Source of the DNA: an uncultured delta proteobacterium
GTDB taxonomy: Bacteria; Desulfobacterota; Binatia; UBA9968
Length of the DNA stretch: 64,000 bases
Assembly (NCBI GenBank): GCA_963816145.1
Contig: CAWFJP010000003.1
Location: forward strand, 160,001-224,000
Direction of reading: 5' to 3'
Every line of letters starts with the position of its first letter. The stretch's first letter is position 1. A program made the position numbers and the translations under genes. This document shows positions 1 through 64,000 of this stretch, piece after piece. The notes below the pieces were generated by a model. It made no database searches. It had not been told where the DNA came from and worked only from the letters and a program-made list of their open reading frames with translations.

Positions 1-2
1 GA

Positions 3-980
3 TTGTTTGAAGGTCAGCGGCTCGCCGCGGGCGATGCGCAACTGCTGCGCGACCAGATCGACGCCGGTGATCATCTCGGTCACCGGATGTTCGACTTGGA
101 TGCGCGTGTTCATTTCGAGAAAGTAAAAGGCGCGGGTGTCGTTGTCATAAATGAACTCGATGGTGCCGGCGCTCTGGTAGCCGATAGTGCGCGCCAGGGT
201 CGCCGCAGCGTTGCAGATCTGCGCGCGCACTTCCACGGGCACGGCATAGGCCGGTGCTTCTTCGACGATCTTCTGATGGCGCCGTTGCAGCGAGCAATCG
301 CGCTCGCCTAAATGGATCACGTTGCCATGCTGGTCGCCAAGAATTTGCACCTCGATGTGACGCGCGTTGCCGACATAGTGTTCCATGTACAGCGTGTCGT
401 TGCCGAACGCAGCGCGCGCCTCCGCAGCCGCTGTGCGAAAGGTGTCTTCGATCTCCTGCTCGTTCCACACGAGCTTAATGCCGCGGCCGCCGCCGCCGGC
501 CGAAGCTTTGAGCAGCAGCGGATAACCAATCTCTTTGGCGAACAGCGCGGCTTCATGGGGGTTGCGCGCATGATCCGAACCCGGCACCAGCGGGACGCCG
601 GCGCCGCGGGCGATCTTACGAGATTCGAGCTTGTCGCCCATCATCGTGATGTTGTCGGCGCTGGGTCCGACGAAGGTAATTTTATTATCGACGCAAGCCT
701 GGGCAAGCGCCGCCCGCTCTGACAGAAAGCCGTAGCCGGGGTGGAGCGCGTCGCAGCCGGTTCCGTGCGCTGCCGCAATGACGTTCTCGACTTTGAGGTA
801 GCTATCGGCGGAGCGGGCCGGACCGATGCAGACGGAGCGATTGGCCATCTTCGCCGCCATGCTTTCGCGATCGGCGTCCGACACCGCAGCGACGGTTTCG
901 ATTCCTAGACTTTGGCAGGCACGAATCACGCGCACCGCGATCTCGCCGCGGTTGGCGACCAACACTCGGGTAACACTCAT
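3..980 (-). CDS. accC: Biotin carboxylase (AccC-like), 5' part; runs off left edge
   Basis: Manual translation from ATG 980: MSVTRVLVANRGEIAVRVIRAC...LHPGYGFLSE...MGDK; adjacent to BCCP gene. Missing from the ORF track because it has no stop inside the window. Confidence 0.9.
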   Translation of the reverse strand, partial: MSVTRVLVANRGEIAVRVIRACQSLGIETVAAVSDADRESMAAKMANRSVCIGPARSADSYLKVENVIAAAHGTGCDALHPGYGFLSERAALAQACVDNKITFVGPSADNITMMGDKLESRKIARGAGVPLVPGSDHARNPHEAALFAKEIGYPLLLKASAGGGGRGIKLVWNEQEIEDTFRTAAAEARAAFGNDTLYMEHYVGNARHIEVQILGDQHGNVIHLGERDCSLQRRHQKIVEEAPAYAVPVEVRAQICNAAATLARTIGYQSAGTIEFIYDNDTRAFYFLEMNTRIQVEHPVTEMITGVDLVAQQLRIARGEPLTFKQ

Positions 981-1065
981 GAATACTCCGGAATGGAAAT
1001 GGCGATAGGCCAGGTCTATTTTAACGGGTCTTCAGACTTTTCTGTGAAGCGCGGCTCGGAGATTG

Positions 1066-1143
1066 CACCGCCGAGGCGCGGAGTAAAGCGCTTTTGCTTA
1101 AAACATTCTCCGAACCCGGCAAACTCTGTGCCTCTGTGGTGAA
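1066..1143. repeat. Family C hairpin repeat (CACCRCAGAG/CACGAAG 9-mer arms), degenerate
   Basis: CACCGCCGAGGCGCGGAG ... CTCTGTGCCTCTGTGGTGAA, same architecture as 24484 and 46051. Confidence 0.6.
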
Positions 1144-1211
1144 TCCTTCTTCACGGGAAACCAAGACCAACCATTTTAACAAACGCAATCCGTCCCCAGA
1201 TAATTTGAAGC

Positions 1212-1688
1212 TTACGGTTTGACGATAAACAGGGGCTGGCCGAATTCGACGAAGCCACCGTTGGCCGCGACCACTTCGACGATGGTGCCTTTTACGCCGG
1301 CACGAACGCTATTGAAGACCTTCATCACTTCGATCAAGCCGCAGGTGGTATCTTCCGTGACTTGCTGGCCGACCTGAACAAAGGGCGGGGCGCCGGGCTC
1401 GGGTGCGACGTAAAAAGTTCCCAGCAGCGGCGCCGTGACCGCTAAATGGCCGGCGGGAATCGCCGCGGCTTTTGGCGCGGCGGGTGCCGGAGCGGGCTTA
1501 GGCGCCGCTGCCGGGGCGGCTGCGGGTGCCACGCCGATGGCGACGGGTTGCGCGCTAGTACCAAGGGGAATCGGATCGCCTTTGCTGACGGTGATTTTTA
1601 GTTCGCCGACTTCGAGCTGAAAGTAGTCGAAATTCGATTCATCGATCAATTTCAAGATATGTAAGACATCGTCTTCGCTCAGTTCCAT
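1212..1688 (-). CDS. accB: Biotin carboxyl carrier protein
   Basis: Ala/Pro linker, APLLGTFY, biotinylation motif IEVMKVFN, VEFGQPLF. Confidence 0.92.
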   Translation of the reverse strand: MELSEDDVLHILKLIDESNFDYFQLEVGELKITVSKGDPIPLGTSAQPVAIGVAPAAAPAAAPKPAPAPAAPKAAAIPAGHLAVTAPLLGTFYVAPEPGAPPFVQVGQQVTEDTTCGLIEVMKVFNSVRAGVKGTIVEVVAANGGFVEFGQPLFIVKP

Positions 1689-1802
1689 GACTTCTACCTT
1701 TCTCTCTGTTGTTTGCGATCAAGCAAGGGTTGCAAGAAGCACTTCCCGGCACCTAACATGAAATTTCCCCGGATGGCAAATTGTCCGGCGGATATTGCCG
1801 GT

Positions 1803-3407
1803 CTATCGGCCTCCGTTCGCTGCCGGTTTTACGTTTCGTAAATCCATGCGCGCCATTGAGTTGTATTCCAAACCGGTGAACTTGGGACTCAGCATGGTCG
1901 CTTCGGCTTTCCAAAATAGCGGCGCGATGGCGGCATCGGTCTCGGTAAGCAAACGCTGCGCTTCGTCGTAGAGTTGCGTGCGTTTGGCGCCATCGGACTC
2001 GCTGGCCGCCAGGTCGAGCAGTCGATCATACTTGGGATTTTTCCAGCGGCCGTGGTTATTGCCGCTGTTGGAGGTAAACAGCTTCATGAAGTTGTCGGGG
2101 TCTGGGTAGTCGGCGCCCCAGCCGGCGCGGTGCACCGCAAAGGGGTCTGTCTGAAGCTTTTTGAGATAGACTTTCCATTCCTGGTTTTCGATCTTGACCA
2201 CGACGTTCAAGGTCTTTTGCCACATCGCCTGAATCGCTTCCGCAACCAGCTTGTGGTCCTCTTGGGTGTTATAGCCGAGGACGATAGGCGGCAAGCCTTT
2301 GCCGTCGGGATAGCCAGCCTCGGCCAAAAGCCGGCGCGCTGCTTCAGGATTGTAGGATAAGCCGATCTTTGGATTATGTGCCAGCATGCCCGGCGGAATC
2401 CATGAAGTTGCCGGAGTATTACCGCCTTGAAGGATTTGGGGGAAAATCTCCCGATCGATGGCGAGGGAGAAAGCCCGGCGCAGTTTCGGGTTGTCGAAGG
2501 GTTTGCGGTCGACAGCGAAGCCGTAATACTCGCCGCGCAATTGCGGCACCAGTTTATACTCGGGCAGTTTGGCCAGACGCGGCTTGTCGAGAGTCGGAAT
2601 GCTGTGGCTCTCGTCCATGAAATCCAAATTTCCCTGCTCGTACATGGTCAGCGCGGTGGTCTTCTCATTGATCATGTACATGGTGACTTTGTCGATCGCC
2701 GGTTTGCCGCGGAAATACTTAGCGTTGGCGCGCAGCTCGATCTCGTTTTGCTGTTTCCATGAAGCCAGGGTAAACGGCCCGTTGGTGACGATATTACCCG
2801 GTTGGGTCCAACGGTTGTCATGCTTTTCGATAATATCCTGGCGCTGCGGATAGGTGACTTCAAAAGTCGTGATGGCGAGAAAATAAGCCGCCGGATGGCT
2901 GAGCGTGACGATCAGAGTTTGGTCGTCTTCGGCTTTGACGCCCACCTGTGACGGGTCTTTGAGCTTGCCTTGGGCGTAATCGGCGGCGTTGACGATATCG
3001 AACAGGATGTAGGCGTATTGCGAGGCAGTCTTCGGATCGAGCAACCGTTTCCATGAATACTCGAAATCCTGGGCGCGCACTTTCTTGCCGTCAGTCCATT
3101 GAACATCATCGCGCAGCCTGAAAACAATTTTTTTACCACCGTCGGATACTTCCCAGGACTTGGCGATCACCGGCGCAGGCTTCAAGTCCTTGTCGAACTC
3201 GGTGAGGCCGACCATAAGATTAGCAATCACGTTGAACGAAACATGATCGGTGGCGATGGACCAGTCGAGACTTGGCGGCTCGGTGCCGAGATTGACTCGG
3301 ATTTGGCTGTCGGAGCCGCTCTGGTTGGCGGATTTGCAGCCGGCCAGCGCCACGAAAGTAACTACAAAAAGGGCGAGGAATCGATGGCGACGAGTGAGGT
3401 GATTCAT
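1803..3407 (-). CDS. Peptide ABC transporter substrate-binding lipoprotein (OppA-like, family 5)
   Basis: Lipobox LAGC, EPPSLD, LRDDVQWTDG, GWGADYPDP; no permease adjacent. Confidence 0.9.
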   Translation of the reverse strand: MNHLTRRHRFLALFVVTFVALAGCKSANQSGSDSQIRVNLGTEPPSLDWSIATDHVSFNVIANLMVGLTEFDKDLKPAPVIAKSWEVSDGGKKIVFRLRDDVQWTDGKKVRAQDFEYSWKRLLDPKTASQYAYILFDIVNAADYAQGKLKDPSQVGVKAEDDQTLIVTLSHPAAYFLAITTFEVTYPQRQDIIEKHDNRWTQPGNIVTNGPFTLASWKQQNEIELRANAKYFRGKPAIDKVTMYMINEKTTALTMYEQGNLDFMDESHSIPTLDKPRLAKLPEYKLVPQLRGEYYGFAVDRKPFDNPKLRRAFSLAIDREIFPQILQGGNTPATSWIPPGMLAHNPKIGLSYNPEAARRLLAEAGYPDGKGLPPIVLGYNTQEDHKLVAEAIQAMWQKTLNVVVKIENQEWKVYLKKLQTDPFAVHRAGWGADYPDPDNFMKLFTSNSGNNHGRWKNPKYDRLLDLAASESDGAKRTQLYDEAQRLLTETDAAIAPLFWKAEATMLSPKFTGLEYNSMARMDLRNVKPAANGGR

Positions 3408-3479
3408 TCTTGCTTGTCGTTGGTTTAGCGGCTATTAGTAGCGCAGTCAGTCGACTCCTTCAAGAAAGCGCAGGGTTTT

Positions 3480-4511
3480 ATGGACGCCAAAGAACTTCTC
3501 ATGAGCAGCCTTGTGATCGAAGGCCACCGCGACGTTTACGAACAGATCTATCGCAAATCCGTCGGCGAAGAGTCGCCGATCCGCGACGCCGTCGCGCCGC
3601 GCTTGATCCGCGACGGCATCAACATGACGGTTTACGCCATCTCCGGCGATTCTTATTCGCATTCACAGAACACCGGCCGCTACCTGGAAACCGCCCTTGA
3701 ACAGATCGATCAATTTCTCGAAGAAGCGCCGCGCTCCGAAGGCATGATCCAAATGGTCAAGACCCGCGGCGACCTGCCGGAAAAGCCGCAGCCCGGCAGC
3801 GTGAAGTTTATGCTTCACTTCGAAGGCTGCATGCCGCTGCGCGGTAGCATCGAGAACTTGCGTAATTTCTATCGCCTGGGATTACGCTCGATTCAGCCGG
3901 TGTGGAACTTTCGCAACGAATTGGGCGACGGCGTATGGGAAAACCGCACCGGCGGCGGCTTGACCAATTTCGGCGTGCAGGTCATCAAAGAAGCCAATCG
4001 TCTGGGCATGGTGGTCGACCTCTCACATATGAACCGCGAAGGTTTCTTTCAGACCCTCGATGCCGCGACCGCACCCCTGCTAGTCAGCCACGCCAACGCC
4101 TGCGGCATGCTCAAGAATCCGCGCAATCTCGACGACGAGCAGATCAAAGCCATTGCCAAGCAAGGCGGATTGGTGGGCATTCTCGCTTTGCCCGAACGAG
4201 TCGGCGAAGGCCAGGTCGGCATCGAAGACATGCTTAAGCACATGGACTACATCATCACCCTGGTCGGCGTCGAGCATCTAGCGCTGGGCATGGACTTCGT
4301 CAAATACGACGGCCCGCGCACGCTCAAAGACCGCCATCATCCGCTGCACAAAGATCCGCTGATCAAAGGATTCGAGGAGATCGAAGATCTGCCCAATCTC
4401 ATCAACGGGCTGCAACAGCATGGCTACAAGGACGACGACATCCGCAAGATCCTCGGCGGTAATTATTTGCGGGTATTAAAAACCATCTTGCCAGAGCAGT
4501 CGGTGATCTGA
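3480..4511 (+). CDS. Membrane dipeptidase family (peptidase M19) metallohydrolase
   Basis: GHRD, HFEG, GLTNFG, VDLSH, SHAN, RNLDD, GMDF, ILGGNYLRV. Confidence 0.88.
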   Translation: MDAKELLMSSLVIEGHRDVYEQIYRKSVGEESPIRDAVAPRLIRDGINMTVYAISGDSYSHSQNTGRYLETALEQIDQFLEEAPRSEGMIQMVKTRGDLPEKPQPGSVKFMLHFEGCMPLRGSIENLRNFYRLGLRSIQPVWNFRNELGDGVWENRTGGGLTNFGVQVIKEANRLGMVVDLSHMNREGFFQTLDAATAPLLVSHANACGMLKNPRNLDDEQIKAIAKQGGLVGILALPERVGEGQVGIEDMLKHMDYIITLVGVEHLALGMDFVKYDGPRTLKDRHHPLHKDPLIKGFEEIEDLPNLINGLQQHGYKDDDIRKILGGNYLRVLKTILPEQSVI

Positions 4512-4576
4512 AATCCTGTCGCGAATAAGGTATGGCGTTGCTGTTCGCACTTCGCGGCCCTCTCCGAAAACTTCTT

Positions 4577-4835
4577 TCCTCCGCCGCGACGGGGGAGGAC
4601 AAAGAGCCTGCCCCGGACTGGATCCGGGGTGGGGGTGCCCATCATGTCAATTTTAAGCGTAGCACCCCCATCCTGACCTTCCCCCGTCGGAGGCTGTGTC
4701 GTAATGCGCAAACGCCCCACATCTGTCATCCCGAGCGCAGCGAGGGATCTCGTGTTTTCAGCCACATACGAAGAAGAGATTTCTCGGCTTCACCTCGAAA
4801 TGACAGTTGCGACACAGTCTGTCGAGGGGAAAGGA
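4577..4835. repeat. Composite repeat: family E hairpin pair interrupted by a TIR-MITE that carries a family A REP doublet
   Basis: CCTCCGCC..GGGGGAGG..GGGGTG/CACCCC..CCTTCCCCCGTCG|insert|GTCGAGGGGAAAGG. Confidence 0.7.
4691..4820. mobile_element. 130-bp MITE with terminal inverted repeats
   Basis: AGGCTGTGTCGTAA ... TTGCGACACAGTCT (12/14 IR), flanked by GTCG(G)/GTCG(A); internal REP doublet 4724-4805. Confidence 0.65.
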
Positions 4836-4869
4836 ACTCGGAACAGCGCTCGCTTCCCGGAAGATTATC

Positions 4870-7131
4870 ATGACCGTCGGCGCCGCCACTCCACGCGTCG
4901 ACGGCATCGAGAAAGTTACCGGCGCCGCGAAATTTACTGGCGACCTGCGGTTCCCAGATCTTCTCGACGCCAAGGTGCTGCGCAGTCCGCTGGCGCACGC
5001 GAGAGTCGTTGCCATCGACACCCGCAAAGCAGCGGCGCTGCCTGGCGTCGTTGCCATTCTCACCCGCGAAGACCTCCAAGACATCGATCCTTATTATGGT
5101 AATTGTCTGCGGGATCGCGCGGTGGTCGCGACCGATAAAGTGCGCTTCGTCGGCGAACCGGTGGCGGTGGTCGCTGCGGACAGCGGTTTGATCGCCGAAG
5201 CAGCACTGGCGCTGATCGACGTCGAGTATCAGGAGCTGCCCGCCGTCGGCGATATCGATGCGGCGCGGGCCGAGGGCGCGCCGCTTTTGCACGAGAGCCA
5301 GTCCGGCGCCGGCGAGTTTCACGATGTCGCCGGTGTCGGCGAAACCTTCGGCGGTAATATCTGCCATCGCGAACGCTTTACCAAAGGCGATCCCGATCAA
5401 GCTTTCGCCGCCGCCGATGAAATCGTCGACGAAACCTTCACCTTCCCGATGATCTATCAGTACGCCATGGAGCCACATAGCGTGGTGGCGCGGGTGACGG
5501 CGGAAAGTATCACCTTGTGGAGTTCGTCGGCCCATCCGTTCCTGGTCCGCTCCGAGCTGGCGCATATGTTCGGCTATCCGCACGCCAAGGTCGAGGTGAT
5601 CGTCCCCTATGTCGGCGGCGCCTACGGCAGTAAGTCCTATTTCAAAATCGAACCTCTTGCCGTTGCCATCGCCCGGAAAACCGCCGGTCGTCCCGTGCGG
5701 ATAGTTCAGAGCGTGACCGAATCGATGCTGACCACGCGGCGCCATTCGGCGCGTATGCGTATCAAGACCGGGGTCAAGCGTGATGGCACTCTGATCGCCC
5801 GCGAAGCCGAGGTCTTGATGGACACCGGCGCCTATGCCGACAACGGGCCACGGGTGGCAAAACGGGTGATCAGCCGCATGCTCGGGCCGTACAAGCTCGA
5901 TCATTGTAAAATTGACGTTGTGGCGTTTTACACCAACACCGTGCCCGCGGGCTCTATGCGTTCCATCGGCGGCCCGCAATCGATTTGGGCGTTGGAATCG
6001 CATATGGATACGATCGCGAATCGCCTGGGTATCGATCCGCTGGAATATCGCATGCGTCTCTTGCTCAAGCGCGGCGAAGTGCTGAAGCCTGGCGCCACGG
6101 CGATCGACGCAGATCTGCGCCAGGGCACACAAGCGGCGGTCGCGCCGCTTAATTGGAAAGACCGCATCCGGGATAAGACAAGTGGCGTTGGCGTCGCCGT
6201 TGGCGTATCAGACTCAGAAGCCATGCCGGTCTCGGTCGCTCTCATCCGTTTACTTGCCGACGGCAGCGTGATCGTTCTCGCCGGCACCACCGAAGTGGGG
6301 CAGGGCGCGCGGACGATATTGAGCCAGATCGTCGCTGAAGAATTATCGATCCCAATCGACCGCATCAGTATGCGGGGTACCGACACCCTAACCACGCCCT
6401 TCGACCGCTCCACCGGCGCCAGCCGCTCGACAACCGTAATGGGGAGCGCCGTCAAAGCCGCCGCCGAGGACTTGCGCAAACAGTTGCTTCAGGCCGCAGC
6501 CGAAGCGTTCGACACAAGCACCAACGCGATCACGTTACGCGACGGCCAAGTTTGTTGCGGCGATCAAGAACTTAGCTACGCCCAAGTGGTCAGCAAGTTC
6601 TTCGGCATGCCCGGCGGTGAATTGATCGGCCGCGGCTACATGCGGCCTGATGGCGCGCTGGGTAAGACTTTTCCTTTATTCTGGGAGACCGGCATGGGCT
6701 CGGCCGAAATTGGGGTTGACTTAGAAACTGGGGCGATCACAATCCACAGTTATGTAACGGTTGCGGACGTTGGCGTGGCGATCAATCCGATGCAAGCTGA
6801 AGGACAGGACGAAGGCGCGACGATCCAGGGACTGGGCAACACGCTCTTCGAATCCCTCGAGTACGACAACGGCCAGCCGGTGAATGCCACACTGGTCGAC
6901 TACCGCGTGCCGCGCTTCACCGACCTGCCGGAGTATTTCGAATCAGTTTTGATCGAGAACCGCGACGGCCCCGGCCCCTACGGCGCCAAGGGCATGGGCG
7001 AATCCGGCATTGTTTCGATCGCTCCGGCTGTCGGCAATGCGCTCTTCGCCGCCTCAGGCGTGCGCATTCGCGATTTGCCGCTGACGCCGGAGCGGGTCTG
7101 GCGCGCGTTGAAGGAATCGCAGTCAAGTTAA
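4870..7131 (+). CDS. Xanthine dehydrogenase/aldehyde oxidoreductase family molybdopterin-binding subunit
   Basis: RVDGIEKVTG, MEPH, VGGAYGSK, EVGQG, GASRST, GAKGMGE, RIRDLPLTPERV; start moved to ATG 4870. Confidence 0.92.
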   Translation: MTVGAATPRVDGIEKVTGAAKFTGDLRFPDLLDAKVLRSPLAHARVVAIDTRKAAALPGVVAILTREDLQDIDPYYGNCLRDRAVVATDKVRFVGEPVAVVAADSGLIAEAALALIDVEYQELPAVGDIDAARAEGAPLLHESQSGAGEFHDVAGVGETFGGNICHRERFTKGDPDQAFAAADEIVDETFTFPMIYQYAMEPHSVVARVTAESITLWSSSAHPFLVRSELAHMFGYPHAKVEVIVPYVGGAYGSKSYFKIEPLAVAIARKTAGRPVRIVQSVTESMLTTRRHSARMRIKTGVKRDGTLIAREAEVLMDTGAYADNGPRVAKRVISRMLGPYKLDHCKIDVVAFYTNTVPAGSMRSIGGPQSIWALESHMDTIANRLGIDPLEYRMRLLLKRGEVLKPGATAIDADLRQGTQAAVAPLNWKDRIRDKTSGVGVAVGVSDSEAMPVSVALIRLLADGSVIVLAGTTEVGQGARTILSQIVAEELSIPIDRISMRGTDTLTTPFDRSTGASRSTTVMGSAVKAAAEDLRKQLLQAAAEAFDTSTNAITLRDGQVCCGDQELSYAQVVSKFFGMPGGELIGRGYMRPDGALGKTFPLFWETGMGSAEIGVDLETGAITIHSYVTVADVGVAINPMQAEGQDEGATIQGLGNTLFESLEYDNGQPVNATLVDYRVPRFTDLPEYFESVLIENRDGPGPYGAKGMGESGIVSIAPAVGNALFAASGVRIRDLPLTPERVWRALKESQSS

Positions 7132-7188
7132 CCACACAGATTGTTTTTACGACAAAGAAGTTCTTTAACCGATCTAAGGAGAGATGCC

Positions 7189-8136
7189 ATGAAACAGTTG
7201 AAGCGCTTATTTCTGCTCTGGTTACTGTTGTATGCATCGCCGGGCGTGAGTGATGCGCGCATTACCATCGGCCTGTCGTCGGTGAATATCGCGTTTCTGC
7301 CGGTCTACGTGGCCCAGGAGAAAGGATTTTTTAAAGACGAAGGTCTCGATGTTCAGTTCGTCATGTTCAACGCCGGCTCGACCAATCTGCAGTCGCTCAT
7401 GGGCGGCGACATCCAGATGATGGGCAGCGCTTTCGTCGAAACCTTAGGGGGTCGTTCTGCCGGGTTCGATATCAAGAATTTCTGGGGCATCTGCAACTTG
7501 ATGCCCTTCGAGCTTTACTCGAACACCAACTTTCGCTCGATGAAAGAAGCCAAAGGCAAACGCTTCGCGATCAGCCGCTTCGGCTCGCTGACGGACTTTT
7601 TGACCCGGGCGACTCTGCAACATCATGGCGTCGACCCGAAGGATGTGACGATTCTGCAAATTGGCAGCACCCCGGCGCGCTTTGCCGCACTGTCCGCCGG
7701 CGCGGTCGACGCATCGGTGGTCTGGTTTCCGGTCACCGAGATCGCCAAAGGGCAGGGCTTTCGCAAGCTCTTCGATCTGAAAGAAATGTTTCCGGAATGG
7801 CCCTACGAGACTTTTGCCGCGCGCGAATCTTGGCTATCCAAGGAGCGCGCCGACGTCATTAAATTCCTGCGCGCCTATCAACGCGGCGTGAAGCACACCT
7901 GGGACAATAAAGACGACGCCGTGCGGGCGATGCGCAAGTACGTCAAGATCGACCCCGCCTTTGCGCCGGCGGGCTATGATGAATACCGCGATTCATTTCC
8001 GCTCAACGGTCAGATCGCCGAAAAGGTGATTCCTGTGGTGATAGATGAAGAGTTTCGCACCGGCAGATTGAAACGCAAACTCACGGTCGACGAGATGGTT
8101 GATCGCACGTTCATCAAGTTGCTCGGGGGCAAGTAG
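7189..8136 (+). CDS. ABC transporter substrate-binding protein, SsuA/NMT1/THI5-like
   Basis: Signal peptide, YVAQEKGFFKDEGLDV, ISRFGS; AGGAG RBS before ATG 7189. Confidence 0.88.
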   Translation: MKQLKRLFLLWLLLYASPGVSDARITIGLSSVNIAFLPVYVAQEKGFFKDEGLDVQFVMFNAGSTNLQSLMGGDIQMMGSAFVETLGGRSAGFDIKNFWGICNLMPFELYSNTNFRSMKEAKGKRFAISRFGSLTDFLTRATLQHHGVDPKDVTILQIGSTPARFAALSAGAVDASVVWFPVTEIAKGQGFRKLFDLKEMFPEWPYETFAARESWLSKERADVIKFLRAYQRGVKHTWDNKDDAVRAMRKYVKIDPAFAPAGYDEYRDSFPLNGQIAEKVIPVVIDEEFRTGRLKRKLTVDEMVDRTFIKLLGGK

Positions 8137-8237
8137 GGCGCCGCGATGTTCTACACACGCAAACCTTACACGGCGCACGAGCGTGGACGATAGGCGGCGA
8201 ATGTCCTTAGACCGTCGGTGACTCGCTAGCGATTCCA

Positions 8238-8918
8238 ATGGAGTTGATCCTCGCAGCGTTCATCGGACTGATCGCGGCCCTTGTTTTGTATCGCTACCTG
8301 AGGCAGCGCAACGCCACGCCCCAGCAGCGCGTCGCTGTCATGCTGCGGCAGTTCGACGCATTGGCCAGAGATGGCCTTTCGGAGCGCGAAGCACTGCTGC
8401 GTATCTTGCTTAGCCGATCGGATTGGCAGAAATTGCCGGTGGATTTTCTCGGCGAATTGATCGGTCGTTTGGCGAGCAAAGAAGCGGTCTTGCGGTTTGT
8501 TGCGCTAGCGGAAGATTGTGGTTACACCAAGGACCAACTCCCAGCCATCGTCAATCACTCGCCGCCGGACGACCAGATGGAGCGGTTGGCCTGTATGCTG
8601 TCTCGCTTCGGTTATCAGCTGCAATCGGATCAACGGTTCAAGGAGGCGGAGTTCGTCCAGAAGCTCGCCTTGGCGCTAGGCCCTGATTGTTACTTCACCA
8701 ACCTTCCGCTGGCTACGACTTATCATAGGACCGGGCGCTGTACGGAGGCGCGCCCTTTATTCGAGCGAGGTATCGCCCTGCTCCACACTGCCGGTGAGAC
8801 GGCTTCCGCTTCAGGGCGGTTCACTTTCGCGGATTGTTTCGGAGATGGCGTCGAGGCAACCCGGTTGCGTGCTTTGTGGTTGATGATGTATGACCAGTGC
8901 GTTAAGTCGACGACGTAG
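8238..8918 (+). CDS. Hypothetical protein with N-terminal TM anchor and C-terminal TPR-like helices
   Basis: Hydrophobic N-terminus; RFKEAEFVQKLALALGP..LATTYHRTGRCTEARPLFERGI. Confidence 0.6.
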   Translation: MELILAAFIGLIAALVLYRYLRQRNATPQQRVAVMLRQFDALARDGLSEREALLRILLSRSDWQKLPVDFLGELIGRLASKEAVLRFVALAEDCGYTKDQLPAIVNHSPPDDQMERLACMLSRFGYQLQSDQRFKEAEFVQKLALALGPDCYFTNLPLATTYHRTGRCTEARPLFERGIALLHTAGETASASGRFTFADCFGDGVEATRLRALWLMMYDQCVKSTT

Positions 8919-9004
8919 AGAAGATCAGGGCTGCTGTGAACCGCCTGCGAGCAATTCATATCGAACGCGTCTGGGTGACTGTCTCTCTCGGGGATGGGCG
9001 AAAT

Positions 9005-9098
9005 CCCTCGCCCCCTTGACCGTGCTCAGGGCGGGCTTCAAGACAAGGTTTGTCATGCCGGTCCTTCGATAGCACTCAGGATAAACTCCGCCCGGCAT
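9005..9098. repeat. REP-like palindromes (CTTCGANNNCGCTCAGG type)
   Basis: CCTTGACCGTGCTCAGGGCGGGC and CCTTCGATAGCACTCAGGATAAAC, the latter inside GTCATGCCGG..CCGGCATC. Confidence 0.5.
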
Positions 9099-9130
9099 CG
9101 ATCTTCGCGCGCTGCTTTCCAAAGCCGTTG

Positions 9131-9188
9131 TGATTGAAAATTAGGCGAGCGCCCAATTATTCAGCATACTCTGCAAATTATATAGGCA
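9131..9188 (+). promoter_or_regulatory. Putative NtrC-like upstream activator boxes (three 17-bp sites)
   Basis: TGATTGAAAATTAGGCG (9131), CGCCCAATTATTCAGCA (9150), TGCAAATTATATAGGCA (9172); TGC-N11-GCA-like with AT-rich cores, 75-130 bp upstream of the sigma54 site. Confidence 0.55.
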
Positions 9189-9260
9189 TAAAGTCTTTCA
9201 TCGCCTGTTGAATCCCATTGATTCAAGGGGGTTAAGTTATTTCTCCGGCGATTCATGTCG

Positions 9261-9276
9261 CGGCATGGGTGTTGCT
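9261..9276 (+). promoter_or_regulatory. sigma54 (-24/-12) promoter of urt/ure cluster
   Basis: CGGCATGGGTGTTGCT = GG-N10-GC, matching TGGCAC-N5-TTGC. Confidence 0.7.
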
Positions 9277-9672
9277 AAAGTCTTACAACCAAGTTTGGAA
9301 AGCCACATGGACTCGCCCTTGAGGTAACAAACGATCAACATTGCCGGGAGCAGCGAATCCGCAGAGGAGGATTGCTAACTTCGTTTCTGGAGTAGTGGAA
9401 CGGGCTGGGCGCTTGTCCTGTGATCTTTTCTACAAGCTCAATTTGATCGCAAATCCACCGCTCATAAGGGCGGATTGAATATTTCATCTTTGGCCGCAAC
9501 GTGAAACTGCAGCGCAAATGCAGCTTTAGTGACAACTCGAATTTTCGCGGCTACGCGAAGGCCTGCTATGCCCATGTTTAAGACTCCAACCGCGGTTACT
9601 GTTCTTGGGGTGCGAAAATGGCGGGATTCAATAAATCGATTATTGACGGTTAACTAATCAGGGAGGAGCTTC

Positions 9673-11001
9673 ATGATGGAGTCATTTAGAGAAATTAATT
9701 GCAAGGGTAGGTCAGGCCACCGCACCTTTTTGAAGCAGCTGGGCGCCCTCATGGGAATCGCCGCGATGCTTATCGCACCGGTGCCGGTCATGGCGCAAAG
9801 CAAGGATACGATCAAAATCGGCGTACTGCACTCGCTCAGCGGCACTATGGCGATCAGCGAGACGGTGCTCAAAGACGTCGTGTTGATGGCGATCGAAGAG
9901 ATCAATGCCAAAGGCGGTGTGCTCGGGAAAAAACTTGAGCCGGTGGTGGTTGATCCGGCATCCAATTGGCCGCTGTTCGCCGAGAAGGCGCGCCAGCTGA
10001 TCACCCAAGACAAGGTCGCGGTTGTCTTTGGCTGCTGGACCTCGGTATCGCGTAAGAGCGTCCTGCCGGTGTTCGAGGAGTTGAATAGTTTGCTGTTCTA
10101 CCCGGTGCAATATGAAGGCGAAGAGCTTTCGAAAAATGTTTTTTATACCGGCGCGGCGCCAAACCAGCAGGCGATCCCGGCGGTCGAGTATCTAATGTCG
10201 AAAGACGGCGGCGGCGCTAAACGCTTCGTTTTGCTCGGCACCGACTATGTCTATCCGCGCACGACAAATAAGATTCTCCGAGCATTTCTTAAATCGAAGA
10301 ACATTCCCGATTCCGACATCATGGAGGAGTACACGCCGTTCGGCCACACCGACTATCAGACTATCATAGGCAAAATCAAAAAGTTTGCCGCCGAGGGTAA
10401 AAAGACCGCGGTGATCTCGACCATCAACGGCGACTCGAACGTGCCATTCTATAAAGAGCTGGGCAATCAAGGGTTGAAGGCGAAAGACGTCCCCGTGGTA
10501 GCGTTCTCGGTCGGTGAAGAAGAGCTGCGCGGCGTCGATACCAAGCCGCTGGTGGGTCATCTAGCGGCATGGAATTATTTCATGTCACTGAAGAATCCGA
10601 CCAACGAAGAGTTCATTAAAAAATGGACAGCGTATGCCAAGGCGAAAAATCTTCCCGGCCACAAGGATAAGCCGCTGACCAACGATCCGATGGAAGCCAG
10701 CTATATTGGCGTCTACATGTGGAAACAGGCGGTGGAAAAGGCGAAATCGACTGACCCGGACAAAGTTATCGCCGCGATGGCCGGACAGACATTTAAGGCA
10801 CCGTCGGGCTTCATCGCCAAGATGGATGAGAAGAACCATCACCTGCATAAACCGGTGTTCGTCGCGGAAATTAAGGCGGATGGGCAGTTTACCGTGGTCT
10901 GGAAAACCCCAGGGCCGGTGAAGGCGAAACCCTGGAGTCCTTATATTGCCGGCAATGACAAAAAGAAGGATGAGCCGGAAATGGTAGCCGCGAAAAAGTG
11001 A
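9673..11001 (+). CDS. urtA: Urea ABC transporter substrate-binding protein
   Basis: IGVLHSLSGTMAISE, FGCWTSVSRK, YPVQYEG, GTDYVYPR; GGGAGGAG RBS. Confidence 0.96.
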   Translation: MMESFREINCKGRSGHRTFLKQLGALMGIAAMLIAPVPVMAQSKDTIKIGVLHSLSGTMAISETVLKDVVLMAIEEINAKGGVLGKKLEPVVVDPASNWPLFAEKARQLITQDKVAVVFGCWTSVSRKSVLPVFEELNSLLFYPVQYEGEELSKNVFYTGAAPNQQAIPAVEYLMSKDGGGAKRFVLLGTDYVYPRTTNKILRAFLKSKNIPDSDIMEEYTPFGHTDYQTIIGKIKKFAAEGKKTAVISTINGDSNVPFYKELGNQGLKAKDVPVVAFSVGEEELRGVDTKPLVGHLAAWNYFMSLKNPTNEEFIKKWTAYAKAKNLPGHKDKPLTNDPMEASYIGVYMWKQAVEKAKSTDPDKVIAAMAGQTFKAPSGFIAKMDEKNHHLHKPVFVAEIKADGQFTVVWKTPGPVKAKPWSPYIAGNDKKKDEPEMVAAKK

Positions 11002-11007
11002 CCGCAT

Positions 11008-11052
11008 CGGTTGCGGCGTCGGCGATGAGATCGTACCGCCGGCGCCGCAGCG
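11008..11052 (+). promoter_or_regulatory. Intercistronic stem-loop after urtA (mRNA stabiliser or partial terminator)
   Basis: GTTGCGGCGTCGGCG ... CGCCGGCGCCGCAGC inverted repeat. Confidence 0.45.
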
Positions 11053-11091
11053 AGTTTGATTGTCAGTGAATTACTGCGCTACGTTGTTAGT

Positions 11092-12714
11092 ATGATCAGT
11101 CATGCCCTGTGGCAATGGAGCCGCGTAGCCATCGTTTTCTTTTGCCTGTTCTCATCTACGTTTCCGGCGAATGCCCTCGACCCAGTCCTCGCCAAGCAGC
11201 TCGCCGCCGAAGACAGCGATGCCAAATTGGAAGCAATTAACAGTATCGCTGCCTCGGGTGACGCTGCGGCCATTCCTCTATTGAAGGCCATGCAGGACGA
11301 TGCATTGCAATTATTTGGCGAGCGCTTAGTTATAGTCGCCGGAAGTTCGGCAAAAGATGCGCTCACCGGCGAAGCGGTTGACGCGCCAGCCGAAAAGCTA
11401 ACGGCGATCGTAGTCAATAACCGGGTGCGCGGGGTGCTCGATGCCGCCCTGGCGGCGCTTAAACTTGTTTCCCCGCAGCGCGAGGAGCGGCTCGCAGCGG
11501 CGAAAATTGTCGCCAGCGATCCCGATAGCGCGATGTTGCCGTTGATCAAAACGGCACTGGCCAAGGAAAGCGATGCGGAACTCAAGACGCTGCTGGAGCT
11601 GGCGCAGGCGCTGATCGAGATCAAGAGCGAGGACGCGACGGCGCGGCGTGCCGCCGCCAAAGTGTTGGGAGAGAGCAAGAGTTCCCAGGCCAAGCAGATT
11701 CTCACCGCGTTGATGCAAACGAACTCCGACGGCAGTTTCACTGAGAACGATGCCGGCGTGCGCGCCGAAGCTCAAAAGGGCATTAAAGCGATTGAGCAAA
11801 GCTTTATCGTGCCGCAAATTTTAGGTGTATTGTTCAGCGGTCTGAGTCTCGGCAGTGTGTTGCTTTTGGCGGCGCTGGGGCTGGCCATCACCTTTGGCCT
11901 GATGGGCATCATTAACATGGCCCATGGCGAGATGCTGATGCTCGGCGCCTATACCACTTATGTCACGCAGACTCTGTTTCGTGCTTATTTGCCGCAATCT
12001 TTGGATTGGTATTTGATCGCCGCGATTCCCGCGGCATTTGTGGTCGCCGCTCTGGTCGGAGTGGCGCTCGAACGCAGTGTCATTCGCTTTCTCTACGGCC
12101 GGCCATTGGAGACCCTGCTCACTACCTGGGGCATCAGCCTGATTTTAATTCAGTTCGTCCGCACACTGTTTGGCGCGCAAAACGTCGAGGTCGCCAACCC
12201 GTCTTGGATGTCCGGCGGCTTCAACCTCGGCGCCGATATCGTGCTGCCGTACAACCGCATCGCGATTATTTTTTTCGCCGCTTTCGTGGTGTTTTTAATG
12301 TGGCTTTTTCTTGCCCGCACACGGCTCGGGCTATACGTGCGCGCCGTGACCCAGAACCGCACCATGGCCGATTGCATGGGCATCCCGACACCGCGGGTGG
12401 ACTGGCTCACTTTCGGTCTCGGGTCAGGTATCGCGGGCTTGGGCGGTGTGGCGCTGTCACAGATCGGCAACGTCGGACCCGACCTGGGCCAGAGCTATAT
12501 CGTCGATTCGTTCATGGTCGTGGTGTTGGGCGGCGTCGGTCAGCTGGCCGGCACCATCATCGCCGCGGTTGGTTTGGGAGAGATCAATAAATTTCTCGAA
12601 CCCTTCGCGGGCGCGGTGCTCGGCAAGATTTTCGTGTTGATCCTGATCATTTTGTTTATCCAAAAGCGGCCCCAGGGGATGTTCGCGCTCAAGGGGCGCA
12701 TGGCGGAGAATTAG
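11092..12714 (+). CDS. urtB: Urea ABC transporter permease with N-terminal HEAT-like domain
   Basis: LGLAITFGLMGIINMAHGE, YGRPLETLL, DSFMVVVLGGVG; start uncertain (11056-11092). Confidence 0.95.
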   Translation: MISHALWQWSRVAIVFFCLFSSTFPANALDPVLAKQLAAEDSDAKLEAINSIAASGDAAAIPLLKAMQDDALQLFGERLVIVAGSSAKDALTGEAVDAPAEKLTAIVVNNRVRGVLDAALAALKLVSPQREERLAAAKIVASDPDSAMLPLIKTALAKESDAELKTLLELAQALIEIKSEDATARRAAAKVLGESKSSQAKQILTALMQTNSDGSFTENDAGVRAEAQKGIKAIEQSFIVPQILGVLFSGLSLGSVLLLAALGLAITFGLMGIINMAHGEMLMLGAYTTYVTQTLFRAYLPQSLDWYLIAAIPAAFVVAALVGVALERSVIRFLYGRPLETLLTTWGISLILIQFVRTLFGAQNVEVANPSWMSGGFNLGADIVLPYNRIAIIFFAAFVVFLMWLFLARTRLGLYVRAVTQNRTMADCMGIPTPRVDWLTFGLGSGIAGLGGVALSQIGNVGPDLGQSYIVDSFMVVVLGGVGQLAGTIIAAVGLGEINKFLEPFAGAVLGKIFVLILIILFIQKRPQGMFALKGRMAEN

Positions 12715-12715
12715 C

Positions 12716-13804
12716 ATGGCCTGGGCTTCCGGGATCGCTAGACTTTACGATCGGCGCGGCTGGCTATGGCTGGCGTTGTTTGCCGGGGTAGTTTTGCTTG
12801 TCATTCCGCTGTTGCGCTTAGCCGTGCCGCCGGCCAGCGCGTTGCATGTTTCCGATTACTACGTGCTCTTGATTGGCAAAATCATGTGCTTCGCAATGAT
12901 GGCGCTGGCACTCGATTTGATTTGGGGTTATGCCGGGATACTTTCCCTCGGTCATGGCCTTTTTTTCGCCTTGGGCGGCTATTCCATGGGCATGTATCTC
13001 ATGCGCGAGATCGGCAACGAAGGCCAGTACCGTAGTTACTTGCCGGACTTCATGGTGTTTCTCGATTGGAAGACGTTCCCGTGGTACTGGGCCGGCAGCG
13101 AATATTTTGTCGTGGCCTTGGTGAAAATCATCCTGGTGCCGGCGCTGCTCGCTTTCACCTTCGGTTGGTTCGCGTTTCGCTCGCGCATTAAGGGCGTCTA
13201 TTTCTCGATCATTACCCAGGCGCTCACCTTCGCGTTCATGTTGCTGTTTTTTCGTAACGACACCGGTTTTGGCGGCAACAACGGCTTCACCGACTTCAAA
13301 CGAATTCTCGGCTTCTCGTTGGCCCATCCGGCCACCCGCATGAGCGTGTTTATGATCACCGGGTTCCTGCTCATCCTGACTTTGGTGCTCTGCCGCTACA
13401 TCGTCACGTCTAAATTCGGTCGCGTCCTAACGGCGATTCGCGACGCAGAATCGCGCACGATGTTTTCCGGTTACAACACGCGGGACTACAAACTGTTTGT
13501 CTGGACTTTGTCGGCGATATTGTGCGGCATCGCCGGCGCTCTCTACGTGCCCCAGGTGGGCATCATCAATCCCAGCGAAATGTCGCCGGCGAACTCGATC
13601 GAGATCGCTATCTGGGTCGCCGTCGGCGGACGGGGTACGCTGATCGGCGCCCTGGCCGGCGCCGGTATCGTCAACGGCGCCAAGAGTTATTTTACCATGG
13701 CCTGGCCGGCGTTCTGGCTCTACTTTCTTGGCGGTTTGTTCGTCGTGGTCACGGTATTTTTACCGAAGGGACTCTTGGGCTGGCGCCGGAGCGAAACTAA
13801 GTAA
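12716..13804 (+). CDS. urtC: Urea ABC transporter permease
   Basis: DLIWGYAGILSLGHG, RSRIKGVYFSIITQA, VAVGGRG. Confidence 0.95.
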   Translation: MAWASGIARLYDRRGWLWLALFAGVVLLVIPLLRLAVPPASALHVSDYYVLLIGKIMCFAMMALALDLIWGYAGILSLGHGLFFALGGYSMGMYLMREIGNEGQYRSYLPDFMVFLDWKTFPWYWAGSEYFVVALVKIILVPALLAFTFGWFAFRSRIKGVYFSIITQALTFAFMLLFFRNDTGFGGNNGFTDFKRILGFSLAHPATRMSVFMITGFLLILTLVLCRYIVTSKFGRVLTAIRDAESRTMFSGYNTRDYKLFVWTLSAILCGIAGALYVPQVGIINPSEMSPANSIEIAIWVAVGGRGTLIGALAGAGIVNGAKSYFTMAWPAFWLYFLGGLFVVVTVFLPKGLLGWRRSETK

Positions 13805-14625
13805 TGCCCGCAATGGCAGAAATTAGCAGCGGCACCGAGGAGATCGAGCAGGCGCCGCTCAAAGTGGACAAAAACATCGACCTTTCGCACGGTGTGATTC
13901 TCTACGTCGACGGCGTTACGGTTAGTTTCGACGGCTTTCGCGCGCTCAACGATCTGTCGCTGGCCATCGATGCGGGAGAACTGCGCTGCGTAATCGGTCC
14001 CAATGGCGCCGGTAAAACCACCATGATGGATGTCATTACTGGTAAAACCCGGCCCGACTCCGGCACGGTTTTTCTCGGCCAGAACGTCGACCTCACCACC
14101 TTGCCCGAGTACGAGATCGCCCGCTTGGGTGTCGGCCGCAAGTTTCAAAAGCCCTCGGTTTTTGAAAATCACAGCGTCTTTGAAAATCTCGAGCTGGCAG
14201 TGAAAGGCCCAAAAGGAGTGTGGGATACGCTGTTTCACCGGCGCGATTCCGCCGAGGAAGATCGCATCGAAGCCATGCTCAAACAAATCAATCTCAAAGA
14301 GCGCATGCGCCAGCCGGCCGGGCTTTTGTCCCACGGGCAGAAGCAGTGGTTGGAAATCGGTATGTTGTTGATGCAAGAGCCGCAGGTGCTCTTGCTCGAC
14401 GAGCCCGCCGCGGGTATGAGCGACGAAGAGACCGAGCGCACGGCGGAACTGTTTTTATCATTGGAGGGGAAGCATTCCTTGATCGTCGTGGAGCATGACA
14501 TGGCCTTTGTCGCCTCACTGGCGCGCAAGGTTACCGTGCTCCATGAGGGCAGCGTGTTGGTCGAAGGCTCTATGGCGGCGGTGCAAAACGACGAACGGGT
14601 CATCGAAGTTTATTTGGGGCGCTAA
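13804..14625 (+). CDS. urtD: Urea ABC transporter ATPase
   Basis: GPNGAGKT, GRKFQKP, LSHGQKQWLEIGM. Confidence 0.95.
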   Translation: MPAMAEISSGTEEIEQAPLKVDKNIDLSHGVILYVDGVTVSFDGFRALNDLSLAIDAGELRCVIGPNGAGKTTMMDVITGKTRPDSGTVFLGQNVDLTTLPEYEIARLGVGRKFQKPSVFENHSVFENLELAVKGPKGVWDTLFHRRDSAEEDRIEAMLKQINLKERMRQPAGLLSHGQKQWLEIGMLLMQEPQVLLLDEPAAGMSDEETERTAELFLSLEGKHSLIVVEHDMAFVASLARKVTVLHEGSVLVEGSMAAVQNDERVIEVYLGR

Positions 14626-14627
14626 TC

Positions 14628-15377
14628 ATGTTGCGGGTCGAAGGCTTAAATCATTACTACGGCGGCAGCCACACGTTGAACGACGTCTCGATTGAAGTCG
14701 GCGCCGGAACCTGCACGGCGGTGCTCGGCCGCAACGGCGTCGGTAAAAGCACCTTGCTCAAGTCGGTGATGGGAGTCGAGCGCGTGCGCTCGGGCCGGAT
14801 TGTCCTGGACGGCCAAGACATTACCCACGCCGCGCCCTACGCGCGCGCCCGCCTCGGGCTTGGCTACGTGCCCCAGGGCCGAGAAATTTTCCCCTGGCTC
14901 ACGGTGGAGGAAAACTTGCTCACTGGATTGGCCGGGCAAAAAGCCCGCGCTATCGATCCGGAAATTTTCGATATGTTTCCGGTGCTCAAAGATATGCTTC
15001 GGCGCCGCGGCGGCGATCTCTCGGGCGGACAGCAGCAACAATTGGCGATTGGCCGGGCGCTACTGACGAAACCCAAGTTGCTGATTCTTGACGAGCCCAC
15101 CGAGGGGATTCAGCCATCGATCATCCAGCAAATCCAGAAAGTGCTGCATCGGGTCAAAAGCGCAAAGCGGGAATCGCCGGATCTCGAAGCGATCAAAGCC
15201 GCGGTACGGCGCATCAAAGAGGAAGGCCGCATCGCCATTCTGTTAGTGGAGCAATATTTGGACTTCGCTCGGGAGATTTGTGACTACTATTGCGTGCTCG
15301 ACCGCGGCGCCATCATCATGGAAGGGGATCGCGAGCGCTTGCTTGGTGATGACGTGAAACGCTGGTTGAGCGTGTAA
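14628..15377 (+). CDS. urtE: Urea ABC transporter ATPase
   Basis: GRNGVGKS, YVPQGREIF, LSGGQQQQL, DEPTEGIQP. Confidence 0.95.
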   Translation: MLRVEGLNHYYGGSHTLNDVSIEVGAGTCTAVLGRNGVGKSTLLKSVMGVERVRSGRIVLDGQDITHAAPYARARLGLGYVPQGREIFPWLTVEENLLTGLAGQKARAIDPEIFDMFPVLKDMLRRRGGDLSGGQQQQLAIGRALLTKPKLLILDEPTEGIQPSIIQQIQKVLHRVKSAKRESPDLEAIKAAVRRIKEEGRIAILLVEQYLDFAREICDYYCVLDRGAIIMEGDRERLLGDDVKRWLSV

Positions 15378-15483
15378 GAGGCGCGGTAGGCAGTGACATT
15401 CCGACAAAGAAGTTTTGCCAAAGGGTTTTCCAACGAAGTTCTCGACGCTGTCGCTGGAAGCGGCAAGAGAGTCGCAGGCGGTT

Positions 15484-15957
15484 ATGGATGAACAGTTCGC
15501 CGAGGTCATGACAGGGTTTCCCATATTGCAGGGCTTCACTTCCCAGGGCGCTCAACGGTTGCTGGAGCGCGGTGAAGTCCGTGTATGTTCGATGGGTGAA
15601 GTTTTGTTCAAGGAAGGTGATCCGCCGGCATTCGTGGCGCTCGTGCTTGGCGGTAAAGTGCAGGTCTTTGTCGAACGCGAGGGTGGCGATATGATCCTTA
15701 CCGACGTCGGGCCGGGCACGATCCTCGGCGAATTGGCCGTGCTCTGCAATATCCCACGGGCGGCTTCAGTGCGGGCGAGCGAAGCCGCAACAGTGCTGCA
15801 ATGGAACGCCGCGGCTTTTCGCAATTTACTGTTGCGTTATCCTTTGTTGTCGGAGCGGATATTCAAGGAGGCCCTGCGCACTCTCGTTGAGAAAGAACGC
15901 GCGCTGATCGATTCTGTCGTTCGATTGGCCCACAGCAGTGACGAAGCAAGTGCATAG
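15484..15957 (+). CDS. Stand-alone cyclic-nucleotide-binding (cNMP/Crp-type) domain protein
   Basis: LFKEGD, GKVQV, GPGTILGELA...PRAASVRA; no HTH; start could be 15415. Confidence 0.8.
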   Translation: MDEQFAEVMTGFPILQGFTSQGAQRLLERGEVRVCSMGEVLFKEGDPPAFVALVLGGKVQVFVEREGGDMILTDVGPGTILGELAVLCNIPRAASVRASEAATVLQWNAAAFRNLLLRYPLLSERIFKEALRTLVEKERALIDSVVRLAHSSDEASA

Positions 15958-16118
15958 GCAATGACCTGCGCGGGGTACTTCCGGAATAACCCTCCGGTCC
16001 CGAACAAGTTCCCTGGCAGCAGTCAACAGTGAGCGGCCAATCACGCCGTAAAGTCCATCGTCGATGCTTTTTGAATATTGATCAAAATTACTCGGAAAGT
16101 CTGTTATTAGTATGACCG

Positions 16119-16961
16119 ATGCTCTCTATCGAATCGGCGCGATTACGATCATGGCGCGCGCATCTCGCGCTTGAGTTTGAGCGGCGCGCGGCACGCACGG
16201 TGCTGGCGGCGCGTCGTCACGAGGGTCCGCTAGTAGTTCAAAAGACGCTCTATCCGGAGGGCGATGGGGTCTGTCACGGCATCGTGGTGCATCCACCGGG
16301 GGGACTGGCCGGCGGCGATGATATCGGATTGAACGCACACCTGGACGTGGATGCCCATGCGCTGCTAACCACGCCCGGTGCCGGCAAGTGGTATCGTTCG
16401 GTGGGTCCGGCGGCGCGGCAATCGATTCAATTCGAAATAGGGCCGGGAGCCTGTCTGGAATGGCTGCCGCAGGAAAATATTGTTTTCAACGGCGCCCATG
16501 CCGAACTGCCCACGGTGGTGCGGCTAGCCAGCGATGGAAGTTATATCGGTTGGGAAATCAGTTGTTTGGGACGAAGCGGTTCGGGAGAAAACTTTGCAAC
16601 GGGTCGCTATCGGGCGCGCACTTTCATCGAACGCGACCACCGGGCGCTGTGGTTAGAAAATGCCTGCCTTGAAGGCGGCGGGGCGGCGCTGCAAGCGGCG
16701 GCCATGCTCGCGGGCCGTCCGGTGGTTGCCACCATGTTAGCGGTATCGGAGAAATTGGATTCTGCTGTGTTGGGTATGTGCCGAAGTGTCCAGCCCGTTA
16801 CCGGCGATGGCGCCGTGACATTGCTGCCCGGTATCATCGTCGGCCGCTATTTGGGCGGGTCGAGCGAGGCGGCGAAAAAATATTTTATCAAAATATGGCA
16901 TCTTGTGCGTCCGGTGGTGGCCGGGCGCGAGGCGGTGGAGCCGCGCATTTGGCAAACTTAA
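16119..16961 (+). CDS. ureD: Urease accessory protein UreD
   Basis: [44 protein letters not shown]. Confidence 0.95.
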
Positions 16962-16974
16962 GCGGAGCGAAAAA

Positions 16975-17277
16975 ATGGAATTGACTCCCAGAGAAAAAGA
17001 TAAGCTGCTGATATTCACTGCGGCGCTGCTTGCGGAGCGGCGTAAAGCGCGCGGTTTGAAGCTCAATTATCCCGAAGCCGTCGCGTTCATAAGCGCGGCG
17101 ATTATGGAAGGCGCCCGCGATGGCCGCAGCGTTGCCGACTTGATGGGCTGGGGCGCGACCTTGTTGACGCGCGAGGAGGTCATGGAAGGCGTGGCGGAAA
17201 TGATACCTGAGATCCAGGTCGAAGCGACGTTTCCGGATGGGACGAAGCTGGTGACCGTGCATCAGCCGATTGTCTAA
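16975..17277 (+). CDS. ureA: Urease gamma subunit
   Basis: [11 protein letters not shown]...LNYPEA...[14 protein letters not shown]. Confidence 0.97.
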
Positions 17278-17288
17278 CAGGCAGAGGA

Positions 17289-17325
17289 GTTCCAATCGTT
17301 CAAGCCGTTCAATTCGTTCAAAACG
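17289..17325. repeat. Tandem 9-mer (CGTTCAA-type) repeat between ureA and ureB
   Basis: GTTCCAATC GTTCAAGCC GTTCAATTC GTTCAAAAC; related repeat near 60388-60452. Confidence 0.6.
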
Positions 17326-17337
17326 TCAGGAGAGCTA

Positions 17338-17646
17338 ATGATTCCGGGTGAAATGAGAATTGCCGATGGCGAGATCGAACTGAATCTTGGGCGCAAGACT
17401 TTGACCCTCGAAGTCGTAAACAGCGGCGACCGGCCGATTCAGGTCGGTTCGCACTACCATTTTTTTGAAACTAACGAGGCGCTGAAATTCGAGCGCAAGA
17501 TCACCCATGGTTTCCGATTGAACATTGCGGCCGGAACGGCGGTACGCTTCGAGCCCGGACAGACCCGGACGGTGGAGCTTGTGGCGATTGCCGGGGCCAG
17601 AAAAATTTTCGGCTTCAACGGCAAAGTGATGGGAGCGGTGCGATGA
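17338..17646 (+). CDS. ureB: Urease beta subunit
   Basis: [27 protein letters not shown]. Confidence 0.97.
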
Positions 17647-19340
17647 AAATTACTCGTCACGCTTACGCTGAGATGTTCGGGCCGACGGTGGGCGATCGCC
17701 TGCGTCTGGCCGACACCGAGTTGTGGGTCGAGGTCGAAAAAGATTTCACGATCTATGGCGAAGAAGTCAAATTCGGCGGCGGCAAAGTGATCCGCGACGG
17801 CATGGGTCAAAGCCAGTTGGGCTGGGCGAAGGTGGCCGATACGGTCATCACCAACGCGTTGATCATCGACCACTGGGGGATTGTCAAAGCCGATATCGGC
17901 ATCAAGAACGGGCGCATCTGGAAAATCGGCAAAGCCGGCAATCCCGACATTCAGCCCGGCGTCACCATTCCCATCGGCGCCGCCACCGAGATCATCGCCG
18001 GCGAGGGCAAGATCGTCACCGCCGGCGCCATCGATTCGCATATTCATTTTATCTGCCCGCAGCAGATCGACGACGCTTTGATGTCGGGCGTCACCACCAT
18101 GCTCGGCGGCGGCACCGGTCCGGCCACCGGCACCTATGCGACGACTTGCACGCCGGGTCCCTGGCATATCCAATCGATGATCGCCGCGGCCGAGGCGTTT
18201 CCGATGAATCTCGGTTTCTTCGGCAAGGGCAATGCGAGCTTGCCTCAGCCGCTCATCGAACAGGTCAAAGCCGGCGCCATCGGCTTGAAACTGCACGAAG
18301 ATTGGGGCACGACGCCGGCGGCAATCGATAATTGTCTGACGGTGGCGGACAAGCTCGACGTGCAAGTGGCGATTCACACCGACACTTTGAACGAATCGGG
18401 ATTCGTCGAGGCGACCATCAAGGCCTTTAAAGGCCGCACTATTCACACCTTTCACACCGAAGGCGCCGGCGGCGGTCATGCGCCGGATATCATAAAGGTC
18501 TGCGGCGAGCCCAACGTCTTGCCGTCGTCGACCAATCCGACGCGGCCCTACACGGTCAATACCATCGCCGAGCACCTCGATATGCTGATGGTCTGCCACC
18601 ATCTCGACCCGAGCATCGCCGAGGACATGGCCTTCGCCGAGTCCCGCATCCGCAAGGAAACCATCGCCGCCGAGGACATTCTCCACGATCTCGGAGCGTT
18701 TTCGATGATGTCGTCGGACTCCCAGGCGATGGGCCGGGTCGGCGAGGTGATCATTCGCACGTGGCAAACGGCGCATAAAATGAAAGTGCAGCGCGGTGCT
18801 TTAAAGGGCGACCCGGCGGCGAACGACAACCGGCGCGTCAAACGTTACATCGCCAAGTACACGATCAATCCTGCGATTACCCATGGCATGGCGCACCTAA
18901 TCGGCTCGGTCGAAGCAGGCAAGCTCGCCGATCTGGTGCTGTGGAAACCGGCATTTTTCGGCGTCAAGCCGGCGCTGATTCTCAAAAGCGGCATGATCGC
19001 GGCGGCGGCCATGGGCGATCCCAACGCGTCGATCCCGACGCCCCAGCCGGTGCATTACCGGCCGATGTTCGGCGCCTTCGGCAAGGGGCTAAATAGCTCG
19101 GTGATTTTTGTATCAAAAGCGGGGCTAAAAAATCCGGCGCTGCAAAGACTCAAATTGTCGAAGCCCTTGGTGGCGGTGAAAAATAGCCGACGGGTTAAAA
19201 AGCAAGACATGATTCACAATCACTATCAGCCCAAGATCGATGTCGACCCGGAGACCTACGAAGTTCGCGCCGACGGCGAACTGCTGGTCTGCGAGCCGGC
19301 GCAAGAGTTGCCGATGGCGCAACGTTACTTTCTATTCTGA
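17643..19340 (+). CDS. ureC: Urease alpha subunit
   Basis: [43 protein letters not shown]. Confidence 0.98.
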
Positions 19341-19846
19341 TGCGCGAAATCTGCGACAGAAGCGAGTCGAAAACCGGCGAGCCGATTGAAGAGCAACTTG
19401 AACTCTGTTTCGAGCTGCGCCAGAAACGCCAGTTTCGCTGCACGCTGCGATCTGGTAACGCAGCGATCGTCCGCTTGCCGCGCGGGCCGATATTGCGCGG
19501 CGGCGATGTGCTCCGGGCCACCGACGGCACGCGCGTCGAAATCATTGCCGCGCCGGAAAAACTTCTACAAATCGAGTCTAACGATAGGGACGGCCTGGCG
19601 CGTCTGGCATATCATCTGGGCAATCGCCATGTTGCGGTAGAAGTCGGCGATGGTTGTCTGCGCATCGCCGAGGATTCAGTGCTCGAAAATATGCTCGTTG
19701 GACTAGGTGCGAAGGTGCAGCGGTTGGTCGCCCCGTTTGAACCCGAGGCAGGCGCCTATGCAAGCGGCCATCGTCATGGCGAAGAGCCGAGCCAAGCCGG
19801 CCGCATTCATCAATACGCTCCAAAACCAGTTGCGAGCGATCAATGA
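19340..19846 (+). CDS. ureE: Urease nickel chaperone UreE
   Basis: [23 protein letters not shown], short His tail. Confidence 0.93.
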
Positions 19847-20532
19847 GTATTGATAACGTTCGCGACCTAGTCCGCTTGCTGCAGCTCGCCAGTCCGGCGT
19901 TGCCGATCGGCGCCTTTAGCTACTCCCAAGGGCTCGAAGCTGCGGTCGAAGCCGGGATCGTTCATGATCGCAAATCAGCATGCGATTGGATCAACGATCT
20001 GCTTACCTATACGTTAGCTACCACCGAAGCGCCAGTTTTACTGCGCTTGATCGAAGCTTGGCGGGCACATGATTATGCTGCGGCAAATAGATGGAACGAT
20101 TTGTTTCTTGCCAGCCGCGAGACCGCCGAACTGCGCGCCGAGACTGCGCAAATGGGATTCTCCCTGGCGCGGCTGTTCAATGATTTGCCGGATATCGACC
20201 GAGACGCGCTCAGATCGATGAACGAGTTTAACCAAGTCAGCTTTCCGGCTGCTTTCGCTTGTGCCTGTGCGGCATGGCGGTTGGCGCCGGCGGAAGCGCT
20301 TTCAGCCTATCTCTGGTCTTGGGCGGAGAATCAGGTGACGGCGGCACTCAAGACCGTGCCCCTCGGACAAACCGACGGCCAACGGATGCTGTTCGCGATC
20401 GGCGGCCGTCTCCCGGCCATCGTTGAGCGGGCGGCGACACTCGGCGACGACGAAATCGGTAGCTTCGCGCCGCGCCTGGCGATCTTGTCGAGCCGCCACG
20501 AGACGCAATATTCGCGGCTGTTCCGGTCGTAA
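19843..20532 (+). CDS. ureF: Urease accessory protein UreF
   Basis: [32 protein letters not shown]. Confidence 0.95.
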
Positions 20533-20540
20533 GAAAATCT

Positions 20541-21155
20541 ATGGACACTTTACAACCTCTCTCGGTTGGCATCGGCGGTCCCGTCGGCTCGGGCAAAACC
20601 GCGCTTACCTTGGCGCTCTGCCGCGCCCTGCGCGATCGTTACAACCTCGCTGTGGTCACCAACGATATTTACACCGAGGAAGACGCTCAATTCCTGGTGC
20701 GCAACCAAGCGCTACCGCCCGAGCGCATCCTCGGCGTCGAAACCGGCGGCTGCCCGCACACCGCGATCCGCGAGGACGCGTCGATCAATCTCGAAGCGGT
20801 CGATCGGCTGTGCCGCCGCTTCCCTGATCTCGATTTAGTTTTTATCGAATCGGGCGGAGACAATCTGGCGGCAAGCTTCAGTCCAGAATTGGCCGATGTG
20901 ACGATCTATGTCATCGACGTCGCCGCCGGCGACAAGATTCCCCGCAAAGGCGGGCCGGGCATCGCCAAGAGCGATCTGTTGGTCATCAACAAAATCGATC
21001 TCGCGCCGCTGGTCGGCGCATCTCTCGAAGTGATGGAGCGAGACGCAAAAAAAATGCGTGGCAACAAGCCGTTAGTGTTTACCAATCTAAAAACCGGCGA
21101 GGGATTCAGCGGCGTGCTCATGTTCTTGGAAGGGCAGGGAGTGGCAAGGGGCTGA
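20541..21155 (+). CDS. ureG: Urease accessory GTPase UreG
   Basis: [27 protein letters not shown]. Confidence 0.97.
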
Positions 21156-21205
21156 CACGGATATATCAATTGTTCGCGAAAATCTGAGACGCGGGAATCC
21201 GCTGT

Positions 21206-21308
21206 TGGGGGCGTATGGCATGCGCCCTTCCCGTAGAATTTCCACCACCGAGATCACAGAGACCACTGAGGTTCTGAAAAACCTTGTCTCCGCGCCGTCT
21301 GCGGTGAA
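21206..21308. repeat. GTAG-type REP-like palindrome followed by a family C hairpin repeat
   Basis: GGGGCGTATGGCATGCGCCCT (compare RC of 53729-53752, GTAGGGGCGTATGGCATACGCCCT); CACCACCGAGATCACAGAGACCACTGAGG..CTGCGGTGAA. Confidence 0.6.
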
Positions 21309-21316
21309 TCTTCCTG

Positions 21317-22270
21317 CTACTTGATTAACCCCGCCTTCTTGGCGATCTGTTCCACCACGCGGTGCTCCTCGCGGATATCGGCGATGAGTTTATCCGGCGC
21401 TTCGTAGTCGGCGACCATGCCGAGATTGCCCAAGCGCGCGGCGACGGCGGGATCCTTGATGACTTTCTCAAGAGCGACGATCAAAGTCTTCGACACTTCC
21501 GCCGGCACGCCGGCCGGCGCGAAAAACGCCGACCAGACGCCCAGGAGATTTTGTTTGTAGCCCAACTGGGCCAGGGTGGGGATCTGCGGGAATTCGGGCA
21601 TCTTGCTCGATGCGATAATGCCACGCATGGTGCCGGCCTTGAGATGTTCGGCGACGACCCCTTGAGCCGCGGCGGCGCCTTCGATGTGGCCGCCCAATGC
21701 CGCGGTCACCGCCGGGCCGGCGCCTTTGAACGGGATCATGGTCATATCGGCAGGGCTGATCGAGTTGACGATCTCAACGGTGAAATGGCCGACCGAACCG
21801 GGGCCCACGGTGCCAATGCGAATACCGCCGGGATTTTTCTTGCCGTATTCGATCATCTCGGCGAAGTTCTTGAACGGCGCATCTTTGTGCACCGCCAGGA
21901 TGATCGGCGTGCGCGCGGCCATGCCCAGCGGCGTGAGATCTTTGTAGGGATCGTAGGGCACGGCTTCCGGCGTGAGCACGCGGTTGAACACCATCGAGGC
22001 GTTGTTGGTGATCAGGATGGTATAGCCGTCTTTCGGCGCCTTCACGGCGCTATCGGTGCCGATAGTGCCGCCGGCGCCAGGCCGATTCACCGCCACCACC
22101 GGGACTTTGAGCAACTTGGACAGCCCTTCGCCGATGGTCCGGCCGGCGACATCGGTGGCATCGCCCGGGGCCAGCGGGACAATCAAGGTGATCGGCTGTT
22201 TGGGATAACCCTGTGCGTGTATGCCAACGGGCAATAGACATAAAAACAAGCTCCAGACGATACGTAGCAT
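21317..22270 (-). CDS. Tripartite tricarboxylate transporter substrate-binding protein (Bug/TctC)
   Basis: YPKQPITLIVP..PG.ATD, NRPGAGG, DGYT, PFKGAGPA, PAGVP. Confidence 0.92.
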   Translation of the reverse strand: MLRIVWSLFLCLLPVGIHAQGYPKQPITLIVPLAPGDATDVAGRTIGEGLSKLLKVPVVAVNRPGAGGTIGTDSAVKAPKDGYTILITNNASMVFNRVLTPEAVPYDPYKDLTPLGMAARTPIILAVHKDAPFKNFAEMIEYGKKNPGGIRIGTVGPGSVGHFTVEIVNSISPADMTMIPFKGAGPAVTAALGGHIEGAAAAQGVVAEHLKAGTMRGIIASSKMPEFPQIPTLAQLGYKQNLLGVWSAFFAPAGVPAEVSKTLIVALEKVIKDPAVAARLGNLGMVADYEAPDKLIADIREEHRVVEQIAKKAGLIK

Positions 22271-22282
22271 AGTTCCGATCCC

Positions 22283-23314
22283 CTATCGCGGCGGTTCGCC
22301 GCTCCAAACTTCTCTGAGAAAACCGCTCTTGTCCAAGTCGTCGGCAAATCGATTATCGATTATCTCGGCGGCTTTGCGGCGCACGTTGGTGCCCTGTTCG
22401 CGGGCGACCTCGATGACTCCACCGACGCTGCTTTCCGGTACCGTCAGGCGCCGATTAACCAGCAGCTTGGCATAGGCGTCGTAGGCCGATTGCAACGCAT
22501 CGCCATCGTTGAGCTTGAGGGCTTTGCCGACGGCAGCCTTGGCTTTGTCGGGATTTTTCTCAACGAACGCAATCGACTCAGCGAGGACAGCGGCCCACTT
22601 CTGCGCCCAGAGCGGACGGTCGCGCAAGGTCTTGGCGTTAGTGTGTAGCGAACTGTAGACCGCCGGCAAAGCGAGATCGTTCAGACGGTAGATCAAGTTG
22701 AAGCCGTCGCGGCGGCCACGCGCGTCGAGGGGCGGCGTGACCAAGGCCGCTTCAGCGAGGCCGGCGCGCATGGCGTTAAAAGGTTCCACCTGGCCGGTGC
22801 CGCCGACGGTAAGGATCTTCACCTCGTTTTCCGTCAGGCTGAATTTTTTGAGCAGCGCCCGCGCCAGCCGGAAGGTTAAATCCCCGGCCCGGGTCACCGC
22901 GATACTTTTTCCTTTCAGATCTTCGACACGCTTAATGTCTTTGCGCGCCAACATGACCCAAGGGAGTCCGACCAGTGGAGCGGCGATGAGCTTGGCATCG
23001 CTGCCGGAGGCCATGCCGGGAATCGTCGCATCGGCGGCGCAATAGAGAAATTGAATTTCGTCCGCGGCGAGAGCTGCCAAGGCAACGCCGCTGCCGCGGA
23101 TCGAAACGAACTCGACCTTCATGCCGTACTTGTCGAATAATCCGTTGTCGAGGGCGGCGTACAGATGAATAAATCCACCGGTGATTGCGCAAGTAGCGAC
23201 CCGCACCGTCACCGGCGCCTCTCCGGGCTTCGCCAAATAGGGATTGGCGTACGCGGCGGCGTGTGGCCAACAAAAATGAATCACGAGGATCACTGCGCCA
23301 GTCAGGCTTTTCAT
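22283..23314 (-). CDS. ABC substrate-binding protein, SsuA/NMT1/THI5-like
   Basis: Signal peptide; GLFDKYGM; DLKGKSIAV; C-terminal LDKSGF. Confidence 0.85.
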   Translation of the reverse strand: MKSLTGAVILVIHFCWPHAAAYANPYLAKPGEAPVTVRVATCAITGGFIHLYAALDNGLFDKYGMKVEFVSIRGSGVALAALAADEIQFLYCAADATIPGMASGSDAKLIAAPLVGLPWVMLARKDIKRVEDLKGKSIAVTRAGDLTFRLARALLKKFSLTENEVKILTVGGTGQVEPFNAMRAGLAEAALVTPPLDARGRRDGFNLIYRLNDLALPAVYSSLHTNAKTLRDRPLWAQKWAAVLAESIAFVEKNPDKAKAAVGKALKLNDGDALQSAYDAYAKLLVNRRLTVPESSVGGVIEVAREQGTNVRRKAAEIIDNRFADDLDKSGFLREVWSGEPPR

Positions 23315-23451
23315 GAGACGATGACCGCTTCGAGACTTTGCGAATACATCCGCTTGCCGGTCAAAGTCAAGTTCGAATTCTTTTCTTGTATTCGGCCGGC
23401 TCGGCCCATGTACTATTACTCTTTCGATTCGCGAACGCGGGAGGATTGTCC

Positions 23452-24429
23452 ATGAAACGGATTGTCACGGCGCTCTTAATATTCTCATATAGTGCGATTG
23501 TGTTGAGCAGCGTTAGCCATGCGCAAAGCTTCAAAGTCGGCATGACCTCAAAAACGCTTTTCTACTTGCCGTTCTACGTCGGTCAAAAGCATGGATTTTA
23601 CTCCCAGGAGAATGTCAAAGTTGAGCTAGTACTGATTGGCCGCACTGATGTACAACTGCAGGCGCTGCTCAGCGGCGAGATCAATTTCGGCACCCTCAAT
23701 GCCGACAGCGTCATCGCCGTCGCTGAGAAAGGCGCCATACTCAAGGTCATCGCCGGCGTCGACAACGCCGCGCCATACTTTCTTATCGGCGCCAAGCACC
23801 TGAAAAAGGTCGAAGACTTAAAGGGAGCGCGGCTCGGGGTCGCGAGTTTGCGCGGCGGCGCGACCTCGATCCTGCTCGAATACCTCAAGAGCAAAGGGCT
23901 GTTCTTTCCGCGGGATTTTATCTTGACGGTGATCTCCGGCGGCACCGTGAGTCGACTGACCGCGTTGGAAACCGGCGCCATCGCCGGAGCGGTATTGGGG
24001 TTTCCCTATTCGGACATCGCCGCCGATCAGGGATTCTCGCGCTTGGGCGACACCATGGAGGTGATTTCCACCTATCAATTCAACGGCCTTACGGTGAATC
24101 CCGCCTGGGCGGAGAAAAATCGCGCCGGCGTGGTTCGCTTCTTGAAAGCGCATATCCGCTCGCTGCGTTGGATTCACGAGCATCCGGACCAAGCGGCCGA
24201 TCTATTCACCGCCGAGATGGGCATCAAGCCGCCTTATGCGCGGCGCGGCGTCGATTATTTTACCAAGAACAAGGTGTTTCCCATCGATGGCTCGGTGACC
24301 GTTGAAGGACTGAAAGCCAATATCGACATCCAATTCAAAGACGGCGTGCTCAAGGAACCGTTACCGACGCCAGAACGGTACGCGGACCAGAGCTATGTGC
24401 GCCAAGCACAGAAAGAGTTGGGGTTGTAG
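23452..24429 (+). CDS. ABC substrate-binding protein, SsuA/NMT1/THI5-like
   Basis: GGAGG RBS, signal peptide (SHA), YLPFYVGQKHGFY, DLKGARLGV. Confidence 0.87.
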   Translation: MKRIVTALLIFSYSAIVLSSVSHAQSFKVGMTSKTLFYLPFYVGQKHGFYSQENVKVELVLIGRTDVQLQALLSGEINFGTLNADSVIAVAEKGAILKVIAGVDNAAPYFLIGAKHLKKVEDLKGARLGVASLRGGATSILLEYLKSKGLFFPRDFILTVISGGTVSRLTALETGAIAGAVLGFPYSDIAADQGFSRLGDTMEVISTYQFNGLTVNPAWAEKNRAGVVRFLKAHIRSLRWIHEHPDQAADLFTAEMGIKPPYARRGVDYFTKNKVFPIDGSVTVEGLKANIDIQFKDGVLKEPLPTPERYADQSYVRQAQKELGL

Positions 24430-24483
24430 ATTGGAACGTTCGTTGAATGCGCTATTATGGAGCCGCCCGTCAGCAAAACGGTT

Positions 24484-24610
24484 ACCACCACAGAGCGCAC
24501 AGAGACCACAGAGGTTTTAGCAAAAAACTTCTCTAATGAACTCTGTGGGCTCTGTGGTGAGTTATCTTTGGTCTCTCAAGATGAGATCTCTCACATTCGT
24601 TGGTATGACA
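24484..24610. repeat. Family C hairpin repeat plus family A half-site
   Basis: ACCACCACAGAGCGCACAGAGACCACAGAGG..CTCTGTGGGCTCTGTGGTG; GAGATCTCTCACATTCGTTGGTATGACA. Confidence 0.7.
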
Positions 24611-24755
24611 GGTTATGTGGAAATTTTTGCTAATCTTCGAAGCTGGTCGAAATCGTCCTGAAGCGTTACCCAATTAGGTTTGACGGCGCAAGGTGGTTTT
24701 GTTATCCGAGAAGTATGCTTTATAGTCACTGGCAAATCAGGAGTCATTCATCATC

Positions 24756-25769
24756 ATGTCCAGACGAGTTTTTTCGGCGCTGCTGATCTTTTCAATGGCA
24801 TTGTTATTCTCGGTCGAATTGCCGGCGCAAAGCCGCCCTAAGATCGTCATCGGCCATGCTTCCATGAGCTCGGTGGTTCTGACTCTATGGGCGGCGCAGG
24901 ACAAAGGCTTTTTTGCCAAGAACGGTATCGACGCCCAAATGGTTTTCATCCCAGGTTCGCCGACCTTGATCGCCTCGCTCAATACCGGCGATGTTCATTT
25001 TGGTTTCACCGGAGGGACGGCGACCTTGGGCGCGGCGGTGGCTGGACTCGATGTTAGAGTGATCGCCGCCTTCGCCGACCGCGTGCAGAGTGAACTGGTG
25101 ACCCGGCCAGAGATCAAGACCGCCGCCGATCTCAAGGGTAAGCGCATCGGTGTCACCAGCATCGGCGGCACCGGCTGGATGTCGGCGCTCTTGATCCTCG
25201 AACAGATCGGCATCAATGTCGAGCGCGATAAAATGCAGCTCACCGCCTTCGGCGACCAGCGGGTTATCAGCAACGCCCTCGAAAGCGGCACGATCCAAGG
25301 GGCGGCGCTGGCGGGTATTTTTAGTAAAACACTAGCCAGAAAAGGCTACTGGATTCCCGGCGAGCCGGACAAGATTCCACTCACAGGAACGGGATTGGTA
25401 CTCAAGGCCGATTATCTTCAGAATCACGCGGCCATCGCTAGAAATGTCATGCGCAGCTTGGTCGAAGGCCACGCCTACGTATTGAATCCCGCCAATAAGA
25501 GCAGCTCGATGGAGATTCTGTCCAAACGGCTCGGCATAAAAGATCAGAGCGCTGCCGCAGACGGCTATGAAGATTACGTCAACGGTGTCGTGCGCAAGCC
25601 TTACGTCGGCCTCGACGGATTGAAAAACATTCAACGTTTCATGAAGCTGCGCAATCCCAAGATCGCTGAGCTCAATCTCGAAAAATTGATCGACGAGAGT
25701 ATCATGCGCGAGTTTGAGAAAAGCGGTTTCCTCGATCAGCAATTCGGCGTAAAGTCTGGAGTCAAATAA
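24756..25769 (+). CDS. ABC substrate-binding protein, SsuA/NMT1/THI5-like
   Basis: Signal peptide; WAAQDKGFF; DLKGKRIGV; C-terminal EKSGFLD. Confidence 0.88.
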   Translation: MSRRVFSALLIFSMALLFSVELPAQSRPKIVIGHASMSSVVLTLWAAQDKGFFAKNGIDAQMVFIPGSPTLIASLNTGDVHFGFTGGTATLGAAVAGLDVRVIAAFADRVQSELVTRPEIKTAADLKGKRIGVTSIGGTGWMSALLILEQIGINVERDKMQLTAFGDQRVISNALESGTIQGAALAGIFSKTLARKGYWIPGEPDKIPLTGTGLVLKADYLQNHAAIARNVMRSLVEGHAYVLNPANKSSSMEILSKRLGIKDQSAAADGYEDYVNGVVRKPYVGLDGLKNIQRFMKLRNPKIAELNLEKLIDESIMREFEKSGFLDQQFGVKSGVK

Positions 25770-25798
25770 TCAGCGAAAGGTTATACGAGGAGGAATTT

Positions 25799-26890
25799 AT
25801 GGCAATTGACGGCATGAAGGTGATCGATCTCGATAGTCATTTGGTTGGCGATTTGGATAGTTGGGATCAAACCATCGAAGCACAATATAAAGATTTCCTA
25901 CCGCGCAAGCTGCCAACCAAGGACAACGAGCGGCGCAAGACTCTGGTCGGCAATCAAATCATGATCGGCTCCGAGCTGGGCCGGCAGAAGGCGGAAAAGA
26001 AAGAGTGGGTGACTCCCGCCGATCTGACACCGGCGGGGCGCGTGCACAACATGGACCTGGACGGTATCGATGTCGCCGTGCTGTCGCCCAACTCGCCTGC
26101 GCTCGATATCCTTTGGTTCGTCGACGACCCGGAACTCGGCGCCGCCTACGCCCGGGCACAGAATAATTACATGAACTGGTACGCCTCGCAGCAAAAAGGC
26201 CGCCTGATGTGGGCCGGTGTGATACCGCTGCAAGATCCCAAGGAGGCGATCAAGGAACTGCATCGCTCACGCGAGTTGGGCAGCAAAGCGCTCAACGTCA
26301 AAGCGACACCGATTCCTGGTAAAGAATGGTCCGACCCGTACTTCGATCCGATTTTCGACGAACTGGAAAAAACCAAAACACCGATCATCTTTCATGACAC
26401 CAAGACCGGCTCCATGGGCCATGACCGATTTGCCGACAACTTCTTTTTTTCCCACATGGTCGGCCGCACCATCGAAAGCATGGTGTGCTTGATGGTTTAT
26501 CTATGCGGCGGTGTCATGGAAAAGCATCCGGACTTGAAAATCATCTGCCTCGAGACCGGCGCATCGCAGATGCCCTGGTGGTTGTCGCGCATGGACGAAC
26601 ATTTCGAGAAGTTGCCGCATCTCGTGCCCTGGCAGAAGCGCAAACCGACCGACATTTTCAATGAAAGCGTCTTTGTCGGCTGCGAACCTTTCGAAGACGG
26701 ATTGTTCGAGTGGGCGGTGGAATATTTAGGCGGCGACCGCTTGGTTCTCGCCACCGATTCGCCCCACTGGGACTCTTCGGTGCCGGGACAGGTGACGGGA
26801 CCGGTGGCCAAGAGCACGAAGATTTCCCCGGACAACAAGCGCAAAGTCCTGGGCGAGAATGCCATCAATCTGCTGGGGCTGGGGCTCTAA
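25799..26890 (+). CDS. Amidohydrolase family 2 protein (decarboxylase/hydratase/hydrolase)
   Basis: IDLDSH, MDLDGID, IIFH, LETG, ATDSPHWD, LGENA; GAGGAGG RBS. Confidence 0.88.
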   Translation: MAIDGMKVIDLDSHLVGDLDSWDQTIEAQYKDFLPRKLPTKDNERRKTLVGNQIMIGSELGRQKAEKKEWVTPADLTPAGRVHNMDLDGIDVAVLSPNSPALDILWFVDDPELGAAYARAQNNYMNWYASQQKGRLMWAGVIPLQDPKEAIKELHRSRELGSKALNVKATPIPGKEWSDPYFDPIFDELEKTKTPIIFHDTKTGSMGHDRFADNFFFSHMVGRTIESMVCLMVYLCGGVMEKHPDLKIICLETGASQMPWWLSRMDEHFEKLPHLVPWQKRKPTDIFNESVFVGCEPFEDGLFEWAVEYLGGDRLVLATDSPHWDSSVPGQVTGPVAKSTKISPDNKRKVLGENAINLLGLGL

Positions 26891-26946
26891 CCCCGTTCGT
26901 TCATTTTGGCGGGTGGGAGTCCCCAGTCCTAAGGCAAAAATAACTC

Positions 26947-27027
26947 CCGTCATGCCCGTGAATACGGGCTTCCAGGCTTGCTCTGCGATCTCGAAATGCT
27001 GGATTCCCGCGTGCGCGGGAATGACGG
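26947..27027. repeat. Family B CGTC-type REP doublet
   Basis: CCGTCATGCCCGTGAATACGGGCTTCCAG ... CTGGATTCCCGCGTGCGCGGGAATGACGG. Confidence 0.8.
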
Positions 27028-27042
27028 AATGGGAGGGCCGTC

Positions 27043-28059
27043 ATGTCGCGACTGCTATGGGTTGTGCTGCTCAACGTTGCATTTCTGGCTGTTCACGGCG
27101 AAACGCCGGCAGCGACTCCAAGCGGTAAGAAATTAGTTATCGCTTACGCCGCCATGAACGCCCGGGTCTGCCCCCTCTGGGCGCCGCGGGAACGAGGCTT
27201 CTTCGCCAAGTACGGGTTTGACGCCGAACCGCTTTTCGTCCGCGGTGCGCCGACGTTGGTTGCCGCCATGTCCTCTAACGAGATCGAAGTTGGCTATACC
27301 GGCGGCACGGCCGTCATCGGAGCGGTCGCGTCGGGCTCCGACCTGAAGGTCTTGTCGGCCCTGACCAATCGGGTGACCTATGAACTGGTGGCCCGTCCCA
27401 ATATCAAAACGCCCGAAGATTTGCGCGGCAAAAAATTTGGCGTGCAGGCTATCGGCGGCACGGTGTGGATGGGCGCGATTCTGGCTCTGGAACACTTGGG
27501 TCTCGATCCCGAGCGCGATAAGATCGCGATCATCGCCGCTGGAGATCAGAGCGTACTCGCGCAAGCGGTCGCCCAGGGCACCATCGACGCGACCGTCCTC
27601 GACGGCGTTCAGGCACGGCCACTCGCGAACAAGGGGCTCAACATTCTCGCCGATCTCGGCAAGACCAATTTGCCGATCCTAAGCTCCTCGATTGTCGCGA
27701 GAGAGCCTTATATTCAGAAAAACCCGCAGCTGGTGGAAAATGTTTTGCGCGCTATCATCGAAGGGGCGGCATTTTGCTTGTCGGCGCGGGAGAAACCCAA
27801 TACGCTGAAGATCTTGCAAAAGTATCTGCGCATATCCGAGAAGGATGCCGAGGAAGGCTATCACGATATGGTCATGGGCCTCGACCGTAAACCGTATGCT
27901 AACCCGGCCGGTGCAACTAACGTTATCCGCCTGATGAAGCGCAGCAATCCCAAAGTCGAGAACGTGAAACCCGAGAACTTGATTGACGACCGAATCATGA
28001 AAAAGCTCGACCAGAGCGGCTTTATCGACGAGATAATGGCGAAGTATGGGGTCAAGTGA
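27043..28059 (+). CDS. ABC substrate-binding protein, SsuA/NMT1/THI5-like
   Basis: Signal peptide; RGFFAKYG; DLRGKKFGV; LDQSGFID; close paralog of 24756. Confidence 0.88.
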   Translation: MSRLLWVVLLNVAFLAVHGETPAATPSGKKLVIAYAAMNARVCPLWAPRERGFFAKYGFDAEPLFVRGAPTLVAAMSSNEIEVGYTGGTAVIGAVASGSDLKVLSALTNRVTYELVARPNIKTPEDLRGKKFGVQAIGGTVWMGAILALEHLGLDPERDKIAIIAAGDQSVLAQAVAQGTIDATVLDGVQARPLANKGLNILADLGKTNLPILSSSIVAREPYIQKNPQLVENVLRAIIEGAAFCLSAREKPNTLKILQKYLRISEKDAEEGYHDMVMGLDRKPYANPAGATNVIRLMKRSNPKVENVKPENLIDDRIMKKLDQSGFIDEIMAKYGVK

Positions 28060-28075
28060 CGGCCGCGCACGCGGC

Positions 28076-28513
28076 CGTCATCCCGAACCAAGAGAGGGAT
28101 CTCGTTGTAGTGGCAGAGAGTTGGACTTGTCATTTCTAGCGCAGCGAGAATTCCATGCCGGCGGAGAATTGCTACTACGTCTATCTGCTGACCAATTGGA
28201 ACAACAAAGTGATGTATGTCGGTGTCACCAACGATCTCAGAAGACGGATATACGAACACCAGAACAAATTGCTGAATGGGTTCACGCAGAAATACAACGT
28301 CAACAAGTTAGTTTATTACGAACAAACGAGTGATGTATTTGGCGCCCTTACCCGAGAAAAAGAAATCAAAGAGTGGCGCAGGGAGAAGAAGAATGCGTTG
28401 GTCGTCCAGGCCAACCCCAAGTGGACTGACTTGAGTAAGGCGTTTTAGATTTCTCCCTTCGGTCGAAATGACAGGCTGAGAGCTTCTGTCATCCCGAACG
28501 AAGAGAGGGATCC
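28076..28513. mobile_element. GIY-YIG gene cassette bracketed by four family A (GTCAT-type) REP palindromes
   Basis: A1 28076-28103; A2 28128-28154 abuts the ATG; inverted A3 28447-28473 overlaps the stop; A4 28487-28513 is nearly identical to A1. Confidence 0.6.
28155..28448 (+). CDS. Small GIY-YIG nuclease family protein
   Basis: YYVYLL...MYVGVTNDLRRRIYEH..GFTQKY..KLVYYE...REKEIK.W.R..K...NP.W.DL; more AT-rich than neighbours. Confidence 0.92.
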   Translation: MPAENCYYVYLLTNWNNKVMYVGVTNDLRRRIYEHQNKLLNGFTQKYNVNKLVYYEQTSDVFGALTREKEIKEWRREKKNALVVQANPKWTDLSKAF

Positions 28514-28565
28514 TTCCAAGTTCAATTCATAGACAATTGCCAAGTTACGCGAAATCGGAGGTTCC

Positions 28566-29675
28566 ATGTACATTGACGGCGATACCCACTATTGGCCGCT
28601 GCGTTTTATCGACAAGGTAAAGCACCCCGGAAAAGGCCACCTCGAAGTGGTCGAGGACAAGGGCGATATGGTGCGCTACGGCGAAGTGGTGCCGGGCAAG
28701 GTGGCGACCTATTACCGCGACGGCAAAAAAGTTCACTCGTTCAAAGAAGGCCGCTGGAGCATCCCGCTGCGCGCCGAGTTCATGAAGAAAGACGGCTTCG
28801 ACAAGCAAGTCTTGATCCCCGACAATCGGCCGCTGATCTACGAGTGCGATGCCGAACTGGGCCGTCAGTTGGCGCGCGCTTATAACGATACGGTCGCCGA
28901 GGACATTCAGGGCGATGATCGTTTCATCGGCTGCGCCTGGATTTATTTGCCGGATATCCAAGAATCCGTGAAGGAGCTGCGCCGCGCGGTCAAAGAGCTT
29001 GGGCTCAAGGCCGTGAAGTTCAACGGCGGTTGGGGCGACGGCGACTTGGACAGCGAAGTCTTGTATCCGCTTTATGAAGCGATCGCCGACTTGGATATTC
29101 CGATCTTACTTCACCCGGCGGCGCGCGTCTATGAGGCGCAGCATAGCCACCCCTGGCTGGTCGGCAGCGAGCGCTTTCAAGGCTACCAGCATTTCCCCAC
29201 CGCTCTGGGCTTTCCACTCACATACATGGTCAGCGCGGCGCGCTTGATCTTCGGCGGCGTGCTCGATCGTTTTCCGACGTTGAAGTTCGGCTTCTTCGAA
29301 GGCGGCATCGGCTGGGTGCCCTGGCTCATGCACACGCTGGACGCGCATATGCCCAACGACGCGACGATTTCCATCTCGGTGCAGCAGTTCTTCGAAGGCA
29401 AGCAGGGCATCAAGAAAAAGCCGAGCCAGTATTTCGATCAGTTCTTCATCGCCTGCGTTTCCTGGGAAACTTACATCGCCGACACCGTCAATGGCTGGCC
29501 CAACCATAACATAATTATTGGCAGCGACTTCGACCACGGCGACGCCGTGGCCACTTGGCCACGCACGGTCGACGTCATCAAGCAGATGAACGCATTGTCG
29601 GCTGCCGACAAGGAAAAAATTCTCGGCGACAACGCCATGAAGATGTTTGGTCTGACTGGCAACGGGGCTCACTAA
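28566..29675 (+). CDS. Amidohydrolase family 2 protein
   Basis: IDGDTH, ARAYND, ILLHP, FFEGG, GSDFDHGD, ILGDNA. Confidence 0.88.
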   Translation: MYIDGDTHYWPLRFIDKVKHPGKGHLEVVEDKGDMVRYGEVVPGKVATYYRDGKKVHSFKEGRWSIPLRAEFMKKDGFDKQVLIPDNRPLIYECDAELGRQLARAYNDTVAEDIQGDDRFIGCAWIYLPDIQESVKELRRAVKELGLKAVKFNGGWGDGDLDSEVLYPLYEAIADLDIPILLHPAARVYEAQHSHPWLVGSERFQGYQHFPTALGFPLTYMVSAARLIFGGVLDRFPTLKFGFFEGGIGWVPWLMHTLDAHMPNDATISISVQQFFEGKQGIKKKPSQYFDQFFIACVSWETYIADTVNGWPNHNIIIGSDFDHGDAVATWPRTVDVIKQMNALSAADKEKILGDNAMKMFGLTGNGAH

Positions 29676-29734
29676 AGAGCTGTCGCCTCAGTTCACGACG
29701 AATTCGGCGCTTACCTTCAGGGATACTTCTTGAT

Positions 29735-29820
29735 TTCGTCATTCCGGCGAACGCCGGAATCCAGGTTGATTCTTGTCCAGGAATTCCAAATTGGATGCCG
29801 GTTTTCACCGGCATGACGAA
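29735..29820. repeat. Family B CGTC-type REP doublet between convergent genes
   Basis: TTCGTCATTCCGGCGAACGCCGGAATCCA ... TGGATGCCGGTTTTCACCGGCATGACGAA. Confidence 0.82.
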
Positions 29821-29840
29821 ATTGTTAGTCTCGTTCTCAG

Positions 29841-30860
29841 CTATTGATACAGCCCCTTGATAAACCCGCTATCCTCCAATGGCTTGATTAAGCTGTTGTC
29901 GATGAACAAGTTGGGATCGGCGGTTTTGGCTTTGGGGAAGTCCTTTGCCATGAATTCGAGGACAGTTCGGGTGCCGATCACGGAAGGGTAGGGGGCAGCT
30001 TCCATGTATTGAGTGGCGAAGAGATTGTAGGAGCGCTCGAGATAAGTCTCTTTTCCCTTTTCGATGCGCATCTTTTTCATGAGGATGCGCATGCTGTCTT
30101 CTTTGTTGCGTTTGAAGTAGGCCACCCCCTCGACGAAACCCTTCATGAAGCGGCTGGCGAGATCGCGGTGGTTTTTCAGGTAGGCACGCGAGGCGACCAA
30201 GACGTTCTGCAAGTATTGAATATCCATCGCCACCGGATCGCCAAGGGTTTTGAAGCCGCTGTCTTCAGCTACAAAAAAAGTTGGGTCTTGCAACACTGCC
30301 GCGTCGATGCCGCCTTTTTGCAGACTGATAAGCATCACCGGCGAGGCGCCGACTTGAATAATCTGCACATCTTCAGGCGCCATATTCCATTTGCGCAGCA
30401 TCAGCAGCAGCGCCAGATGGCCGGAAGAGCCCAACGTCGTGATGCCGACCCGTTTGCCCTTTAAGCCGGCGGGCGTCGTAATCTCCGGCTTGACCATGAC
30501 ACGCTGAATGCCTTTGTTGTTGCCGGCGGCGACCATGACGATATCCGAGCCGCTAAAAACCGCGCTGACCACCGCGCCACCGCCGGTTGAGCCGAACTGC
30601 AAATCGCCGGCGATCACCGCGCTCACCGACCTGGTGGCGCCGCCGCCGATGACGATTGGCTCGCTTTCGATGCCGTATTTCTTGAATATCCCTTTCTCCT
30701 CGGCGATCCACACCGGTGCATTTGCCATGCTGATAGCGGAGAAGCCGACGCGAATTTTGTCCGCAGCGAAAGCGCTTGGTGGCTCGAGCGCGACGGTTAA
30801 TAGCGCAAGGATAAGAATGCCAGCGATGCGAAAACTCAACGAAGATTCCTTGTCAGACAC
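29841..30860 (-). CDS. ABC substrate-binding protein, SsuA/NMT1/THI5-like
   Basis: AGGAG + GTG at 30860; signal AFA-ADK; WIAEEKGIF; LEDSGFI. Confidence 0.87.
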   Translation of the reverse strand: MSDKESSLSFRIAGILILALLTVALEPPSAFAADKIRVGFSAISMANAPVWIAEEKGIFKKYGIESEPIVIGGGATRSVSAVIAGDLQFGSTGGGAVVSAVFSGSDIVMVAAGNNKGIQRVMVKPEITTPAGLKGKRVGITTLGSSGHLALLLMLRKWNMAPEDVQIIQVGASPVMLISLQKGGIDAAVLQDPTFFVAEDSGFKTLGDPVAMDIQYLQNVLVASRAYLKNHRDLASRFMKGFVEGVAYFKRNKEDSMRILMKKMRIEKGKETYLERSYNLFATQYMEAAPYPSVIGTRTVLEFMAKDFPKAKTADPNLFIDNSLIKPLEDSGFIKGLYQ

Positions 30861-31157
30861 GATGTTGTCTCCTGTCATAATATTTTTGAAGTGATACCTG
30901 CTGGCAGTTAACATTGAGGACGAATCGATGTCAAAAGAATTATCAGAAGATCGATCTTGTCGTTGCAAGGTGCGATGCTGAATCCCTGGAGCTGAATTTT
31001 AGGAAACAACTTTCAGCGCCTATTGAGTAGAAACAATGAGCAGACCTTTACAAGTGGGCGTCTCAATTTTACATGTGCCTGATGTTCGGCAGAGGCGAAT
31101 CATGCTATACAGAAGCGAGGCGGTTTTATACTGACACAATTAATATGCATTCTGTCG

Positions 31158-31886
31158 TTGACTACTACTAAAATCCAAACCCGAAACAATATTGTGCGTC
31201 CTAACAAAGAACAACATCGTACCGAACGCATTGGTTGGCTTCGCGCCGCCGTGTTGGGTGCAAACGATGGCATCGTATCAACCGCGAGCTTAGTCGTTGG
31301 CGTCGCCGCCGCCGATGCCACCCACGCCAGTATCATGGTTGCCGGTGTCGCTGGATTGGTTGCAGGTGCAATGTCGATGGCGGCGGGCGAGTATGTCTCC
31401 GTTAGTTCTCAAGCTGACACTGAAAGCGCAGACCTCGGCCGCGAGCGCAAAGAACTTGCAACTGATGGCGAATCGGAGCTCGCAGAACTCACCGGCATTT
31501 ACATCGCCCGCGGGTTAGACAAATCGCTTGCACGGCAAGTTGCTATACAACTGACAAAACATGATGCCCTCGCCACACACGCCCGGGATGAACTGGGGAT
31601 CTCAGAAACCACGTCCGCGCGTCCGGTTCAGGCAGCGTTTGCGTCTGCCGGTACATTTTCGGTCGGCGCCGCTCTGCCCCTGTTGGCTGCGTTTCTCACG
31701 CCGGTCGGCATGATCGGATTGGTCGTTTCAATCTTGTCCCTTGCATTCTTGGCGCTGCTCGGCGGGATTTCCGCACATGTTGGCGGTGCTCCGGTCGCGA
31801 AGGCCGTAGCGCGCGTGACTTTCTGGGGCGCGCTTGCAATGGCGGCAACAGCCGGAATAGGTAAATTATTTGGCGTTGCTGTATGA
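31158..31886 (+). CDS. VIT1/CCC1 family iron/manganese transporter
   Basis: WLRAAVLGANDG, AGAMSMAAGEYVSVSSQ, HARDELG. Confidence 0.92.
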   Translation: MTTTKIQTRNNIVRPNKEQHRTERIGWLRAAVLGANDGIVSTASLVVGVAAADATHASIMVAGVAGLVAGAMSMAAGEYVSVSSQADTESADLGRERKELATDGESELAELTGIYIARGLDKSLARQVAIQLTKHDALATHARDELGISETTSARPVQAAFASAGTFSVGAALPLLAAFLTPVGMIGLVVSILSLAFLALLGGISAHVGGAPVAKAVARVTFWGALAMAATAGIGKLFGVAV

Positions 31887-31985
31887 CGCCCATTCCAACA
31901 AGCGACAGACCGTTGCACGCGGTGCCGCACGCCGCACGGATTGGTTAGATCCAAGCCGTCCGTCGCAGCACGATGACCGCTGACG

Positions 31986-32711
31986 TTAGCCGTGCGCCGG
32001 CCACTCGTCCAGCAATCTGCCGTAGCCTTTGACCGAATTTTTTCTGTCAAGCATCGATAGCACATTCCAAAACATCGCTGGGTTGCTGGCGATGACCGGC
32101 AGGTTCAATTCGTTTTCTAACCTCTGGATGATCGGCAGTGGATCCATGGTGGCGCCTTGGAAATAGATCGCGTTAGACTGAGGATAACTGCGATAGGTTT
32201 TCACCACGAGCTCGAACAGTTGGTCCGGCGTTAGATCGACGCCCGAACCCGCCTTGCGACCTTCGAAGGCGGGGCCGAGATGGACGGTGAAGCCGAGGCT
32301 GTTAAGATGCGCTTCGATCACGGCGTCCGACTTGGCGTCGAAGGGAGTCATCAGCAGCAGGGATTTGACATTGTAGACGCTCAAAGCCGCGACCGCCGAT
32401 GACACTGCCGTCGCCACGGGCAACTGGATCGCTTCGGCGACTTTGACATCGATGCCGGGATTGAACAGGCCGATGAAACCGCCGGTCAATACCAGGCCGT
32501 CGACTTTGTTGCGTGCGACGAAATCCTTGGACTTGGCAATCACCACATCGGACTTGCCCGCGAGATCCTGATACGCCTCGCCCAACAAGCCCAAGCCTTC
32601 ATGGATCAGCGATACTCCTGGTGGTAACAACGCATCGACATGTCTGAAGTGCGGCTTGTTCGGTGTCGCCGGGGAGAGGAGGCCGAGGGTGATCTTTCGA
32701 TATAATGCCAT
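31986..32711 (-). CDS. Maleate cis-trans isomerase / arylmalonate decarboxylase-like protein, cysteine-free
   Basis: LPVAT..SAVAAL, LMTPF, LENELNLPVIASN.A.FW, GYGRLL; contains no Cys. Confidence 0.8.
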   Translation of the reverse strand: MALYRKITLGLLSPATPNKPHFRHVDALLPPGVSLIHEGLGLLGEAYQDLAGKSDVVIAKSKDFVARNKVDGLVLTGGFIGLFNPGIDVKVAEAIQLPVATAVSSAVAALSVYNVKSLLLMTPFDAKSDAVIEAHLNSLGFTVHLGPAFEGRKAGSGVDLTPDQLFELVVKTYRSYPQSNAIYFQGATMDPLPIIQRLENELNLPVIASNPAMFWNVLSMLDRKNSVKGYGRLLDEWPAHG

Positions 32712-32748
32712 GATGTTCTCCTCTATGGAACGGCTATAGCATGAAAAA

Positions 32749-32822
32749 CCGTAAGGGGTGAAGGGTAAGGGGTAAGGCGTCCGATCCGAAACGCTTTACC
32801 CCTAACCCCTGACGCCTTACGG
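32749..32822. repeat. Family D 7-mer hairpin repeat
   Basis: GGGTAAG-like 7-mers x4, GATCCGAAAC centre, CTTACCC-like 7-mers x4. Confidence 0.8.
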
Positions 32823-32900
32823 GTTTGTCTTAGCAGTCGATTGATCCGCGGCAATCAATCTCGCATAGTCGAGTATAACAACCTGTGCCTGGAGGTTCCC

Positions 32901-33824
32901 GTGCAGTTTCGTATCGCAGCGGTGGATTTGGTCAGCAACACTTGTTTTCCCGCCTTAGCGGCGGATGAGTTGGGATTTTTTAAAGCCGAAGGGCTGGACG
33001 CGCGCATCGAGTTGGTCGCCATGTTGGGTGCGACCAAGGCACTGCGCCAAGGGAGCGCCGATGTTATGATCGCCGGGTCGGTCTTCGATCTTCTCACCGA
33101 GTTTCCCAATTGGAAAGGGGCGAAGATCGCGGTCGCGCTATCGCAGGGTACGCCGTGGCTGCTCGTAGTGCGTTCCGATCTCGCGGCCAAGCGCGGCGAC
33201 TTGCAGGCGCTCAGAGAATTGCGCATTACGGCTGCCGAAGGTCCCGATCTGGTACTGAAGCAATTGCTCAAGTGCGGCGGGCTCGAAGTCGGCCGCGACC
33301 TCGAGATTGTCGAATTACCGGGGGCAAAATCGAGGGACGTGTCCTTTGGTGTCTTTGCCGCGCGGGCACTGCAGGCGCGTCAGATCGACGGCTTTTGGGC
33401 CAACGCCATGGGCGGTGAAACCGCCACCAGCAGCGGTGCGGGCAAGATTCTCGTCGACGTGCGCCGGGGCGACGATCCGGCGGAGGTGCGCTTCTGCACT
33501 TTTGCCGGGATGGCGACCACCGACGATTTCATCGCCCGCGAACCCGAAGCCATGGCCGCTGCAGTGCGCGCCATCGTCAAGGCACAAAAAGCATTAGGCG
33601 CGAATCCCGCGCTGGCTCGCGAAGTCGGCCGGCGTAAATTCCCCAACGACGCCGCCGAACTGATCGCCAACGTGGTCGCCCGAGATGTCGAGTTTTACCA
33701 ACCTGCAATCAGCGAAGAACGCATCACCAAGATGAACCGCTTCGCCGCATCCGTCGGCCAACTGACAGCGGCGGTACAGTATGAGGACGTGGTGGCGGTA
33801 AGGTATCGGGAGTTGTGGAATTGA
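32901..33824 (+). CDS. SsuA/NMT1/THI5-fold protein lacking a signal peptide
   Basis: GGAGG + GTG at 32901; AADELGFFKAEGLD starts at about residue 20; no hydrophobic leader. Confidence 0.8.
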   Translation: MQFRIAAVDLVSNTCFPALAADELGFFKAEGLDARIELVAMLGATKALRQGSADVMIAGSVFDLLTEFPNWKGAKIAVALSQGTPWLLVVRSDLAAKRGDLQALRELRITAAEGPDLVLKQLLKCGGLEVGRDLEIVELPGAKSRDVSFGVFAARALQARQIDGFWANAMGGETATSSGAGKILVDVRRGDDPAEVRFCTFAGMATTDDFIAREPEAMAAAVRAIVKAQKALGANPALAREVGRRKFPNDAAELIANVVARDVEFYQPAISEERITKMNRFAASVGQLTAAVQYEDVVAVRYRELWN

Positions 33825-33828
33825 TCCT

Positions 33829-33900
33829 CGTAAGGAGTAAAGGGTGAGGGGTAAAGCGTTCGATCCGAAACCCCTTACGCCTCGCCCCTCACGCCTGACG
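33829..33900. repeat. Family D 7-mer hairpin repeat overlapping the MFS 3' end
   Basis: CGTAAGGAGTAAAGGGTGAGGGGTAAAGCG-TTCGATCCGAAAC-CCCTTACGCCTCGCCCCTCACGCCTGACG. Confidence 0.8.
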
Positions 33901-35146
33901 GTTTTCTCACCATCGCATACAACAGGCTGGCAACCAGCAGCAGCGCCGCAGATGCCCAGATCAAGATCTCGTAGCTCTTAGTTTGATCGTAAACGAAGCC
34001 GGCCAAGACCGGACCGATGACACTGCCCCAGGAGGACACGAAGCCCATGGAGCCGCGAATCTTGGCGAAGTTTTTCCGGCCGAAATATTCGCCCACCGTC
34101 GACCAGTTCACCGGAAAGGTTGACTCCACCGTGCTGAACAGGGCGGTGAAAAGTAAGATAGCCCATTCGGATCTGACCACTCCCAATAGAATCAACGCCG
34201 CCAGCGCCGACAACATGCAGGCGGCCATCAGTTTAGGCTTATTCACTTTGTCGCCTAACCAGCCGAACAGAATATGCGACGGCAGCGCCATGAACGCTTG
34301 GATCGCGAGAAAAACCGCGGCGCGCTGCTGGCTCATGCCGGTCCAGACCATCAGCGCAACGTAGTGCACGTTGACGGCGCTCAAGACAATCACGCGTATC
34401 GCCGTCGCTGCCGTGATAAACCAGAAGGCCGAGGTGTGCAGCGCTTGGCGCAGGGTAAAGTCGGCTGCATCGGTGCTGGCAGAGTGCGTGCCATTTGCGC
34501 TTTTCACTACCGGCGGTACTGGATCACCGTCAGGCTGCAGCCCCATGCTCTCCGGCGAGCGGCGAACCATCAAGGCCAAAGGCAGGCCGATGACGATAAA
34601 CACGATGCCGCAGGCGAAGGCAGTCGGGCGCCAGCCGAAGTCATGCACAGCCATGGACAAGAATGGCGTGAAGATAAAACCGCCGATGCCGATGGAGCCG
34701 CTGATCATGGCCATCGCCATGGTGCGCTGGCGGATGAACCAGGTGTTGGCGATCACCATCGGCGCGTCCATGAAGCCGGCGTGAAATGCCAGGGAAACCA
34801 CGCCCATGTAGACCAAGAGCAGCATGACGTAACTGTTTACACCGGCGAGCAGCATATGGCCGATGCCGGCGGTCATGATCGCCAGGATCATCAAGGGCCG
34901 CGGACCATGCCGGTCCATGAAATAGCCCGCCAAGGGGCCCTCGAACGCCCCCTGCGCGCGGGCGAGGGAAAATACCAACGAAGTCGACGCGCGGCTGAGG
35001 CCCAGGTCCTGGCTCAGCGGCAAGAAGAAAACCGAGAAGCCGTAAAAATAAAGCCCGCCGCCCAATATACGCAGGACCGAGCCGACGGCGACCATGCGCC
35101 AGCCAAAATAAACATCGGACAACCGTCCGCCGATTCGTGTAAACAA
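33875..35146 (-). CDS. MFS transporter (monocarboxylate/OFA-like)
   Basis: YFGWRMV, FSVFFLPL, GYFMDRHGPR, NTWF, YFGRKNF; AGGA + TTG start at 35146. Confidence 0.9.
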   Translation of the reverse strand: MFTRIGGRLSDVYFGWRMVAVGSVLRILGGGLYFYGFSVFFLPLSQDLGLSRASTSLVFSLARAQGAFEGPLAGYFMDRHGPRPLMILAIMTAGIGHMLLAGVNSYVMLLLVYMGVVSLAFHAGFMDAPMVIANTWFIRQRTMAMAMISGSIGIGGFIFTPFLSMAVHDFGWRPTAFACGIVFIVIGLPLALMVRRSPESMGLQPDGDPVPPVVKSANGTHSASTDAADFTLRQALHTSAFWFITAATAIRVIVLSAVNVHYVALMVWTGMSQQRAAVFLAIQAFMALPSHILFGWLGDKVNKPKLMAACMLSALAALILLGVVRSEWAILLFTALFSTVESTFPVNWSTVGEYFGRKNFAKIRGSMGFVSSWGSVIGPVLAGFVYDQTKSYEILIWASAALLLVASLLYAMVRKPSGVRGEA

Positions 35147-35273
35147 TATTTTTCCTATTGAGAAATTCCGAAGTGCCGGCAAATCCCTGGGCGGGACAAC
35201 AGGCGAGAATTGCAAAAGTAACTGAGGCGGCGCGGGAATTCAATGAAGTGAGCCGAGGAGATTATCACCGCAG

Positions 35274-35471
35274 AGTGTTCATGAGCTTACGCTCATCTAC
35301 AGATTATGAAATTGCCCGGCATCCCTCCACAGGTACTTTCATTGATCCGTCATGCCGGCGGAGGCCGGCATCCATGGAAGGGAGGGGGATGGATACCGGC
35401 TTTCGCCGGTATGACGAAACCTCCGCGCTGTCGTCTCCCGGTTCATGCCTGCACATGTATTTTCGAAGGAG
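35274..35471 (+). mobile_element. ~195-bp non-autonomous element, copy 1, inserted in family C repeat 35265-35536
   Basis: AG|TGTTCATGAGCTTACGCTCATCTACAGATTATGAAATTGC...family B doublet...TGCACATGTATTTTCGAAGG|AG. Confidence 0.78.
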
Positions 35472-35549
35472 CACGCAGAGATCACAGAGGGTTAGAAAAT
35501 TATTATCTCTGTCTCCTCTGTGCCCTCAGTGGTGAATTTTCCTGTCCGG

Positions 35550-36269
35550 CTATGTTTCTAAGCCGTACTCACGGAGGACGCTTTCTAACGTATCGAAGTC
35601 GGCGAGCGTGCGCAGCGTGGCGAAGGTCGGGAAGATCATCGGCAATTCGTTGCGGTTGCAGAGTTGCATGGCGTGGTCGGGGGTGAGCCAGACGCTGTGG
35701 GCGACTTCATAGGAGGTTGGCAGCGGAATCTGGCCTTGTGGCAGCGCTGCGAGGAAAAAGCGCGTATCGAAGCGCATGGTAAACTGTGCCGGGGTCTGCC
35801 AAGACGAGAAGTGGCTCAAGCTGGCAAGATCGCAATAGAGCTGTTCGCGTTCCAAGAGCCCGGCGAAGCTGAGAGTTTTTTCTGACAGCTCGCCGTGGCA
35901 ATGGGCCAAGTGTGCAGCGCGCTCCGGGGTCATCGACATTTTCGCGCCGTTTGCATCGGCTGCCAACAGCACGCCGACCTCCTCGAAGACTTCGCGCACC
36001 GCGGCGATCCACAGACCGATGGCTTCATCCGGCGTGAAAGCGGCGCCGATAATCTGGCGTGCTTGCTTTGGCGTGCGGCCGACGGTGCGGGCGATCATCG
36101 CGGCGCGGTAATCTTCCTTGCTCACCGTGCCGCCGGGGTAGCAATACATGCCGCCCAAAAACGGCATAGCGTCGGGCCGGCGGGTGAGAAAGACTTCGAA
36201 ACCTCGATGTCCCGCCGGACGCAGCAGGATAACCGTGGCCGCCTGTTTGGGCTTGCGCGGTTCGCTCAT
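35550..36269 (-). CDS. NUDIX hydrolase (NUDT19/acyl-CoA diphosphatase-like)
   Basis: AATVILLR, YPGG, AAVREVFEEVG, WQTP....RFDTRFF, FPT. Confidence 0.88.
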   Translation of the reverse strand: MSEPRKPKQAATVILLRPAGHRGFEVFLTRRPDAMPFLGGMYCYPGGTVSKEDYRAAMIARTVGRTPKQARQIIGAAFTPDEAIGLWIAAVREVFEEVGVLLAADANGAKMSMTPERAAHLAHCHGELSEKTLSFAGLLEREQLYCDLASLSHFSSWQTPAQFTMRFDTRFFLAALPQGQIPLPTSYEVAHSVWLTPDHAMQLCNRNELPMIFPTFATLRTLADFDTLESVLREYGLET

Positions 36270-37042
36270 CGAATTGCCAAACTCACCGGGCCGGAGAAGT
36301 CATTTTGGCAAGGCGGGCCGGGGCAGAAATATGTATCGAAGCGCGCGCGCGCCGCCACCAGAGCGACGATACTCGACGACACCGTGCCGGTCATCTCGCG
36401 GTGCACACAGATGGCGTCGCCGGGATCGTCGGAGCCATCGTGCAGCGTATGGTCGGCCAGCACCGCGCGTAATTCTGCGAGCCAGTCTCGCGGATCAGCC
36501 GCATTAACCGGTATGCGGTCTTTCAAGCGAGCGAATCGCGGATGGGCACGGTCTGCCTTAGCGGAATTCAAGTCCAGCTCCGCGGCGCTGCTGAACACAT
36601 GGAGGCCGGGGTCGAGCTGCTTGGCGACGATCCTGGGCTCGTGGTTGTTGTAGGCGACTCCGGCCGATTTTTGGTCGGCAAATATCAGGGTGAAGGGGTT
36701 ATAGATCGCCTCGTGCGCGGCGATGAAATCGAACCCCTCGGCGAGGTTGCGGAGCCGCAACATATCCATGCACAAGAGGCCGCGCGATCGTGGCGTTGGC
36801 GTCAGTGAAACGTTGTCGCCGCTTTCATTTTGGCGCCGATTCAAGATACCGACGAGCAGGCCATGCTCGTTGACGCCCAGCCAGGTGCCGCCGACCCGCA
36901 GGTCTCGCCCGGCAACGATAAGCGGCACGCCTTCGATCTGGGCTGGCGGCGCCGACGGCCGGTCGAAATGCTCGTCGCGATTGGCCGCCACCAGCAAGGG
37001 CATATCGTCAAAAACATTAAAATAAAGCGCCAAGGTGCACAC
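36266..37042 (-). CDS. NRDE / TANGO2 family protein
   Basis: MC start, AANRDE, GRDL..GGTWLG. Confidence 0.9.
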   Translation of the reverse strand: MCTLALYFNVFDDMPLLVAANRDEHFDRPSAPPAQIEGVPLIVAGRDLRVGGTWLGVNEHGLLVGILNRRQNESGDNVSLTPTPRSRGLLCMDMLRLRNLAEGFDFIAAHEAIYNPFTLIFADQKSAGVAYNNHEPRIVAKQLDPGLHVFSSAAELDLNSAKADRAHPRFARLKDRIPVNAADPRDWLAELRAVLADHTLHDGSDDPGDAICVHREMTGTVSSSIVALVAARARFDTYFCPGPPCQNDFSGPVSLAIR

Positions 37043-37149
37043 GCTTAAATGATTTATCGAATGGTCCGCGCTTGTGCAAACTTCGGGTCGTTCCTCTCGC
37101 CAGGAACAGCGCGAAGGGTTTCGACAATTTCAACTCCGAACTTCTTGAT

Positions 37150-37343
37150 CTCCTTAGAAAATACATGCGCAAGCACGATCTGGGCGACGAGTTGCCATAA
37201 GGCTTCCGTCATACCGGCGAAAGCCGGTATCCATCTCCTCCCTCCCCTGGATGCCGGCCTTCGCCGGCATGACGAATCGGGGGGAGGCGTGCAGGGGGGC
37301 TGCAATTTCATACTCTGTGGACGAGCGTAAGCTCATGGACACT
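37150..37343 (-). mobile_element. ~195-bp non-autonomous element, copy 2
   Basis: CT|CCTTAGAAAATACATGCGCA...GCAATTTCATACTCTGTGGACGAGCGTAAGCTCATGGACA|CT; flanks TCCGAACTTCTTGAT / TCGTGGTG. Confidence 0.78.
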
Positions 37344-37438
37344 TCGTGGTGCACACCGTTCTCGCAATTTCCACGCTAAACCTTGATTGTTGTTGAATAA
37401 TGTTTGTGTTAGCTTCGATAAATTCGGAAAGGGCAACC

Positions 37439-38395
37439 ATGTTTCAATCTGTTGACGAAGTCATCGCCGGCCTGGGCACGCAGAAATATCTGTGCAACAA
37501 GAATGTCGCCACCGTGGTCTACCTGGGCACGTCGCTGCAAAAACCGCTGCTGGTCGAGGGACCAGCGGGAGTAGGGAAGACCGAACTCGGCAAAGTGCTG
37601 GCCGACTCCCTGGGCATGGAGCTGATCCGGCTCCAATGCTACGAAGGGCTCGACGAAGCCAAAGCTCTGTACGAGTGGGAGTACGCAAAACAGCTGCTCT
37701 ATACCCAAATCCTCAAAGACAAGATCGGCGAGATCCTGGAGGGCGCCAAGACCCTGCAAGACGCCGTCGATCATGTCGCCAAACAGGACGGGGTGTTTTT
37801 TTCCGATAAATTTCTCCTGCCGCGGCCGCTGCTGCGCGCGCTATTATCGGACAAACCGGTGGTGCTGTTGATCGACGAGATCGACAAATCGGACGCCGAA
37901 TTCGAGGCGTTTTTGCTTGAAGTTTTGAGCGATTTTCAGATCACCGTGCCGGAAATCGGCACGCTCAAGGCGAAGCATATCCCTCTGGTGGTGCTGACCA
38001 GCAATAACAGCCGGGAGGTTTCCGATGCTCTCAAGCGCCGCTGCCTGCATCTGTTCCTCGACTTTCCGGATCCCGAGCGCGAAAAAGAAATCATCAAGCT
38101 CAAAGTGCCGAATGTCGGCGACAAGCTCGCTGACGAAGTGGTGCGCTTGCTGCACCGGCTGCGTAAGCTCGATTTGAAAAAGACCCCGAGCATCAGCGAA
38201 AGCCTCGACTGGGTGCGCGCCCTGACCCTGCTCAATATCAAGGATCTCGACAACGAGTTGGTCGAGCAGACCATGTCGGCGTTGATGAAGTACGAAGCGG
38301 ACATTCGCAAGGCGCACCAGGAACTGAAAAGCTACCTGGCCGAAAAGCAAGCCCGGCGTCAGGACGCCGGCGACGAGAAAGATCATTTGCATTAG
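37439..38395 (+). CDS. MoxR family AAA+ ATPase (CoxD-like)
   Basis: EGPAGVGKT, RLQCYEGLD, LLIDEIDK, DALKRRC. Confidence 0.92.
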   Translation: MFQSVDEVIAGLGTQKYLCNKNVATVVYLGTSLQKPLLVEGPAGVGKTELGKVLADSLGMELIRLQCYEGLDEAKALYEWEYAKQLLYTQILKDKIGEILEGAKTLQDAVDHVAKQDGVFFSDKFLLPRPLLRALLSDKPVVLLIDEIDKSDAEFEAFLLEVLSDFQITVPEIGTLKAKHIPLVVLTSNNSREVSDALKRRCLHLFLDFPDPEREKEIIKLKVPNVGDKLADEVVRLLHRLRKLDLKKTPSISESLDWVRALTLLNIKDLDNELVEQTMSALMKYEADIRKAHQELKSYLAEKQARRQDAGDEKDHLH

Positions 38396-38422
38396 CCGCT
38401 TGCGTGCGGCATCCCCAAGATC

Positions 38423-39829
38423 ATGCAAGCCCGGGTTATCGAGTTCGCCAATATTTTGCGCCGCAACGGCATCCGCGTGTCGTTGGCGGAAAACATGGAC
38501 GCGTTTCGCGCCCTGGAATTGATCGGCATCGCCGATCCACAGATGTTCCGCAACGCCCTACGGACCACGCTGATCAAGCGCAGCGGCGACCAGAAGCCCT
38601 TCGACGAATTGTTCGATTATTTCTTCCTTGGCATCGGCCAGGCCCTCGACGCCATCGACCGTAAGATCATGGAAGAGCTCGGGCTGTCACCGGAAAAGTT
38701 TCAGGAGATGTTGGAACAGATCCAGAAACTCTTAAAAGAAATGGAAGGGGACTTATCAGATCTCACCAAGGCGCTGCTCAATAACAATCGCGCCGAGCTG
38801 GAACGCCAGCTGCGCGAAGCGATGCAGCAGGAAATGCAAAACGGCAACCCCGAGACCATGCGCCACACGCCCTACACGCGCATGATGATGCGTTTGGGGC
38901 TCGACCGGGTGCAGAGCGAGATCGAGCGCTTCCGCGGCATGCTGCAAATGCTCGGCGAGAACGGCGAGGATCTGCAAAACGTCATGCGCTACCTGGACGA
39001 GCGCATGCGCGACTTGAATCGTTTGTTGCGCGAGATCATCCAGCAGGAGCAGCGCAAGCAGGGCGCCGAACCGCGCGACTACTCGCAGCGCAGCGCTCTG
39101 GCCGACAAGAGTTTTTCATTCTACACCGAAGACGATATCCGGCGCATGAACGACGCCGTGGCGCGCTTGGCCCAGCGCTTGAAAAACCGCCTATCGGTGC
39201 GGCGTAAGAAGGCCGCCCGCGGCCGCTTCGACATCAAGGCGACCCTGCGTAAGAATATGCAATACGGCGGCGTGCCGTTTGACATTCAGCTCGACCGACG
39301 CAAAAAAACCAAGCCGCAGGTGATGGTGCTGTGCGATATTTCCGACTCGGTGTTGAACGCGTCACGCTTCATGCTGCAGTTCGTCTATTCGATCCAGGAT
39401 CTTTACGCCAAGGTGCGCAGCTTCGTGTTCGTCGCCGAGATCGGTGAGGTGACCAAGCTCTTCGAGGAACACGACATCCAGACCGCGGTCGAGACCGCTT
39501 TGAAAGGCGACGTCATCGACGTTTTTTCCCATTCCAATTTCGGCCGCGCTTTCGAACAGTTCCACCGAAACTTTTTCGCTTCGATCACCAGCAAGACCAC
39601 GGTCTTGATCATCGGCGACGGGCGCAATAATTATAACCGGCCCAACGATTGGGTGCTGCGCGAGGTCAAACAAAAGGCCAAGCAGTTGATCTGGCTCAAC
39701 CCTGAAAGCCGCATGACCTGGGGCATCGGCGACAGCGAGATGCCGCGCTACGCGCCGCATTGCCATGTCGCCGAAGAGTGCCGCAGCATCAATCAACTTT
39801 ACAAAATTGTCGATTTGATCGCGCCATGA
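38423..39829 (+). CDS. VWA domain protein (CoxE-like)
   Basis: FANILRRNGI, CDISDSV MIDAS-like motif, IGDGRNN, WLNPE, DSEM. Confidence 0.9.
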   Translation: MQARVIEFANILRRNGIRVSLAENMDAFRALELIGIADPQMFRNALRTTLIKRSGDQKPFDELFDYFFLGIGQALDAIDRKIMEELGLSPEKFQEMLEQIQKLLKEMEGDLSDLTKALLNNNRAELERQLREAMQQEMQNGNPETMRHTPYTRMMMRLGLDRVQSEIERFRGMLQMLGENGEDLQNVMRYLDERMRDLNRLLREIIQQEQRKQGAEPRDYSQRSALADKSFSFYTEDDIRRMNDAVARLAQRLKNRLSVRRKKAARGRFDIKATLRKNMQYGGVPFDIQLDRRKKTKPQVMVLCDISDSVLNASRFMLQFVYSIQDLYAKVRSFVFVAEIGEVTKLFEEHDIQTAVETALKGDVIDVFSHSNFGRAFEQFHRNFFASITSKTTVLIIGDGRNNYNRPNDWVLREVKQKAKQLIWLNPESRMTWGIGDSEMPRYAPHCHVAEECRSINQLYKIVDLIAP

Positions 39830-41190
39830 AGAAGCTTTACATCCAGACCTACGGCTGCCAGATGAACCAGTACGATTCGGAAAAAATCGCCCAGGTGCTG
39901 GCGCGCAAAGATTATGTCCAAACCGATCGCATCGATAGCGCCGACGTAATCCTGCTCAACACGTGCAGCGTGCGCGACAAGGCCGAGCAAAAGGTCTACA
40001 GCGCGCTCGGCAGTTGGAAGCAATTCAAAGACTACCGCGACGGCGTCATCATCGGCGTCGGCGGCTGCGTCGCCCAGCAGGAAGGCGAAAATCTTTTAAA
40101 GCGCGTTCCCCATCTGGATTTGGTTTTCGGCACGCACAACATTCACAAGCTGCCGGAGATGATCGAGCAGGTGGAACGTAGCCGGGCCCGGCCGGTGGAG
40201 ACCGCTTTTTACCGCGATCCGGCGTACATGGACGACGGCGAACTGCGCACCCAAGTCGACGGCGTCAAGGCCTTCGTGACGATCATGCAAGGCTGCAACA
40301 AGGTCTGCAGCTTCTGCATCGTGCCCCATGTGCGCGGCCGCGAAGTGAGCCGGCCCAGCGATAAGATTCTCGCCGAAATCGAATCGCTGGCGCGCCATGG
40401 CGTTAAAGAAGTGATGCTGCTCGGCCAGAACGTTAATTCCTACGGCAAGCTCACTCCCGGCGAGCTGAGTTTTGCCGAGCTGCTCAACCGGGTCGATAAA
40501 ATTGATGGTTTACGCCGCATCCGTTTCACCACCTCGCATCCGCAGGATTTGTCGCCGGAGCTGATTGAGGACTTCGCCACGTTGAGAAACCTCTGCGAAC
40601 ATCTCCATTTGCCCGTGCAGTCCGGTTCGGATTCTGTTTTAACGCGTATGCGCCGCGGTTACACCATGACGGAGTATTTGGACCGGCTCCATCGTCTCCG
40701 GGCGCGTTGTCCTAAAGTAGCGCTGAGCACCGACATCATCGTCGGCTTTCCCGGTGAAACTGACACTGAATTCGAGCAGACGCTAGAATTGCTGCGAGAG
40801 GTGGAGTACGATGACATTTACTCGTTCAACTATTCACCGCGGCCGCAGACCGTCTCAGCGAAAATTTATCCCGACGATGTTCCCAACGACGTGAAGAAGG
40901 ACCGTCTGAAGAAAGTGCAAACCTTGCAGCGTGAAATCTCGCTGGCGAAAAACCGCCAGCGCATCGGCGACCGCGAGGAAGTCCTGGTCGACGGGCCGTC
41001 CAAACTGAAGGCCGAGCAGGTCATGGGCCGCACCCGCGCCAACCGCATCGTCAACCTCACCGGTTCGACTCGATTGATCGGTGAGTTCGTTCAGGTACAT
41101 ATAACCGGCGCCACCGCCAACTCGTTGCTCGGCGAGTCGATGTGCGCTAATGCTGCGGTAGCATCCCAGCAAGAAGGGGATAGGCAATGA
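39826..41190 (+). CDS. miaB: tRNA-2-methylthio-N6-dimethylallyladenosine synthase
   Basis: TYGCQMN, NTCSVR, GGCVAQ, GCNKVCSFC, TDIIVGFPGE, TRAM domain; ATGA overlap with VWA gene. Confidence 0.96.
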   Translation: MKKLYIQTYGCQMNQYDSEKIAQVLARKDYVQTDRIDSADVILLNTCSVRDKAEQKVYSALGSWKQFKDYRDGVIIGVGGCVAQQEGENLLKRVPHLDLVFGTHNIHKLPEMIEQVERSRARPVETAFYRDPAYMDDGELRTQVDGVKAFVTIMQGCNKVCSFCIVPHVRGREVSRPSDKILAEIESLARHGVKEVMLLGQNVNSYGKLTPGELSFAELLNRVDKIDGLRRIRFTTSHPQDLSPELIEDFATLRNLCEHLHLPVQSGSDSVLTRMRRGYTMTEYLDRLHRLRARCPKVALSTDIIVGFPGETDTEFEQTLELLREVEYDDIYSFNYSPRPQTVSAKIYPDDVPNDVKKDRLKKVQTLQREISLAKNRQRIGDREEVLVDGPSKLKAEQVMGRTRANRIVNLTGSTRLIGEFVQVHITGATANSLLGESMCANAAVASQQEGDRQ

Positions 41191-41714
41191 GCGCGAAACC
41201 AGACTGCATCGAAATGTCCGTCGGCGGATTGACCCTCGACCCGGTGACCAAGACGCCGATCGTGATTCTCAAAGACACGGAAAATAAACTCAATTTGCCG
41301 ATCTGGATCGGCCTGTTGGAAGCGACCGCCATGGCCACCGAAATCGAGGGCATCGCCATGGCCCGGCCGATGACCCATGATTTGCTCAAGACGCTGTTGG
41401 CCGAAGTCGGCTGCACGGTGCAGTCGATCGAGATCACCGAGCTCAAAGAAAACACTTACTATGCTGCGATAAATCTATCGGTCTCTGGGGGTCGCCAGTT
41501 GGTGCTCGACTCGCGCCCGAGCGATGCCATCGCATTGGCGCTGCGGGCCAAATGTCCCATCTATGTCGCCAAGGCGGTGCTGGAAGCTTCCAGCGTCTTG
41601 CAGCAGGACGAAAGCAAAGATGTGCCCGTGGAGAACGTCTCCAACGTATCCCAAGAAAAATGGGGTGAGATTCTCGAAAAAATGACCCCAGACGATTTCA
41701 AGTACAAGCAGTAA
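41187..41714 (+). CDS. Bifunctional nuclease family protein (DUF151)
   Basis: LPIWIG..EA, RPMTHDL, DSRPSDAIALA. Confidence 0.92.
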   Translation: MSAKPDCIEMSVGGLTLDPVTKTPIVILKDTENKLNLPIWIGLLEATAMATEIEGIAMARPMTHDLLKTLLAEVGCTVQSIEITELKENTYYAAINLSVSGGRQLVLDSRPSDAIALALRAKCPIYVAKAVLEASSVLQQDESKDVPVENVSNVSQEKWGEILEKMTPDDFKYKQ

Positions 41715-41785
41715 GGTCCCTTCGTGCCGCTCTATCATTAGTTCAAGTTATAGTTGAGAAATCATCTGATTTTCGCACCAAATAC

Positions 41786-42478
41786 ATGGCTACATCGCAT
41801 ACTCGAAGAATCACCCGCAAAGAACTTCGCCAGCCCGACCGATTTCAGATCGCCACCGAACAGGCGCTGGAATTCTATCAGTCCCACCAGAACTTAGTTT
41901 TCGCCGCCATCGGCGCGTTGGTGCTGATCGGTGTAGTGATTTTGGGTTGGCAGATGTTTAAGGAGCGGCAAAATACCGCGGCGGCTCAGGAGTTCACCAA
42001 CGCGACGGAACTTTATCAAGCTGAAAAGTATCGCGAAGCGCTGGCGGCCTTTGAAAAGGTCGAAAAGTACCGCTGGTCTCGTTACGCCGGCTTGGCTTAT
42101 CTGTACCAAGCCAACAGCCAAATTGCTCTCGGCGAATTGGATAAGGCTCTAAGCTCGGCGCAGCGTGCCGTCACGGCCAGCACACCCAATACGTTGTACC
42201 GCCAGTTGGCGCTGATGGCCCTGGCGAATGCTGCGGAACAAAAGAACGATTGCCGCCAAGCCATCGAGCCTTATAACGAAGCGCATAAGATCGCCGCGGC
42301 ACAACAAGCCGAAGCATTGCTCGGTAAAGCGCGCTGCTTGGAGAAGACCGGCGACGCCGCCGGGGCATTGGTTGCGTACAAGGAATATGTGAAAGACCAG
42401 CCGGGTTCGATTATAAGCGCGAAAATTGCCGAGCTTGAGAGCGTCAAGGGTGTACCGCCGGCGCCAGCGGCTAAATAG
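41786..42478 (+). CDS. Membrane-anchored TPR protein (YfgM-like)
   Basis: RKELRQPD, single TM helix, TPR-like repeats. Confidence 0.75.
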   Translation: MATSHTRRITRKELRQPDRFQIATEQALEFYQSHQNLVFAAIGALVLIGVVILGWQMFKERQNTAAAQEFTNATELYQAEKYREALAAFEKVEKYRWSRYAGLAYLYQANSQIALGELDKALSSAQRAVTASTPNTLYRQLALMALANAAEQKNDCRQAIEPYNEAHKIAAAQQAEALLGKARCLEKTGDAAGALVAYKEYVKDQPGSIISAKIAELESVKGVPPAPAAK

Positions 42479-42491
42479 CCGCATCTAGTTA

Positions 42492-42519
42492 ACGTCTGAT
42501 AAGATATATTATGTAAACT
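42492..42519 (+). other. dif: dif site (XerC/XerD chromosome dimer resolution)
   Basis: ACGTCTGATAA-GATATA-TTATGTAAACT, 11-6-11 layout; XerD arm resembles E. coli TTATGTTAAAT; intergenic between convergent genes; gene-strand bias flips here. Confidence 0.8.
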
Positions 42520-42639
42520 TTATAGTGGAGGCTCTACCCGAGGTTCTTATGGCCTGAACCGCCGGCACAACTCAATCTCTACTAACTCAATTCTGTTCAA
42601 TCTCCTCTTCCGATATTCATCCATTCAGGCAATTCCGCG

Positions 42640-43638
42640 CTACCGCTTCGATAGTTGATCGATAAAGCCGCTGTCGTCGAGTTTCTTGAGCATCGACTGA
42701 TTGATAACCATCTCCGGTTTGATCTTAGCGACGAGCGGGTCCGATTCGGCGATAAATTCGATCATAGATGCGATGCCGGCAACGTCGACATAAGGTTTGG
42801 CCGTCAGCACTTTAATCGCTGACTGGTAATGCTCCTCAGCTTTGTCGATGCGGTCCAATCGCAAGTATTTGGCGATGATTTGCTTGACCCGCTCCTTATT
42901 GCGCGGGTCGAGGCTGAAACTGTTGCCGGCGACGATACCCTTGAGCGCACGCTCGACAAACTCCGGGTCGGTTTTGAGGGTGCGCTCGCGAATGCTCATG
43001 GTTTGCTGCGGATATGGGATTGGCAATTCGGTGAAGTCGGCCAGGATTAAATTGCCGCGCTCCTTGAGCGTCGGTCCGAGACCGGGATTGACGATGATCG
43101 CATCGCTGCCGCCGGATTGGAGCGAGCCGACCCGCGCCGCTTGATTGCCCAACTGGAGGATCGTAATGCGGTCGCGCCGGGCATCGAGCCCCCAGTGCTT
43201 CAAGCCAAGCAACACGGCATGATAAGAGGCCGTGCCGGCTTGGGCCGCGCCAATCCGTTTCCCTTTGAGATCTTCCGGTTTCTTAATCGTTGCGGAAGTC
43301 ACTAGGATATAGTTCATTTTGTTGACGACGCCGGCGAACATGGTCAAGTCGGCGCCGCGCGCCCGCGCGCTGATCACCGGCTGGCCCGACATGCCCATGA
43401 TGGGAATATCGCCGGAGATCAAAGCCTGGGCGCCGCGAGTGCCGCCTTCGATCAAGATCAAATCAGGCTCGCTGCCGTAGCGTTTAAATAGCCCCTCATC
43501 TTTGGCCACCCACAGAGGCGTCTGATTGGAACTAAATGAAGAATAGCCGAGCAGAAACTTGGTTTGCGCGTTGGCGAGATTCGGCAGAATAGCCAACGCG
43601 ACCAGAAGTAGATCCCGAATAAATTTTTTCATCGACAT
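42640..43638 (-). CDS. ABC substrate-binding protein, SsuA/NMT1/THI5-like
   Basis: Signal ANA-Q; WVAKDEGLF; DLKGKRIG; LDDSGFID. Confidence 0.88.
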   Translation of the reverse strand: MSMKKFIRDLLLVALAILPNLANAQTKFLLGYSSFSSNQTPLWVAKDEGLFKRYGSEPDLILIEGGTRGAQALISGDIPIMGMSGQPVISARARGADLTMFAGVVNKMNYILVTSATIKKPEDLKGKRIGAAQAGTASYHAVLLGLKHWGLDARRDRITILQLGNQAARVGSLQSGGSDAIIVNPGLGPTLKERGNLILADFTELPIPYPQQTMSIRERTLKTDPEFVERALKGIVAGNSFSLDPRNKERVKQIIAKYLRLDRIDKAEEHYQSAIKVLTAKPYVDVAGIASMIEFIAESDPLVAKIKPEMVINQSMLKKLDDSGFIDQLSKR

Positions 43639-43689
43639 CCTCGCGCGACGCCCAAAGATTGTATTCTTTGGATTCCCGGACTTTCCGAT

Positions 43690-44781
43690 TCAGGGATGAA
43701 CGTCTTGAGTAAACCACTCCCCAGGCACTTCGCGCCCCAAGCCTTTCGCGATCGCCGCGTCGTAAACCTTTTTACCGACGGCGGCGAACTGTGCGCCCAT
43801 GCCGATGTTGTTGACGAAGCCGGTGATTTGCCGATCGTTCTCGCGCCCCTTGATGCGGCCGATCAGAAGATCCGAAAGCGTTGGCAACGACTGCCAATCG
43901 ATGGAACGCGACGTCGGATGATCGCGCAGCTTAAAGTCGTCGCGCTCGAAATGGGCCAGTGCCGACGATGTCACGTTGTTTTCCGTCGAATGGGTGTGCA
44001 GCACCAGCGGCTGGCAGGCCATCAGCGCTTGGTCATCGAACTCATCGCGTTGCATGGCACTGATATGCAAGCCCTCGCGCAGCGCCCATTTGCCAAGAAA
44101 CGGCGTGCGCGCGTTGGTCGAGGTAATCAGGATATCGACATCCTTGGCCGCAGCCTCGTAAGAATCCACCGGGACGATCTCGACGCCGGTTTTTTCGCTG
44201 GTTTCCTTGGCGAAATTTTCCCGATTGGCTTTGGTCGGACTATAAACTTTGATGTGCTTGACCTGGCGCGCTTCACACACGGCTAACACTTGCGTGCCGG
44301 CTTGCCAGCCCGAACCGATCAAGCCGACGGTTTCGGCATTTGCCCGCGCCATGTACTTGGTTGACACGCCGTTGGCCCCGCCGACACGGAAGCGTTGCAA
44401 CACGCCGTCGTTCATCACCGCCAGCAACTCGCCGTTGGCCGAGCTGAAAAGCAAGATAATGCCCATCCAGCGCTGTCCGGGCAGCATCGGTAATTTCTCC
44501 CGGCGCATGCCGCCGCCGGTGTCGCGCCAAGCGACAATGTCGGAGGAAAAACGCAGCGCCGCGGTGCCGAAGTGCGGGCTCGCGCCGCTCATGCTTTTCA
44601 AATAATGCGCCATCGGCCCCTCGGCACTTTGCGCCGCGGCCGTTGGACTATGAACATCGGAACGCGGCGCGGTCACGGCGGCCCCCTGCCCCATTTCACG
44701 ATAGAGAATCTCCAACGCCTCCATCGTATCCTTCATGGTGATTACCTGATCGACTTCATCGTTGTTGAGAAATAATGGCAT
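43690..44781 (-). CDS. Ornithine cyclodeaminase / mu-crystallin family protein
   Basis: LFLNNDEV, LIGSGWQA NAD-binding motif, VYSPT, GLGRE. Confidence 0.88.
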   Translation of the reverse strand: MPLFLNNDEVDQVITMKDTMEALEILYREMGQGAAVTAPRSDVHSPTAAAQSAEGPMAHYLKSMSGASPHFGTAALRFSSDIVAWRDTGGGMRREKLPMLPGQRWMGIILLFSSANGELLAVMNDGVLQRFRVGGANGVSTKYMARANAETVGLIGSGWQAGTQVLAVCEARQVKHIKVYSPTKANRENFAKETSEKTGVEIVPVDSYEAAAKDVDILITSTNARTPFLGKWALREGLHISAMQRDEFDDQALMACQPLVLHTHSTENNVTSSALAHFERDDFKLRDHPTSRSIDWQSLPTLSDLLIGRIKGRENDRQITGFVNNIGMGAQFAAVGKKVYDAAIAKGLGREVPGEWFTQDVHP

Positions 44782-44798
44782 ATCGTCCTCGAAAGATT

Positions 44799-44893
44799 TC
44801 CCCTCGCCCGCTTGCGGGAGAGGGCTAGGGTGAGGGTTTTTTGAGAATTGATCGAATCAGCCCTCACCTCAATCCTCTCCCAAAGGGAGAGGA
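44799..44893. repeat. Family E hairpin repeat pair
   Basis: CCCCTCGCCCGCTTGCGGGAGAGGGCTAGGGTGAGGG ... CCCTCACCTCAATCCTCTCCCAAAGGGAGAGG. Confidence 0.8.
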
Positions 44894-44904
44894 CTTTAAA
44901 TTCA

Positions 44905-46008
44905 TTAATCCCTGATATCTTGTAAGAACCACTCCGTCGGCAGCTCACGGCCGAGGCCGCGTGCTTTGGCCAACTCATAAACTTTCCCGGCCACGGAAAA
45001 AAATTGCGCGCCTTGAATGTTGCCGCGCTCGGAGTACGTCACCTGCTGGTCCGATGTTCGTCCTTGCTTAGTACCCCTCAGTATTTCAGAGAAAAATACC
45101 GCGCGATCTTCGGCGATCACTCCATGACCGCGGTTGCCGGCTCGTTTCATTTGAAAGCCGGCATGGTCTTTCGGCTTGGCGGCATAGGTAATATATTCAT
45201 CGGCGAGGCCGAACTCGGGCAGGCCCCAGGGCGCCGGTGCCGTACCGAGTCGCAATGAGACGTCGATTCGCTTCAAGGTGTCGTCGTCCGGTTTTCCGCC
45301 GACGCAGGTGACATGAGTCCCCTCCTCCAGCCATTTGCCGATCACGATCGGCACGGCGGAATCAGTGCAGCCGGCGACGATATGTGCGCCTTTATATACA
45401 TCCTGCGGGTGACTCATCGGCACAACTTCGAGGCCGTACTCTGTGCTGATTTCCTTAGCATAGGCTTCGCGATTAGCCTTGGTCGGACTGTAGACTTGAA
45501 TCTTTTTGAGATTGGGACGGGCCTGCAAAAACGACTCGACATGGGAACGCGCCATGCCGCCGGAACCGATCATGCCGACCACCGTGGCATCTTGGCGCGC
45601 CATGTACTTGGCGCCGATGCCGGAGTCAGCTCCGACTCGCATATGCTGCAAATAGCCGTCGTTGATCATCGCCAGCGGTTCGCCGTTCTCGATGCTATTC
45701 AACATGATCAACCCGCAAAAACTACCCGGGCGCACGCAGTATTTTTCCTGAGTAATAGCGCCTTGATACTCCTGCTCATAGATCACGTCAGATTTCATGC
45801 GGATGGCGAAGTAGCCCGACATGGAGCCGCCTTCCATGGTGCCCCACTGATAGATCTTGTCCGGATCGCTAGTGGGAATCTGAAGATCGATGCGTGGCCG
45901 GCAGACGGCTTCCTGGCGCGCCAACTCCCGATAGGCCTGGTCCAGCGCATTCATGGTCAGTTCCATGGTCAGCACTTGTTTGACATCATCGTTATTGAGA
46001 AAAAGCAT
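44905..46008 (-). CDS. Ornithine cyclodeaminase / mu-crystallin family protein
   Basis: LFLNNDDV, MIGSGGMA, VYSPTKANRE, GLGRELP.EWF.QD; paralog of 43690. Confidence 0.88.
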   Translation of the reverse strand: MLFLNNDDVKQVLTMELTMNALDQAYRELARQEAVCRPRIDLQIPTSDPDKIYQWGTMEGGSMSGYFAIRMKSDVIYEQEYQGAITQEKYCVRPGSFCGLIMLNSIENGEPLAMINDGYLQHMRVGADSGIGAKYMARQDATVVGMIGSGGMARSHVESFLQARPNLKKIQVYSPTKANREAYAKEISTEYGLEVVPMSHPQDVYKGAHIVAGCTDSAVPIVIGKWLEEGTHVTCVGGKPDDDTLKRIDVSLRLGTAPAPWGLPEFGLADEYITYAAKPKDHAGFQMKRAGNRGHGVIAEDRAVFFSEILRGTKQGRTSDQQVTYSERGNIQGAQFFSVAGKVYELAKARGLGRELPTEWFLQDIRD

Positions 46009-46050
46009 TTTGTTCCTCTACGATTGACTCAAATTTTTGCAATGGTTGAT

Positions 46051-46134
46051 TTCCACCACGAAGACACGAAGGGCACGAAGGTATCGAAGGAAAAATTTTC
46101 CGAACTTCGTGCTCTTCGTGTCCTTCGTGGTGAA
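46051..46134. repeat. Family C hairpin repeat (intact)
   Basis: CACCACGAAGACACGAAGGGCACGAAG ... CTTCGTGCTCTTCGTGTCCTTCGTGGTG. Confidence 0.85.
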
Positions 46135-46147
46135 TTTCCCGAATATT

Positions 46148-47167
46148 CTATGGAGCGCGACCCCATAGCTTGGTGAAAAAACCCTCGTCGACCAACTCCT
46201 GCACCAGACTATTATCGTAGAACTGCGCCGGCTTGGCTTGCTTCGCCTTGGCATTGGTGCGCGCGATCTCATCGAGGGTTACTTGAAATCCCGCAGCTTT
46301 CACGAACGGCACTTTCTCCATGAATTCGTAGCCGTACTTCAGCGTGGCTTCCAAAATTTTCTGGTCCTGGACTTTGGTGTACTTTTGGAAGATCTTCAAG
46401 CTGTCTTCTTTACGGTTGTAGAGAAAATGCATCGAGCGCGCGTAGGCGCGCATGAAAGCTTTGGCTTGCAGCCGATGTTCCTTGATAAAACGCTTGGTGG
46501 TCGTGATGCTCAAGTGGACGAACGGAATCTCGTCCTTGACCATGTTGGCGAGCAGCCGCGCGCCCTGTTGCTCGGCCACCGCGGCCATCGGTTGCGACAT
46601 GGCGGCTGCGGCGATGAGTTTTTTCGACAGCGCCGCGGCGATTTCCGGCTGGCCGCCGATCTGCACGAAAGCGACATCTTTGTTGGCTTCAAGCCCATAC
46701 TTGGCGAGAAACATGCGCGTGCCAAAATCGGACGCCGCGCCGAAGCGCGAGATGCCCACCGATTTGCCCTTGAGATCGGCGATGGTTTTTATCTCGGGAG
46801 TGGCCATCATGTAAAACGGCACGATGTTGACCACCGCGCCAATAGAAACTAAATCGCCGCCGGCCAATCCGGAATCGGCGACCACCTGGCTGTTTTGCGC
46901 GCTGATCGCAATATCGCCGGCTAACGTCGCCTTCGCCGCGGTCGGCGAACTCAGGATAAATATCGTATCGACGTCCAAGCCTTCCTGTTTATAAAGGCCG
47001 GCTTCCGGCATGATCCAAAAAGGCGAATTAAAGGCGCTCACCGAGGTCCAGGCGATGACCAGTTTCTGCGCGGCGACCGGAGCGCCATACAAAACCAGCA
47101 TCAAGATAGCGACGGCGCATGCCCTGATCAAACCCCGAACACAATCACGAACACGCAATCTTGTCAC
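46148..47167 (-). CDS. ABC substrate-binding protein, SsuA/NMT1/THI5-like
   Basis: GTGA overlap with upstream paralog; KQEGLD; DLKGKSVG; LVDEGFF. Confidence 0.87.
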   Translation of the reverse strand: MTRLRVRDCVRGLIRACAVAILMLVLYGAPVAAQKLVIAWTSVSAFNSPFWIMPEAGLYKQEGLDVDTIFILSSPTAAKATLAGDIAISAQNSQVVADSGLAGGDLVSIGAVVNIVPFYMMATPEIKTIADLKGKSVGISRFGAASDFGTRMFLAKYGLEANKDVAFVQIGGQPEIAAALSKKLIAAAAMSQPMAAVAEQQGARLLANMVKDEIPFVHLSITTTKRFIKEHRLQAKAFMRAYARSMHFLYNRKEDSLKIFQKYTKVQDQKILEATLKYGYEFMEKVPFVKAAGFQVTLDEIARTNAKAKQAKPAQFYDNSLVQELVDEGFFTKLWGRAP

Positions 47168-48153
47168 GGCATCTTCCCCCACAATTTCACATAAAACCCT
47201 TCGTCAATCAGTTCCTGGACCAAACTGTTATCGTAGAACTGTTCCGGTCTGGCGCTCTTAGCTTTGGGATTTTTCTTGGCGATGTCGTCAAGCGTGATCT
47301 GAAATCCGGCCGGCTTCACCAGCGGCACCTTTTCGATGAAATCATAGCCATAGGTCATACTGCCATCGAGCATGCCTTGATCTTTGATCTTGGTGTACTT
47401 GGCGATGATCGCTTTGGCGTCTTCTTTTCTCGTGTGCATGAAATGGACGGCGCGGCCGTAGGCGCGCAGGTAGGCCTTCGCTTGGGCGCGCCGTTCGCGG
47501 ATGAACTTGCGCGTCGTGGTCACCCCAACATGGAGAAACGGGATATTTTCTTTCGCCAGATTCGCCAACTGATGCGCTCCACCCTGCTGTGCGACATAGG
47601 CCATCGGTTGGGAAAAAGCCGAAGCCTGGACGGTGCGCTTGCCCATCGCCGCGGCGATTTCCGGCAGACCGCCAAGCTGAATCATGGGCACGTCTTTCAC
47701 CGGCTCCAAGCCGTATTTAGTTAGAAACATCCGCATGCCGACATCGCCCGACGAGCCGAAGCGCGTAACCCCGACGGTTTTGCCCTTCAGATCGGCGATG
47801 GTTTTGATCTCCGGCGTTGCCATGATGTAGAAAGCGACGACGTTCGTGATGCCGCCCATCGCCACCAGATCACCGCCCTGCAGTCCAACATCGGCGATCA
47901 CCTGGCCGTTGGCCGGCGAGATCACCACCTCGCCGGCGAGGGTCGCCTGCGCCACCGTCGACGAACTGGGAATGTAAACCAGCTCGGTATCGAGCCCTTC
48001 TTGCTTGGCAAAACCGACGTCTTGAATGATCCAGAAGGTTGCATTAAGCGTGCTGATCGACGAGTAAGCGTGAACGAATTTCTGCGAATGCGCTGAGCTG
48101 GGTAAAATCAACAGAGCAACTGCGATCAAGATGATAGCTATCTTATGAGTCAT
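47164..48153 (-). CDS. ABC substrate-binding protein, SsuA/NMT1/THI5-like (tandem paralog)
   Basis: AGGA + ATG at 48153; signal AHS-Q; very similar to 46148. Confidence 0.87.
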   Translation of the reverse strand: MTHKIAIILIAVALLILPSSAHSQKFVHAYSSISTLNATFWIIQDVGFAKQEGLDTELVYIPSSSTVAQATLAGEVVISPANGQVIADVGLQGGDLVAMGGITNVVAFYIMATPEIKTIADLKGKTVGVTRFGSSGDVGMRMFLTKYGLEPVKDVPMIQLGGLPEIAAAMGKRTVQASAFSQPMAYVAQQGGAHQLANLAKENIPFLHVGVTTTRKFIRERRAQAKAYLRAYGRAVHFMHTRKEDAKAIIAKYTKIKDQGMLDGSMTYGYDFIEKVPLVKPAGFQITLDDIAKKNPKAKSARPEQFYDNSLVQELIDEGFYVKLWGKMP

Positions 48154-48283
48154 ATTCGTCCTATTCGTCTGATTCTTTGAAATAGCAGTCGTACCGGCAG
48201 GCCCGGAAACTGTCAAGCCTGGTAGATATTGGCTTGCAACCGAAATGCGTCTGTCCTATGGTCCGGCTGAAAGCGGACACTCT

Positions 48284-49477
48284 ATGAGCATAACCAATAA
48301 AGCAGCAATCGTTGGCATCGGCGATACGCCGACGGATCGCTTGGGCTCCAAGCCCGGCGAACCGCGCAAATCGAGCGCCGAGTATTTATCCTGGGCCATG
48401 CATCTCGCGCTGGAAGACGCGGGCTTGAGCCTCAAGGACTTTCAGGGACAGGGGCTCGGCGTAACCATTCCGACCGCCTACCCGCAACCGTTCTGGCCCG
48501 AAGAAGTGAGCGAGATCCTCGGCATCACACCCGGCTTCTTGCTCGGCGGCGCCACTGGCGGCGCCGGTGCCGTGTCGCTCATCGGCGGCATGAGCGCGGC
48601 GATCAATTCCGGATTGATCGATCTCGCGTTGGTGCTCGGCGCGGCCGCGCCGTTCTCCGAACATTGGAGCGGCGGAATCCAGCCCGGCGACATGCGCGAT
48701 TGGGAGATCCCCTACGGCACCATGGGGCCCAACAGCAAGATCGCCATGGTTATGCGCCGCCATATGCATGAATACGGCACGACCCTCGATCATCTGGGCA
48801 AGATCGCCGTCACCGCGCGCTACCATGCAAGCTTGAACCCGCTCGGCTACCTGCGCACGCCGATGACCATCGACGATTACAAGAACTCACGTTTAGTTGC
48901 CGACCCGGTGCGCTTGTTCGATTGCGTCATGCCGGCCAACGGCGGCAAAGCGTATATCTTGGCCTCCCCCGAGCGCGCTAAATCTCTGCGCAAGAAGCCA
49001 GTATGGGTCAAGGGATTCGGCGAGCGCAGCAATCCGTCGTATGGGCCGCGCGCCGGCTCCGATGCGCTAGTGATGGGCGTCAAAGACGCCGGTCGAGTCG
49101 CCATGGAAATGGCCGGCGTCAAACATAAAGACATCAATTTTCTCCAACTCTACGACGATTACGTGATCGTCGTTTACTTGCAGATCGAAGATCTGGGCTT
49201 TTGCCAGAAAGGCGATCTCAAGTTCTTCGAGAACACCGACTTTACTTTCAAAGGCCAGCTGCCGATCCAGACCGGCGGCGGCATCATCAACTGCGGCCAA
49301 CCCTCCACCGCCGGCGGCGTGCATCATATCCTCGAGGGCGTGCGCCAGTTGCGCGGCGAAGGCGGCGACCGCCAAGTGCCCAACGCCAAGATCGGCTTGA
49401 TCTCCGGTTTGGGCGTGCTCCCCTACGGCAAAAATCTTGGCTGCTGCGCGGTAGCCATTTTAGGAAACGAAGTGTAA
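48284..49477 (+). CDS. Thiolase-superfamily protein (SCP2/Ltp2-like, lacks the canonical nucleophile Cys)
   Basis: AIVGIG, HASLNP, PVRLFDC, LYDDY, TGGG, VRQLRGE. Confidence 0.88.
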   Translation: MSITNKAAIVGIGDTPTDRLGSKPGEPRKSSAEYLSWAMHLALEDAGLSLKDFQGQGLGVTIPTAYPQPFWPEEVSEILGITPGFLLGGATGGAGAVSLIGGMSAAINSGLIDLALVLGAAAPFSEHWSGGIQPGDMRDWEIPYGTMGPNSKIAMVMRRHMHEYGTTLDHLGKIAVTARYHASLNPLGYLRTPMTIDDYKNSRLVADPVRLFDCVMPANGGKAYILASPERAKSLRKKPVWVKGFGERSNPSYGPRAGSDALVMGVKDAGRVAMEMAGVKHKDINFLQLYDDYVIVVYLQIEDLGFCQKGDLKFFENTDFTFKGQLPIQTGGGIINCGQPSTAGGVHHILEGVRQLRGEGGDRQVPNAKIGLISGLGVLPYGKNLGCCAVAILGNEV

Positions 49478-49482
49478 CGACC

Positions 49483-49911
49483 ATGGCTGAACTCGATGTA
49501 AGAAAACCCTTGCCGGCGATCACCAGCGAAGCGAAAGCCTTTTGGGACGCCGCGGCGCAACAGAAACTGACCATCCAACGCTGCCAGGATTGCCGCGCCT
49601 GGGTCTGGACGCCGCGCCCGTCATGCAACGAATGCGGCAGTGAGAAAGTCGAATGGACGCCGATGAGCGGCAAAGGCGAAGTCTATTCCTTCACCGTCAT
49701 CCGCCAAGTGGTCGGCCGCGCCGCTTCGAAATCCTTCGAGCCGGACATCCCTTATGTGATCGCCTGGGTGGATTTAGAAGAAGGCCCCCGCCTGATCACC
49801 AACATCGTCGGCTGCCCGGTCGAGGATGTGAAACTCGGCATGAAAGTGACCGTGCAGTTCGATAAGGCCTCCGAAAAGATCTGGCTGCCGAAGTTCGGAC
49901 CGGCGGCTTAA
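49483..49911 (+). CDS. DUF35 Zn-ribbon/OB-fold protein
   Basis: FWDA, QRCQDC, PRPSCNEC, GEVYSFT, PYVIAWVDLEEG. Confidence 0.92.
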   Translation: MAELDVRKPLPAITSEAKAFWDAAAQQKLTIQRCQDCRAWVWTPRPSCNECGSEKVEWTPMSGKGEVYSFTVIRQVVGRAASKSFEPDIPYVIAWVDLEEGPRLITNIVGCPVEDVKLGMKVTVQFDKASEKIWLPKFGPAA

Positions 49912-49991
49912 TCGCTGTCGAAAGCCCAGATTTGGTTTAAGTCAGTTTTGGAAATAGTCGAAACGTTTCACATTTTGGGAAACCACCTGTG

Positions 49992-50099
49992 AGTCTTGGC
50001 GGCACAGAGCTTGCCCCGGACTCGATCCGAGGCCGGCATCCATCTTCTTCATCGAATCAACGGTCTAAGACTGGATACCGGCCTCCGCCGGTATGACGG
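49992..50099. repeat. Family B REP doublet with a GCTTGCCCCGGACTCGATCCG insertion
   Basis: GGCCGGCATCCA ... TGGATACCGGCCTCCGCCGGTATGACGG; the same inserted motif occurs near 4606. Confidence 0.7.
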
Positions 50100-50197
50100 A
50101 ATTGGATCAACTTGGTTGGCTGTCAGTGCCGAGTGACAGAATTGCCGCTCCATGTCCAAGCCTCTTTCGCCGACAACCCGCCAACTCCACCCATTGG

Positions 50198-50431
50198 CTA
50201 GCCGCTGGTGATTACGATGCCGCATTTTTCACAGCGATAACGAGCTTCGCGGCCGCCCGCATGAGTCAGTTCCTCAAACTCGAAGTGTTTGATGCCGCTG
50301 CTGTCGAAACACTCCGGGCAATGACCGTCGCCTAACTCTTCCGCGGCCAGGGTCAAATGGCAGCGCCGGCAACGCATGGTGCTCTTGCGTTCAACAAGGA
50401 GTTCTAAAGTTGCGTGCCGGCACGAAGTCAT
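50198..50431 (-). CDS. Small putative zinc-ribbon protein
   Basis: CRH, CRRC, CPEC and CEKC in 77 aa; starts 15 bp after the uup stop. Confidence 0.6.
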   Translation of the reverse strand: MTSCRHATLELLVERKSTMRCRRCHLTLAAEELGDGHCPECFDSSGIKHFEFEELTHAGGREARYRCEKCGIVITSG

Positions 50432-50446
50432 CGATTCGGAGGGTAA

Positions 50447-52360
50447 TCAGTTGTTCGCCGCCGCCGTCAACAGCTCCAACTCCTGCCAGCGTGTGTAACA
50501 GGTGTCGAGTTCGGTTTTCACCGCCTCCAACCGCTCCATCGTCACGCTGATCTTTTCGCTGCCCTGACGGTAAAAGCCCGGTTCGCCCATGCGGCGGTTG
50601 ATCTCCGCCTGTTCAGCTTCCAAAGTTTCGATTTGTTCCGGCAACGCCGTTAGTTCACGTTGTTCCTTGTAAGTGAGTTTGCGCGGCTTGTCCCTGCGTT
50701 TGCTGTCGACCGGCGTGGGCATGGCTGCGCCATTGGCGCGCTTCTTGGTTTCGCCGGGGACGTCGGGAATTTGCCGCTGATAGCGAGCCCAGTCTTCGTA
50801 GCCGCCGGCATATTCGGTGAACCTGCCATCGCCTTCGAAGACCAGCGTGCTGGTGACAACGTTATCGAGAAAGGTGCGATCGTGGCTGACAAGCAAAAGC
50901 GTTCCTTCGTATTCGGACAACAGCTCTTCAAGAAGTTCCAAGGTGTCGACGTCGAGATCGTTGGTTGGCTCATCGAGCACCATCAAGTTGGCCGACTGAG
51001 TGAACAGCTTGGCCAACAGCAGCCGATTGCGTTCGCCTCCGGATAGCGCACTGACCGGCGAATCGATGCGCTGAGGCGGGAATAGAAAATCCTTCAAGTA
51101 ACCGATCACATGGCGCGAGCGGCCCCGGACGGTGACATAATCCGAGTCGCTCAAGTTCTCGCGCACGGTCTTGTCCGGGTCGAGAGTACGGCGGTGCTGA
51201 TCGAAATAAGCGACCTGCAGCCGGGTGCCCAACAACACTTCGCCGCTGGTCGGCTCGAGTTCGCCCAAGATCAGTTTCAGCAGAGTGCTCTTGCCGGATC
51301 CGTTGGGACCGATGATGCCGACCCGGTCGCCGCGCAGAATGCGCGTTGACAGTTCGCGAATGATTGGCTGGTCGCCGTAACGAAAACTCACGCGGCGCAC
51401 ATCGACCACCAGCTTGCCGGAAGTGGAGCCAGCGTCGAGAGTGAAACGGGCCTTGCCCTGAGCATCCAAGCGGTCGGCCTTTTCTTTACGTAGGGCTTGC
51501 AGCGCGCGCACCCGCCCTTCATTGCGGGTGCGCCGCGCCCTCACGCCTTTGCGGATCCAGACCTCTTCCTCGGCGAGCTTCTTGTCGAACTTGGCGGCGG
51601 CGCGCTCCTCTATTTCCAAGAGCTCGTCTTTTTTTTGCAAGTAGCGATCGAAGTCGCCGGGAAACGATAGGAGTTTGCCGCGGTCGAGTTCAACGATGCG
51701 AGTCGCCAGACGGCGGACAAAAGTTCGATCATGGGTGATAAACATGACCGCGCCTTGGTAATTGAGCAGGTATTTTTCCAGCCAGTTGATGGCATTGATA
51801 TCGAGATGGTTGGTCGGCTCATCGAGCAGCAACAAGTCGGGCTCGCTGGCGAGCGCGCGCGCCAACATCACCTGGCGGCGTATACCGCCGGAGCACTCGG
51901 CGAGGCGCTTATCCTCCGGAAGGTTCAAACGCGTGAGCACGGTTTCGACTCGTTGATTGATGTTCCAACCGCCCAGGCTCTCGATCCTGGCCTGCAGCCG
52001 CGCCAGCAAAAGCAACGATTCGCGATTGCCCACTCCGTCACCATGGGTGAGGTTGTGATACTCGGCCAGCAGTTGGCCAAGCTCGCCGGTGCCGCTGGCG
52101 ACGACTTCAAAAACCGTCTGGTCGGTGTCGGGCGGTACCTCCTGTTCTAAGTGGGCAACGCGCAATGAGTCGGCGCGCCAGATCTCGCCATCGTCGGCAA
52201 GCGTGTCTCCGGAGATTATCCGAAACAGCGTCGTCTTACCGGTGCCATTGCGCCCGACCAGACAGACCCGTTCACCGGCATCGATTTGAAAACCGACCTG
52301 GGACAAGAGCGGAATATGGCCGTAGGCGTGGGAAATATTATCGAGACGAAGTAACGGCAT
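50447..52360 (-). CDS. uup: ABC-F family ATPase Uup
   Basis: Two ABC domains, WIRKGVRARRTRNEGRV linker, C-terminal KLTYKEQREL coiled coil. Confidence 0.93.
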   Translation of the reverse strand: MPLLRLDNISHAYGHIPLLSQVGFQIDAGERVCLVGRNGTGKTTLFRIISGDTLADDGEIWRADSLRVAHLEQEVPPDTDQTVFEVVASGTGELGQLLAEYHNLTHGDGVGNRESLLLLARLQARIESLGGWNINQRVETVLTRLNLPEDKRLAECSGGIRRQVMLARALASEPDLLLLDEPTNHLDINAINWLEKYLLNYQGAVMFITHDRTFVRRLATRIVELDRGKLLSFPGDFDRYLQKKDELLEIEERAAAKFDKKLAEEEVWIRKGVRARRTRNEGRVRALQALRKEKADRLDAQGKARFTLDAGSTSGKLVVDVRRVSFRYGDQPIIRELSTRILRGDRVGIIGPNGSGKSTLLKLILGELEPTSGEVLLGTRLQVAYFDQHRRTLDPDKTVRENLSDSDYVTVRGRSRHVIGYLKDFLFPPQRIDSPVSALSGGERNRLLLAKLFTQSANLMVLDEPTNDLDVDTLELLEELLSEYEGTLLLVSHDRTFLDNVVTSTLVFEGDGRFTEYAGGYEDWARYQRQIPDVPGETKKRANGAAMPTPVDSKRRDKPRKLTYKEQRELTALPEQIETLEAEQAEINRRMGEPGFYRQGSEKISVTMERLEAVKTELDTCYTRWQELELLTAAANN

Positions 52361-52431
52361 CGGAGCGTATATCTAGTTCCATTCGAATTAATGCAAGTTG
52401 TTACGAAATACCGACGCTCGCAGCGATCGCC

Positions 52432-52725
52432 TCAGCGCATCAACGCCGCAGCCAAAGCAATGGCCGCCAAAGTCGCGGTAGCGATCAGGGCGATCAGCAC
52501 AAACTGCACGGTCTTGCGCAATTTGGCCAGTTGCACTCGCAGCACGGTGAATTGCACATCCACCGTCTCGTTGAGTTCGGCCTGAAGTTCGAAGCTTTTC
52601 TCCAGGGCAACCAGGCGATCCCCACAGTGGTCGGGGCGCAGGTCGGCGAGCCGCTTTCGCAGCGATCCCGCCGCGGTGGCGCCGCCTGACACCAGCGGCC
52701 GTAATTTGGCGAATAGCTGCTTCAT
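52432..52725 (-). CDS. Hypothetical coiled-coil protein with C-terminal TM helix
   Basis: Heptad-like middle and hydrophobic tail VLIALIATATLAAIALAAAL. Confidence 0.55.
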   Translation of the reverse strand: MKQLFAKLRPLVSGGATAAGSLRKRLADLRPDHCGDRLVALEKSFELQAELNETVDVQFTVLRVQLAKLRKTVQFVLIALIATATLAAIALAAALMR

Positions 52726-52893
52726 CGCTCGAGTTCGCTCAACTCGTTCATGTCAAGATATTACCCTAATCCTGATGCGGGATAAACTCGGCACGAAGGT
52801 ATGCCGTTGGTGCATAGTTTCGTTGAATAGGCTGCTAGCGAAGAATTCTTCGGGGTGGCTATCGCAGCGCATTCCCCATAATCCGGTCACCTC

Positions 52894-53427
52894 TTATGGA
52901 TCATGGTAGTTCATCGTGTTGTGTTGAATGGTGTTCATGAAATAGAGCGCCAACGGCCGGCCCTGCGCGTCCGCCGCCGCGAGCAAGCGCGGCGAGGTCT
53001 CGTAACGTCGAAAGAAATTATCGTAGCCGAGCTGTTCATAAGCGTTCTGTTCCGGCAGACTGCGAGCGTAAATGATGCCCGAGCGAGTCGCGCGAAGTTC
53101 TTGCGGCACGGCTTGGGCCAGCGGCAAGCCCTGCCCGGAATTGTTGCCGATGATGACGTAGTCGACCGCCTTGGCTAACTCGGCTAGCGTTCTGATAATG
53201 CCAGGCAGCGATACTTCATCCCAGTTTTTCATCTCGGCTTTGCCCAGCGCTGCGTTCAACACTTTGGGATACCCTTCGGCGATCTGAAACATGCCGTTTT
53301 GCTGTACGATGCGCGCCCAGGGCAGCGGCGGCTCGGTGACGAATTCGCCGACAGTGACTTCGTTATCGAGAATCAGCGCGACGAACTGCTGGTTTCGCGC
53401 CTGATGAAGCAGTGTAGTTAAATCCAT
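52894..53427 (-). CDS. Hypothetical protein
   Basis: 177-aa ORF with normal composition filling the intergenic gap; YVIIGNNSGQG. Confidence 0.65.
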   Translation of the reverse strand: MDLTTLLHQARNQQFVALILDNEVTVGEFVTEPPLPWARIVQQNGMFQIAEGYPKVLNAALGKAEMKNWDEVSLPGIIRTLAELAKAVDYVIIGNNSGQGLPLAQAVPQELRATRSGIIYARSLPEQNAYEQLGYDNFFRRYETSPRLLAAADAQGRPLALYFMNTIQHNTMNYHDP

Positions 53428-53446
53428 TAAATATAACCCTTTCGAA

Positions 53447-53645
53447 CTCCTAAAATTACATGTGCAAGTATGAGCGGGCGGCGAATTGGCACGAGGTTTC
53501 CGTCATACCGGCGAAAGCCGGTATCCATCCCCTCCCGCCCCTGGATGCCGGCCTTCGCCGGCATGACGAATCAAGGAAAACACCATGGGCTGTTGGGATG
53601 GTTGCAATTTCATACTCTGTAGACGAGCGTAAGCTCATGAACACT
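53447..53645 (-). mobile_element. ~195-bp non-autonomous element, copy 3
   Basis: CT|CCTAAAATTACATGTGCA...GCAATTTCATACTCTGTAGACGAGCGTAAGCTCATGAACA|CT; flanks TTCGAA / TCGTGGCCTTCGA. Confidence 0.78.
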
Positions 53646-53728
53646 TCGTGGCCTTCGAACTACTATGACTGAGAATTTGCGCGGCCTGCGCAAATATTAT
53701 CGCCGTGCAATCGCCAACCCACCGCGCC

Positions 53729-53853
53729 AGGGCGTATGCCATACGCCCCTACATTCGGAATACCTCCGAGAGTTTGTTTTGCGTTCTTTGCACCATTTGC
53801 GGTTAAATCATCCGAGTCCGAATCTTCTGCGGTTGCGGCGCCGCCGCGCTGTG
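53729..53853. repeat. GTAG-type REP palindrome plus GGTTGCGGC..GCCGCGCTG palindrome
   Basis: AGGGCGTATGCCATACGCCCCTAC; GGTTGCGGCGCCGCCGCGCTG. Confidence 0.6.
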
Positions 53854-53896
53854 TTCTGCATGGTGAAGATCTGATTCCCCGGATCTCGAACCATCA

Positions 53897-54955
53897 TTAT
53901 TCGTATAAACTTTTGATGAAGCCGCTGTCTTCCATGGATTTGAGTATGCCCGGATCGCTGAACGATGCCGGATCGGCGCCCTTGGCTTTGGGGAATTCTT
54001 TGGCGATGGAGTCGAGCACGGTGCGAATCCCGCTCATGGACGGATACGGCACGCGATCGAAGTAAGTGTTGGCGTACTGATCGTAGGTGCGCTCGGCGTA
54101 TTTCTCTTTGTCCGCCTCCATGCGCATTTTCTTCAAAATAATCCGAATGCTTTCCTTCTTGTTGCGTTTGAAATAGGCGATGCCCTCGACATAAGCGCGC
54201 ATGACTCGGGTCGCCTGATCGCGATTGCCGCGCAGATAGCCGCGCGTCGACACCAGCATGCTTTGCAGATAGTGAATGTTCATCTTGGCGAGGTCCGCCA
54301 GAACTCGAAAACCATTGTCCTCGGCGATGAAATAGGACGGATCCGTAAGAACCGCGCCGTCGACGATTTTCTTTTGCAGGCTCACCAGCATGGTCGGTGA
54401 GGAACCGATCTGCAAGACGTTCAGCTCCTCCTGGCGCAGGTTCCAATGATTGAGCAAGAGAGTCAGAACCGTATGGGATGCGGTGCCGAAGGCGGTAATG
54501 GCGATGCGCTTGCCCTTCAAGGCCTCCGGCGTATCGATATCCGGCCGCACCAGCAGCCGATGAACGCCTTTGTTGTTGAGCGCAGCGATCATCATCACAT
54601 CGCTGCCCTTGAGCATGGAGCTGATCACCGGACCGCCGCTAGCGCTGGCGAATTGAATATCGCCTGCCAGCAAAGCGTTAATGCCGCGCGCCGCCCCGCC
54701 GCCGATGAAGATCGCCTCGACGTCAAGGCCATGCTTCTTGAAAAACCCGTGCTCCTCGGCCACCCATATCGCGCTATTGCTCGGGCTAAAGGCGCCCATG
54801 CCAATGCGAATTTTGTCCAACGCTTGGACCGATTCAGGCGGACAGAGGCTGAAGATGTTCACCACGAAGGACACGAAGATCACGAAGGTCGGAAAATTAC
54901 TTGATTGAAACCTTCGTGTCCTTCGTGCTCTTCGTGGTGATAATGAATTTGTCAT
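53897..54955 (-). CDS. ABC substrate-binding protein, SsuA/NMT1/THI5-like, with repeat-encoded signal peptide
   Basis: Close paralog of 29841 (DKIRIG, WVAEEHGFF, MEDSGFIK); N-terminus overlaps a family C repeat. Confidence 0.88.
   Translation of the reverse strand: MTNSLSPRRARRTRRFQSSNFPTFVIFVSFVVNIFSLCPPESVQALDKIRIGMGAFSPSNSAIWVAEEHGFFKKHGLDVEAIFIGGGAARGINALLAGDIQFASASGGPVISSMLKGSDVMMIAALNNKGVHRLLVRPDIDTPEALKGKRIAITAFGTASHTVLTLLLNHWNLRQEELNVLQIGSSPTMLVSLQKKIVDGAVLTDPSYFIAEDNGFRVLADLAKMNIHYLQSMLVSTRGYLRGNRDQATRVMRAYVEGIAYFKRNKKESIRIILKKMRMEADKEKYAERTYDQYANTYFDRVPYPSMSGIRTVLDSIAKEFPKAKGADPASFSDPGILKSMEDSGFIKSLYE
54858..54940. repeat. Family C hairpin repeat inside a CDS
   Basis: TCACCACGAAGGACACGAAGATCACGAAGG ... 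CCTTCGTGTCCTTCGTGCTCTTCGTGGTGA. Confidence 0.85.
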
Positions 54956-54964
54956 CGTAGTTGC

Positions 54965-55675
54965 TCAACTCGGCCAGTCCGCTAGCAGTTTGCCATACCC
55001 TGGGAGCGGCGCGGGTTGCCCCAATTGTGAAAGAATTTCCCAAAGCATCGCCGGATTGCTGGCGACGGTGGTGATCTTTAAATCGTTTTCGATCTGTTGC
55101 AGCACCGGCAAGGGATCGAGCACGGCGCCTTGAAAATAGATCGCGTCGACCGAACCCACTTCGGCCAACGACTGTTTAGTCAGATCGTAGACAGCCGCCG
55201 GCCCCAAGCGGCCAGCTTCAGCGATATTGGCGAAGGACTTGGGCGCCCGCACCGAGAATCCGGCCTCGGTCAGATACTCTTCGATCATGCCGTTCAACCG
55301 GTTTTCGAAGGGCGTCAGCAGCAGCAATCGCTGGGCGCCGTAGCGGCGCAACGCATGCACCGATGCTGTAAGCGCGGTGGTCACGGGGATTTGCAGCGCT
55401 GCTTTGAGTTCGCCGAACAGTCCGGGATTCATCACCTCGGTGGGCGCGCCGATGAGAATGGCGGCGTGCCATTTCTTTTCAGCGGCAAGTTCAACGATGC
55501 GGCGCACGACTTCCTGCTTCTTGCCGATGATTTCGTAAAGTGATTGGCCGAACAGTCCCAACCCTTGAAAGTCGAACTTCGCAAAGTCCGGCACCAGTTT
55601 CATAAAGCCATCATAATGCGGCCAGGTCGCCGGCCCAGGACTGACGAAACCGATATTGAGAGTGGCGGAGGTCAT
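54965..55675 (-). CDS. Maleate isomerase / arylmalonate decarboxylase-like protein, cysteine-free
   Basis: Paralog of 31986 (PHY, GLGL, NPG, TPF, AIYFQGA, ASNPAM, GYG.LL); contains no Cys. Confidence 0.8.
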   Translation of the reverse strand: MTSATLNIGFVSPGPATWPHYDGFMKLVPDFAKFDFQGLGLFGQSLYEIIGKKQEVVRRIVELAAEKKWHAAILIGAPTEVMNPGLFGELKAALQIPVTTALTASVHALRRYGAQRLLLLTPFENRLNGMIEEYLTEAGFSVRAPKSFANIAEAGRLGPAAVYDLTKQSLAEVGSVDAIYFQGAVLDPLPVLQQIENDLKITTVASNPAMLWEILSQLGQPAPLPGYGKLLADWPS

Positions 55676-55904
55676 CGACCAATTCCTCGCATGACTAGAT
55701 CAATAGCATAGCAGATTAAGAAAACCACGTTAGGCGTTAAGTTGTATTGGAGTGCAAGCCCGCGCTAAAAAGGCAGTAATGTCCCACCCGACAAGTTTGC
55801 TGCATGGTGCACCAGTGAATGCGGGCAACCCGGGCGACGCTACCAATCTTGTGACCCATCTTTTTAGCGGGAGAAGGGAGTTGCGGGCAGATGGATATTT
55901 GTGA

Positions 55905-56052
55905 TCTCCCCTTTTGGAAAAGGGGGTTCAAGGGAGATTTGATTGATTGGCGTGTCGGTATGCTTCGTAGCCATCGGACTCTGCTCTGAACCGATAGAGC
56001 TGCAAGATCGAAAAAACATCTCCCCTGTCCCCCTCTTTTTCAAAGCGGGGTA
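55905..56052. repeat. Family E-related hairpin pair
   Basis: TCTCCCCTTTTGGAAAAGGGGGTTCAAGGGAGATTT ... ATCTCCCCTGTCCCCCTCTTTTTCAAAGCGGGG. Confidence 0.7.
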
Positions 56053-56143
56053 TCAATCAACGAAAGCTAGGGTCGGTCCTGATTTCCAAATAACTGGCGA
56101 GGCGGGACGATCGACTGAGAACTGAGAACCAGAAAGAAGTTGA

Positions 56144-57481
56144 ATGTCAAACCAAACCGATATCCCTCTAGAAGATCGCTTGGTCGAGCTCATGCGTCAT
56201 CTTGGCATCGAGCGCAGCCATTTCGCCGCTTGCATGCCGCGCGATTGGGAAGGCTTGGCGCAGCATCGTCGCGAGCAAATTGCCTCGTTAACTCTGATCT
56301 GTCCCATGGGAATCAATCACAAGGCGCTGGGCGACAAGCTGATACCGATTCTGATCGTCGCCGGCGACCGCGGTCGAGCCGCGTTGGCCGCCCATGAGGA
56401 CGCTGGGAAAATTGCCGGAGCTACCGATCTCACGCTGGCGAATTACTTCAGCCCCTCCTGGGCCGACGCCATCGCCGACCGCCCGATTGAGATCGGCAAC
56501 GCTATGAAGAAATTCATTGGGCGGAATGCGGGTCTCGTCGCGCCGACCGAGTTCTCCGCCAATAGAGCCGAAGGCGAAATTGCCGAAATTAGTTACACGA
56601 TCCTCGGCAAGGGCGAGCCGTTGATACTCATGCCTCTCGCTTTGGCGCCATCCCAGTGGCAGCCGTTAATTGACGAATTGAGCCAACACTTCTGTACCAT
56701 CACGCTAGGCGGCAAGCATTTGGGAATGGTCGCTCATCTCGAAATCCGCGCCCAGTCGAGTTACATGCGCGTCATCGATCAGCTGCTCGGCGAGTTGAAC
56801 CTTGCGCCGGGGCAATCGTTGTTGGAGGTTGGCTGCGGCCCGGGGGCAATCGTGCGCCGTATCGCTGCCTCTAGCCGAGGCGCGAATCCGATCGTCGCCG
56901 CTGACGTGAACCGCTACTTGATGCGCGAAGCCGCAGCGCTCGCAAAACGCGAGGGGCTTGACCGCTTTATCGAATTCCGCGAAGGTGACGCCGAGAAATT
57001 GCCCTTCGCCGCTAACCGATTCGATCGCACGATCTCCTGCACCGTAATGGAGGAAGGCGACGCCGACCGCATGCTAAGCGAATTTGTCCGGGTCACCAAA
57101 CCTGGCGGCAAAGTCGGCGCGGTAGTTCGCTCCACCGACTTGCCCCGTTGGGTCAATCTCCCGTTAAGCGCGCAATTGAAAGTCAAAGTTGATTCCGCCG
57201 GATTCTTCGTTGGCAACGTCACCGAAAAGGGCTGCGCCGACGCGAGCCTGTACCGGCGCATGATCGCCGCCGGTTTGAAAGATGTCGCGATGCTGCCGCA
57301 ATGGGCGAGCCACAAAGATGGCGAAAGATTAGATTACCTGCATGACCGCATCGTCAGCTTGCTTAACCCGAACGAAATCAGCGAATGGCGCGGCGCCGTC
57401 GAACGCGCCCAGGCTGACGGGACTTTTTTTATCTCAGAACCATTTCACTGCGCGGTGGGGGTGAAGCCAGGTAAGGGGTAA
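56144..57481 (+). CDS. Class I SAM methyltransferase with N-terminal degenerate alpha/beta-hydrolase-like domain
   Basis: LLEVGCGPG, GDAEKLPF, RVTKPGG; hydrolase-like LGIERSHF, PILIVAG, GKGEPLIL. Confidence 0.8.
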   Translation: MSNQTDIPLEDRLVELMRHLGIERSHFAACMPRDWEGLAQHRREQIASLTLICPMGINHKALGDKLIPILIVAGDRGRAALAAHEDAGKIAGATDLTLANYFSPSWADAIADRPIEIGNAMKKFIGRNAGLVAPTEFSANRAEGEIAEISYTILGKGEPLILMPLALAPSQWQPLIDELSQHFCTITLGGKHLGMVAHLEIRAQSSYMRVIDQLLGELNLAPGQSLLEVGCGPGAIVRRIAASSRGANPIVAADVNRYLMREAAALAKREGLDRFIEFREGDAEKLPFAANRFDRTISCTVMEEGDADRMLSEFVRVTKPGGKVGAVVRSTDLPRWVNLPLSAQLKVKVDSAGFFVGNVTEKGCADASLYRRMIAAGLKDVAMLPQWASHKDGERLDYLHDRIVSLLNPNEISEWRGAVERAQADGTFFISEPFHCAVGVKPGKG

Positions 57482-57537
57482 AGGGTTAAGCGTAAGGCGT
57501 CAGATCCGAAACCCTCACCCTTCACCTTTTTACCTCT
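57457..57537. repeat. Family D 7-mer hairpin repeat overlapping the methyltransferase stop
   Basis: GGTAAGGGGTAAAGGGTTAAGCGTAAGGCG-TCAGATCCGAAAC-CCTCACCCTTCACC. Confidence 0.75.
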
Positions 57538-57544
57538 AATCGTT

Positions 57545-58534
57545 TTAAGAACGTAGCGCCGGGAGCACTTCTTCGCCCAACAAATCGATCTGCTCGTACC
57601 AGTCGGTGAAGCGCAGGCGCAAATCGTAGACGATGTGATTGGCGCCGGCCGCTTCATAGGCTTGGCTTTCGCGAACGATGTCGGCGGGCGAGCCGGCGAT
57701 CAGCACGCCGCCCAAGTCTTCGAGGGTTTCAAATTTTCCAGACGGCGGTTTGACCCAGGTCGACGAATTGTGAGCTTCGTCCAAAAGACCTTTGAGATCG
57801 ATGCCGCGCAGCGCACTAGCGATATCATTGCCGATCGTGGTGAACGGCATGACTGCAGTCTCGACCATCGGACGACCGGCTTGGCCACACAGGCCGCGCA
57901 GATACTCCACCCTCTTGTGAAAAGTCGGGTAGTTGATGCGTGCGGGCATCCAGCCATCACCGAGTGTTACGGCGCGGCGGCACGCCGCCGGCGAACTGCC
58001 GCCGATCCAGATGGGAATCGGTTTCTTGGGCAGCGGCTTCAGCGCTACGTCTCGGAATTCGAAATAGGCGCTCCGATGCGACAATGTTTCACCGCGCCAC
58101 AGAGCGCGGCAGATTTCGATATTGATGCGGGCCAGCTCGGCGCGCTCGGCTAGTGACGTTGGCCGCCCGACGGCGGCGAACTCATGCGGGAATCCGCCTA
58201 AACCTAGACCCAAAATAAGCCGTCCGTTCGAGATCTCGCTCAACCCGGCGCAGGATTGCGCCAGATGAATCGGATGACGATGGCAGATCGCCATTGCGGT
58301 GCCGAATTGCAGCTTCGTCGTCACCGATGCCAACGCTGACAGGGTTAACAAGCCTTCCAGATGGCGCGCGTCTCCCCCTTCACCGGCATGCGGTTTGAAA
58401 ACCAGGTGATCACGCACCCATACCGAATCGAAACCATAAGCTTCAGCGCGCCGCGCTCCTTCACGGCAGTCAGTAACCGACAGATGAGCACCGAAATGGG
58501 GCAGCAGGAGACCGAATTTGAGCTTTGCCGTCAT
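57545..58534 (-). CDS. LLM class (luciferase-like) flavin-dependent oxidoreductase
   Basis: AEAYGFDSVWVRDH, GRLILGLG, PIPIWIGG, GDGW, EEVLPAL. Confidence 0.9.
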   Translation of the reverse strand: MTAKLKFGLLLPHFGAHLSVTDCREGARRAEAYGFDSVWVRDHLVFKPHAGEGGDARHLEGLLTLSALASVTTKLQFGTAMAICHRHPIHLAQSCAGLSEISNGRLILGLGLGGFPHEFAAVGRPTSLAERAELARINIEICRALWRGETLSHRSAYFEFRDVALKPLPKKPIPIWIGGSSPAACRRAVTLGDGWMPARINYPTFHKRVEYLRGLCGQAGRPMVETAVMPFTTIGNDIASALRGIDLKGLLDEAHNSSTWVKPPSGKFETLEDLGGVLIAGSPADIVRESQAYEAAGANHIVYDLRLRFTDWYEQIDLLGEEVLPALRS

Positions 58535-58600
58535 GATGTCGTGCAGTGCAGATAGATCGATGGAATCGTTCTGATCGGAGTCGATAATAGAAATTGATCG

Positions 58601-59119
58601 TTAAAAATCGATGCTGTACTCCTGGCCCAACTGGCTTTTACAGCGGCCGAAGCCGCTGCCGGTGTAGGACGAGCCGATAAAAAAGCAGCCGAGCACGGTG
58701 CGTCGGTCGCCTTGTAGCGAAGCGACCCAGTAAAACAGCGGGCCGGTGATCGACTTCGTCGCCCTTCCCTCCGCTGCGCCGACCGGATCGGCATAAGCGG
58801 TTTCGTGAAAACCCGATGTCGGCCCCAGAACCCCGCTTAGGGATCCGGCGTGGCGCGATAAGTCTGGGCCGTCAAGTTCTATGGTGCCGCGACCGAAGAT
58901 TTTTTCATAGCTCTCAACAAATGCCGTACGGCCGACGCGGGAGAAGCGGCCCACCAACACTTCGTTTTCCGGCCCGTAGATTTGCATGAGACCACTGTCT
59001 TCGCGGCCGAAGCGATAGCGCCCGTCGTAGCTCACCCCTTCCGGCGATACCATGGTCATCGGATGGGCGCAGGCGCTGAACATCAAGAGCGCAAGGGCGA
59101 GATCACGCAACGACATCAT
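58601..59119 (-). CDS. Hypothetical lipoprotein
   Basis: MMSLRDLALALLMFSAC lipobox; C-terminal Cys pair (LGCFF...GFGRC). Confidence 0.65.
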   Translation of the reverse strand: MMSLRDLALALLMFSACAHPMTMVSPEGVSYDGRYRFGREDSGLMQIYGPENEVLVGRFSRVGRTAFVESYEKIFGRGTIELDGPDLSRHAGSLSGVLGPTSGFHETAYADPVGAAEGRATKSITGPLFYWVASLQGDRRTVLGCFFIGSSYTGSGFGRCKSQLGQEYSIDF

Positions 59120-59258
59120 ACGATAAATCTTAACATGCTTTTTGCGCGGCGAGAAATCCGTTTGCGAAAATCCGCTGGCAACGACTATCTGCGCTTCGCC
59201 CAATTGTGCTAAAGATCAACTTGAAGGCACAATTCAGCAATCGGGAGTCAAACTTCAC

Positions 59259-60386
59259 ATGACGCAAAATCCTCGCATCGAAGCCTTGATGGCAGCCTTT
59301 CGTAAGACCACTTACTTTCGCTGGATGGCCAAGGAAGGTATCCCGGTGGTCGACGGTTATGGCGTCGAGGATGTGCGTGATGTCGCCACCGCGGCTTGGG
59401 CGCGCACCGGCGGCAAGGCGGCGTTCTTGAATCTCTACGGCATGGAAGGCGTCACCGGCATGTATGTCGGCGAAATCCCCGCCGGCGGCGCATTAAATTC
59501 GGAAAAGCATTTTTACGAAGAAGTGATCGTCGTCCTCGAAGGCCAAGGCGCCACCGAAGTTTGGCAGGACGGCGGTAAGAAACAGATGTTCGAGTGGGGT
59601 CCCTGGAGCCTGTTCGCGCCGCCGCTCAACACCTGGCACCGCCTGATCAACGGCGGCCGAACGCCAGTCAAATACCTATCGGTCAGCAATGCGCCGTTGG
59701 TCATGGACATCGTTCATAGCGACGATTTTATTTTTAACTGTCCATATAATTTCTCCGACCGCTATCCGGCCGACGACGGCTATTTCAATCAGGGACTCAA
59801 ACGCTACGAGTCCGGCATGCAGCATATCTGGGAGACCAATTTCATTAGCGATATCCAAACCGCCAACGTCGACAAGCGCGAGGTCAAAGGCGCCGGCGTT
59901 GGCATCACCCAGTTCGAAATAGCCGGCAACAGCTTGATCGGCCATCTGGCCACCTGGCCGGCGGCGCGCTATCACAAGGCGCATTATCACGGCGCCGGCG
60001 CAATTTTGCTGGGCTTGCAATCCTCTGGTTATGTCTTGCTCTGGTCGAAAGAATTGGGCACGCATCCTTTCGAGAGCGGGCGCGGTGATGAGGTCGTTGA
60101 AGTCAAGTGGAAAGCCGGCAGCGTCTATTGCCCCGGCGGCGGATGGTTCCATCAACATTTCAACACCGGCGCCGTGCCGGCACGCCATTTAGCTCTGCGC
60201 TACGGCAGCCGCATCCATCCCATCGGTTTCAAGATTGCCGACAAACGCAGTGAAGACGGCGTCTACATCGATGTCAAACAAGGCGGCACGCTGATCGAGT
60301 ACGCCGACGAAGATCCCTATATTCGCAGACACTACGACGATGAATTGAAAAAGACCGGGGTAAGAAGCGCGATGCCAACTCTTTGA
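59259..60386 (+). CDS. Bicupin protein (gentisate-dioxygenase-like fold)
   Basis: EKHFYEE...PPLNTWH and HKAHYH...WFHQHFN cupin motifs. Confidence 0.82.
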   Translation: MTQNPRIEALMAAFRKTTYFRWMAKEGIPVVDGYGVEDVRDVATAAWARTGGKAAFLNLYGMEGVTGMYVGEIPAGGALNSEKHFYEEVIVVLEGQGATEVWQDGGKKQMFEWGPWSLFAPPLNTWHRLINGGRTPVKYLSVSNAPLVMDIVHSDDFIFNCPYNFSDRYPADDGYFNQGLKRYESGMQHIWETNFISDIQTANVDKREVKGAGVGITQFEIAGNSLIGHLATWPAARYHKAHYHGAGAILLGLQSSGYVLLWSKELGTHPFESGRGDEVVEVKWKAGSVYCPGGGWFHQHFNTGAVPARHLALRYGSRIHPIGFKIADKRSEDGVYIDVKQGGTLIEYADEDPYIRRHYDDELKKTGVRSAMPTL

Positions 60387-60480
60387 AGGCTCAAATCGTT
60401 CAATCCGAATCAAAAAACGTTGATCCTTGATCGTTTGAACGGATTTTGAAACATCCCTGCCGGAGATCGAAAGCGAAGCT

Positions 60481-61824
60481 ATGCCGGAAACCAAACTGCG
60501 CGACAAATTTTCCGCCTCGAGTCGATTTCTCAAAAGCGAAATTTGGCGCATCCAGGCGCGCAAATTAAATCGTCGAGAACTTTTCTATATCAACCCGCTC
60601 AGGATTCTGCTTTTGGCGATCCGCCGATTCTTTGAGGACAAGTGTGAATTGCGCGCGTCGGCTTTGACCTTTTACACCTTGCTTTCGATCGTGCCCGTGG
60701 TCGCGATGGCTTTCGGCGTCGCCAAGGGATTCGGCCTGGAGAAAATCCTCGAAACCCAGCTGCTCGCCAAACTGGAAGGACAGCCGGAAATCGCCGATCG
60801 CCTGATCGGCTTTTCCCGCACCCTGTTGGAGAACACCAAGGGCGGCGCCATCGCCGGGGTTGGTGTGGCGGTTTTGTTTTGGAGTGTCATCAAAGTTTTA
60901 GGCAATATTGAAAGCGCTCTCAACGATATTTGGGGCATCCCCAGAGCGCGCGCCTTGGGCCGCAAGCTTGCCGATTATTTGTCGGTAATGATGATCTGTC
61001 CGGTGCTGTTGATTATCGCCAGCAGCACGACCCTGTTGGTGACCACGCAAATTACCGCGATGATCGAAAAGCTCGCCTTCCTCGGGTATGCCGGCGGCGT
61101 GATCATTTTTCAAATCAAGCTTTTGCCGTACACCGTGATATGGATTTTGTTCACTTTCATGTATGTTTTTTTGCCAAACACTAAGGTACAGCTTAAATCG
61201 GCAATCTGGGGCGGCATCCTGGCGGGGACAATCTATCAACTGACGCAGTTCGCCTACATCAAATTCCAGGTCGGGGTCTCCAGTTACGGTGCGATCTATG
61301 GCAGCTTCGCGGCGCTGCCGCTCTTTCTGGTCTGGCTGCAATTAAGCTGGCTAATCGTTCTCTTCGGCGCTGAAGTCTCCTTTGCCCATCAGAATGTCGC
61401 GGCTTATGAGTTCGCCGCGGACTGTGCCAGTCTCAGCCATCGTTTCAAACGCACGATAGCGCTGTTCATCACGAATCATTGCGTCAAGGCGTTTGTCCAG
61501 GCGCAGAACGCGCCGACCGCCGAAGCGATCGCCCAAGAATTGGAAATTCCCATCCGCTTAGTTCGATCGACGATTTTCGAATTGACGGAAGCGCGGATTC
61601 TTGCGGAGGTTTACCACGGCGACCTCGCCGAGATCGGCTACCAGCCGGGGAGTCCGCTCGACCAGATGACAATAGCCAATATTTTGGGCGCGCTCGACCG
61701 CCATGGCGCGGATGCTCTCCTGCTGGCGGACTCCCCCAGACTGGACAAGTTGCGCGAGATCACGCGTAAGTTCGACGAGATCTTGGAAACCGCTCCGGCG
61801 AATCTAAAGATTCAAGACTTGTGA
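60481..61824 (+). CDS. YihY/BrkB family membrane protein with C-terminal winged-helix
   Basis: ASALTFYTLLSIVP, IESALNDIW, YGAIYGSFAALPLFLVW; AIAQELEIP. Confidence 0.9.
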   Translation: MPETKLRDKFSASSRFLKSEIWRIQARKLNRRELFYINPLRILLLAIRRFFEDKCELRASALTFYTLLSIVPVVAMAFGVAKGFGLEKILETQLLAKLEGQPEIADRLIGFSRTLLENTKGGAIAGVGVAVLFWSVIKVLGNIESALNDIWGIPRARALGRKLADYLSVMMICPVLLIIASSTTLLVTTQITAMIEKLAFLGYAGGVIIFQIKLLPYTVIWILFTFMYVFLPNTKVQLKSAIWGGILAGTIYQLTQFAYIKFQVGVSSYGAIYGSFAALPLFLVWLQLSWLIVLFGAEVSFAHQNVAAYEFAADCASLSHRFKRTIALFITNHCVKAFVQAQNAPTAEAIAQELEIPIRLVRSTIFELTEARILAEVYHGDLAEIGYQPGSPLDQMTIANILGALDRHGADALLLADSPRLDKLREITRKFDEILETAPANLKIQDL

Positions 61825-61903
61825 GCCCATCAGTATTTCTGACCATTGCCGGCTTTGCGTTTTTGTCGGAGTTAATCCGAATCCCATGTTCGCGATCGGC
61901 AGA

Positions 61904-62890
61904 CTACCTGCGGCCGTAAAGCTTATCGATAAAGCCGCTGCTGCGCATTTGATCGACGAAACGGAGGTCGACGAAGTCCTCGGCTTTGGCCTTGGCGACC
62001 TTGGGATCCCATGACGATTGGATTTCGAGCGTATTGCGCAAGCCTTCCAGAGTTGGATAGGTGTCTTCGACGAACAATTTGTAGTAGGCCGCGTAGGCGC
62101 CTTCGAGGATCGCTCGATCGGCGCCACGGGTGTATTTGCTCATGATCTTAAAGGTCTCTTCCTTGTTGGTCTTGAAGAAGTGAACCCCGGCGGCGATCGC
62201 TTCGGCCATGCGCCGCACGGTGTCGGGCTGTTCGCGAATCATCTTGGTGGAAGTCACCGTGCAGGTGAATAGAAACGGCACTTTGAGTTCGGCCAGATCG
62301 ATAATCACTTTCTGGCCGACTCTCTCCCCTTGAATCTTCTCGGCGTCGCTGACGATGGTGAATTCCGCCTGACCGTTGATCAAGGCGCCGATACGTGCCG
62401 GCCCACCGCCGACGGTGATCGCTTTGATCTGATTGTACGGCAGGTTGATACTCTTGAGTCCGAGCCGCAGAGCGAAGTCGGCGGCCGTGCCCGGTATATG
62501 CACCGCCGCGGTGCGCCCCTTGAGATCATCGCGCGATTTGATCGTCGGATTACCGATAATGTAATAAGGCAGCGTGTTGACCACGCCGTTGATGATCGCG
62601 ATATTGCCACCGGCTATCTTGCCGTTGATTGCCGAAGTTCCCACCGCTTCGGTGAAGCCAAGGTCACCGGCCAAAAGTGCTTGAATGCCGCGGCTGCTGC
62701 CGTCGATGAAAACCAGGTCGATATCCAAGCCATATCTTTTAAAAATTCCGGTTTCCTTGGCGATCCATTGCGGCACCGACGAGCTCGGTGAGTCTGAGAT
62801 ATAGGCGATGGTAATCTTGGCTTGGGACGGCATGGCCGTCCCCATCAACAAAATGATGGTCAGAAACATCCGGCGAAAATATTTCGACAT
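61904..62890 (-). CDS. ABC substrate-binding protein, SsuA/NMT1/THI5-like
   Basis: GGGGGAG RBS; signal SQA-K; WIAKETGIF; SGFIDKLY. Confidence 0.88.
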   Translation of the reverse strand: MSKYFRRMFLTIILLMGTAMPSQAKITIAYISDSPSSSVPQWIAKETGIFKRYGLDIDLVFIDGSSRGIQALLAGDLGFTEAVGTSAINGKIAGGNIAIINGVVNTLPYYIIGNPTIKSRDDLKGRTAAVHIPGTAADFALRLGLKSINLPYNQIKAITVGGGPARIGALINGQAEFTIVSDAEKIQGERVGQKVIIDLAELKVPFLFTCTVTSTKMIREQPDTVRRMAEAIAAGVHFFKTNKEETFKIMSKYTRGADRAILEGAYAAYYKLFVEDTYPTLEGLRNTLEIQSSWDPKVAKAKAEDFVDLRFVDQMRSSGFIDKLYGRR

Positions 62891-63026
62891 ACAGTCTCCC
62901 CCGCTCAACCAAGCGTTATGAGTTGGTTCGTTTCATCGGCCTCGCAATTTGAATAGCTCGATGGCCCTTGTTCGCGTGCAGCGTGCCAGTTGTCAATCGG
63001 CAAACTGGCGTTGACGCGGACCGTTG

Positions 63027-63536
63027 CTATTTTTGCGGCGCCCGGCGGAAGCGGCTTCGCAGGGTGAGTTCACGGAGCTTAGCAATGCTGAGTATTTCTT
63101 GAACACGGCTGCCGTCCGCCAGCTGATAATCGAGATGAACCTCCTGCTCCCCCCAGGAGACGCGGAAGGAATGGGGTTCGACGCGGTCCAGATGACGGCC
63201 GAGCGTGCGCAATAACTGCGGCAGATTCTTGGTGGCGCTCGTCGGCGCGGAGAAGCGCTTGCGCCGCTTGCGCTTCCCTTGCGCATCCAGCCAGGAGACA
63301 TAGCTGTCTTCGTAATGCAGCGCGCCGTCCTCGCGAAATAGTTTGGCGTGGCGCCGGGTACTCGTCTGAGTCTCCCAAATCTTTTCCGATACATTAGGTT
63401 TTATCAACTTCGCGGGATCGACCGGTACGGCGCTGCGAACGACGAATCCTGGCCCAACTTTCTCTAGGACGAACCTGGTTACGCCGAGAAATTGCAGCGA
63501 ATCACCGACCGCTCTGAGAAATTTCGAATGGGGCAT
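63027..63536 (-). CDS. Hypothetical protein with an internal duplication
   Basis: FLRAVGDSL..F.LE / LLRTLGRHL..F.VS repeats, each followed by an Arg-rich segment. Confidence 0.6.
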   Translation of the reverse strand: MPHSKFLRAVGDSLQFLGVTRFVLEKVGPGFVVRSAVPVDPAKLIKPNVSEKIWETQTSTRRHAKLFREDGALHYEDSYVSWLDAQGKRKRRKRFSAPTSATKNLPQLLRTLGRHLDRVEPHSFRVSWGEQEVHLDYQLADGSRVQEILSIAKLRELTLRSRFRRAPQK

Positions 63537-63616
63537 AATGACGTATTATAGCCGATCCCAGGGCTCCTTGGCGACAGGCAAGCGCTTGTCTCTAAAAACC
63601 GAGCAACGCGGTAACG

Positions 63617-64000
63617 TCAGTCCTTTTCCAGCTTCATCGTGCCCGATACCGGGCGCAGTTTTTTCTCGACGAATTGTTCCAATCCGGGCCGGCCGCCTTG
63701 CTCGCGGATGATCCGCTCGGAAATAAAGTTGGAGATCAGGAAGCCGATATCCGGCGACGCTTTCATACTGGTGTACCAAGCCTCTTTGACGGCGCGTAAC
63801 GCCCGCGGGCTCTTTTCGGACAGGCACTTGGCAAATTCATCGACCTCGGTATCGAGTTCCGCGCGCGGCACCACCCGCGAAATCAGGCCGATCCGTTCGG
63901 CTTCGAGCGCCGACATCGTCTTTCCCGACAAGGCGTAATAGAGTCCATGCTTCGATTGCAAATAATTGGCCAGGATCGGCGTCGTTTCGCCGGCGGGAAA
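63617..64000 (-). CDS. Enoyl-CoA hydratase/isomerase family, 3' part (hydroxycinnamoyl-CoA hydratase/lyase-like); runs off right edge
   Basis: FPAGE, LYYALSGKTMSALEAERIGLISRVVP, KSPRAL, GLEQFVEKK. Confidence 0.82.
   Translation of the reverse strand, partial: FPAGETTPILANYLQSKHGLYYALSGKTMSALEAERIGLISRVVPRAELDTEVDEFAKCLSEKSPRALRAVKEAWYTSMKASPDIGFLISNFISERIIREQGGRPGLEQFVEKKLRPVSGTMKLEKD

Follow-up and report, generated by a model that had tools for sequence, protein, structure and literature searches.

A probable Ssn-family nuclease gene and its flanking hairpin repeats in an operon spacer of an uncultured soil or wetland bacterium

A 97-aa GIY-YIG nuclease gene in the 64,000-nt stretch of bacterial DNA analysed here (the window) very probably belongs to the Ssn family, and sequence comparison suggests that the four hairpin units flanking it are its cognate SRMs and that the cassette as a whole is an insertion in the spacer between a substrate-binding protein (SBP) gene and an amidohydrolase gene. 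Ssn is a family (cd10448) of single-strand DNA nucleases paired with NTS/SRM hairpins (Chenal et al. 2025, Nat Commun 16:2388, PMC11893778), whose members have been shown to cut ssDNA site-specifically beside the hairpin and, in Neisseria, to limit transformation. Since it was published in 2025 as the Ssn/SRM system, the pairing of gene and hairpin is already known and is not a discovery of the present analysis.

Anatomy of the cassette and its nuclease

The open reading frame, which ends in a TAG at 28446-28448, is enclosed by an inverted pair of hairpin units (28128-28153 on the plus strand and 28448-28473 on the minus strand; 26 nt, 81% complementary), such that its ATG starts 2 nt past the upstream unit and the downstream unit begins on the final G of its stop codon. 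Outside this pair lie two direct copies of a second unit, identical at 24 of 25 positions, of which the downstream copy stands head-to-head with the inner downstream unit across a 15-nt spacer (Table 1). The original prediction had described the 97-aa GIY-YIG reading frame, its inverted hairpins, the direct outer copies and the overlap of stop codon and partner repeat, and all of these were recovered, with coordinates shifted by at most one position. The gene is also AT-richer than its surroundings, as had been claimed, with a GC content of 0.459 against 0.575 in each neighbour gene.

Table 1. Coordinates of the hairpin units, genes and repeats discussed in the text (positions of the window).
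Feature	Positions	Strand	Basis or remark
133-nt MITE-like element	4690..4822	+	core 4725-4804 is the gene-free doublet
Decayed hairpin unit	24585..24609	-	visual comparison with CTC-class consensus
Upstream neighbour, periplasmic substrate-binding protein (SBP, NMT1/THI5-like)	27043..28059	+	Pfam PF09084, E 1.9e-19
Perfect 11-nt palindrome TGACGGCCGCG / CGCGGCCGTCA	28057..28080	.	inverted-repeat search, 100% complementary
Outer upstream hairpin unit, CCC stem class (GTC + ATCCC..GGGAT + C)	28077..28101	+	
Inner upstream hairpin unit, TTC stem class, degenerate	28129..28153	+	
Probable ssn-type gene, 97-aa single-domain GIY-YIG nuclease	28155..28448	+	Pfam PF01541
Inner downstream hairpin unit, TTC stem class, minus-strand reading GTCATTTCGACCGAAGGGAGAAATC	28448..28472	-	
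Outer downstream hairpin unit, CCC class	28488..28512	+	
Downstream neighbour, amidohydrolase gene	28566..29675	+	Pfam PF04909, E 7.9e-31

The individual units differ in their state of preservation. The inner upstream unit is degenerate, with two differences from the consensus GTCATTTCGAGCGCAGCGAGAAATC, which is intact at the orthologous loci of three relatives (G002, G003 and G019); metagenome contigs from X1 and X5 carry a G at 28137, which is the consensus base. The outer upstream unit is one of the 15 copies of a subclass whose inner mismatch is A.A, and the outer downstream unit is present in the window's own genome (G000) and in G002 and absent at the orthologous place in G003 and G019. 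The perfect palindrome at the upstream edge runs across the stop codon of the SBP gene and takes in the GTCA head of the outer upstream unit; judged by eye, its arms are complementary and of other sequence at the orthologous spacers of G002, G019 and G042, and its stems look imperfect at those of G003 and G045. A half-site that had been proposed near 24582 proved to be hairpin-derived, and is better described as a decayed minus-strand unit whose 5' stem arm has lost complementarity.

When searched against Pfam, the 97-aa protein matched PF01541 (GIY-YIG; E 4.8e-16, residues 6-79) and no other family. Residues Y10, Y21, R31, H35, E68 and N87 were invariant in an alignment of 15 family members, and the spacing of Y10, Y21 and E68 (11 and 47) is that of Y6, Y17 and E64 in SsnA, a match of spacing rather than an alignment with SsnA; these last three are the residues mutated in N. 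meningitidis SsnA (PMC11893778, Fig. 3 legend). The NCBIfam search returned no family at its cut-off, and a sequence search of the PDB gave weak matches only (1zg2, E 0.047; SLX1, E 0.93). Within its genome, the gene is the sole intact copy of the family.

Three taxa given as ssnA- and cd10448-positive in Supplementary Data 4 of the Ssn paper (PMC11893778), Legionella gresilensis Greoux 11D13, Tardiphaga robiniae and Kordiimonas lipolytica, have genomes that the window protein matches at E 2.1e-23, 7.1e-29 and 1.6e-21, respectively, the first under the same strain name and the other two as the same species only. A scan with the published NTS consensus found 129 stretches, N. lactamica and N. 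mucosa included, and a second scan, run with aligned NTS-flanked members, found 80 loci, none of them from Neisseria. Neither the 97-aa protein nor the family profile gave a match in the genomes of N. lactamica NS19 and N. mucosa. With the NTS-flanked members the window protein shares 40-47% identity, and its clade is sister to theirs.

Hairpin repeats and their association with the nuclease family

Hairpins with a GTCAT head and a 5-bp stem occur 973 times in the genome versus 51 times in a reversed-sequence control, and the pattern of one group of them (family A) has 224 exact matches. In the class that flanks the nuclease gene, GTC is followed by a stem of 5 bp that opens with AT; a tandem G.A mismatch comes next, then a GC clamp of 2 bp carrying a GNA triloop, and a C stands on the 3' side. 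All four local units carry GTC 5' of the palindrome and C 3' of it, the features that govern cutting and binding in the published system (PMC11893778). Both variable outer pairs were Watson-Crick in 227/248 units collected without use of the 3' arm (shuffled mean 91, maximum 110), as were the inner pairs in 190/224 units (shuffled mean 81, maximum 101). Nearest-neighbour DNA folding of six single units gave none that beat its shuffles (z -0.56 to +0.78), and the structural assignment was rested on covariation because the folding energy model is not known to account for sheared G.A pairs or GNA triloops.

The degenerate motif published for SRM searches (PMC11893778, Methods) is an aid to searching that was derived from 29 genomes, rather than a definition of the family. 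It found 320 units in the genome versus 30 in the reversed control, and had no match at 28057-28513, where it found none of the four flanking units, or at 4724-4805. Hairpins neighbouring one another within 150 nt were arranged mostly tail-to-tail (203 (+,-) pairs, versus 47 head-to-head and 15 tandem), with more than 70 (+,-) doublets in family A. A second group, family B, comprises about 306 units and 98 doublets, with one sequence present in 31 identical copies, and the only partner gene found for it is twice frameshifted. Orientation of the hairpins relative to local GC skew showed no bias (family A: 74 and 68 on the plus strand, 72 and 56 on the minus strand). An Rfam scan of 27800-28800 returned only sub-threshold matches to ALIL (18.4 bits, cut-off 50) and Actino-pnp (18.4 bits, cut-off 47.7), both of which were taken as chance.

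The association of gene and hairpin extends across the homologues of the nuclease. A hairpin was present within about 120 nt of the gene at 59/79 homologue loci from many phyla (75%), and hairpins were present on both sides at 33/79 (42%), in line with the 71% and 42% published for ssn homologues (PMC11893778). Random windows drawn from the same 79 loci, by contrast, held a hairpin in 73 of 1580 cases (4.6%). The nearest upstream unit lay on the plus strand at 37/45 loci and the nearest downstream unit on the minus strand at 34/47. Among relatives, 21/24 family loci were flanked, compared with 0/5 loci of other small GIY-YIG genes; these resemble YhbQ / UPF0213 proteins (e.g. BH0048, PDB 1zg2), to which the window protein is similar as a stand-alone GIY-YIG protein of about 100 aa, but only weakly related in sequence, as the 1zg2 match indicates.

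The type of hairpin also tracks the type of nuclease. Mapped on the nuclease tree, hairpin class changed 9 times (mean 25.1 and minimum 18 in 500 shuffles), and in the window's clade of 20 rows, which covers several phyla, all 16 labelled rows had one hairpin class. The 24-mer of the inner downstream unit also adjoins homologues in Gammaproteobacteria, Planctomycetota and Anaerolineales (loci L031-L034), and homologues adjoined by this common 24-mer in different phyla are 66-73% identical. Other family members within the same genus are flanked by exact NTS units (L014, L016, L017 and L019). The gene-hairpin pairing is non-random and clade-specific. The excess over control windows bears out the enrichment around homologues that the original prediction had proposed as a check, and, together with the match of class to clade and a synteny that is not fixed (see below), it upholds the suggestion of a specific partnership between a small GIY-YIG nuclease and GTCAT-headed hairpins.

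The window's gene resembles the published Ssn family in length (about 95 aa), in its single GIY-YIG domain with the same catalytic Tyr/Tyr/Glu spacing, in the oriented hairpins, each headed by GTC and ending in a 3' C, that enclose it, and in the hundreds of repeat copies dispersed across intergenic DNA. It differs from published members in that its flanking hairpins have a shorter stem, the tandem G.A mismatch and the GNA triloop, and in that its host, an uncultured bacterium of soil or wetland, is neither a symbiont nor a pathogen. As binding and cleavage of ssDNA have been shown for the Neisseria and Wolbachia homologues (PMC11893778), we infer ssDNA-specific binding and cleavage for the nuclease of the window. 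The enzyme would bind a specific hairpin into which single-stranded DNA folds and cleave that same strand a few nucleotides to the 5' side of the conserved GTC; in its soil or wetland host it would most likely act on motif-bearing ssDNA, incoming or replicating.

The orthologous site across the genus

In the paralogous SBP-amidohydrolase pair next door (24756-26890) the two genes are separated by a 29-nt spacer, and at 17 orthologous loci in the genus the amidohydrolase gene directly follows the SBP gene across a gene-free spacer of 70-259 nt, in agreement with the earlier claim that the nuclease gene interrupts such a pair. Among the 21 orthologous spacers that were read through, the nuclease gene was intact in G000 and G002, broken in G003 and G019 and missing from the other 17, which shows presence/absence polymorphism of the cassette at an orthologous site. 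The gene is thus not syntenically fixed, being found in 4/21 spacers with two of the four copies broken. The G042 spacer holds a doublet without the gene, the empty arrangement that the original prediction had suggested looking for, and in the spacers of G024 and G016 a short remnant of sequence separates the two arms of the doublet. Boundaries of the insertion were not definable from the gene-free spacers, because these align only to the stop codon and the ribosome-binding site. These observations point to insertion of a hairpin (+) / gene / hairpin (-) unit into the SBP-amidohydrolase operon spacer, probably in a single sub-lineage of the genus, followed by decay that seems to have begun in some of its members.

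Between G000 and G002, DNA identity is 71% in the nuclease gene, 85-88% in the flanking genes and 94% in the downstream hairpin spacer. Relatives carry several family copies, many of which are broken. In public data, at least half of the sampled words of 27600-29000 were present in each of 14 DNA runs from soil or wetland. Contigs from X1, X2 and X5 contained no credible joint skipping the cassette; two such joints, both from X5, had sides of 28 and 30 letters, under the detection bar. A 417-nt contig from X1 spans 28059-28475 with 4 differences and is not independent evidence, since X1 may be the source sample. The RNA run X15 covers only part of the SBP gene.

Possible mobility of the gene and its repeats

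An analogy with RAYT/REP, and with it the idea that the nuclease mobilises the repeats, was already raised in the Discussion of the Ssn paper (PMC11893778). As with RAYT/REPIN, a single-copy gene is flanked by an inverted hairpin repeat that is dispersed mostly as inverted doublets, the repeat type co-varies with the enzyme clade, and the gene has been lost in some lineages. Unlike RAYT, an HUH/Y1 transposase of the IS200/IS605 superfamily, the window protein has GIY-YIG hydrolase as its sole Pfam match; the repeat head is GTCAT rather than GTAG, and one major doublet family has terminal inverted repeats and target duplications of its own.

We regard it as possible, and on balance unlikely, that the nuclease is the mobiliser, with hairpin-gene-hairpin as the autonomous unit and gene-free (+,-) doublets nicked and spread in trans by Ssn, in the manner attributed to RAYTs acting on REPINs. 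In such a scheme Ssn would cut outside each of the two inverted hairpins, on opposite strands, and host replication or repair would then move or copy the segment, the gene-free doublets being its non-autonomous derivatives. The REPIN-like excess of tail-to-tail pairs, the position of the gene exactly where the spacer of a (+,-) pair lies, the single intact gene per genome that has been gained, lost and broken across the genus, and the joint occurrence of gene and 24-mer across phyla would all fit such a scheme. Repeat numbers fit it in part. At 224, the family-A count of G000, where the gene is intact, is the highest among 31 genus genomes, and the 12 of 25 genomes with a close copy (at least 59% identical, intact or broken) hold 21-224 units with a median of 61.5, versus 2-72 with a median of 16 in the 13 without one, a comparison among related, non-independent genomes whose assemblies are uneven in completeness. 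The association between copy number and nuclease presence that had been proposed is therefore seen in the medians, and has exceptions in G004, with 43 units and no homologue at E 1e-3, and G021, with 72 units and no close-type copy.

Two further points count against mobilisation by the nuclease. GIY-YIG enzymes hydrolyse DNA and are not known to form a covalent intermediate, and strand transfer would therefore need other factors. Family B, to which the original prediction had tentatively extended the activity of the nuclease, has for its roughly 306 units only the frameshifted partner gene.

Further counter-evidence came from the gene-free doublet reported at 4724-4805. The doublet is real (4725-4804; a CCC unit on the plus strand, a 30-nt spacer and a TTC-13 unit on the minus strand), but it does not stand alone, being the core of a 133-nt repeat that carries the commonest family-A doublet. 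This repeat has 50 copies in the genome, with an 80-nt core identical to the consensus in 22/49, and its ends, GAGGCTGTGTCG... and ...CGACACAGTCTC, form terminal inverted repeats. A 3-bp target-site duplication was found at 32/50 copies, where about 1 is expected by chance (TCG at 4690-4822), and precise empty sites were found in G002 and G021. It was classed as MITE-like on these grounds: inverted termini, duplicated target sites, a large number of nearly identical copies, and relatives in which the site is empty. A strict-pattern search of the 31 contigs of the draft assembly found no full-length IS with these ends 300-4000 nt apart. Because of the terminal inverted repeats and the 3-bp duplications, the spread of this element points to ordinary transposition rather than to Ssn, contrary to the claim that the nuclease propagates the repeats. 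That the Ssn gene and its hairpins together make up a mobile element with a novel mechanism, the equivalent of RAYT/REPIN built on a GIY-YIG enzyme, strikes us as doubtful.

A homing-type selfish gene seems quite improbable. Here, Ssn would cut hairpins exposed as single strands, and repair from a gene-bearing copy would fill empty (+,-) doublets, such that the repeats would be targets and homology arms, not products. The gene does sit between the arms of a kind of doublet that is common in gene-free form, empty or nearly empty doublets and several, often broken, copies are found in relatives, and allele replacement would give the low identity of the gene between better conserved flanks seen in G000 and G002; relaxed constraint, however, explains its fast divergence equally well. 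With free-standing homing endonucleases of the I-TevI type the window protein shares the GIY-YIG catalytic domain, and its patchy distribution, pseudogenes and GC content below that of the host recall the selfish behaviour of their genes. Unlike them, the protein has no DNA-binding domain or linker, the family as a whole being without the DNA-binding extension of known homing GIY-YIG enzymes, the gene lies in an operon spacer rather than in an intron or phage genome, and Ssn enzymes cut single-stranded, not double-stranded, DNA (PMC11893778). In addition, G000 has one intact copy despite its many family-A (+,-) doublets, and insertion and deletion at the orthologous site can be told apart only with a rooted species tree.

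Finally, that an unrelated small nuclease gene landed by coincidence in a hairpin-rich spacer is hardly credible: although many spacers carry hairpins, because the genome has about 1000 of them, and the predicted stability of single hairpins is unremarkable, this reading is contradicted by the same oriented flanking in 59/79 loci from unrelated phyla versus 4.6% of control windows, by the clustering of hairpin class on the nuclease tree and by published biochemistry on four homologues (PMC11893778).

Taking the cassette as a probable Ssn gene with its SRMs, three things are new with respect to the published system. The first is a hairpin class with a tandem G.A mismatch and a GNA triloop, which lies outside the published search motif and adjoins close relatives of the nuclease in Pseudomonadota, Chloroflexota, Planctomycetota, candidate-phyla bacteria and others; because the motif misses this class, SRM counts made with it are underestimates, and more enzyme-site pairs are on offer for ssDNA tools. 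The second is a natural series at one orthologous site, comprising intact gene, broken gene, gene-free doublet and empty spacer, which can be used for asking whether the cassette moves. The third is that at least one abundant hairpin doublet spreads within a conventional MITE, which calls for caution in attributing repeat expansion to Ssn.

A nuclease gene between hairpin repeats

The 97-amino-acid GIY-YIG ORF (the ssn gene) occupies the spacer between a substrate-binding protein (SBP) gene and an amidohydrolase gene, with two hairpin units on each side (table). The arrangement agrees with the original prediction once its coordinates are shifted by one base, as does the composition of the gene, which is AT-richer than its surroundings (GC 0.459 versus 0.575 in either neighbour) and splits a gene pair whose adjoining paralogous pair has a 29-nt spacer. 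These pairs form tandem paralogous modules (window positions 24756-26890 and 27043-29675), each an NMT1-like SBP gene followed by an Amidohydro_2 gene, and a DNA search with the SBP gene returned many more paralogues across the genus.

Features of the window bearing on the ssn gene and its repeats
Feature	Position	Strand	Remarks
133-nt MITE-like element	4690-4822		50 copies in genome, e.g. C1:93501, C5:154272, C18:233305
Outer upstream hairpin unit	28077-28101	+	CCC stem class
Inner upstream hairpin unit	28129-28153	+	TTC class, degenerate; ends 2 nt 5' of ATG
ssn ORF, 97 aa	28155-28448	+	GIY-YIG domain PF01541, E 4.8e-16
Inner downstream hairpin unit	28448-28472	-	TTC class; first base is final base of ssn stop codon
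Outer downstream hairpin unit	28488-28512	+	CCC class; 24/25 identical to unit 28077-28101

As judged from sequence, the gene and its hairpins fit the Ssn/SRM system, which was published in 2025 (Chenal et al. 2025, PMC11893778). According to that paper, Ssn enzymes (cd10448) are single-domain GIY-YIG proteins of ~94 amino acids that bind a hairpin repeat (NTS, more generally SRM) only in single-stranded DNA and cut a few nucleotides upstream of the hairpin, with cutting governed by the GTC before the palindrome and binding by the C after it. In the same paper, ssn genes are reported as repeat-flanked on at least one side in 71% of cases and on both sides in 42%, and the Ssn enzyme of N. meningitidis lowers transformation by NTS-bearing DNA. 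The window protein resembles this family in size and domain content, and its gene has a matching flanking architecture, with hairpins that carry both the GTC and the C determinant; Y10, Y21 and E68 are spaced as Y6, Y17 and E64 of N. meningitidis SsnA. The protein is also linked indirectly to the family, by matches to the genomes of three taxa (E 2.1e-23, 7.1e-29 and 1.6e-21) marked positive for ssnA and cd10448 in the paper's table, and other family members in the same genus have exact NTS units on their flanks. Two Neisseria genomes (N. lactamica NS19 and N. mucosa) lacked a homologue of the window protein, and a second homologue scan returned no Neisseria locus. The specific nuclease-repeat partnership that had been predicted stands, but was already known.

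Two features of the gene borders were also observed. A palindrome (28057-28080) with the layout TGAC, stem, loop, stem, GTCA links the SBP stop codon TGA to the outer hairpin, whose GTCA head forms its other end. When this site was compared by eye in relatives (L127, L112, L113, L120 and L130), its arms were complementary with differing stem sequences in the source genome (G000), G002, G019 and G042, and its stems appeared imperfect in G003 and G045; the palindrome might hide the GTC head or terminate the SBP transcript. At homologue loci L002, L006, L024 and several others, the reading frame extends into the downstream hairpin and stops at the TGA within ATGAC, so that the hairpin supplies the stop codon and the proteins gain tails such as ...EEGKDFSLRSK.

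Hairpin families of the genome

In the 7.8-Mb draft of the source genome (31 contigs), whose contig C3 carries the window at 160001-224000, a search under strict criteria (GTCAT followed by a stem of 5 bp that closes within 3-20 nt) identified 973 units versus 51 in the reversed sequence, and these group into a few classes. Family A follows the layout GTC, AT-Y-Y-C, GA, two bases, triloop, two bases, GA, G-R-R-AT, C, while the stem of family B (~306 units, including 31 identical copies of one sequence) spans 8 bp around CCGGCG. Single units were not more stable than shuffles under DNA nearest-neighbour folding (z -0.56 to +0.78), which speaks against arguing from thermodynamics alone. The hairpin structure of family A is supported by covariation: in 248 units retrieved with the 3' arm ignored, both variable outer pairs were Watson-Crick in 227 (TT/AA 123, CC/GG 71, CT/AG 31; shuffled-partner mean 91, maximum 110). 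The two inner pairs, assessed in 224 units, were both Watson-Crick in 190, as against 81 on average and at most 101 after shuffling, and the triloop was G-N-A in 184 of these units. Cores of the GCGAAGC type are known to form very stable DNA mini-hairpins. The published degenerate SRM motif detected 320 units in the genome, close to the size of family B, versus 30 in the control, and matched none of the four units beside the ssn gene, which places family A in a class outside that search aid.

Unit pairs at most 150 nt apart were tail-to-tail (+,-) in 203 cases, most often with spacers of 30-40 nt, as against 47 head-to-head and 15 tandem; the gene therefore sits, as predicted, at the spacer position of the commonest doublet type. 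Family-B (+,-) doublets, with spacers of 38 or 20 nt, occur at 35349-35415, 37208-37273 and 53502-53567 of the window and at 95 other places in the genome. They sit within mosaic arrays with other small palindromes, two of which (CGCCTTCAGGCGAAG and GTCGACTTCTAGTCGAC) flank the doublets and make the arrays BIME-like.

Nuclease genes and hairpins across genomes

The source genome has one intact gene of the family. A second ssn-type gene outside the window (C4:568120-568400) carries two frameshifts, belongs to a clade paired with CCGGCG-stem hairpins, and has family-B units and GTCAC-headed variants on both sides. Homologues were present in 30 of 40 relatives, frequently several per genome and frequently broken. 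In the relatives, hairpins lay within 250 nt at 21 of 24 family-member loci versus none of five loci of other small GIY-YIG genes (L028, without a tblastn match, being left out). A wider scan with the family alignment, using one genome per species, confirmed 598 loci, the best 79 of which span Pseudomonadota, Chloroflexota, Planctomycetota, Bacillota, Cyanobacteriota, candidate-phyla bacteria and others. At least one hairpin was found within ~120 nt of the gene ends in 59 of these best 79 (upstream in 45, downstream in 47, on both sides in 33), compared to 73 of 1580 control windows of 310 nt placed at random in those loci, no closer than 400 nt to the gene, so homologues are flanked beyond chance, as anticipated. 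The nearest upstream unit was + in 37 of 45 loci and the nearest downstream unit - in 34 of 47. When 97 proteins, 58 of them labelled by flanking-hairpin class, were placed on a quickly built maximum-likelihood tree, class required 9 changes (shuffled mean 25.1; 0 of 500 shuffles below 18), on few columns with many open forks and with clustering inflated by near-copies. The clade of the window protein (20 rows) shares one class in all 16 labelled rows, across at least seven phyla.

The SBP-amidohydrolase spacer was read in 21 genus genomes. Intact copies of the ssn gene occur in G000 and G002 and broken ones in G003 and G019; a fifth gene-bearing genome, G022 (locus L004), has the same downstream layout, with its gene truncated by a contig end. 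G042 has an empty (+,-) doublet; doublets with short leftover sequence occur in G024 and G016, a single CCC unit in G045, and no hairpin in nine genomes (G006, G007, G008, G011, G014, G017, G021, G043 and G044). The gene is thus not syntenically fixed; telling gain from loss requires a rooted species tree. Four further spacers hold an unrelated conserved element of 176-184 nt whose ends, GGGCTGGTGAAAACG... / ...CGTTTTGACCAGCCCG, are inverted (L121 in G018, L128 in G005, L129 in G012 and L131 in G013), probably another small mobile element occupying the same spacer. G005 is an unpublished genome; it contributes a broken copy (L007), a 179-nt example of this element (L128) and 62 pattern matches, none of which is needed for any conclusion. 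Between G000 (L110) and G002 (L127), DNA identity was 71% in the ssn gene (protein 72%), 85-88% in the flanking genes and 94% in the downstream hairpin-bearing spacer; relaxed constraint, diversifying selection or allele replacement could account for the low value in the gene.

Proposed propagation of the repeats

The original prediction held that the nuclease nicks or propagates the repeats, as RAYT does with REP/REPIN. Family-A pattern matches ranged from 2 to 224 in 31 genus genomes, with 224 in the source genome and 2 in G008, which is without a homologue. In a hand tally of the 25 genomes with both datasets (kin not independent; G012 borderline), the 12 with a close copy, whether intact or broken, of 59% identity or more had 21-224 units (median 61.5), and the 13 without had 2-72 (median 16). 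G004 and G021 are counter-examples, the former having 43 units without any homologue and the latter 72 units without a close copy.

Against propagation by the nuclease, the doublet at 4724-4805, predicted to be a gene-free version, is present but does not stand alone, being part of one of the 50 copies of the 133-nt element. The core of this element combines two hairpin units from different classes, and among the 49 copies whose core is 80 nt long, 22 carry the consensus core exactly. The element bears terminal inverted repeats, a 3-bp target-site duplication surrounds 32 of 50 copies (~1 by chance), and G002 and G021 have an empty site, a small CCTTCC...GGAAGG palindrome whose loop holds the element in the source genome; many copies lie in the loop of a CCTTCCCCC...GGGGGAAGG palindrome. 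Together, the inverted repeats, triplet duplications and empty sites are characteristic of a MITE mobilised by a conventional transposase, and a full-length IS with these ends was not found in the draft genome. In addition, family-B doublets are likewise part of larger structures, the mosaic arrays described above, and this family has a pseudogene as its only partner gene; hairpin orientation across the genome is unbiased relative to GC skew. Repeat propagation by the nuclease is a hypothesis with evidence in both directions, and the Discussion of the Ssn paper likewise likens NTS-ssnA-NTS to insertion sequences and RAYT/REP as a hypothesis (PMC11893778).

Follow-up and report, generated by a model that had tools for sequence, protein, structure and literature searches.

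Miniature repeats in 9-mer-repeat hairpins as probable derivatives of an IS110-family insertion sequence

The window, a 64,000-nucleotide stretch of a contig from an uncultured Binatia bacterium, carries three copies of a miniature element, each associated with a unit of a palindromic 9-mer repeat. Copy 1 (35276-35471, plus strand, 196 bp) consists of a left end, a spacer, a REP doublet, a second spacer, and a right end with the tip AAGGAG. The doublet, which is the cargo of the element, comprises two inverted GC-rich hairpins at 35348-35416 (plus strand). The left target unit of copy 1, CACCGCAGAG (35266-35275, plus strand), is the outermost 9-mer unit of the 5' arm of a CACAGAG-type hairpin and terminates in the AG core. 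The rest of this hairpin follows the element at 35472-35536 (plus strand) with inner units, loop, and a 3' arm ending in GTGGTGAA, the same layout as in the empty hairpins of two relatives, G003 and G007. Copy 2 (37150-37341, minus strand, 192 bp) has the left target unit CACCACGAAG at 37342-37351 (minus strand) and a decayed remainder of the right-side hairpin at approximately 37090-37149 (minus strand; ATCAAGAAGTTCGGA...CCCTTCGCG). Copy 3 (53447-53643, minus strand, 197 bp) has the left target unit GGCCACGAAG at 53644-53653 (minus strand) and a right tip shortened to ATTTTAGGAG, and no recognisable hairpin was found on its right side. An open reading frame with an ATG start (52894-53427, minus strand) begins 19 nt past copy 3.

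In an alignment, the three copies showed a mean column identity of 80%. An initial annotation of the window had placed them correctly to within 1-2 nt, except that the spans of copies 1 and 3 took in the flanking AG and that of copy 2 extended 2 nt into the flank. The architecture that it described, a common left end of ~42 nt, a conserved right end, a central REP doublet, and variable spacers, was found in full. Terminal inverted repeats are absent as it had stated, and AG ends both the left flank and the element.

The copies are inserted where the outermost CACCAC(GA/AG)AG unit of a 9-mer-repeat hairpin ends, with AG on both sides. AG ends the left flank in 54 of 58 copies and terminates the element itself in most of them. 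The left flank ends in the 8-mer CCACGAAG in 31 of the 58 copies, CCACAGAG in 7, CCGCAGAG in 2, and CCACAAAG in 2; the other 16 are one to three letters away from these four 8-mers. On the right, most copies are flanked by the next hairpin unit, and conservation is lower there than on the left. An intact, unoccupied hairpin is present in the window at 46051-46134 (no strand assigned), where CACCACGAAG runs straight into the next unit. Across the genome, the sequence after CACCACGAAG is GACACGAAG in 91 cases, GCACGAAG in 102, and TGT, with which the element starts, in 19. About one-quarter of the hairpins are occupied. The earlier proposal that removal of the element and one AG restores the 9-nt periodicity of the repeat thus holds, and the empty orthologous and near-isogenic sites described below give exact boundaries.

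Does the element insert into hairpins, or is it a fixed part of some of them? The initial annotation had suggested a search for empty orthologous sites, and hairpins without the element were found in relatives at four sites. These represent four of the four sites whose syntenic region in a relative keeps the hairpin: copy 1 (empty in G003 and G007), copy 2 (G003 and G040), a copy at C3:239876 (G036), and a copy at C3:242751 (G002). Further evidence came from assembled contigs of four public metagenome runs (X1-X4). Copy 1 is absent from soil-metagenome contigs of two of the four runs (X2 and X3), in which position 35272 is joined to 35469 and exactly 196 bp are skipped; three letters at this near-isogenic empty site fit either side. 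The flanks of these contigs are ~99.6% identical to the window, and the polymorphism may go back to an old insertion present in some strains but not in others. Contigs of three of the four runs (X1-X3) that cover the flanks of copy 2 enter the element for 39 nt at the right end and 19-20 nt at the left end, and run X4 gave repeat pieces only at this locus. The miniature copies are true insertions with exact boundaries.

These findings bear on a model in which the element is a fixed module that spreads together with its hairpin or by gene conversion between hairpins. The subfamily of the element does track the type of hairpin, copies with a CACAGAG flank have their own spacer variant, and the occupancy of about a quarter of the hairpins would fit as well. 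However, the element-free orthologous hairpins at four sites refute the fixed-module form, and the near-isogenic site differs from the window by exactly the element. Furthermore, some copies have the left target but no right-side hairpin (copy 3, C2:40496, and C12:127043), and the correlation with hairpin type is explained by full-length elements with different guides, as described below. The fixed-module model is therefore very unlikely.

Genome-wide searches, of the kind that the initial annotation had proposed for the ends, revealed a multi-copy family far above chance. In the 7.8-Mb genome, blastn found 50 places of at least 150 bp, and 44 full-length copies could be aligned end to end, one of them an assembly duplicate on contig C22. 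At E<1e-3, nhmmer detected the left end 58 times and the right end 45 times. A right-end match was paired with 47 of the 58 left ends, giving ~47 complete copies, and a diverged right end was discernible by eye for 9 of the remaining 11. Elements with REP cargo range from 180 to 222 bp. Conservation among the miniature copies covers ~40 nt at either end, and the alignment of the 44 copies contains no inverted repeats at the termini. The central REP doublet also has 239 solo matches elsewhere in the genome. Other subfamilies have different palindromes in its position, and their internal junctions are again common to the subfamily.

Relatives and metagenomes contain the parent of the family, an IS110-family element of ~1.55 kb. 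It consists of a left end, a non-coding leader of ~240 nt, a recombinase of 421-424 aa with DEDD and Transposase_20 domains (PF01548 at 1.3e-32 and PF02371 at 2.7e-18), and a short right end. Such longer versions with the same ends, enclosing a DEDD gene, were among the things that the initial annotation had recommended looking for. The left end is present at 3 of 30 IS110 loci in the genus, ~290 nt upstream of the DEDD domain (left-end profile E 1e-10 to 5e-9); one of these three parents comes from an unpublished genome, G005. Among 12 loci of close recombinase homologues, all 12 carry this same left flank and left end, and the right tip ATTTTC[GTA]AAGGAG is present in 10, the other two loci ending before the right end. 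The right tip is followed by a hairpin unit in 9 of the 12 and by a miniature left end in one. Of the 29 complete parents, all but one are 1535-1560 bp long; the exception, of 1168 bp, has an internal deletion (L175). Parent and miniature copies alike lie after CACCAC(GA/AG)AG and before the next hairpin unit, and they have in common the ~40-nt left end, the 13-nt right tip, AG on both sides, and the target hairpin. Homology at the right end is confined to the last 13 nt.

Because ends, target, and AG core are shared with the parent, and the recombinase and guide RNA are absent, the miniature repeats qualify as derivatives of the IS110 family, and it is very probable that they are non-autonomous, MITE-like elements descended from such an insertion sequence. 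The full-length parents support the core of the original proposal, a repeat-targeting non-autonomous element that depends on an IS110-type recombinase. The initial annotation had cited the CT core of IS621 as established; here AG lies on the strand of the recombinase gene and is therefore a different core, not the IS621 core read from the other strand.

The short copies might instead be independent deletion remnants. In other words, a full-length IS110 element would have inserted at each site and lost its middle later, and the short form would never have transposed. The full element does use the same sites, and the 1168-bp parent is internally deleted. However, the 44 full-length miniature copies display identical internal junctions and foreign cargo, no copy retains a remnant of the leader or recombinase past nt 40, and the subfamilies with other cargo again have common junctions. 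Independent deletions would not repeat their breakpoints, so the common breakpoints refute this explanation, which we consider highly improbable.

A different source of mobility would be a Y1 HUH transposase, an alternative that the initial annotation had left beside an IS110-type recombinase. The element would then derive from a single-strand transposon (a PATE of the IS200/IS605 type) or represent a REP/RAYT-type unit, and the enzyme would recognise a left-flank target together with subterminal hairpins. The lack of inverted repeats, the greater conservation of the left flank, the REP-doublet cargo, and a small hairpin that can be drawn in the left end are all compatible with this, and the genome has seven PF01797 matches, including three IS200-like and three RAYT-like genes (~325 aa). 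Orientation tied to the replication strand would be expected from IS608 and ISDra2, and a PATE should have similar subterminal hairpins at both ends and a cognate Y1 gene with the same ends. However, the replication strand shows no relation to orientation (+/pos 18, +/neg 15, -/pos 14, -/neg 10; Fisher p 0.79), and GC skew is clear (mean absolute 0.039). The folding energy of the left-end hairpin is not significant (z -0.76), and the right end has no hairpin (z 0.40). The left-end hairpin is also broken in most full-length parents (CATGATC...GCTCGC), and the argument from G-U wobble pairs for a strand-specific structure at this end is unsupported. Likewise, the IS200 copies terminate in unrelated sequences. 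Neither a REP nor a hairpin unit nor an end of the element adjoins a Y1 gene, the RAYT-like genes included, and both ends and the target are explained by a full-length parent that encodes an IS110 recombinase. HUH/RAYT mobilisation is largely refuted by the strand counts, the unrelated IS200 ends, and the IS110 parent, and is extremely improbable.

Evidence for how an IS110-type parent would find its target comes from its leader. An 8-nt leader segment is the same as the 8 nt to the left of the insertion and covaries with them through the variants CGAAG, CAGAG, GCAGAG, and CAAAG. Positions 2-8 of the segment equal the left flank in 30 of 34 distinct insertions; 10,000 shuffled pairings of leaders and flanks averaged 17 and never exceeded 25, a test that overstates independence because the 34 insertions are mutually related. 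Column by column, flank and leader agree in 29 of 29 copies at flank position -4 and in 27 of 29 at position -3. Metagenome parents with the leader guide CCGCAGAG lie at the flank type of copy 1 in both of the two resolved cases. A second segment of the leader, CGAAGGAG, corresponds to the donor's right tip. The guide segments identified are left-target-like and left-donor-like; a mutual-information scan of 29 copies (top value 0.57) gave no consistent antisense column, so that neither a right-target nor a right-donor guide emerged from it. Spacing in the right flank is that of 8-mer units in some cases and of 9-mer units in others. No family matching the leader was found in Rfam, and an RNAalifold model puts the covarying segment on the 3' side of a predicted loop, unlike in IS621. 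The left target guide of IS621 base-pairs to the bottom strand and so has the sequence of the top strand, core included (PMC11208160). At the level of sequence, the covariation of leader and target is the signature of a bridge-RNA target guide, and the leader probably acts as a bridge RNA.

Such a guide suggests how the miniature form would work. It retains only ~40 nt from the beginning of the parent and ~13 nt from its end, which would be the donor sequences around the AG core, and its interior is given over to unrelated palindromic cargo, mostly the REP doublet. Having neither guide RNA nor enzyme, it could move only if both were supplied in trans by a cognate full-length element. The 8-nt left-target segment of the guide would choose the hairpin unit, and the second segment would match the right tip of the donor. 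We infer that the copies have been mobilised in trans, probably through a circular intermediate. A 22-bp donor of IS621 is functional with bridge RNA supplied in trans (PMC11208160), and by analogy such action on the miniature copies appears feasible, with MITEPpu9 (PMC12288879; see below) as a precedent. A point against this picture is that the ~40 nt + ~40 nt conserved at their ends exceed the need of an IS621-type 22-bp donor.

The parent is missing from the host. The initial annotation had noted that no such enzyme is encoded in the window, and the cognate recombinase is absent from the whole genome as well, with no matches at E<=1e-40. Just one good IS110 gene is present, on contig C13, and it shows 32% identity, and leader positions 41-260 have no match anywhere in the host genome. 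The genome thus has ~50 copies without a cognate recombinase or leader. Although the site of copy 1 is polymorphic between strains, it seems unlikely that the elements are still moving in a lineage that lacks both. If they are, enzyme and guide would come from outside, for example from transient plasmid or phage copies or from co-resident strains, or an unrelated IS110 element would do the work. This would amount to parasites nested on three levels, a REP doublet in a guide-less IS110 mini-donor in a hairpin repeat, and the target range would be set by the latest guide variant to visit the cell.

Bridge recombinases are under development as programmable tools for DNA insertion, and the family would provide a large natural example of the IS621 laboratory result, a short, guide-less donor that was apparently moved by an enzyme and guide acting in trans. 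The variants CGAAG, CAGAG, GCAGAG, and CAAAG, each at a matching target and with miniature subfamilies sorted accordingly, form a natural series of reprogrammed guides, and the conserved ends hint at a natural donor with a left end of ~40 nt and a right end of 13 nt. The family also accounts for a conspicuous mosaic repeat in the annotation of Syntrophobacter-like soil and wetland bacteria. Derivatives of IS110 elements are missed by MITE finders because they have no inverted repeats.

How does the family compare with known systems? It resembles REPIN/RAYT systems and the BIME mosaics of E. coli in its inverted REP-doublet cargo, with 239 solo matches, and in forming a mosaic of nested repeats. 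However, its ends, target, and parent are of the IS110 type, and the RAYT-like genes are unlinked. Palindrome-associated miniatures of IS200/IS605 likewise lack inverted repeats and insert sequence-specifically by a conserved left flank, but the present family has no paired subterminal hairpins, strand bias, or Y1 parent with these ends.

The parent shares with IS621 a DEDD plus Tnp recombinase, a long non-coding left end, the lack of inverted repeats, an identical dinucleotide on both sides, and repeated palindromes as target (PMC11208160, PMC11208158). In both, 8 nt of the leader repeat the top-strand sequence that precedes the core and change together with the target, and a second segment reads as the right tip of the element (PMC11208160, PMC11208158). 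In contrast to the CT core of IS621, the core here is AG on the recombinase-sense strand, and the covarying segment lies elsewhere in the predicted fold of the parent leader.

The closest precedent, likened on features other than recombinase clade, is MITEPpu9, a miniature of the IS110-family element ISPpu9 in Pseudomonas putida KT2440 that contains the sRNA gene ssr9 and has 8 copies in a genome with 7 parents (PMC12288879). MITEPpu9 also targets repetitive palindromic sequences, lies directly downstream of the full IS or alone, and has been suggested to rely on the enzyme of the IS acting in trans (PMC12288879). A head-to-tail IS and miniature occurs here too, in L160. The present family differs from that description in having REP doublets or other palindromes as cargo instead of ssr9, a 9-mer-repeat hairpin as target, and ~50 copies with no parent in the genome. 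It is a further case, beside MITEPpu9, of an IS110-derived miniature element.

The three copies of the ~195-bp miniature element that the initial annotation had described in the window are all present as described, copy 1 at 35276-35471 on the plus strand and copies 2 and 3 at 37150-37341 and 53447-53643 on the minus strand. They have in common a left end of ~42 nt with the consensus TGTYCATGAGCTTACGCTCGTCTACAGAGTATGAAATTGC and a conserved right end whose terminal letters are ATTTTC(T/G)AAGGAG. An inverted REP doublet lies in the centre of each copy, and the spacers are variable. A genome-wide count, which the annotation had proposed, was carried out on the study genome (G000; 7.82 Mb in 31 contigs, G+C 56%), of which the window is C3:160001-224000. 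Blastn identified 50 places of at least 150 bp matching the miniature element, 44 of which aligned over the full length. One of the 44 is probably an assembly duplicate: contig C22 (10.5 kb) repeats the copy at C14:233208 together with its flanks. A search with end profiles (E<1e-3) found 58 left ends and 45 right ends, and 47 of the 58 left ends were paired with a right-end match. Nine of the 11 unpaired left ends had, by eye, a diverged right end and a different central palindrome. The left ends at C24:34635 and C1:94826 had no right end; they share 226 bp before diverging, and no transposase ORF was found downstream of them. A pattern scan of genome contigs returned 72 loci, many of which belong to unrelated phyla and match by chance; its sole use was to identify the lineage as Syntrophobacter-like, Thermodesulfobacteriota or 'delta proteobacterium' MAGs. 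Without the rest of the element, the central REP doublet is present at another 239 places in G000. The genome carries at least two families of such doublets (an example is at window 35348-35416), the first of GCCGGC type, with the 239 solo matches, and another of CCCGCG type, as well as a CCCTCGCCC-type palindrome.

The left flank of almost every copy terminates in (T)CACCACGAAG or (T)ACCACAGAG. To the right of the element comes G(A)CACGAAG-NN-CACGAAG, then a loop, and then a mirror-image arm terminating in CTTCGTGGTGA. In other words, one unit lies on the left, and further units, the loop and the mirror arm lie on the right, indicating that the element interrupts a long hairpin built of 9-mer units in its 5' arm, directly behind the outermost unit. 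Among the 58 left ends, the 8 nt immediately preceding the element are CCACGAAG in 31 copies, CCACAGAG in 7, and CCGCAGAG and CCACAAAG in 2 each, and are one to three letters off in 16 copies. Unoccupied hairpins are common in G000, and the intact one reported at 46051 was found there (46051-46134). With both strands counted, CACCACGAAG occurs 404 times in the genome; the letters after it are GACACGAAG in 91 cases and GCACGAAG in 102.

The miniature copies are insertions. Evidence comes from syntenic regions of same-genus genomes, in which neighbouring genes are 80-90% identical and the intergenic DNA was read. The empty orthologous sites that the annotation had suggested looking for exist in relatives for four G000 sites, each as the hairpin without the element. 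At the site of copy 1, CACCATAGAG is followed by GACACAGAG in the relative G003, and CACCACAGAG by CACACAGAG in G007; at that of copy 2, CACCACGAAG is followed by GGCACGAAAG in G003 and by CGCACGAAG in G040. The empty site for C3:239876 reads CACCACAGAG then CACACAGAG in G036, and in G002 the hairpin unit corresponding to C3:242751 is directly followed by the next unit. At the other sites compared, relatives were without any hairpin or rearranged. For C27:26398, relatives seem to have neither hairpin nor element, judging from gap sizes only. In each of the four relatives checked, the two flanks of C27:18604-18807 (locus L112) fall on separate contigs, so that a rearrangement junction coincides with the element or the hairpin. 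The G040 ortholog of C3:239876 (L121; G040:C2:27300-27860) has, in the opposing arm of a CACGAAG hairpin, a related miniature element whose palindromic cargo differs.

Public soil and wetland metagenomes provide further, independent evidence; they contain ~70% of the sampled words of 34800-37800. Contigs of four metagenome runs (X1-X4) were aligned to this segment; RNA runs had only small shares. In two of the four runs, a contig joins 35272 to 35469 and skips 196 bp (side 80 in X2, side 34 in X3), with 3 letters at the joint fitting either side. Over 473 bases, the joining contig of X2 has 2 letters that differ from the window. Copy 1 is thus present in one and absent from another of nearly identical strains, with boundaries exactly as predicted. 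At copy 2, contigs of X1-X3 enter from both flanks, and X4 has only repeat pieces there. The remaining joints, whose sides were short (21-30 letters) and derived from repeat copies elsewhere, were excluded as evidence, and stretches lacking cover were given no weight.

What mobilizes the miniature element? The initial annotation had proposed that an IS110-type recombinase or an HUH/RAYT-like enzyme acts in trans. The hairpin presents its target on both strands, and therefore a single-strand mechanism coupled to replication should show up in the orientation of the copies. There was no replication-strand bias of element orientation (18/15 vs 14/10, Fisher p 0.79), and the GC skew was clear. G000 has seven PF01797 matches, whose flanks are free of REPs, hairpin units and element ends; the flanks of three RAYT-like Y1 genes (~325 aa) contain none of the repeat families. 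Two related IS200 copies have ordinary ends unrelated to the miniature element. HUH/Y1 mobilisation was rejected on these grounds. The structured end hairpin envisaged by the annotation fared no better, as both ends fold no better than shuffled sequence and compensating changes were seen, by eye, in few copies only. The GC skew (100-kb windows) flips from +0.010 to -0.013 near window ~37000-64000 and beyond (G000:C3 ~197-240 kb), a sign change that may mark the replication terminus.

A regulatory or small-RNA role is also without support. On the element region, Rfam returned just two matches, both at chance level, and on the full IS described below it returned none. Orientation relative to neighbouring ORFs was unbiased (same/same 18, opposite/opposite 16, opposite/same 15, same/opposite 8; crude ORF calls by a custom script), and visual inspection of the element ends gave no convincing sigma-70 or sigma-54 promoter motif. 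The right tip of copy 3 stops 19 nt before the ATG of a minus-strand ORF at 52894-53427 (window 53427-53447), and an AGGAG in this tip is placed where a ribosome-binding site might be.

The IS110 interpretation, on the other hand, is supported by a parent element with the same ends and target and a flank-matching leader guide. PF01548 is present in 20 of 31 genus genomes, and 30 IS110 loci returned from a genus search were scanned with both end profiles. Three of the 30 (G009:C456, G032:C232 and, in an unpublished genome, G005:C323) have the left end ~290 nt upstream of the DEDD domain. In these loci a flank ending in CACCACGAAG is followed by the left end, a ~240-nt non-coding leader and an ORF of 421-424 aa with DEDD_Tnp_IS110 and Transposase_20 domains. 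The parent terminates in ATTTTCGAAGGAG ~37 nt after the ORF, and G(G)ACACGAAGAGCACGAAG comes next. Thus, the longer versions anticipated by the annotation exist and enclose a DEDD (IS110) gene. Three of 30 genus genomes have close homologues of the recombinase (76-83% amino-acid identity), as do four other genera of the family; across the order, 11 of 123 genomes match at E<=1e-40. All 12 homologue loci examined agree in left end and left flank. The 29 complete parent copies measure 1535-1560 bp, except one of 1168 bp, and have the first ~40 nt and last 13 nt in common with the miniature elements. G000 itself is without a parent: no recombinase homologue was found in it at E<=1e-40, and leader positions beyond 40 had no match. 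The sole IS110 gene noted in this genome, on C13, was rejected as parent, having unrelated ends, a position outside any hairpin and 32% identity to the cognate recombinase.

An 8-nt leader segment between GCCCG and TGTGATCC varies with the target. It is ACACGAAG in elements sitting at ...CCACGAAG and ACACAGAG in the only genome copy sitting at ...CCACAGAG (G081). A metagenome scan with the eight guide positions left open returned 48 loci, of which 43 were parent IS and 5 chance matches inside a coding gene. Where the flank was readable, it was identical to the guide for CCACGAAG (4/4), CCACAGAG (9/9), CCGCAGAG (2/2) and CCACAAAG (1/1). Guide positions 2-8 equalled the left flank in 30 of 34 distinct insertions; 10,000 shuffled pairings averaged 17 and never exceeded 25. 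This contrast is not a probability, because the copies are related. Of 29 copies, all have the same letter at flank position -4 as in the corresponding leader column, and 27 do at position -3. Another leader segment, CGAAGGAG, is invariant and reads as the element's right tip does, which would be expected of a left donor guide. Right-side guides were sought by mutual information and not found, and the RNAalifold model of the leader is provisional.

The miniature elements are donors without guide or enzyme, and full-length parents would supply both in trans. The left-flank classes in G000 (CGAAG, CAGAG, GCAGAG and CAAAG) are those with known parent guides, and copies with a CAGAG flank form a separate sequence subfamily; both features fit bursts driven by parents with different guides. 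We infer trans-mobilisation, circles and leader expression. Support for trans-mobilisation comes from two reports, one stating that IS621 needs a donor of only 22 bp if its bridge RNA is supplied in trans (PMC11208160), the other describing MITEPpu9, a MITE-like element associated with ISPpu9 (PMC12288879). A limited literature search found no IS110-derived miniature element other than MITEPpu9. The family is large and well resolved, of a kind described once before; of most interest are its natural series of guides and the fact that ~50 copies persist in a genome that has no parent. The 8-nt leader segment reads like the top strand, as does the left target guide of IS621, which pairs with the bottom strand (PMC11208160). 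The core is AG on the recombinase-sense strand and so differs from the CT of IS621. Head-to-tail arrangements of IS and miniature elements occur at L160 (G075:C779), where on the 3' side of the IS the right tip abuts a miniature left end with one AG between, and at the metagenome locus L182, where the left flank of an IS is the right tip of another copy. These tandems resemble ISPpu9 with MITEPpu9.
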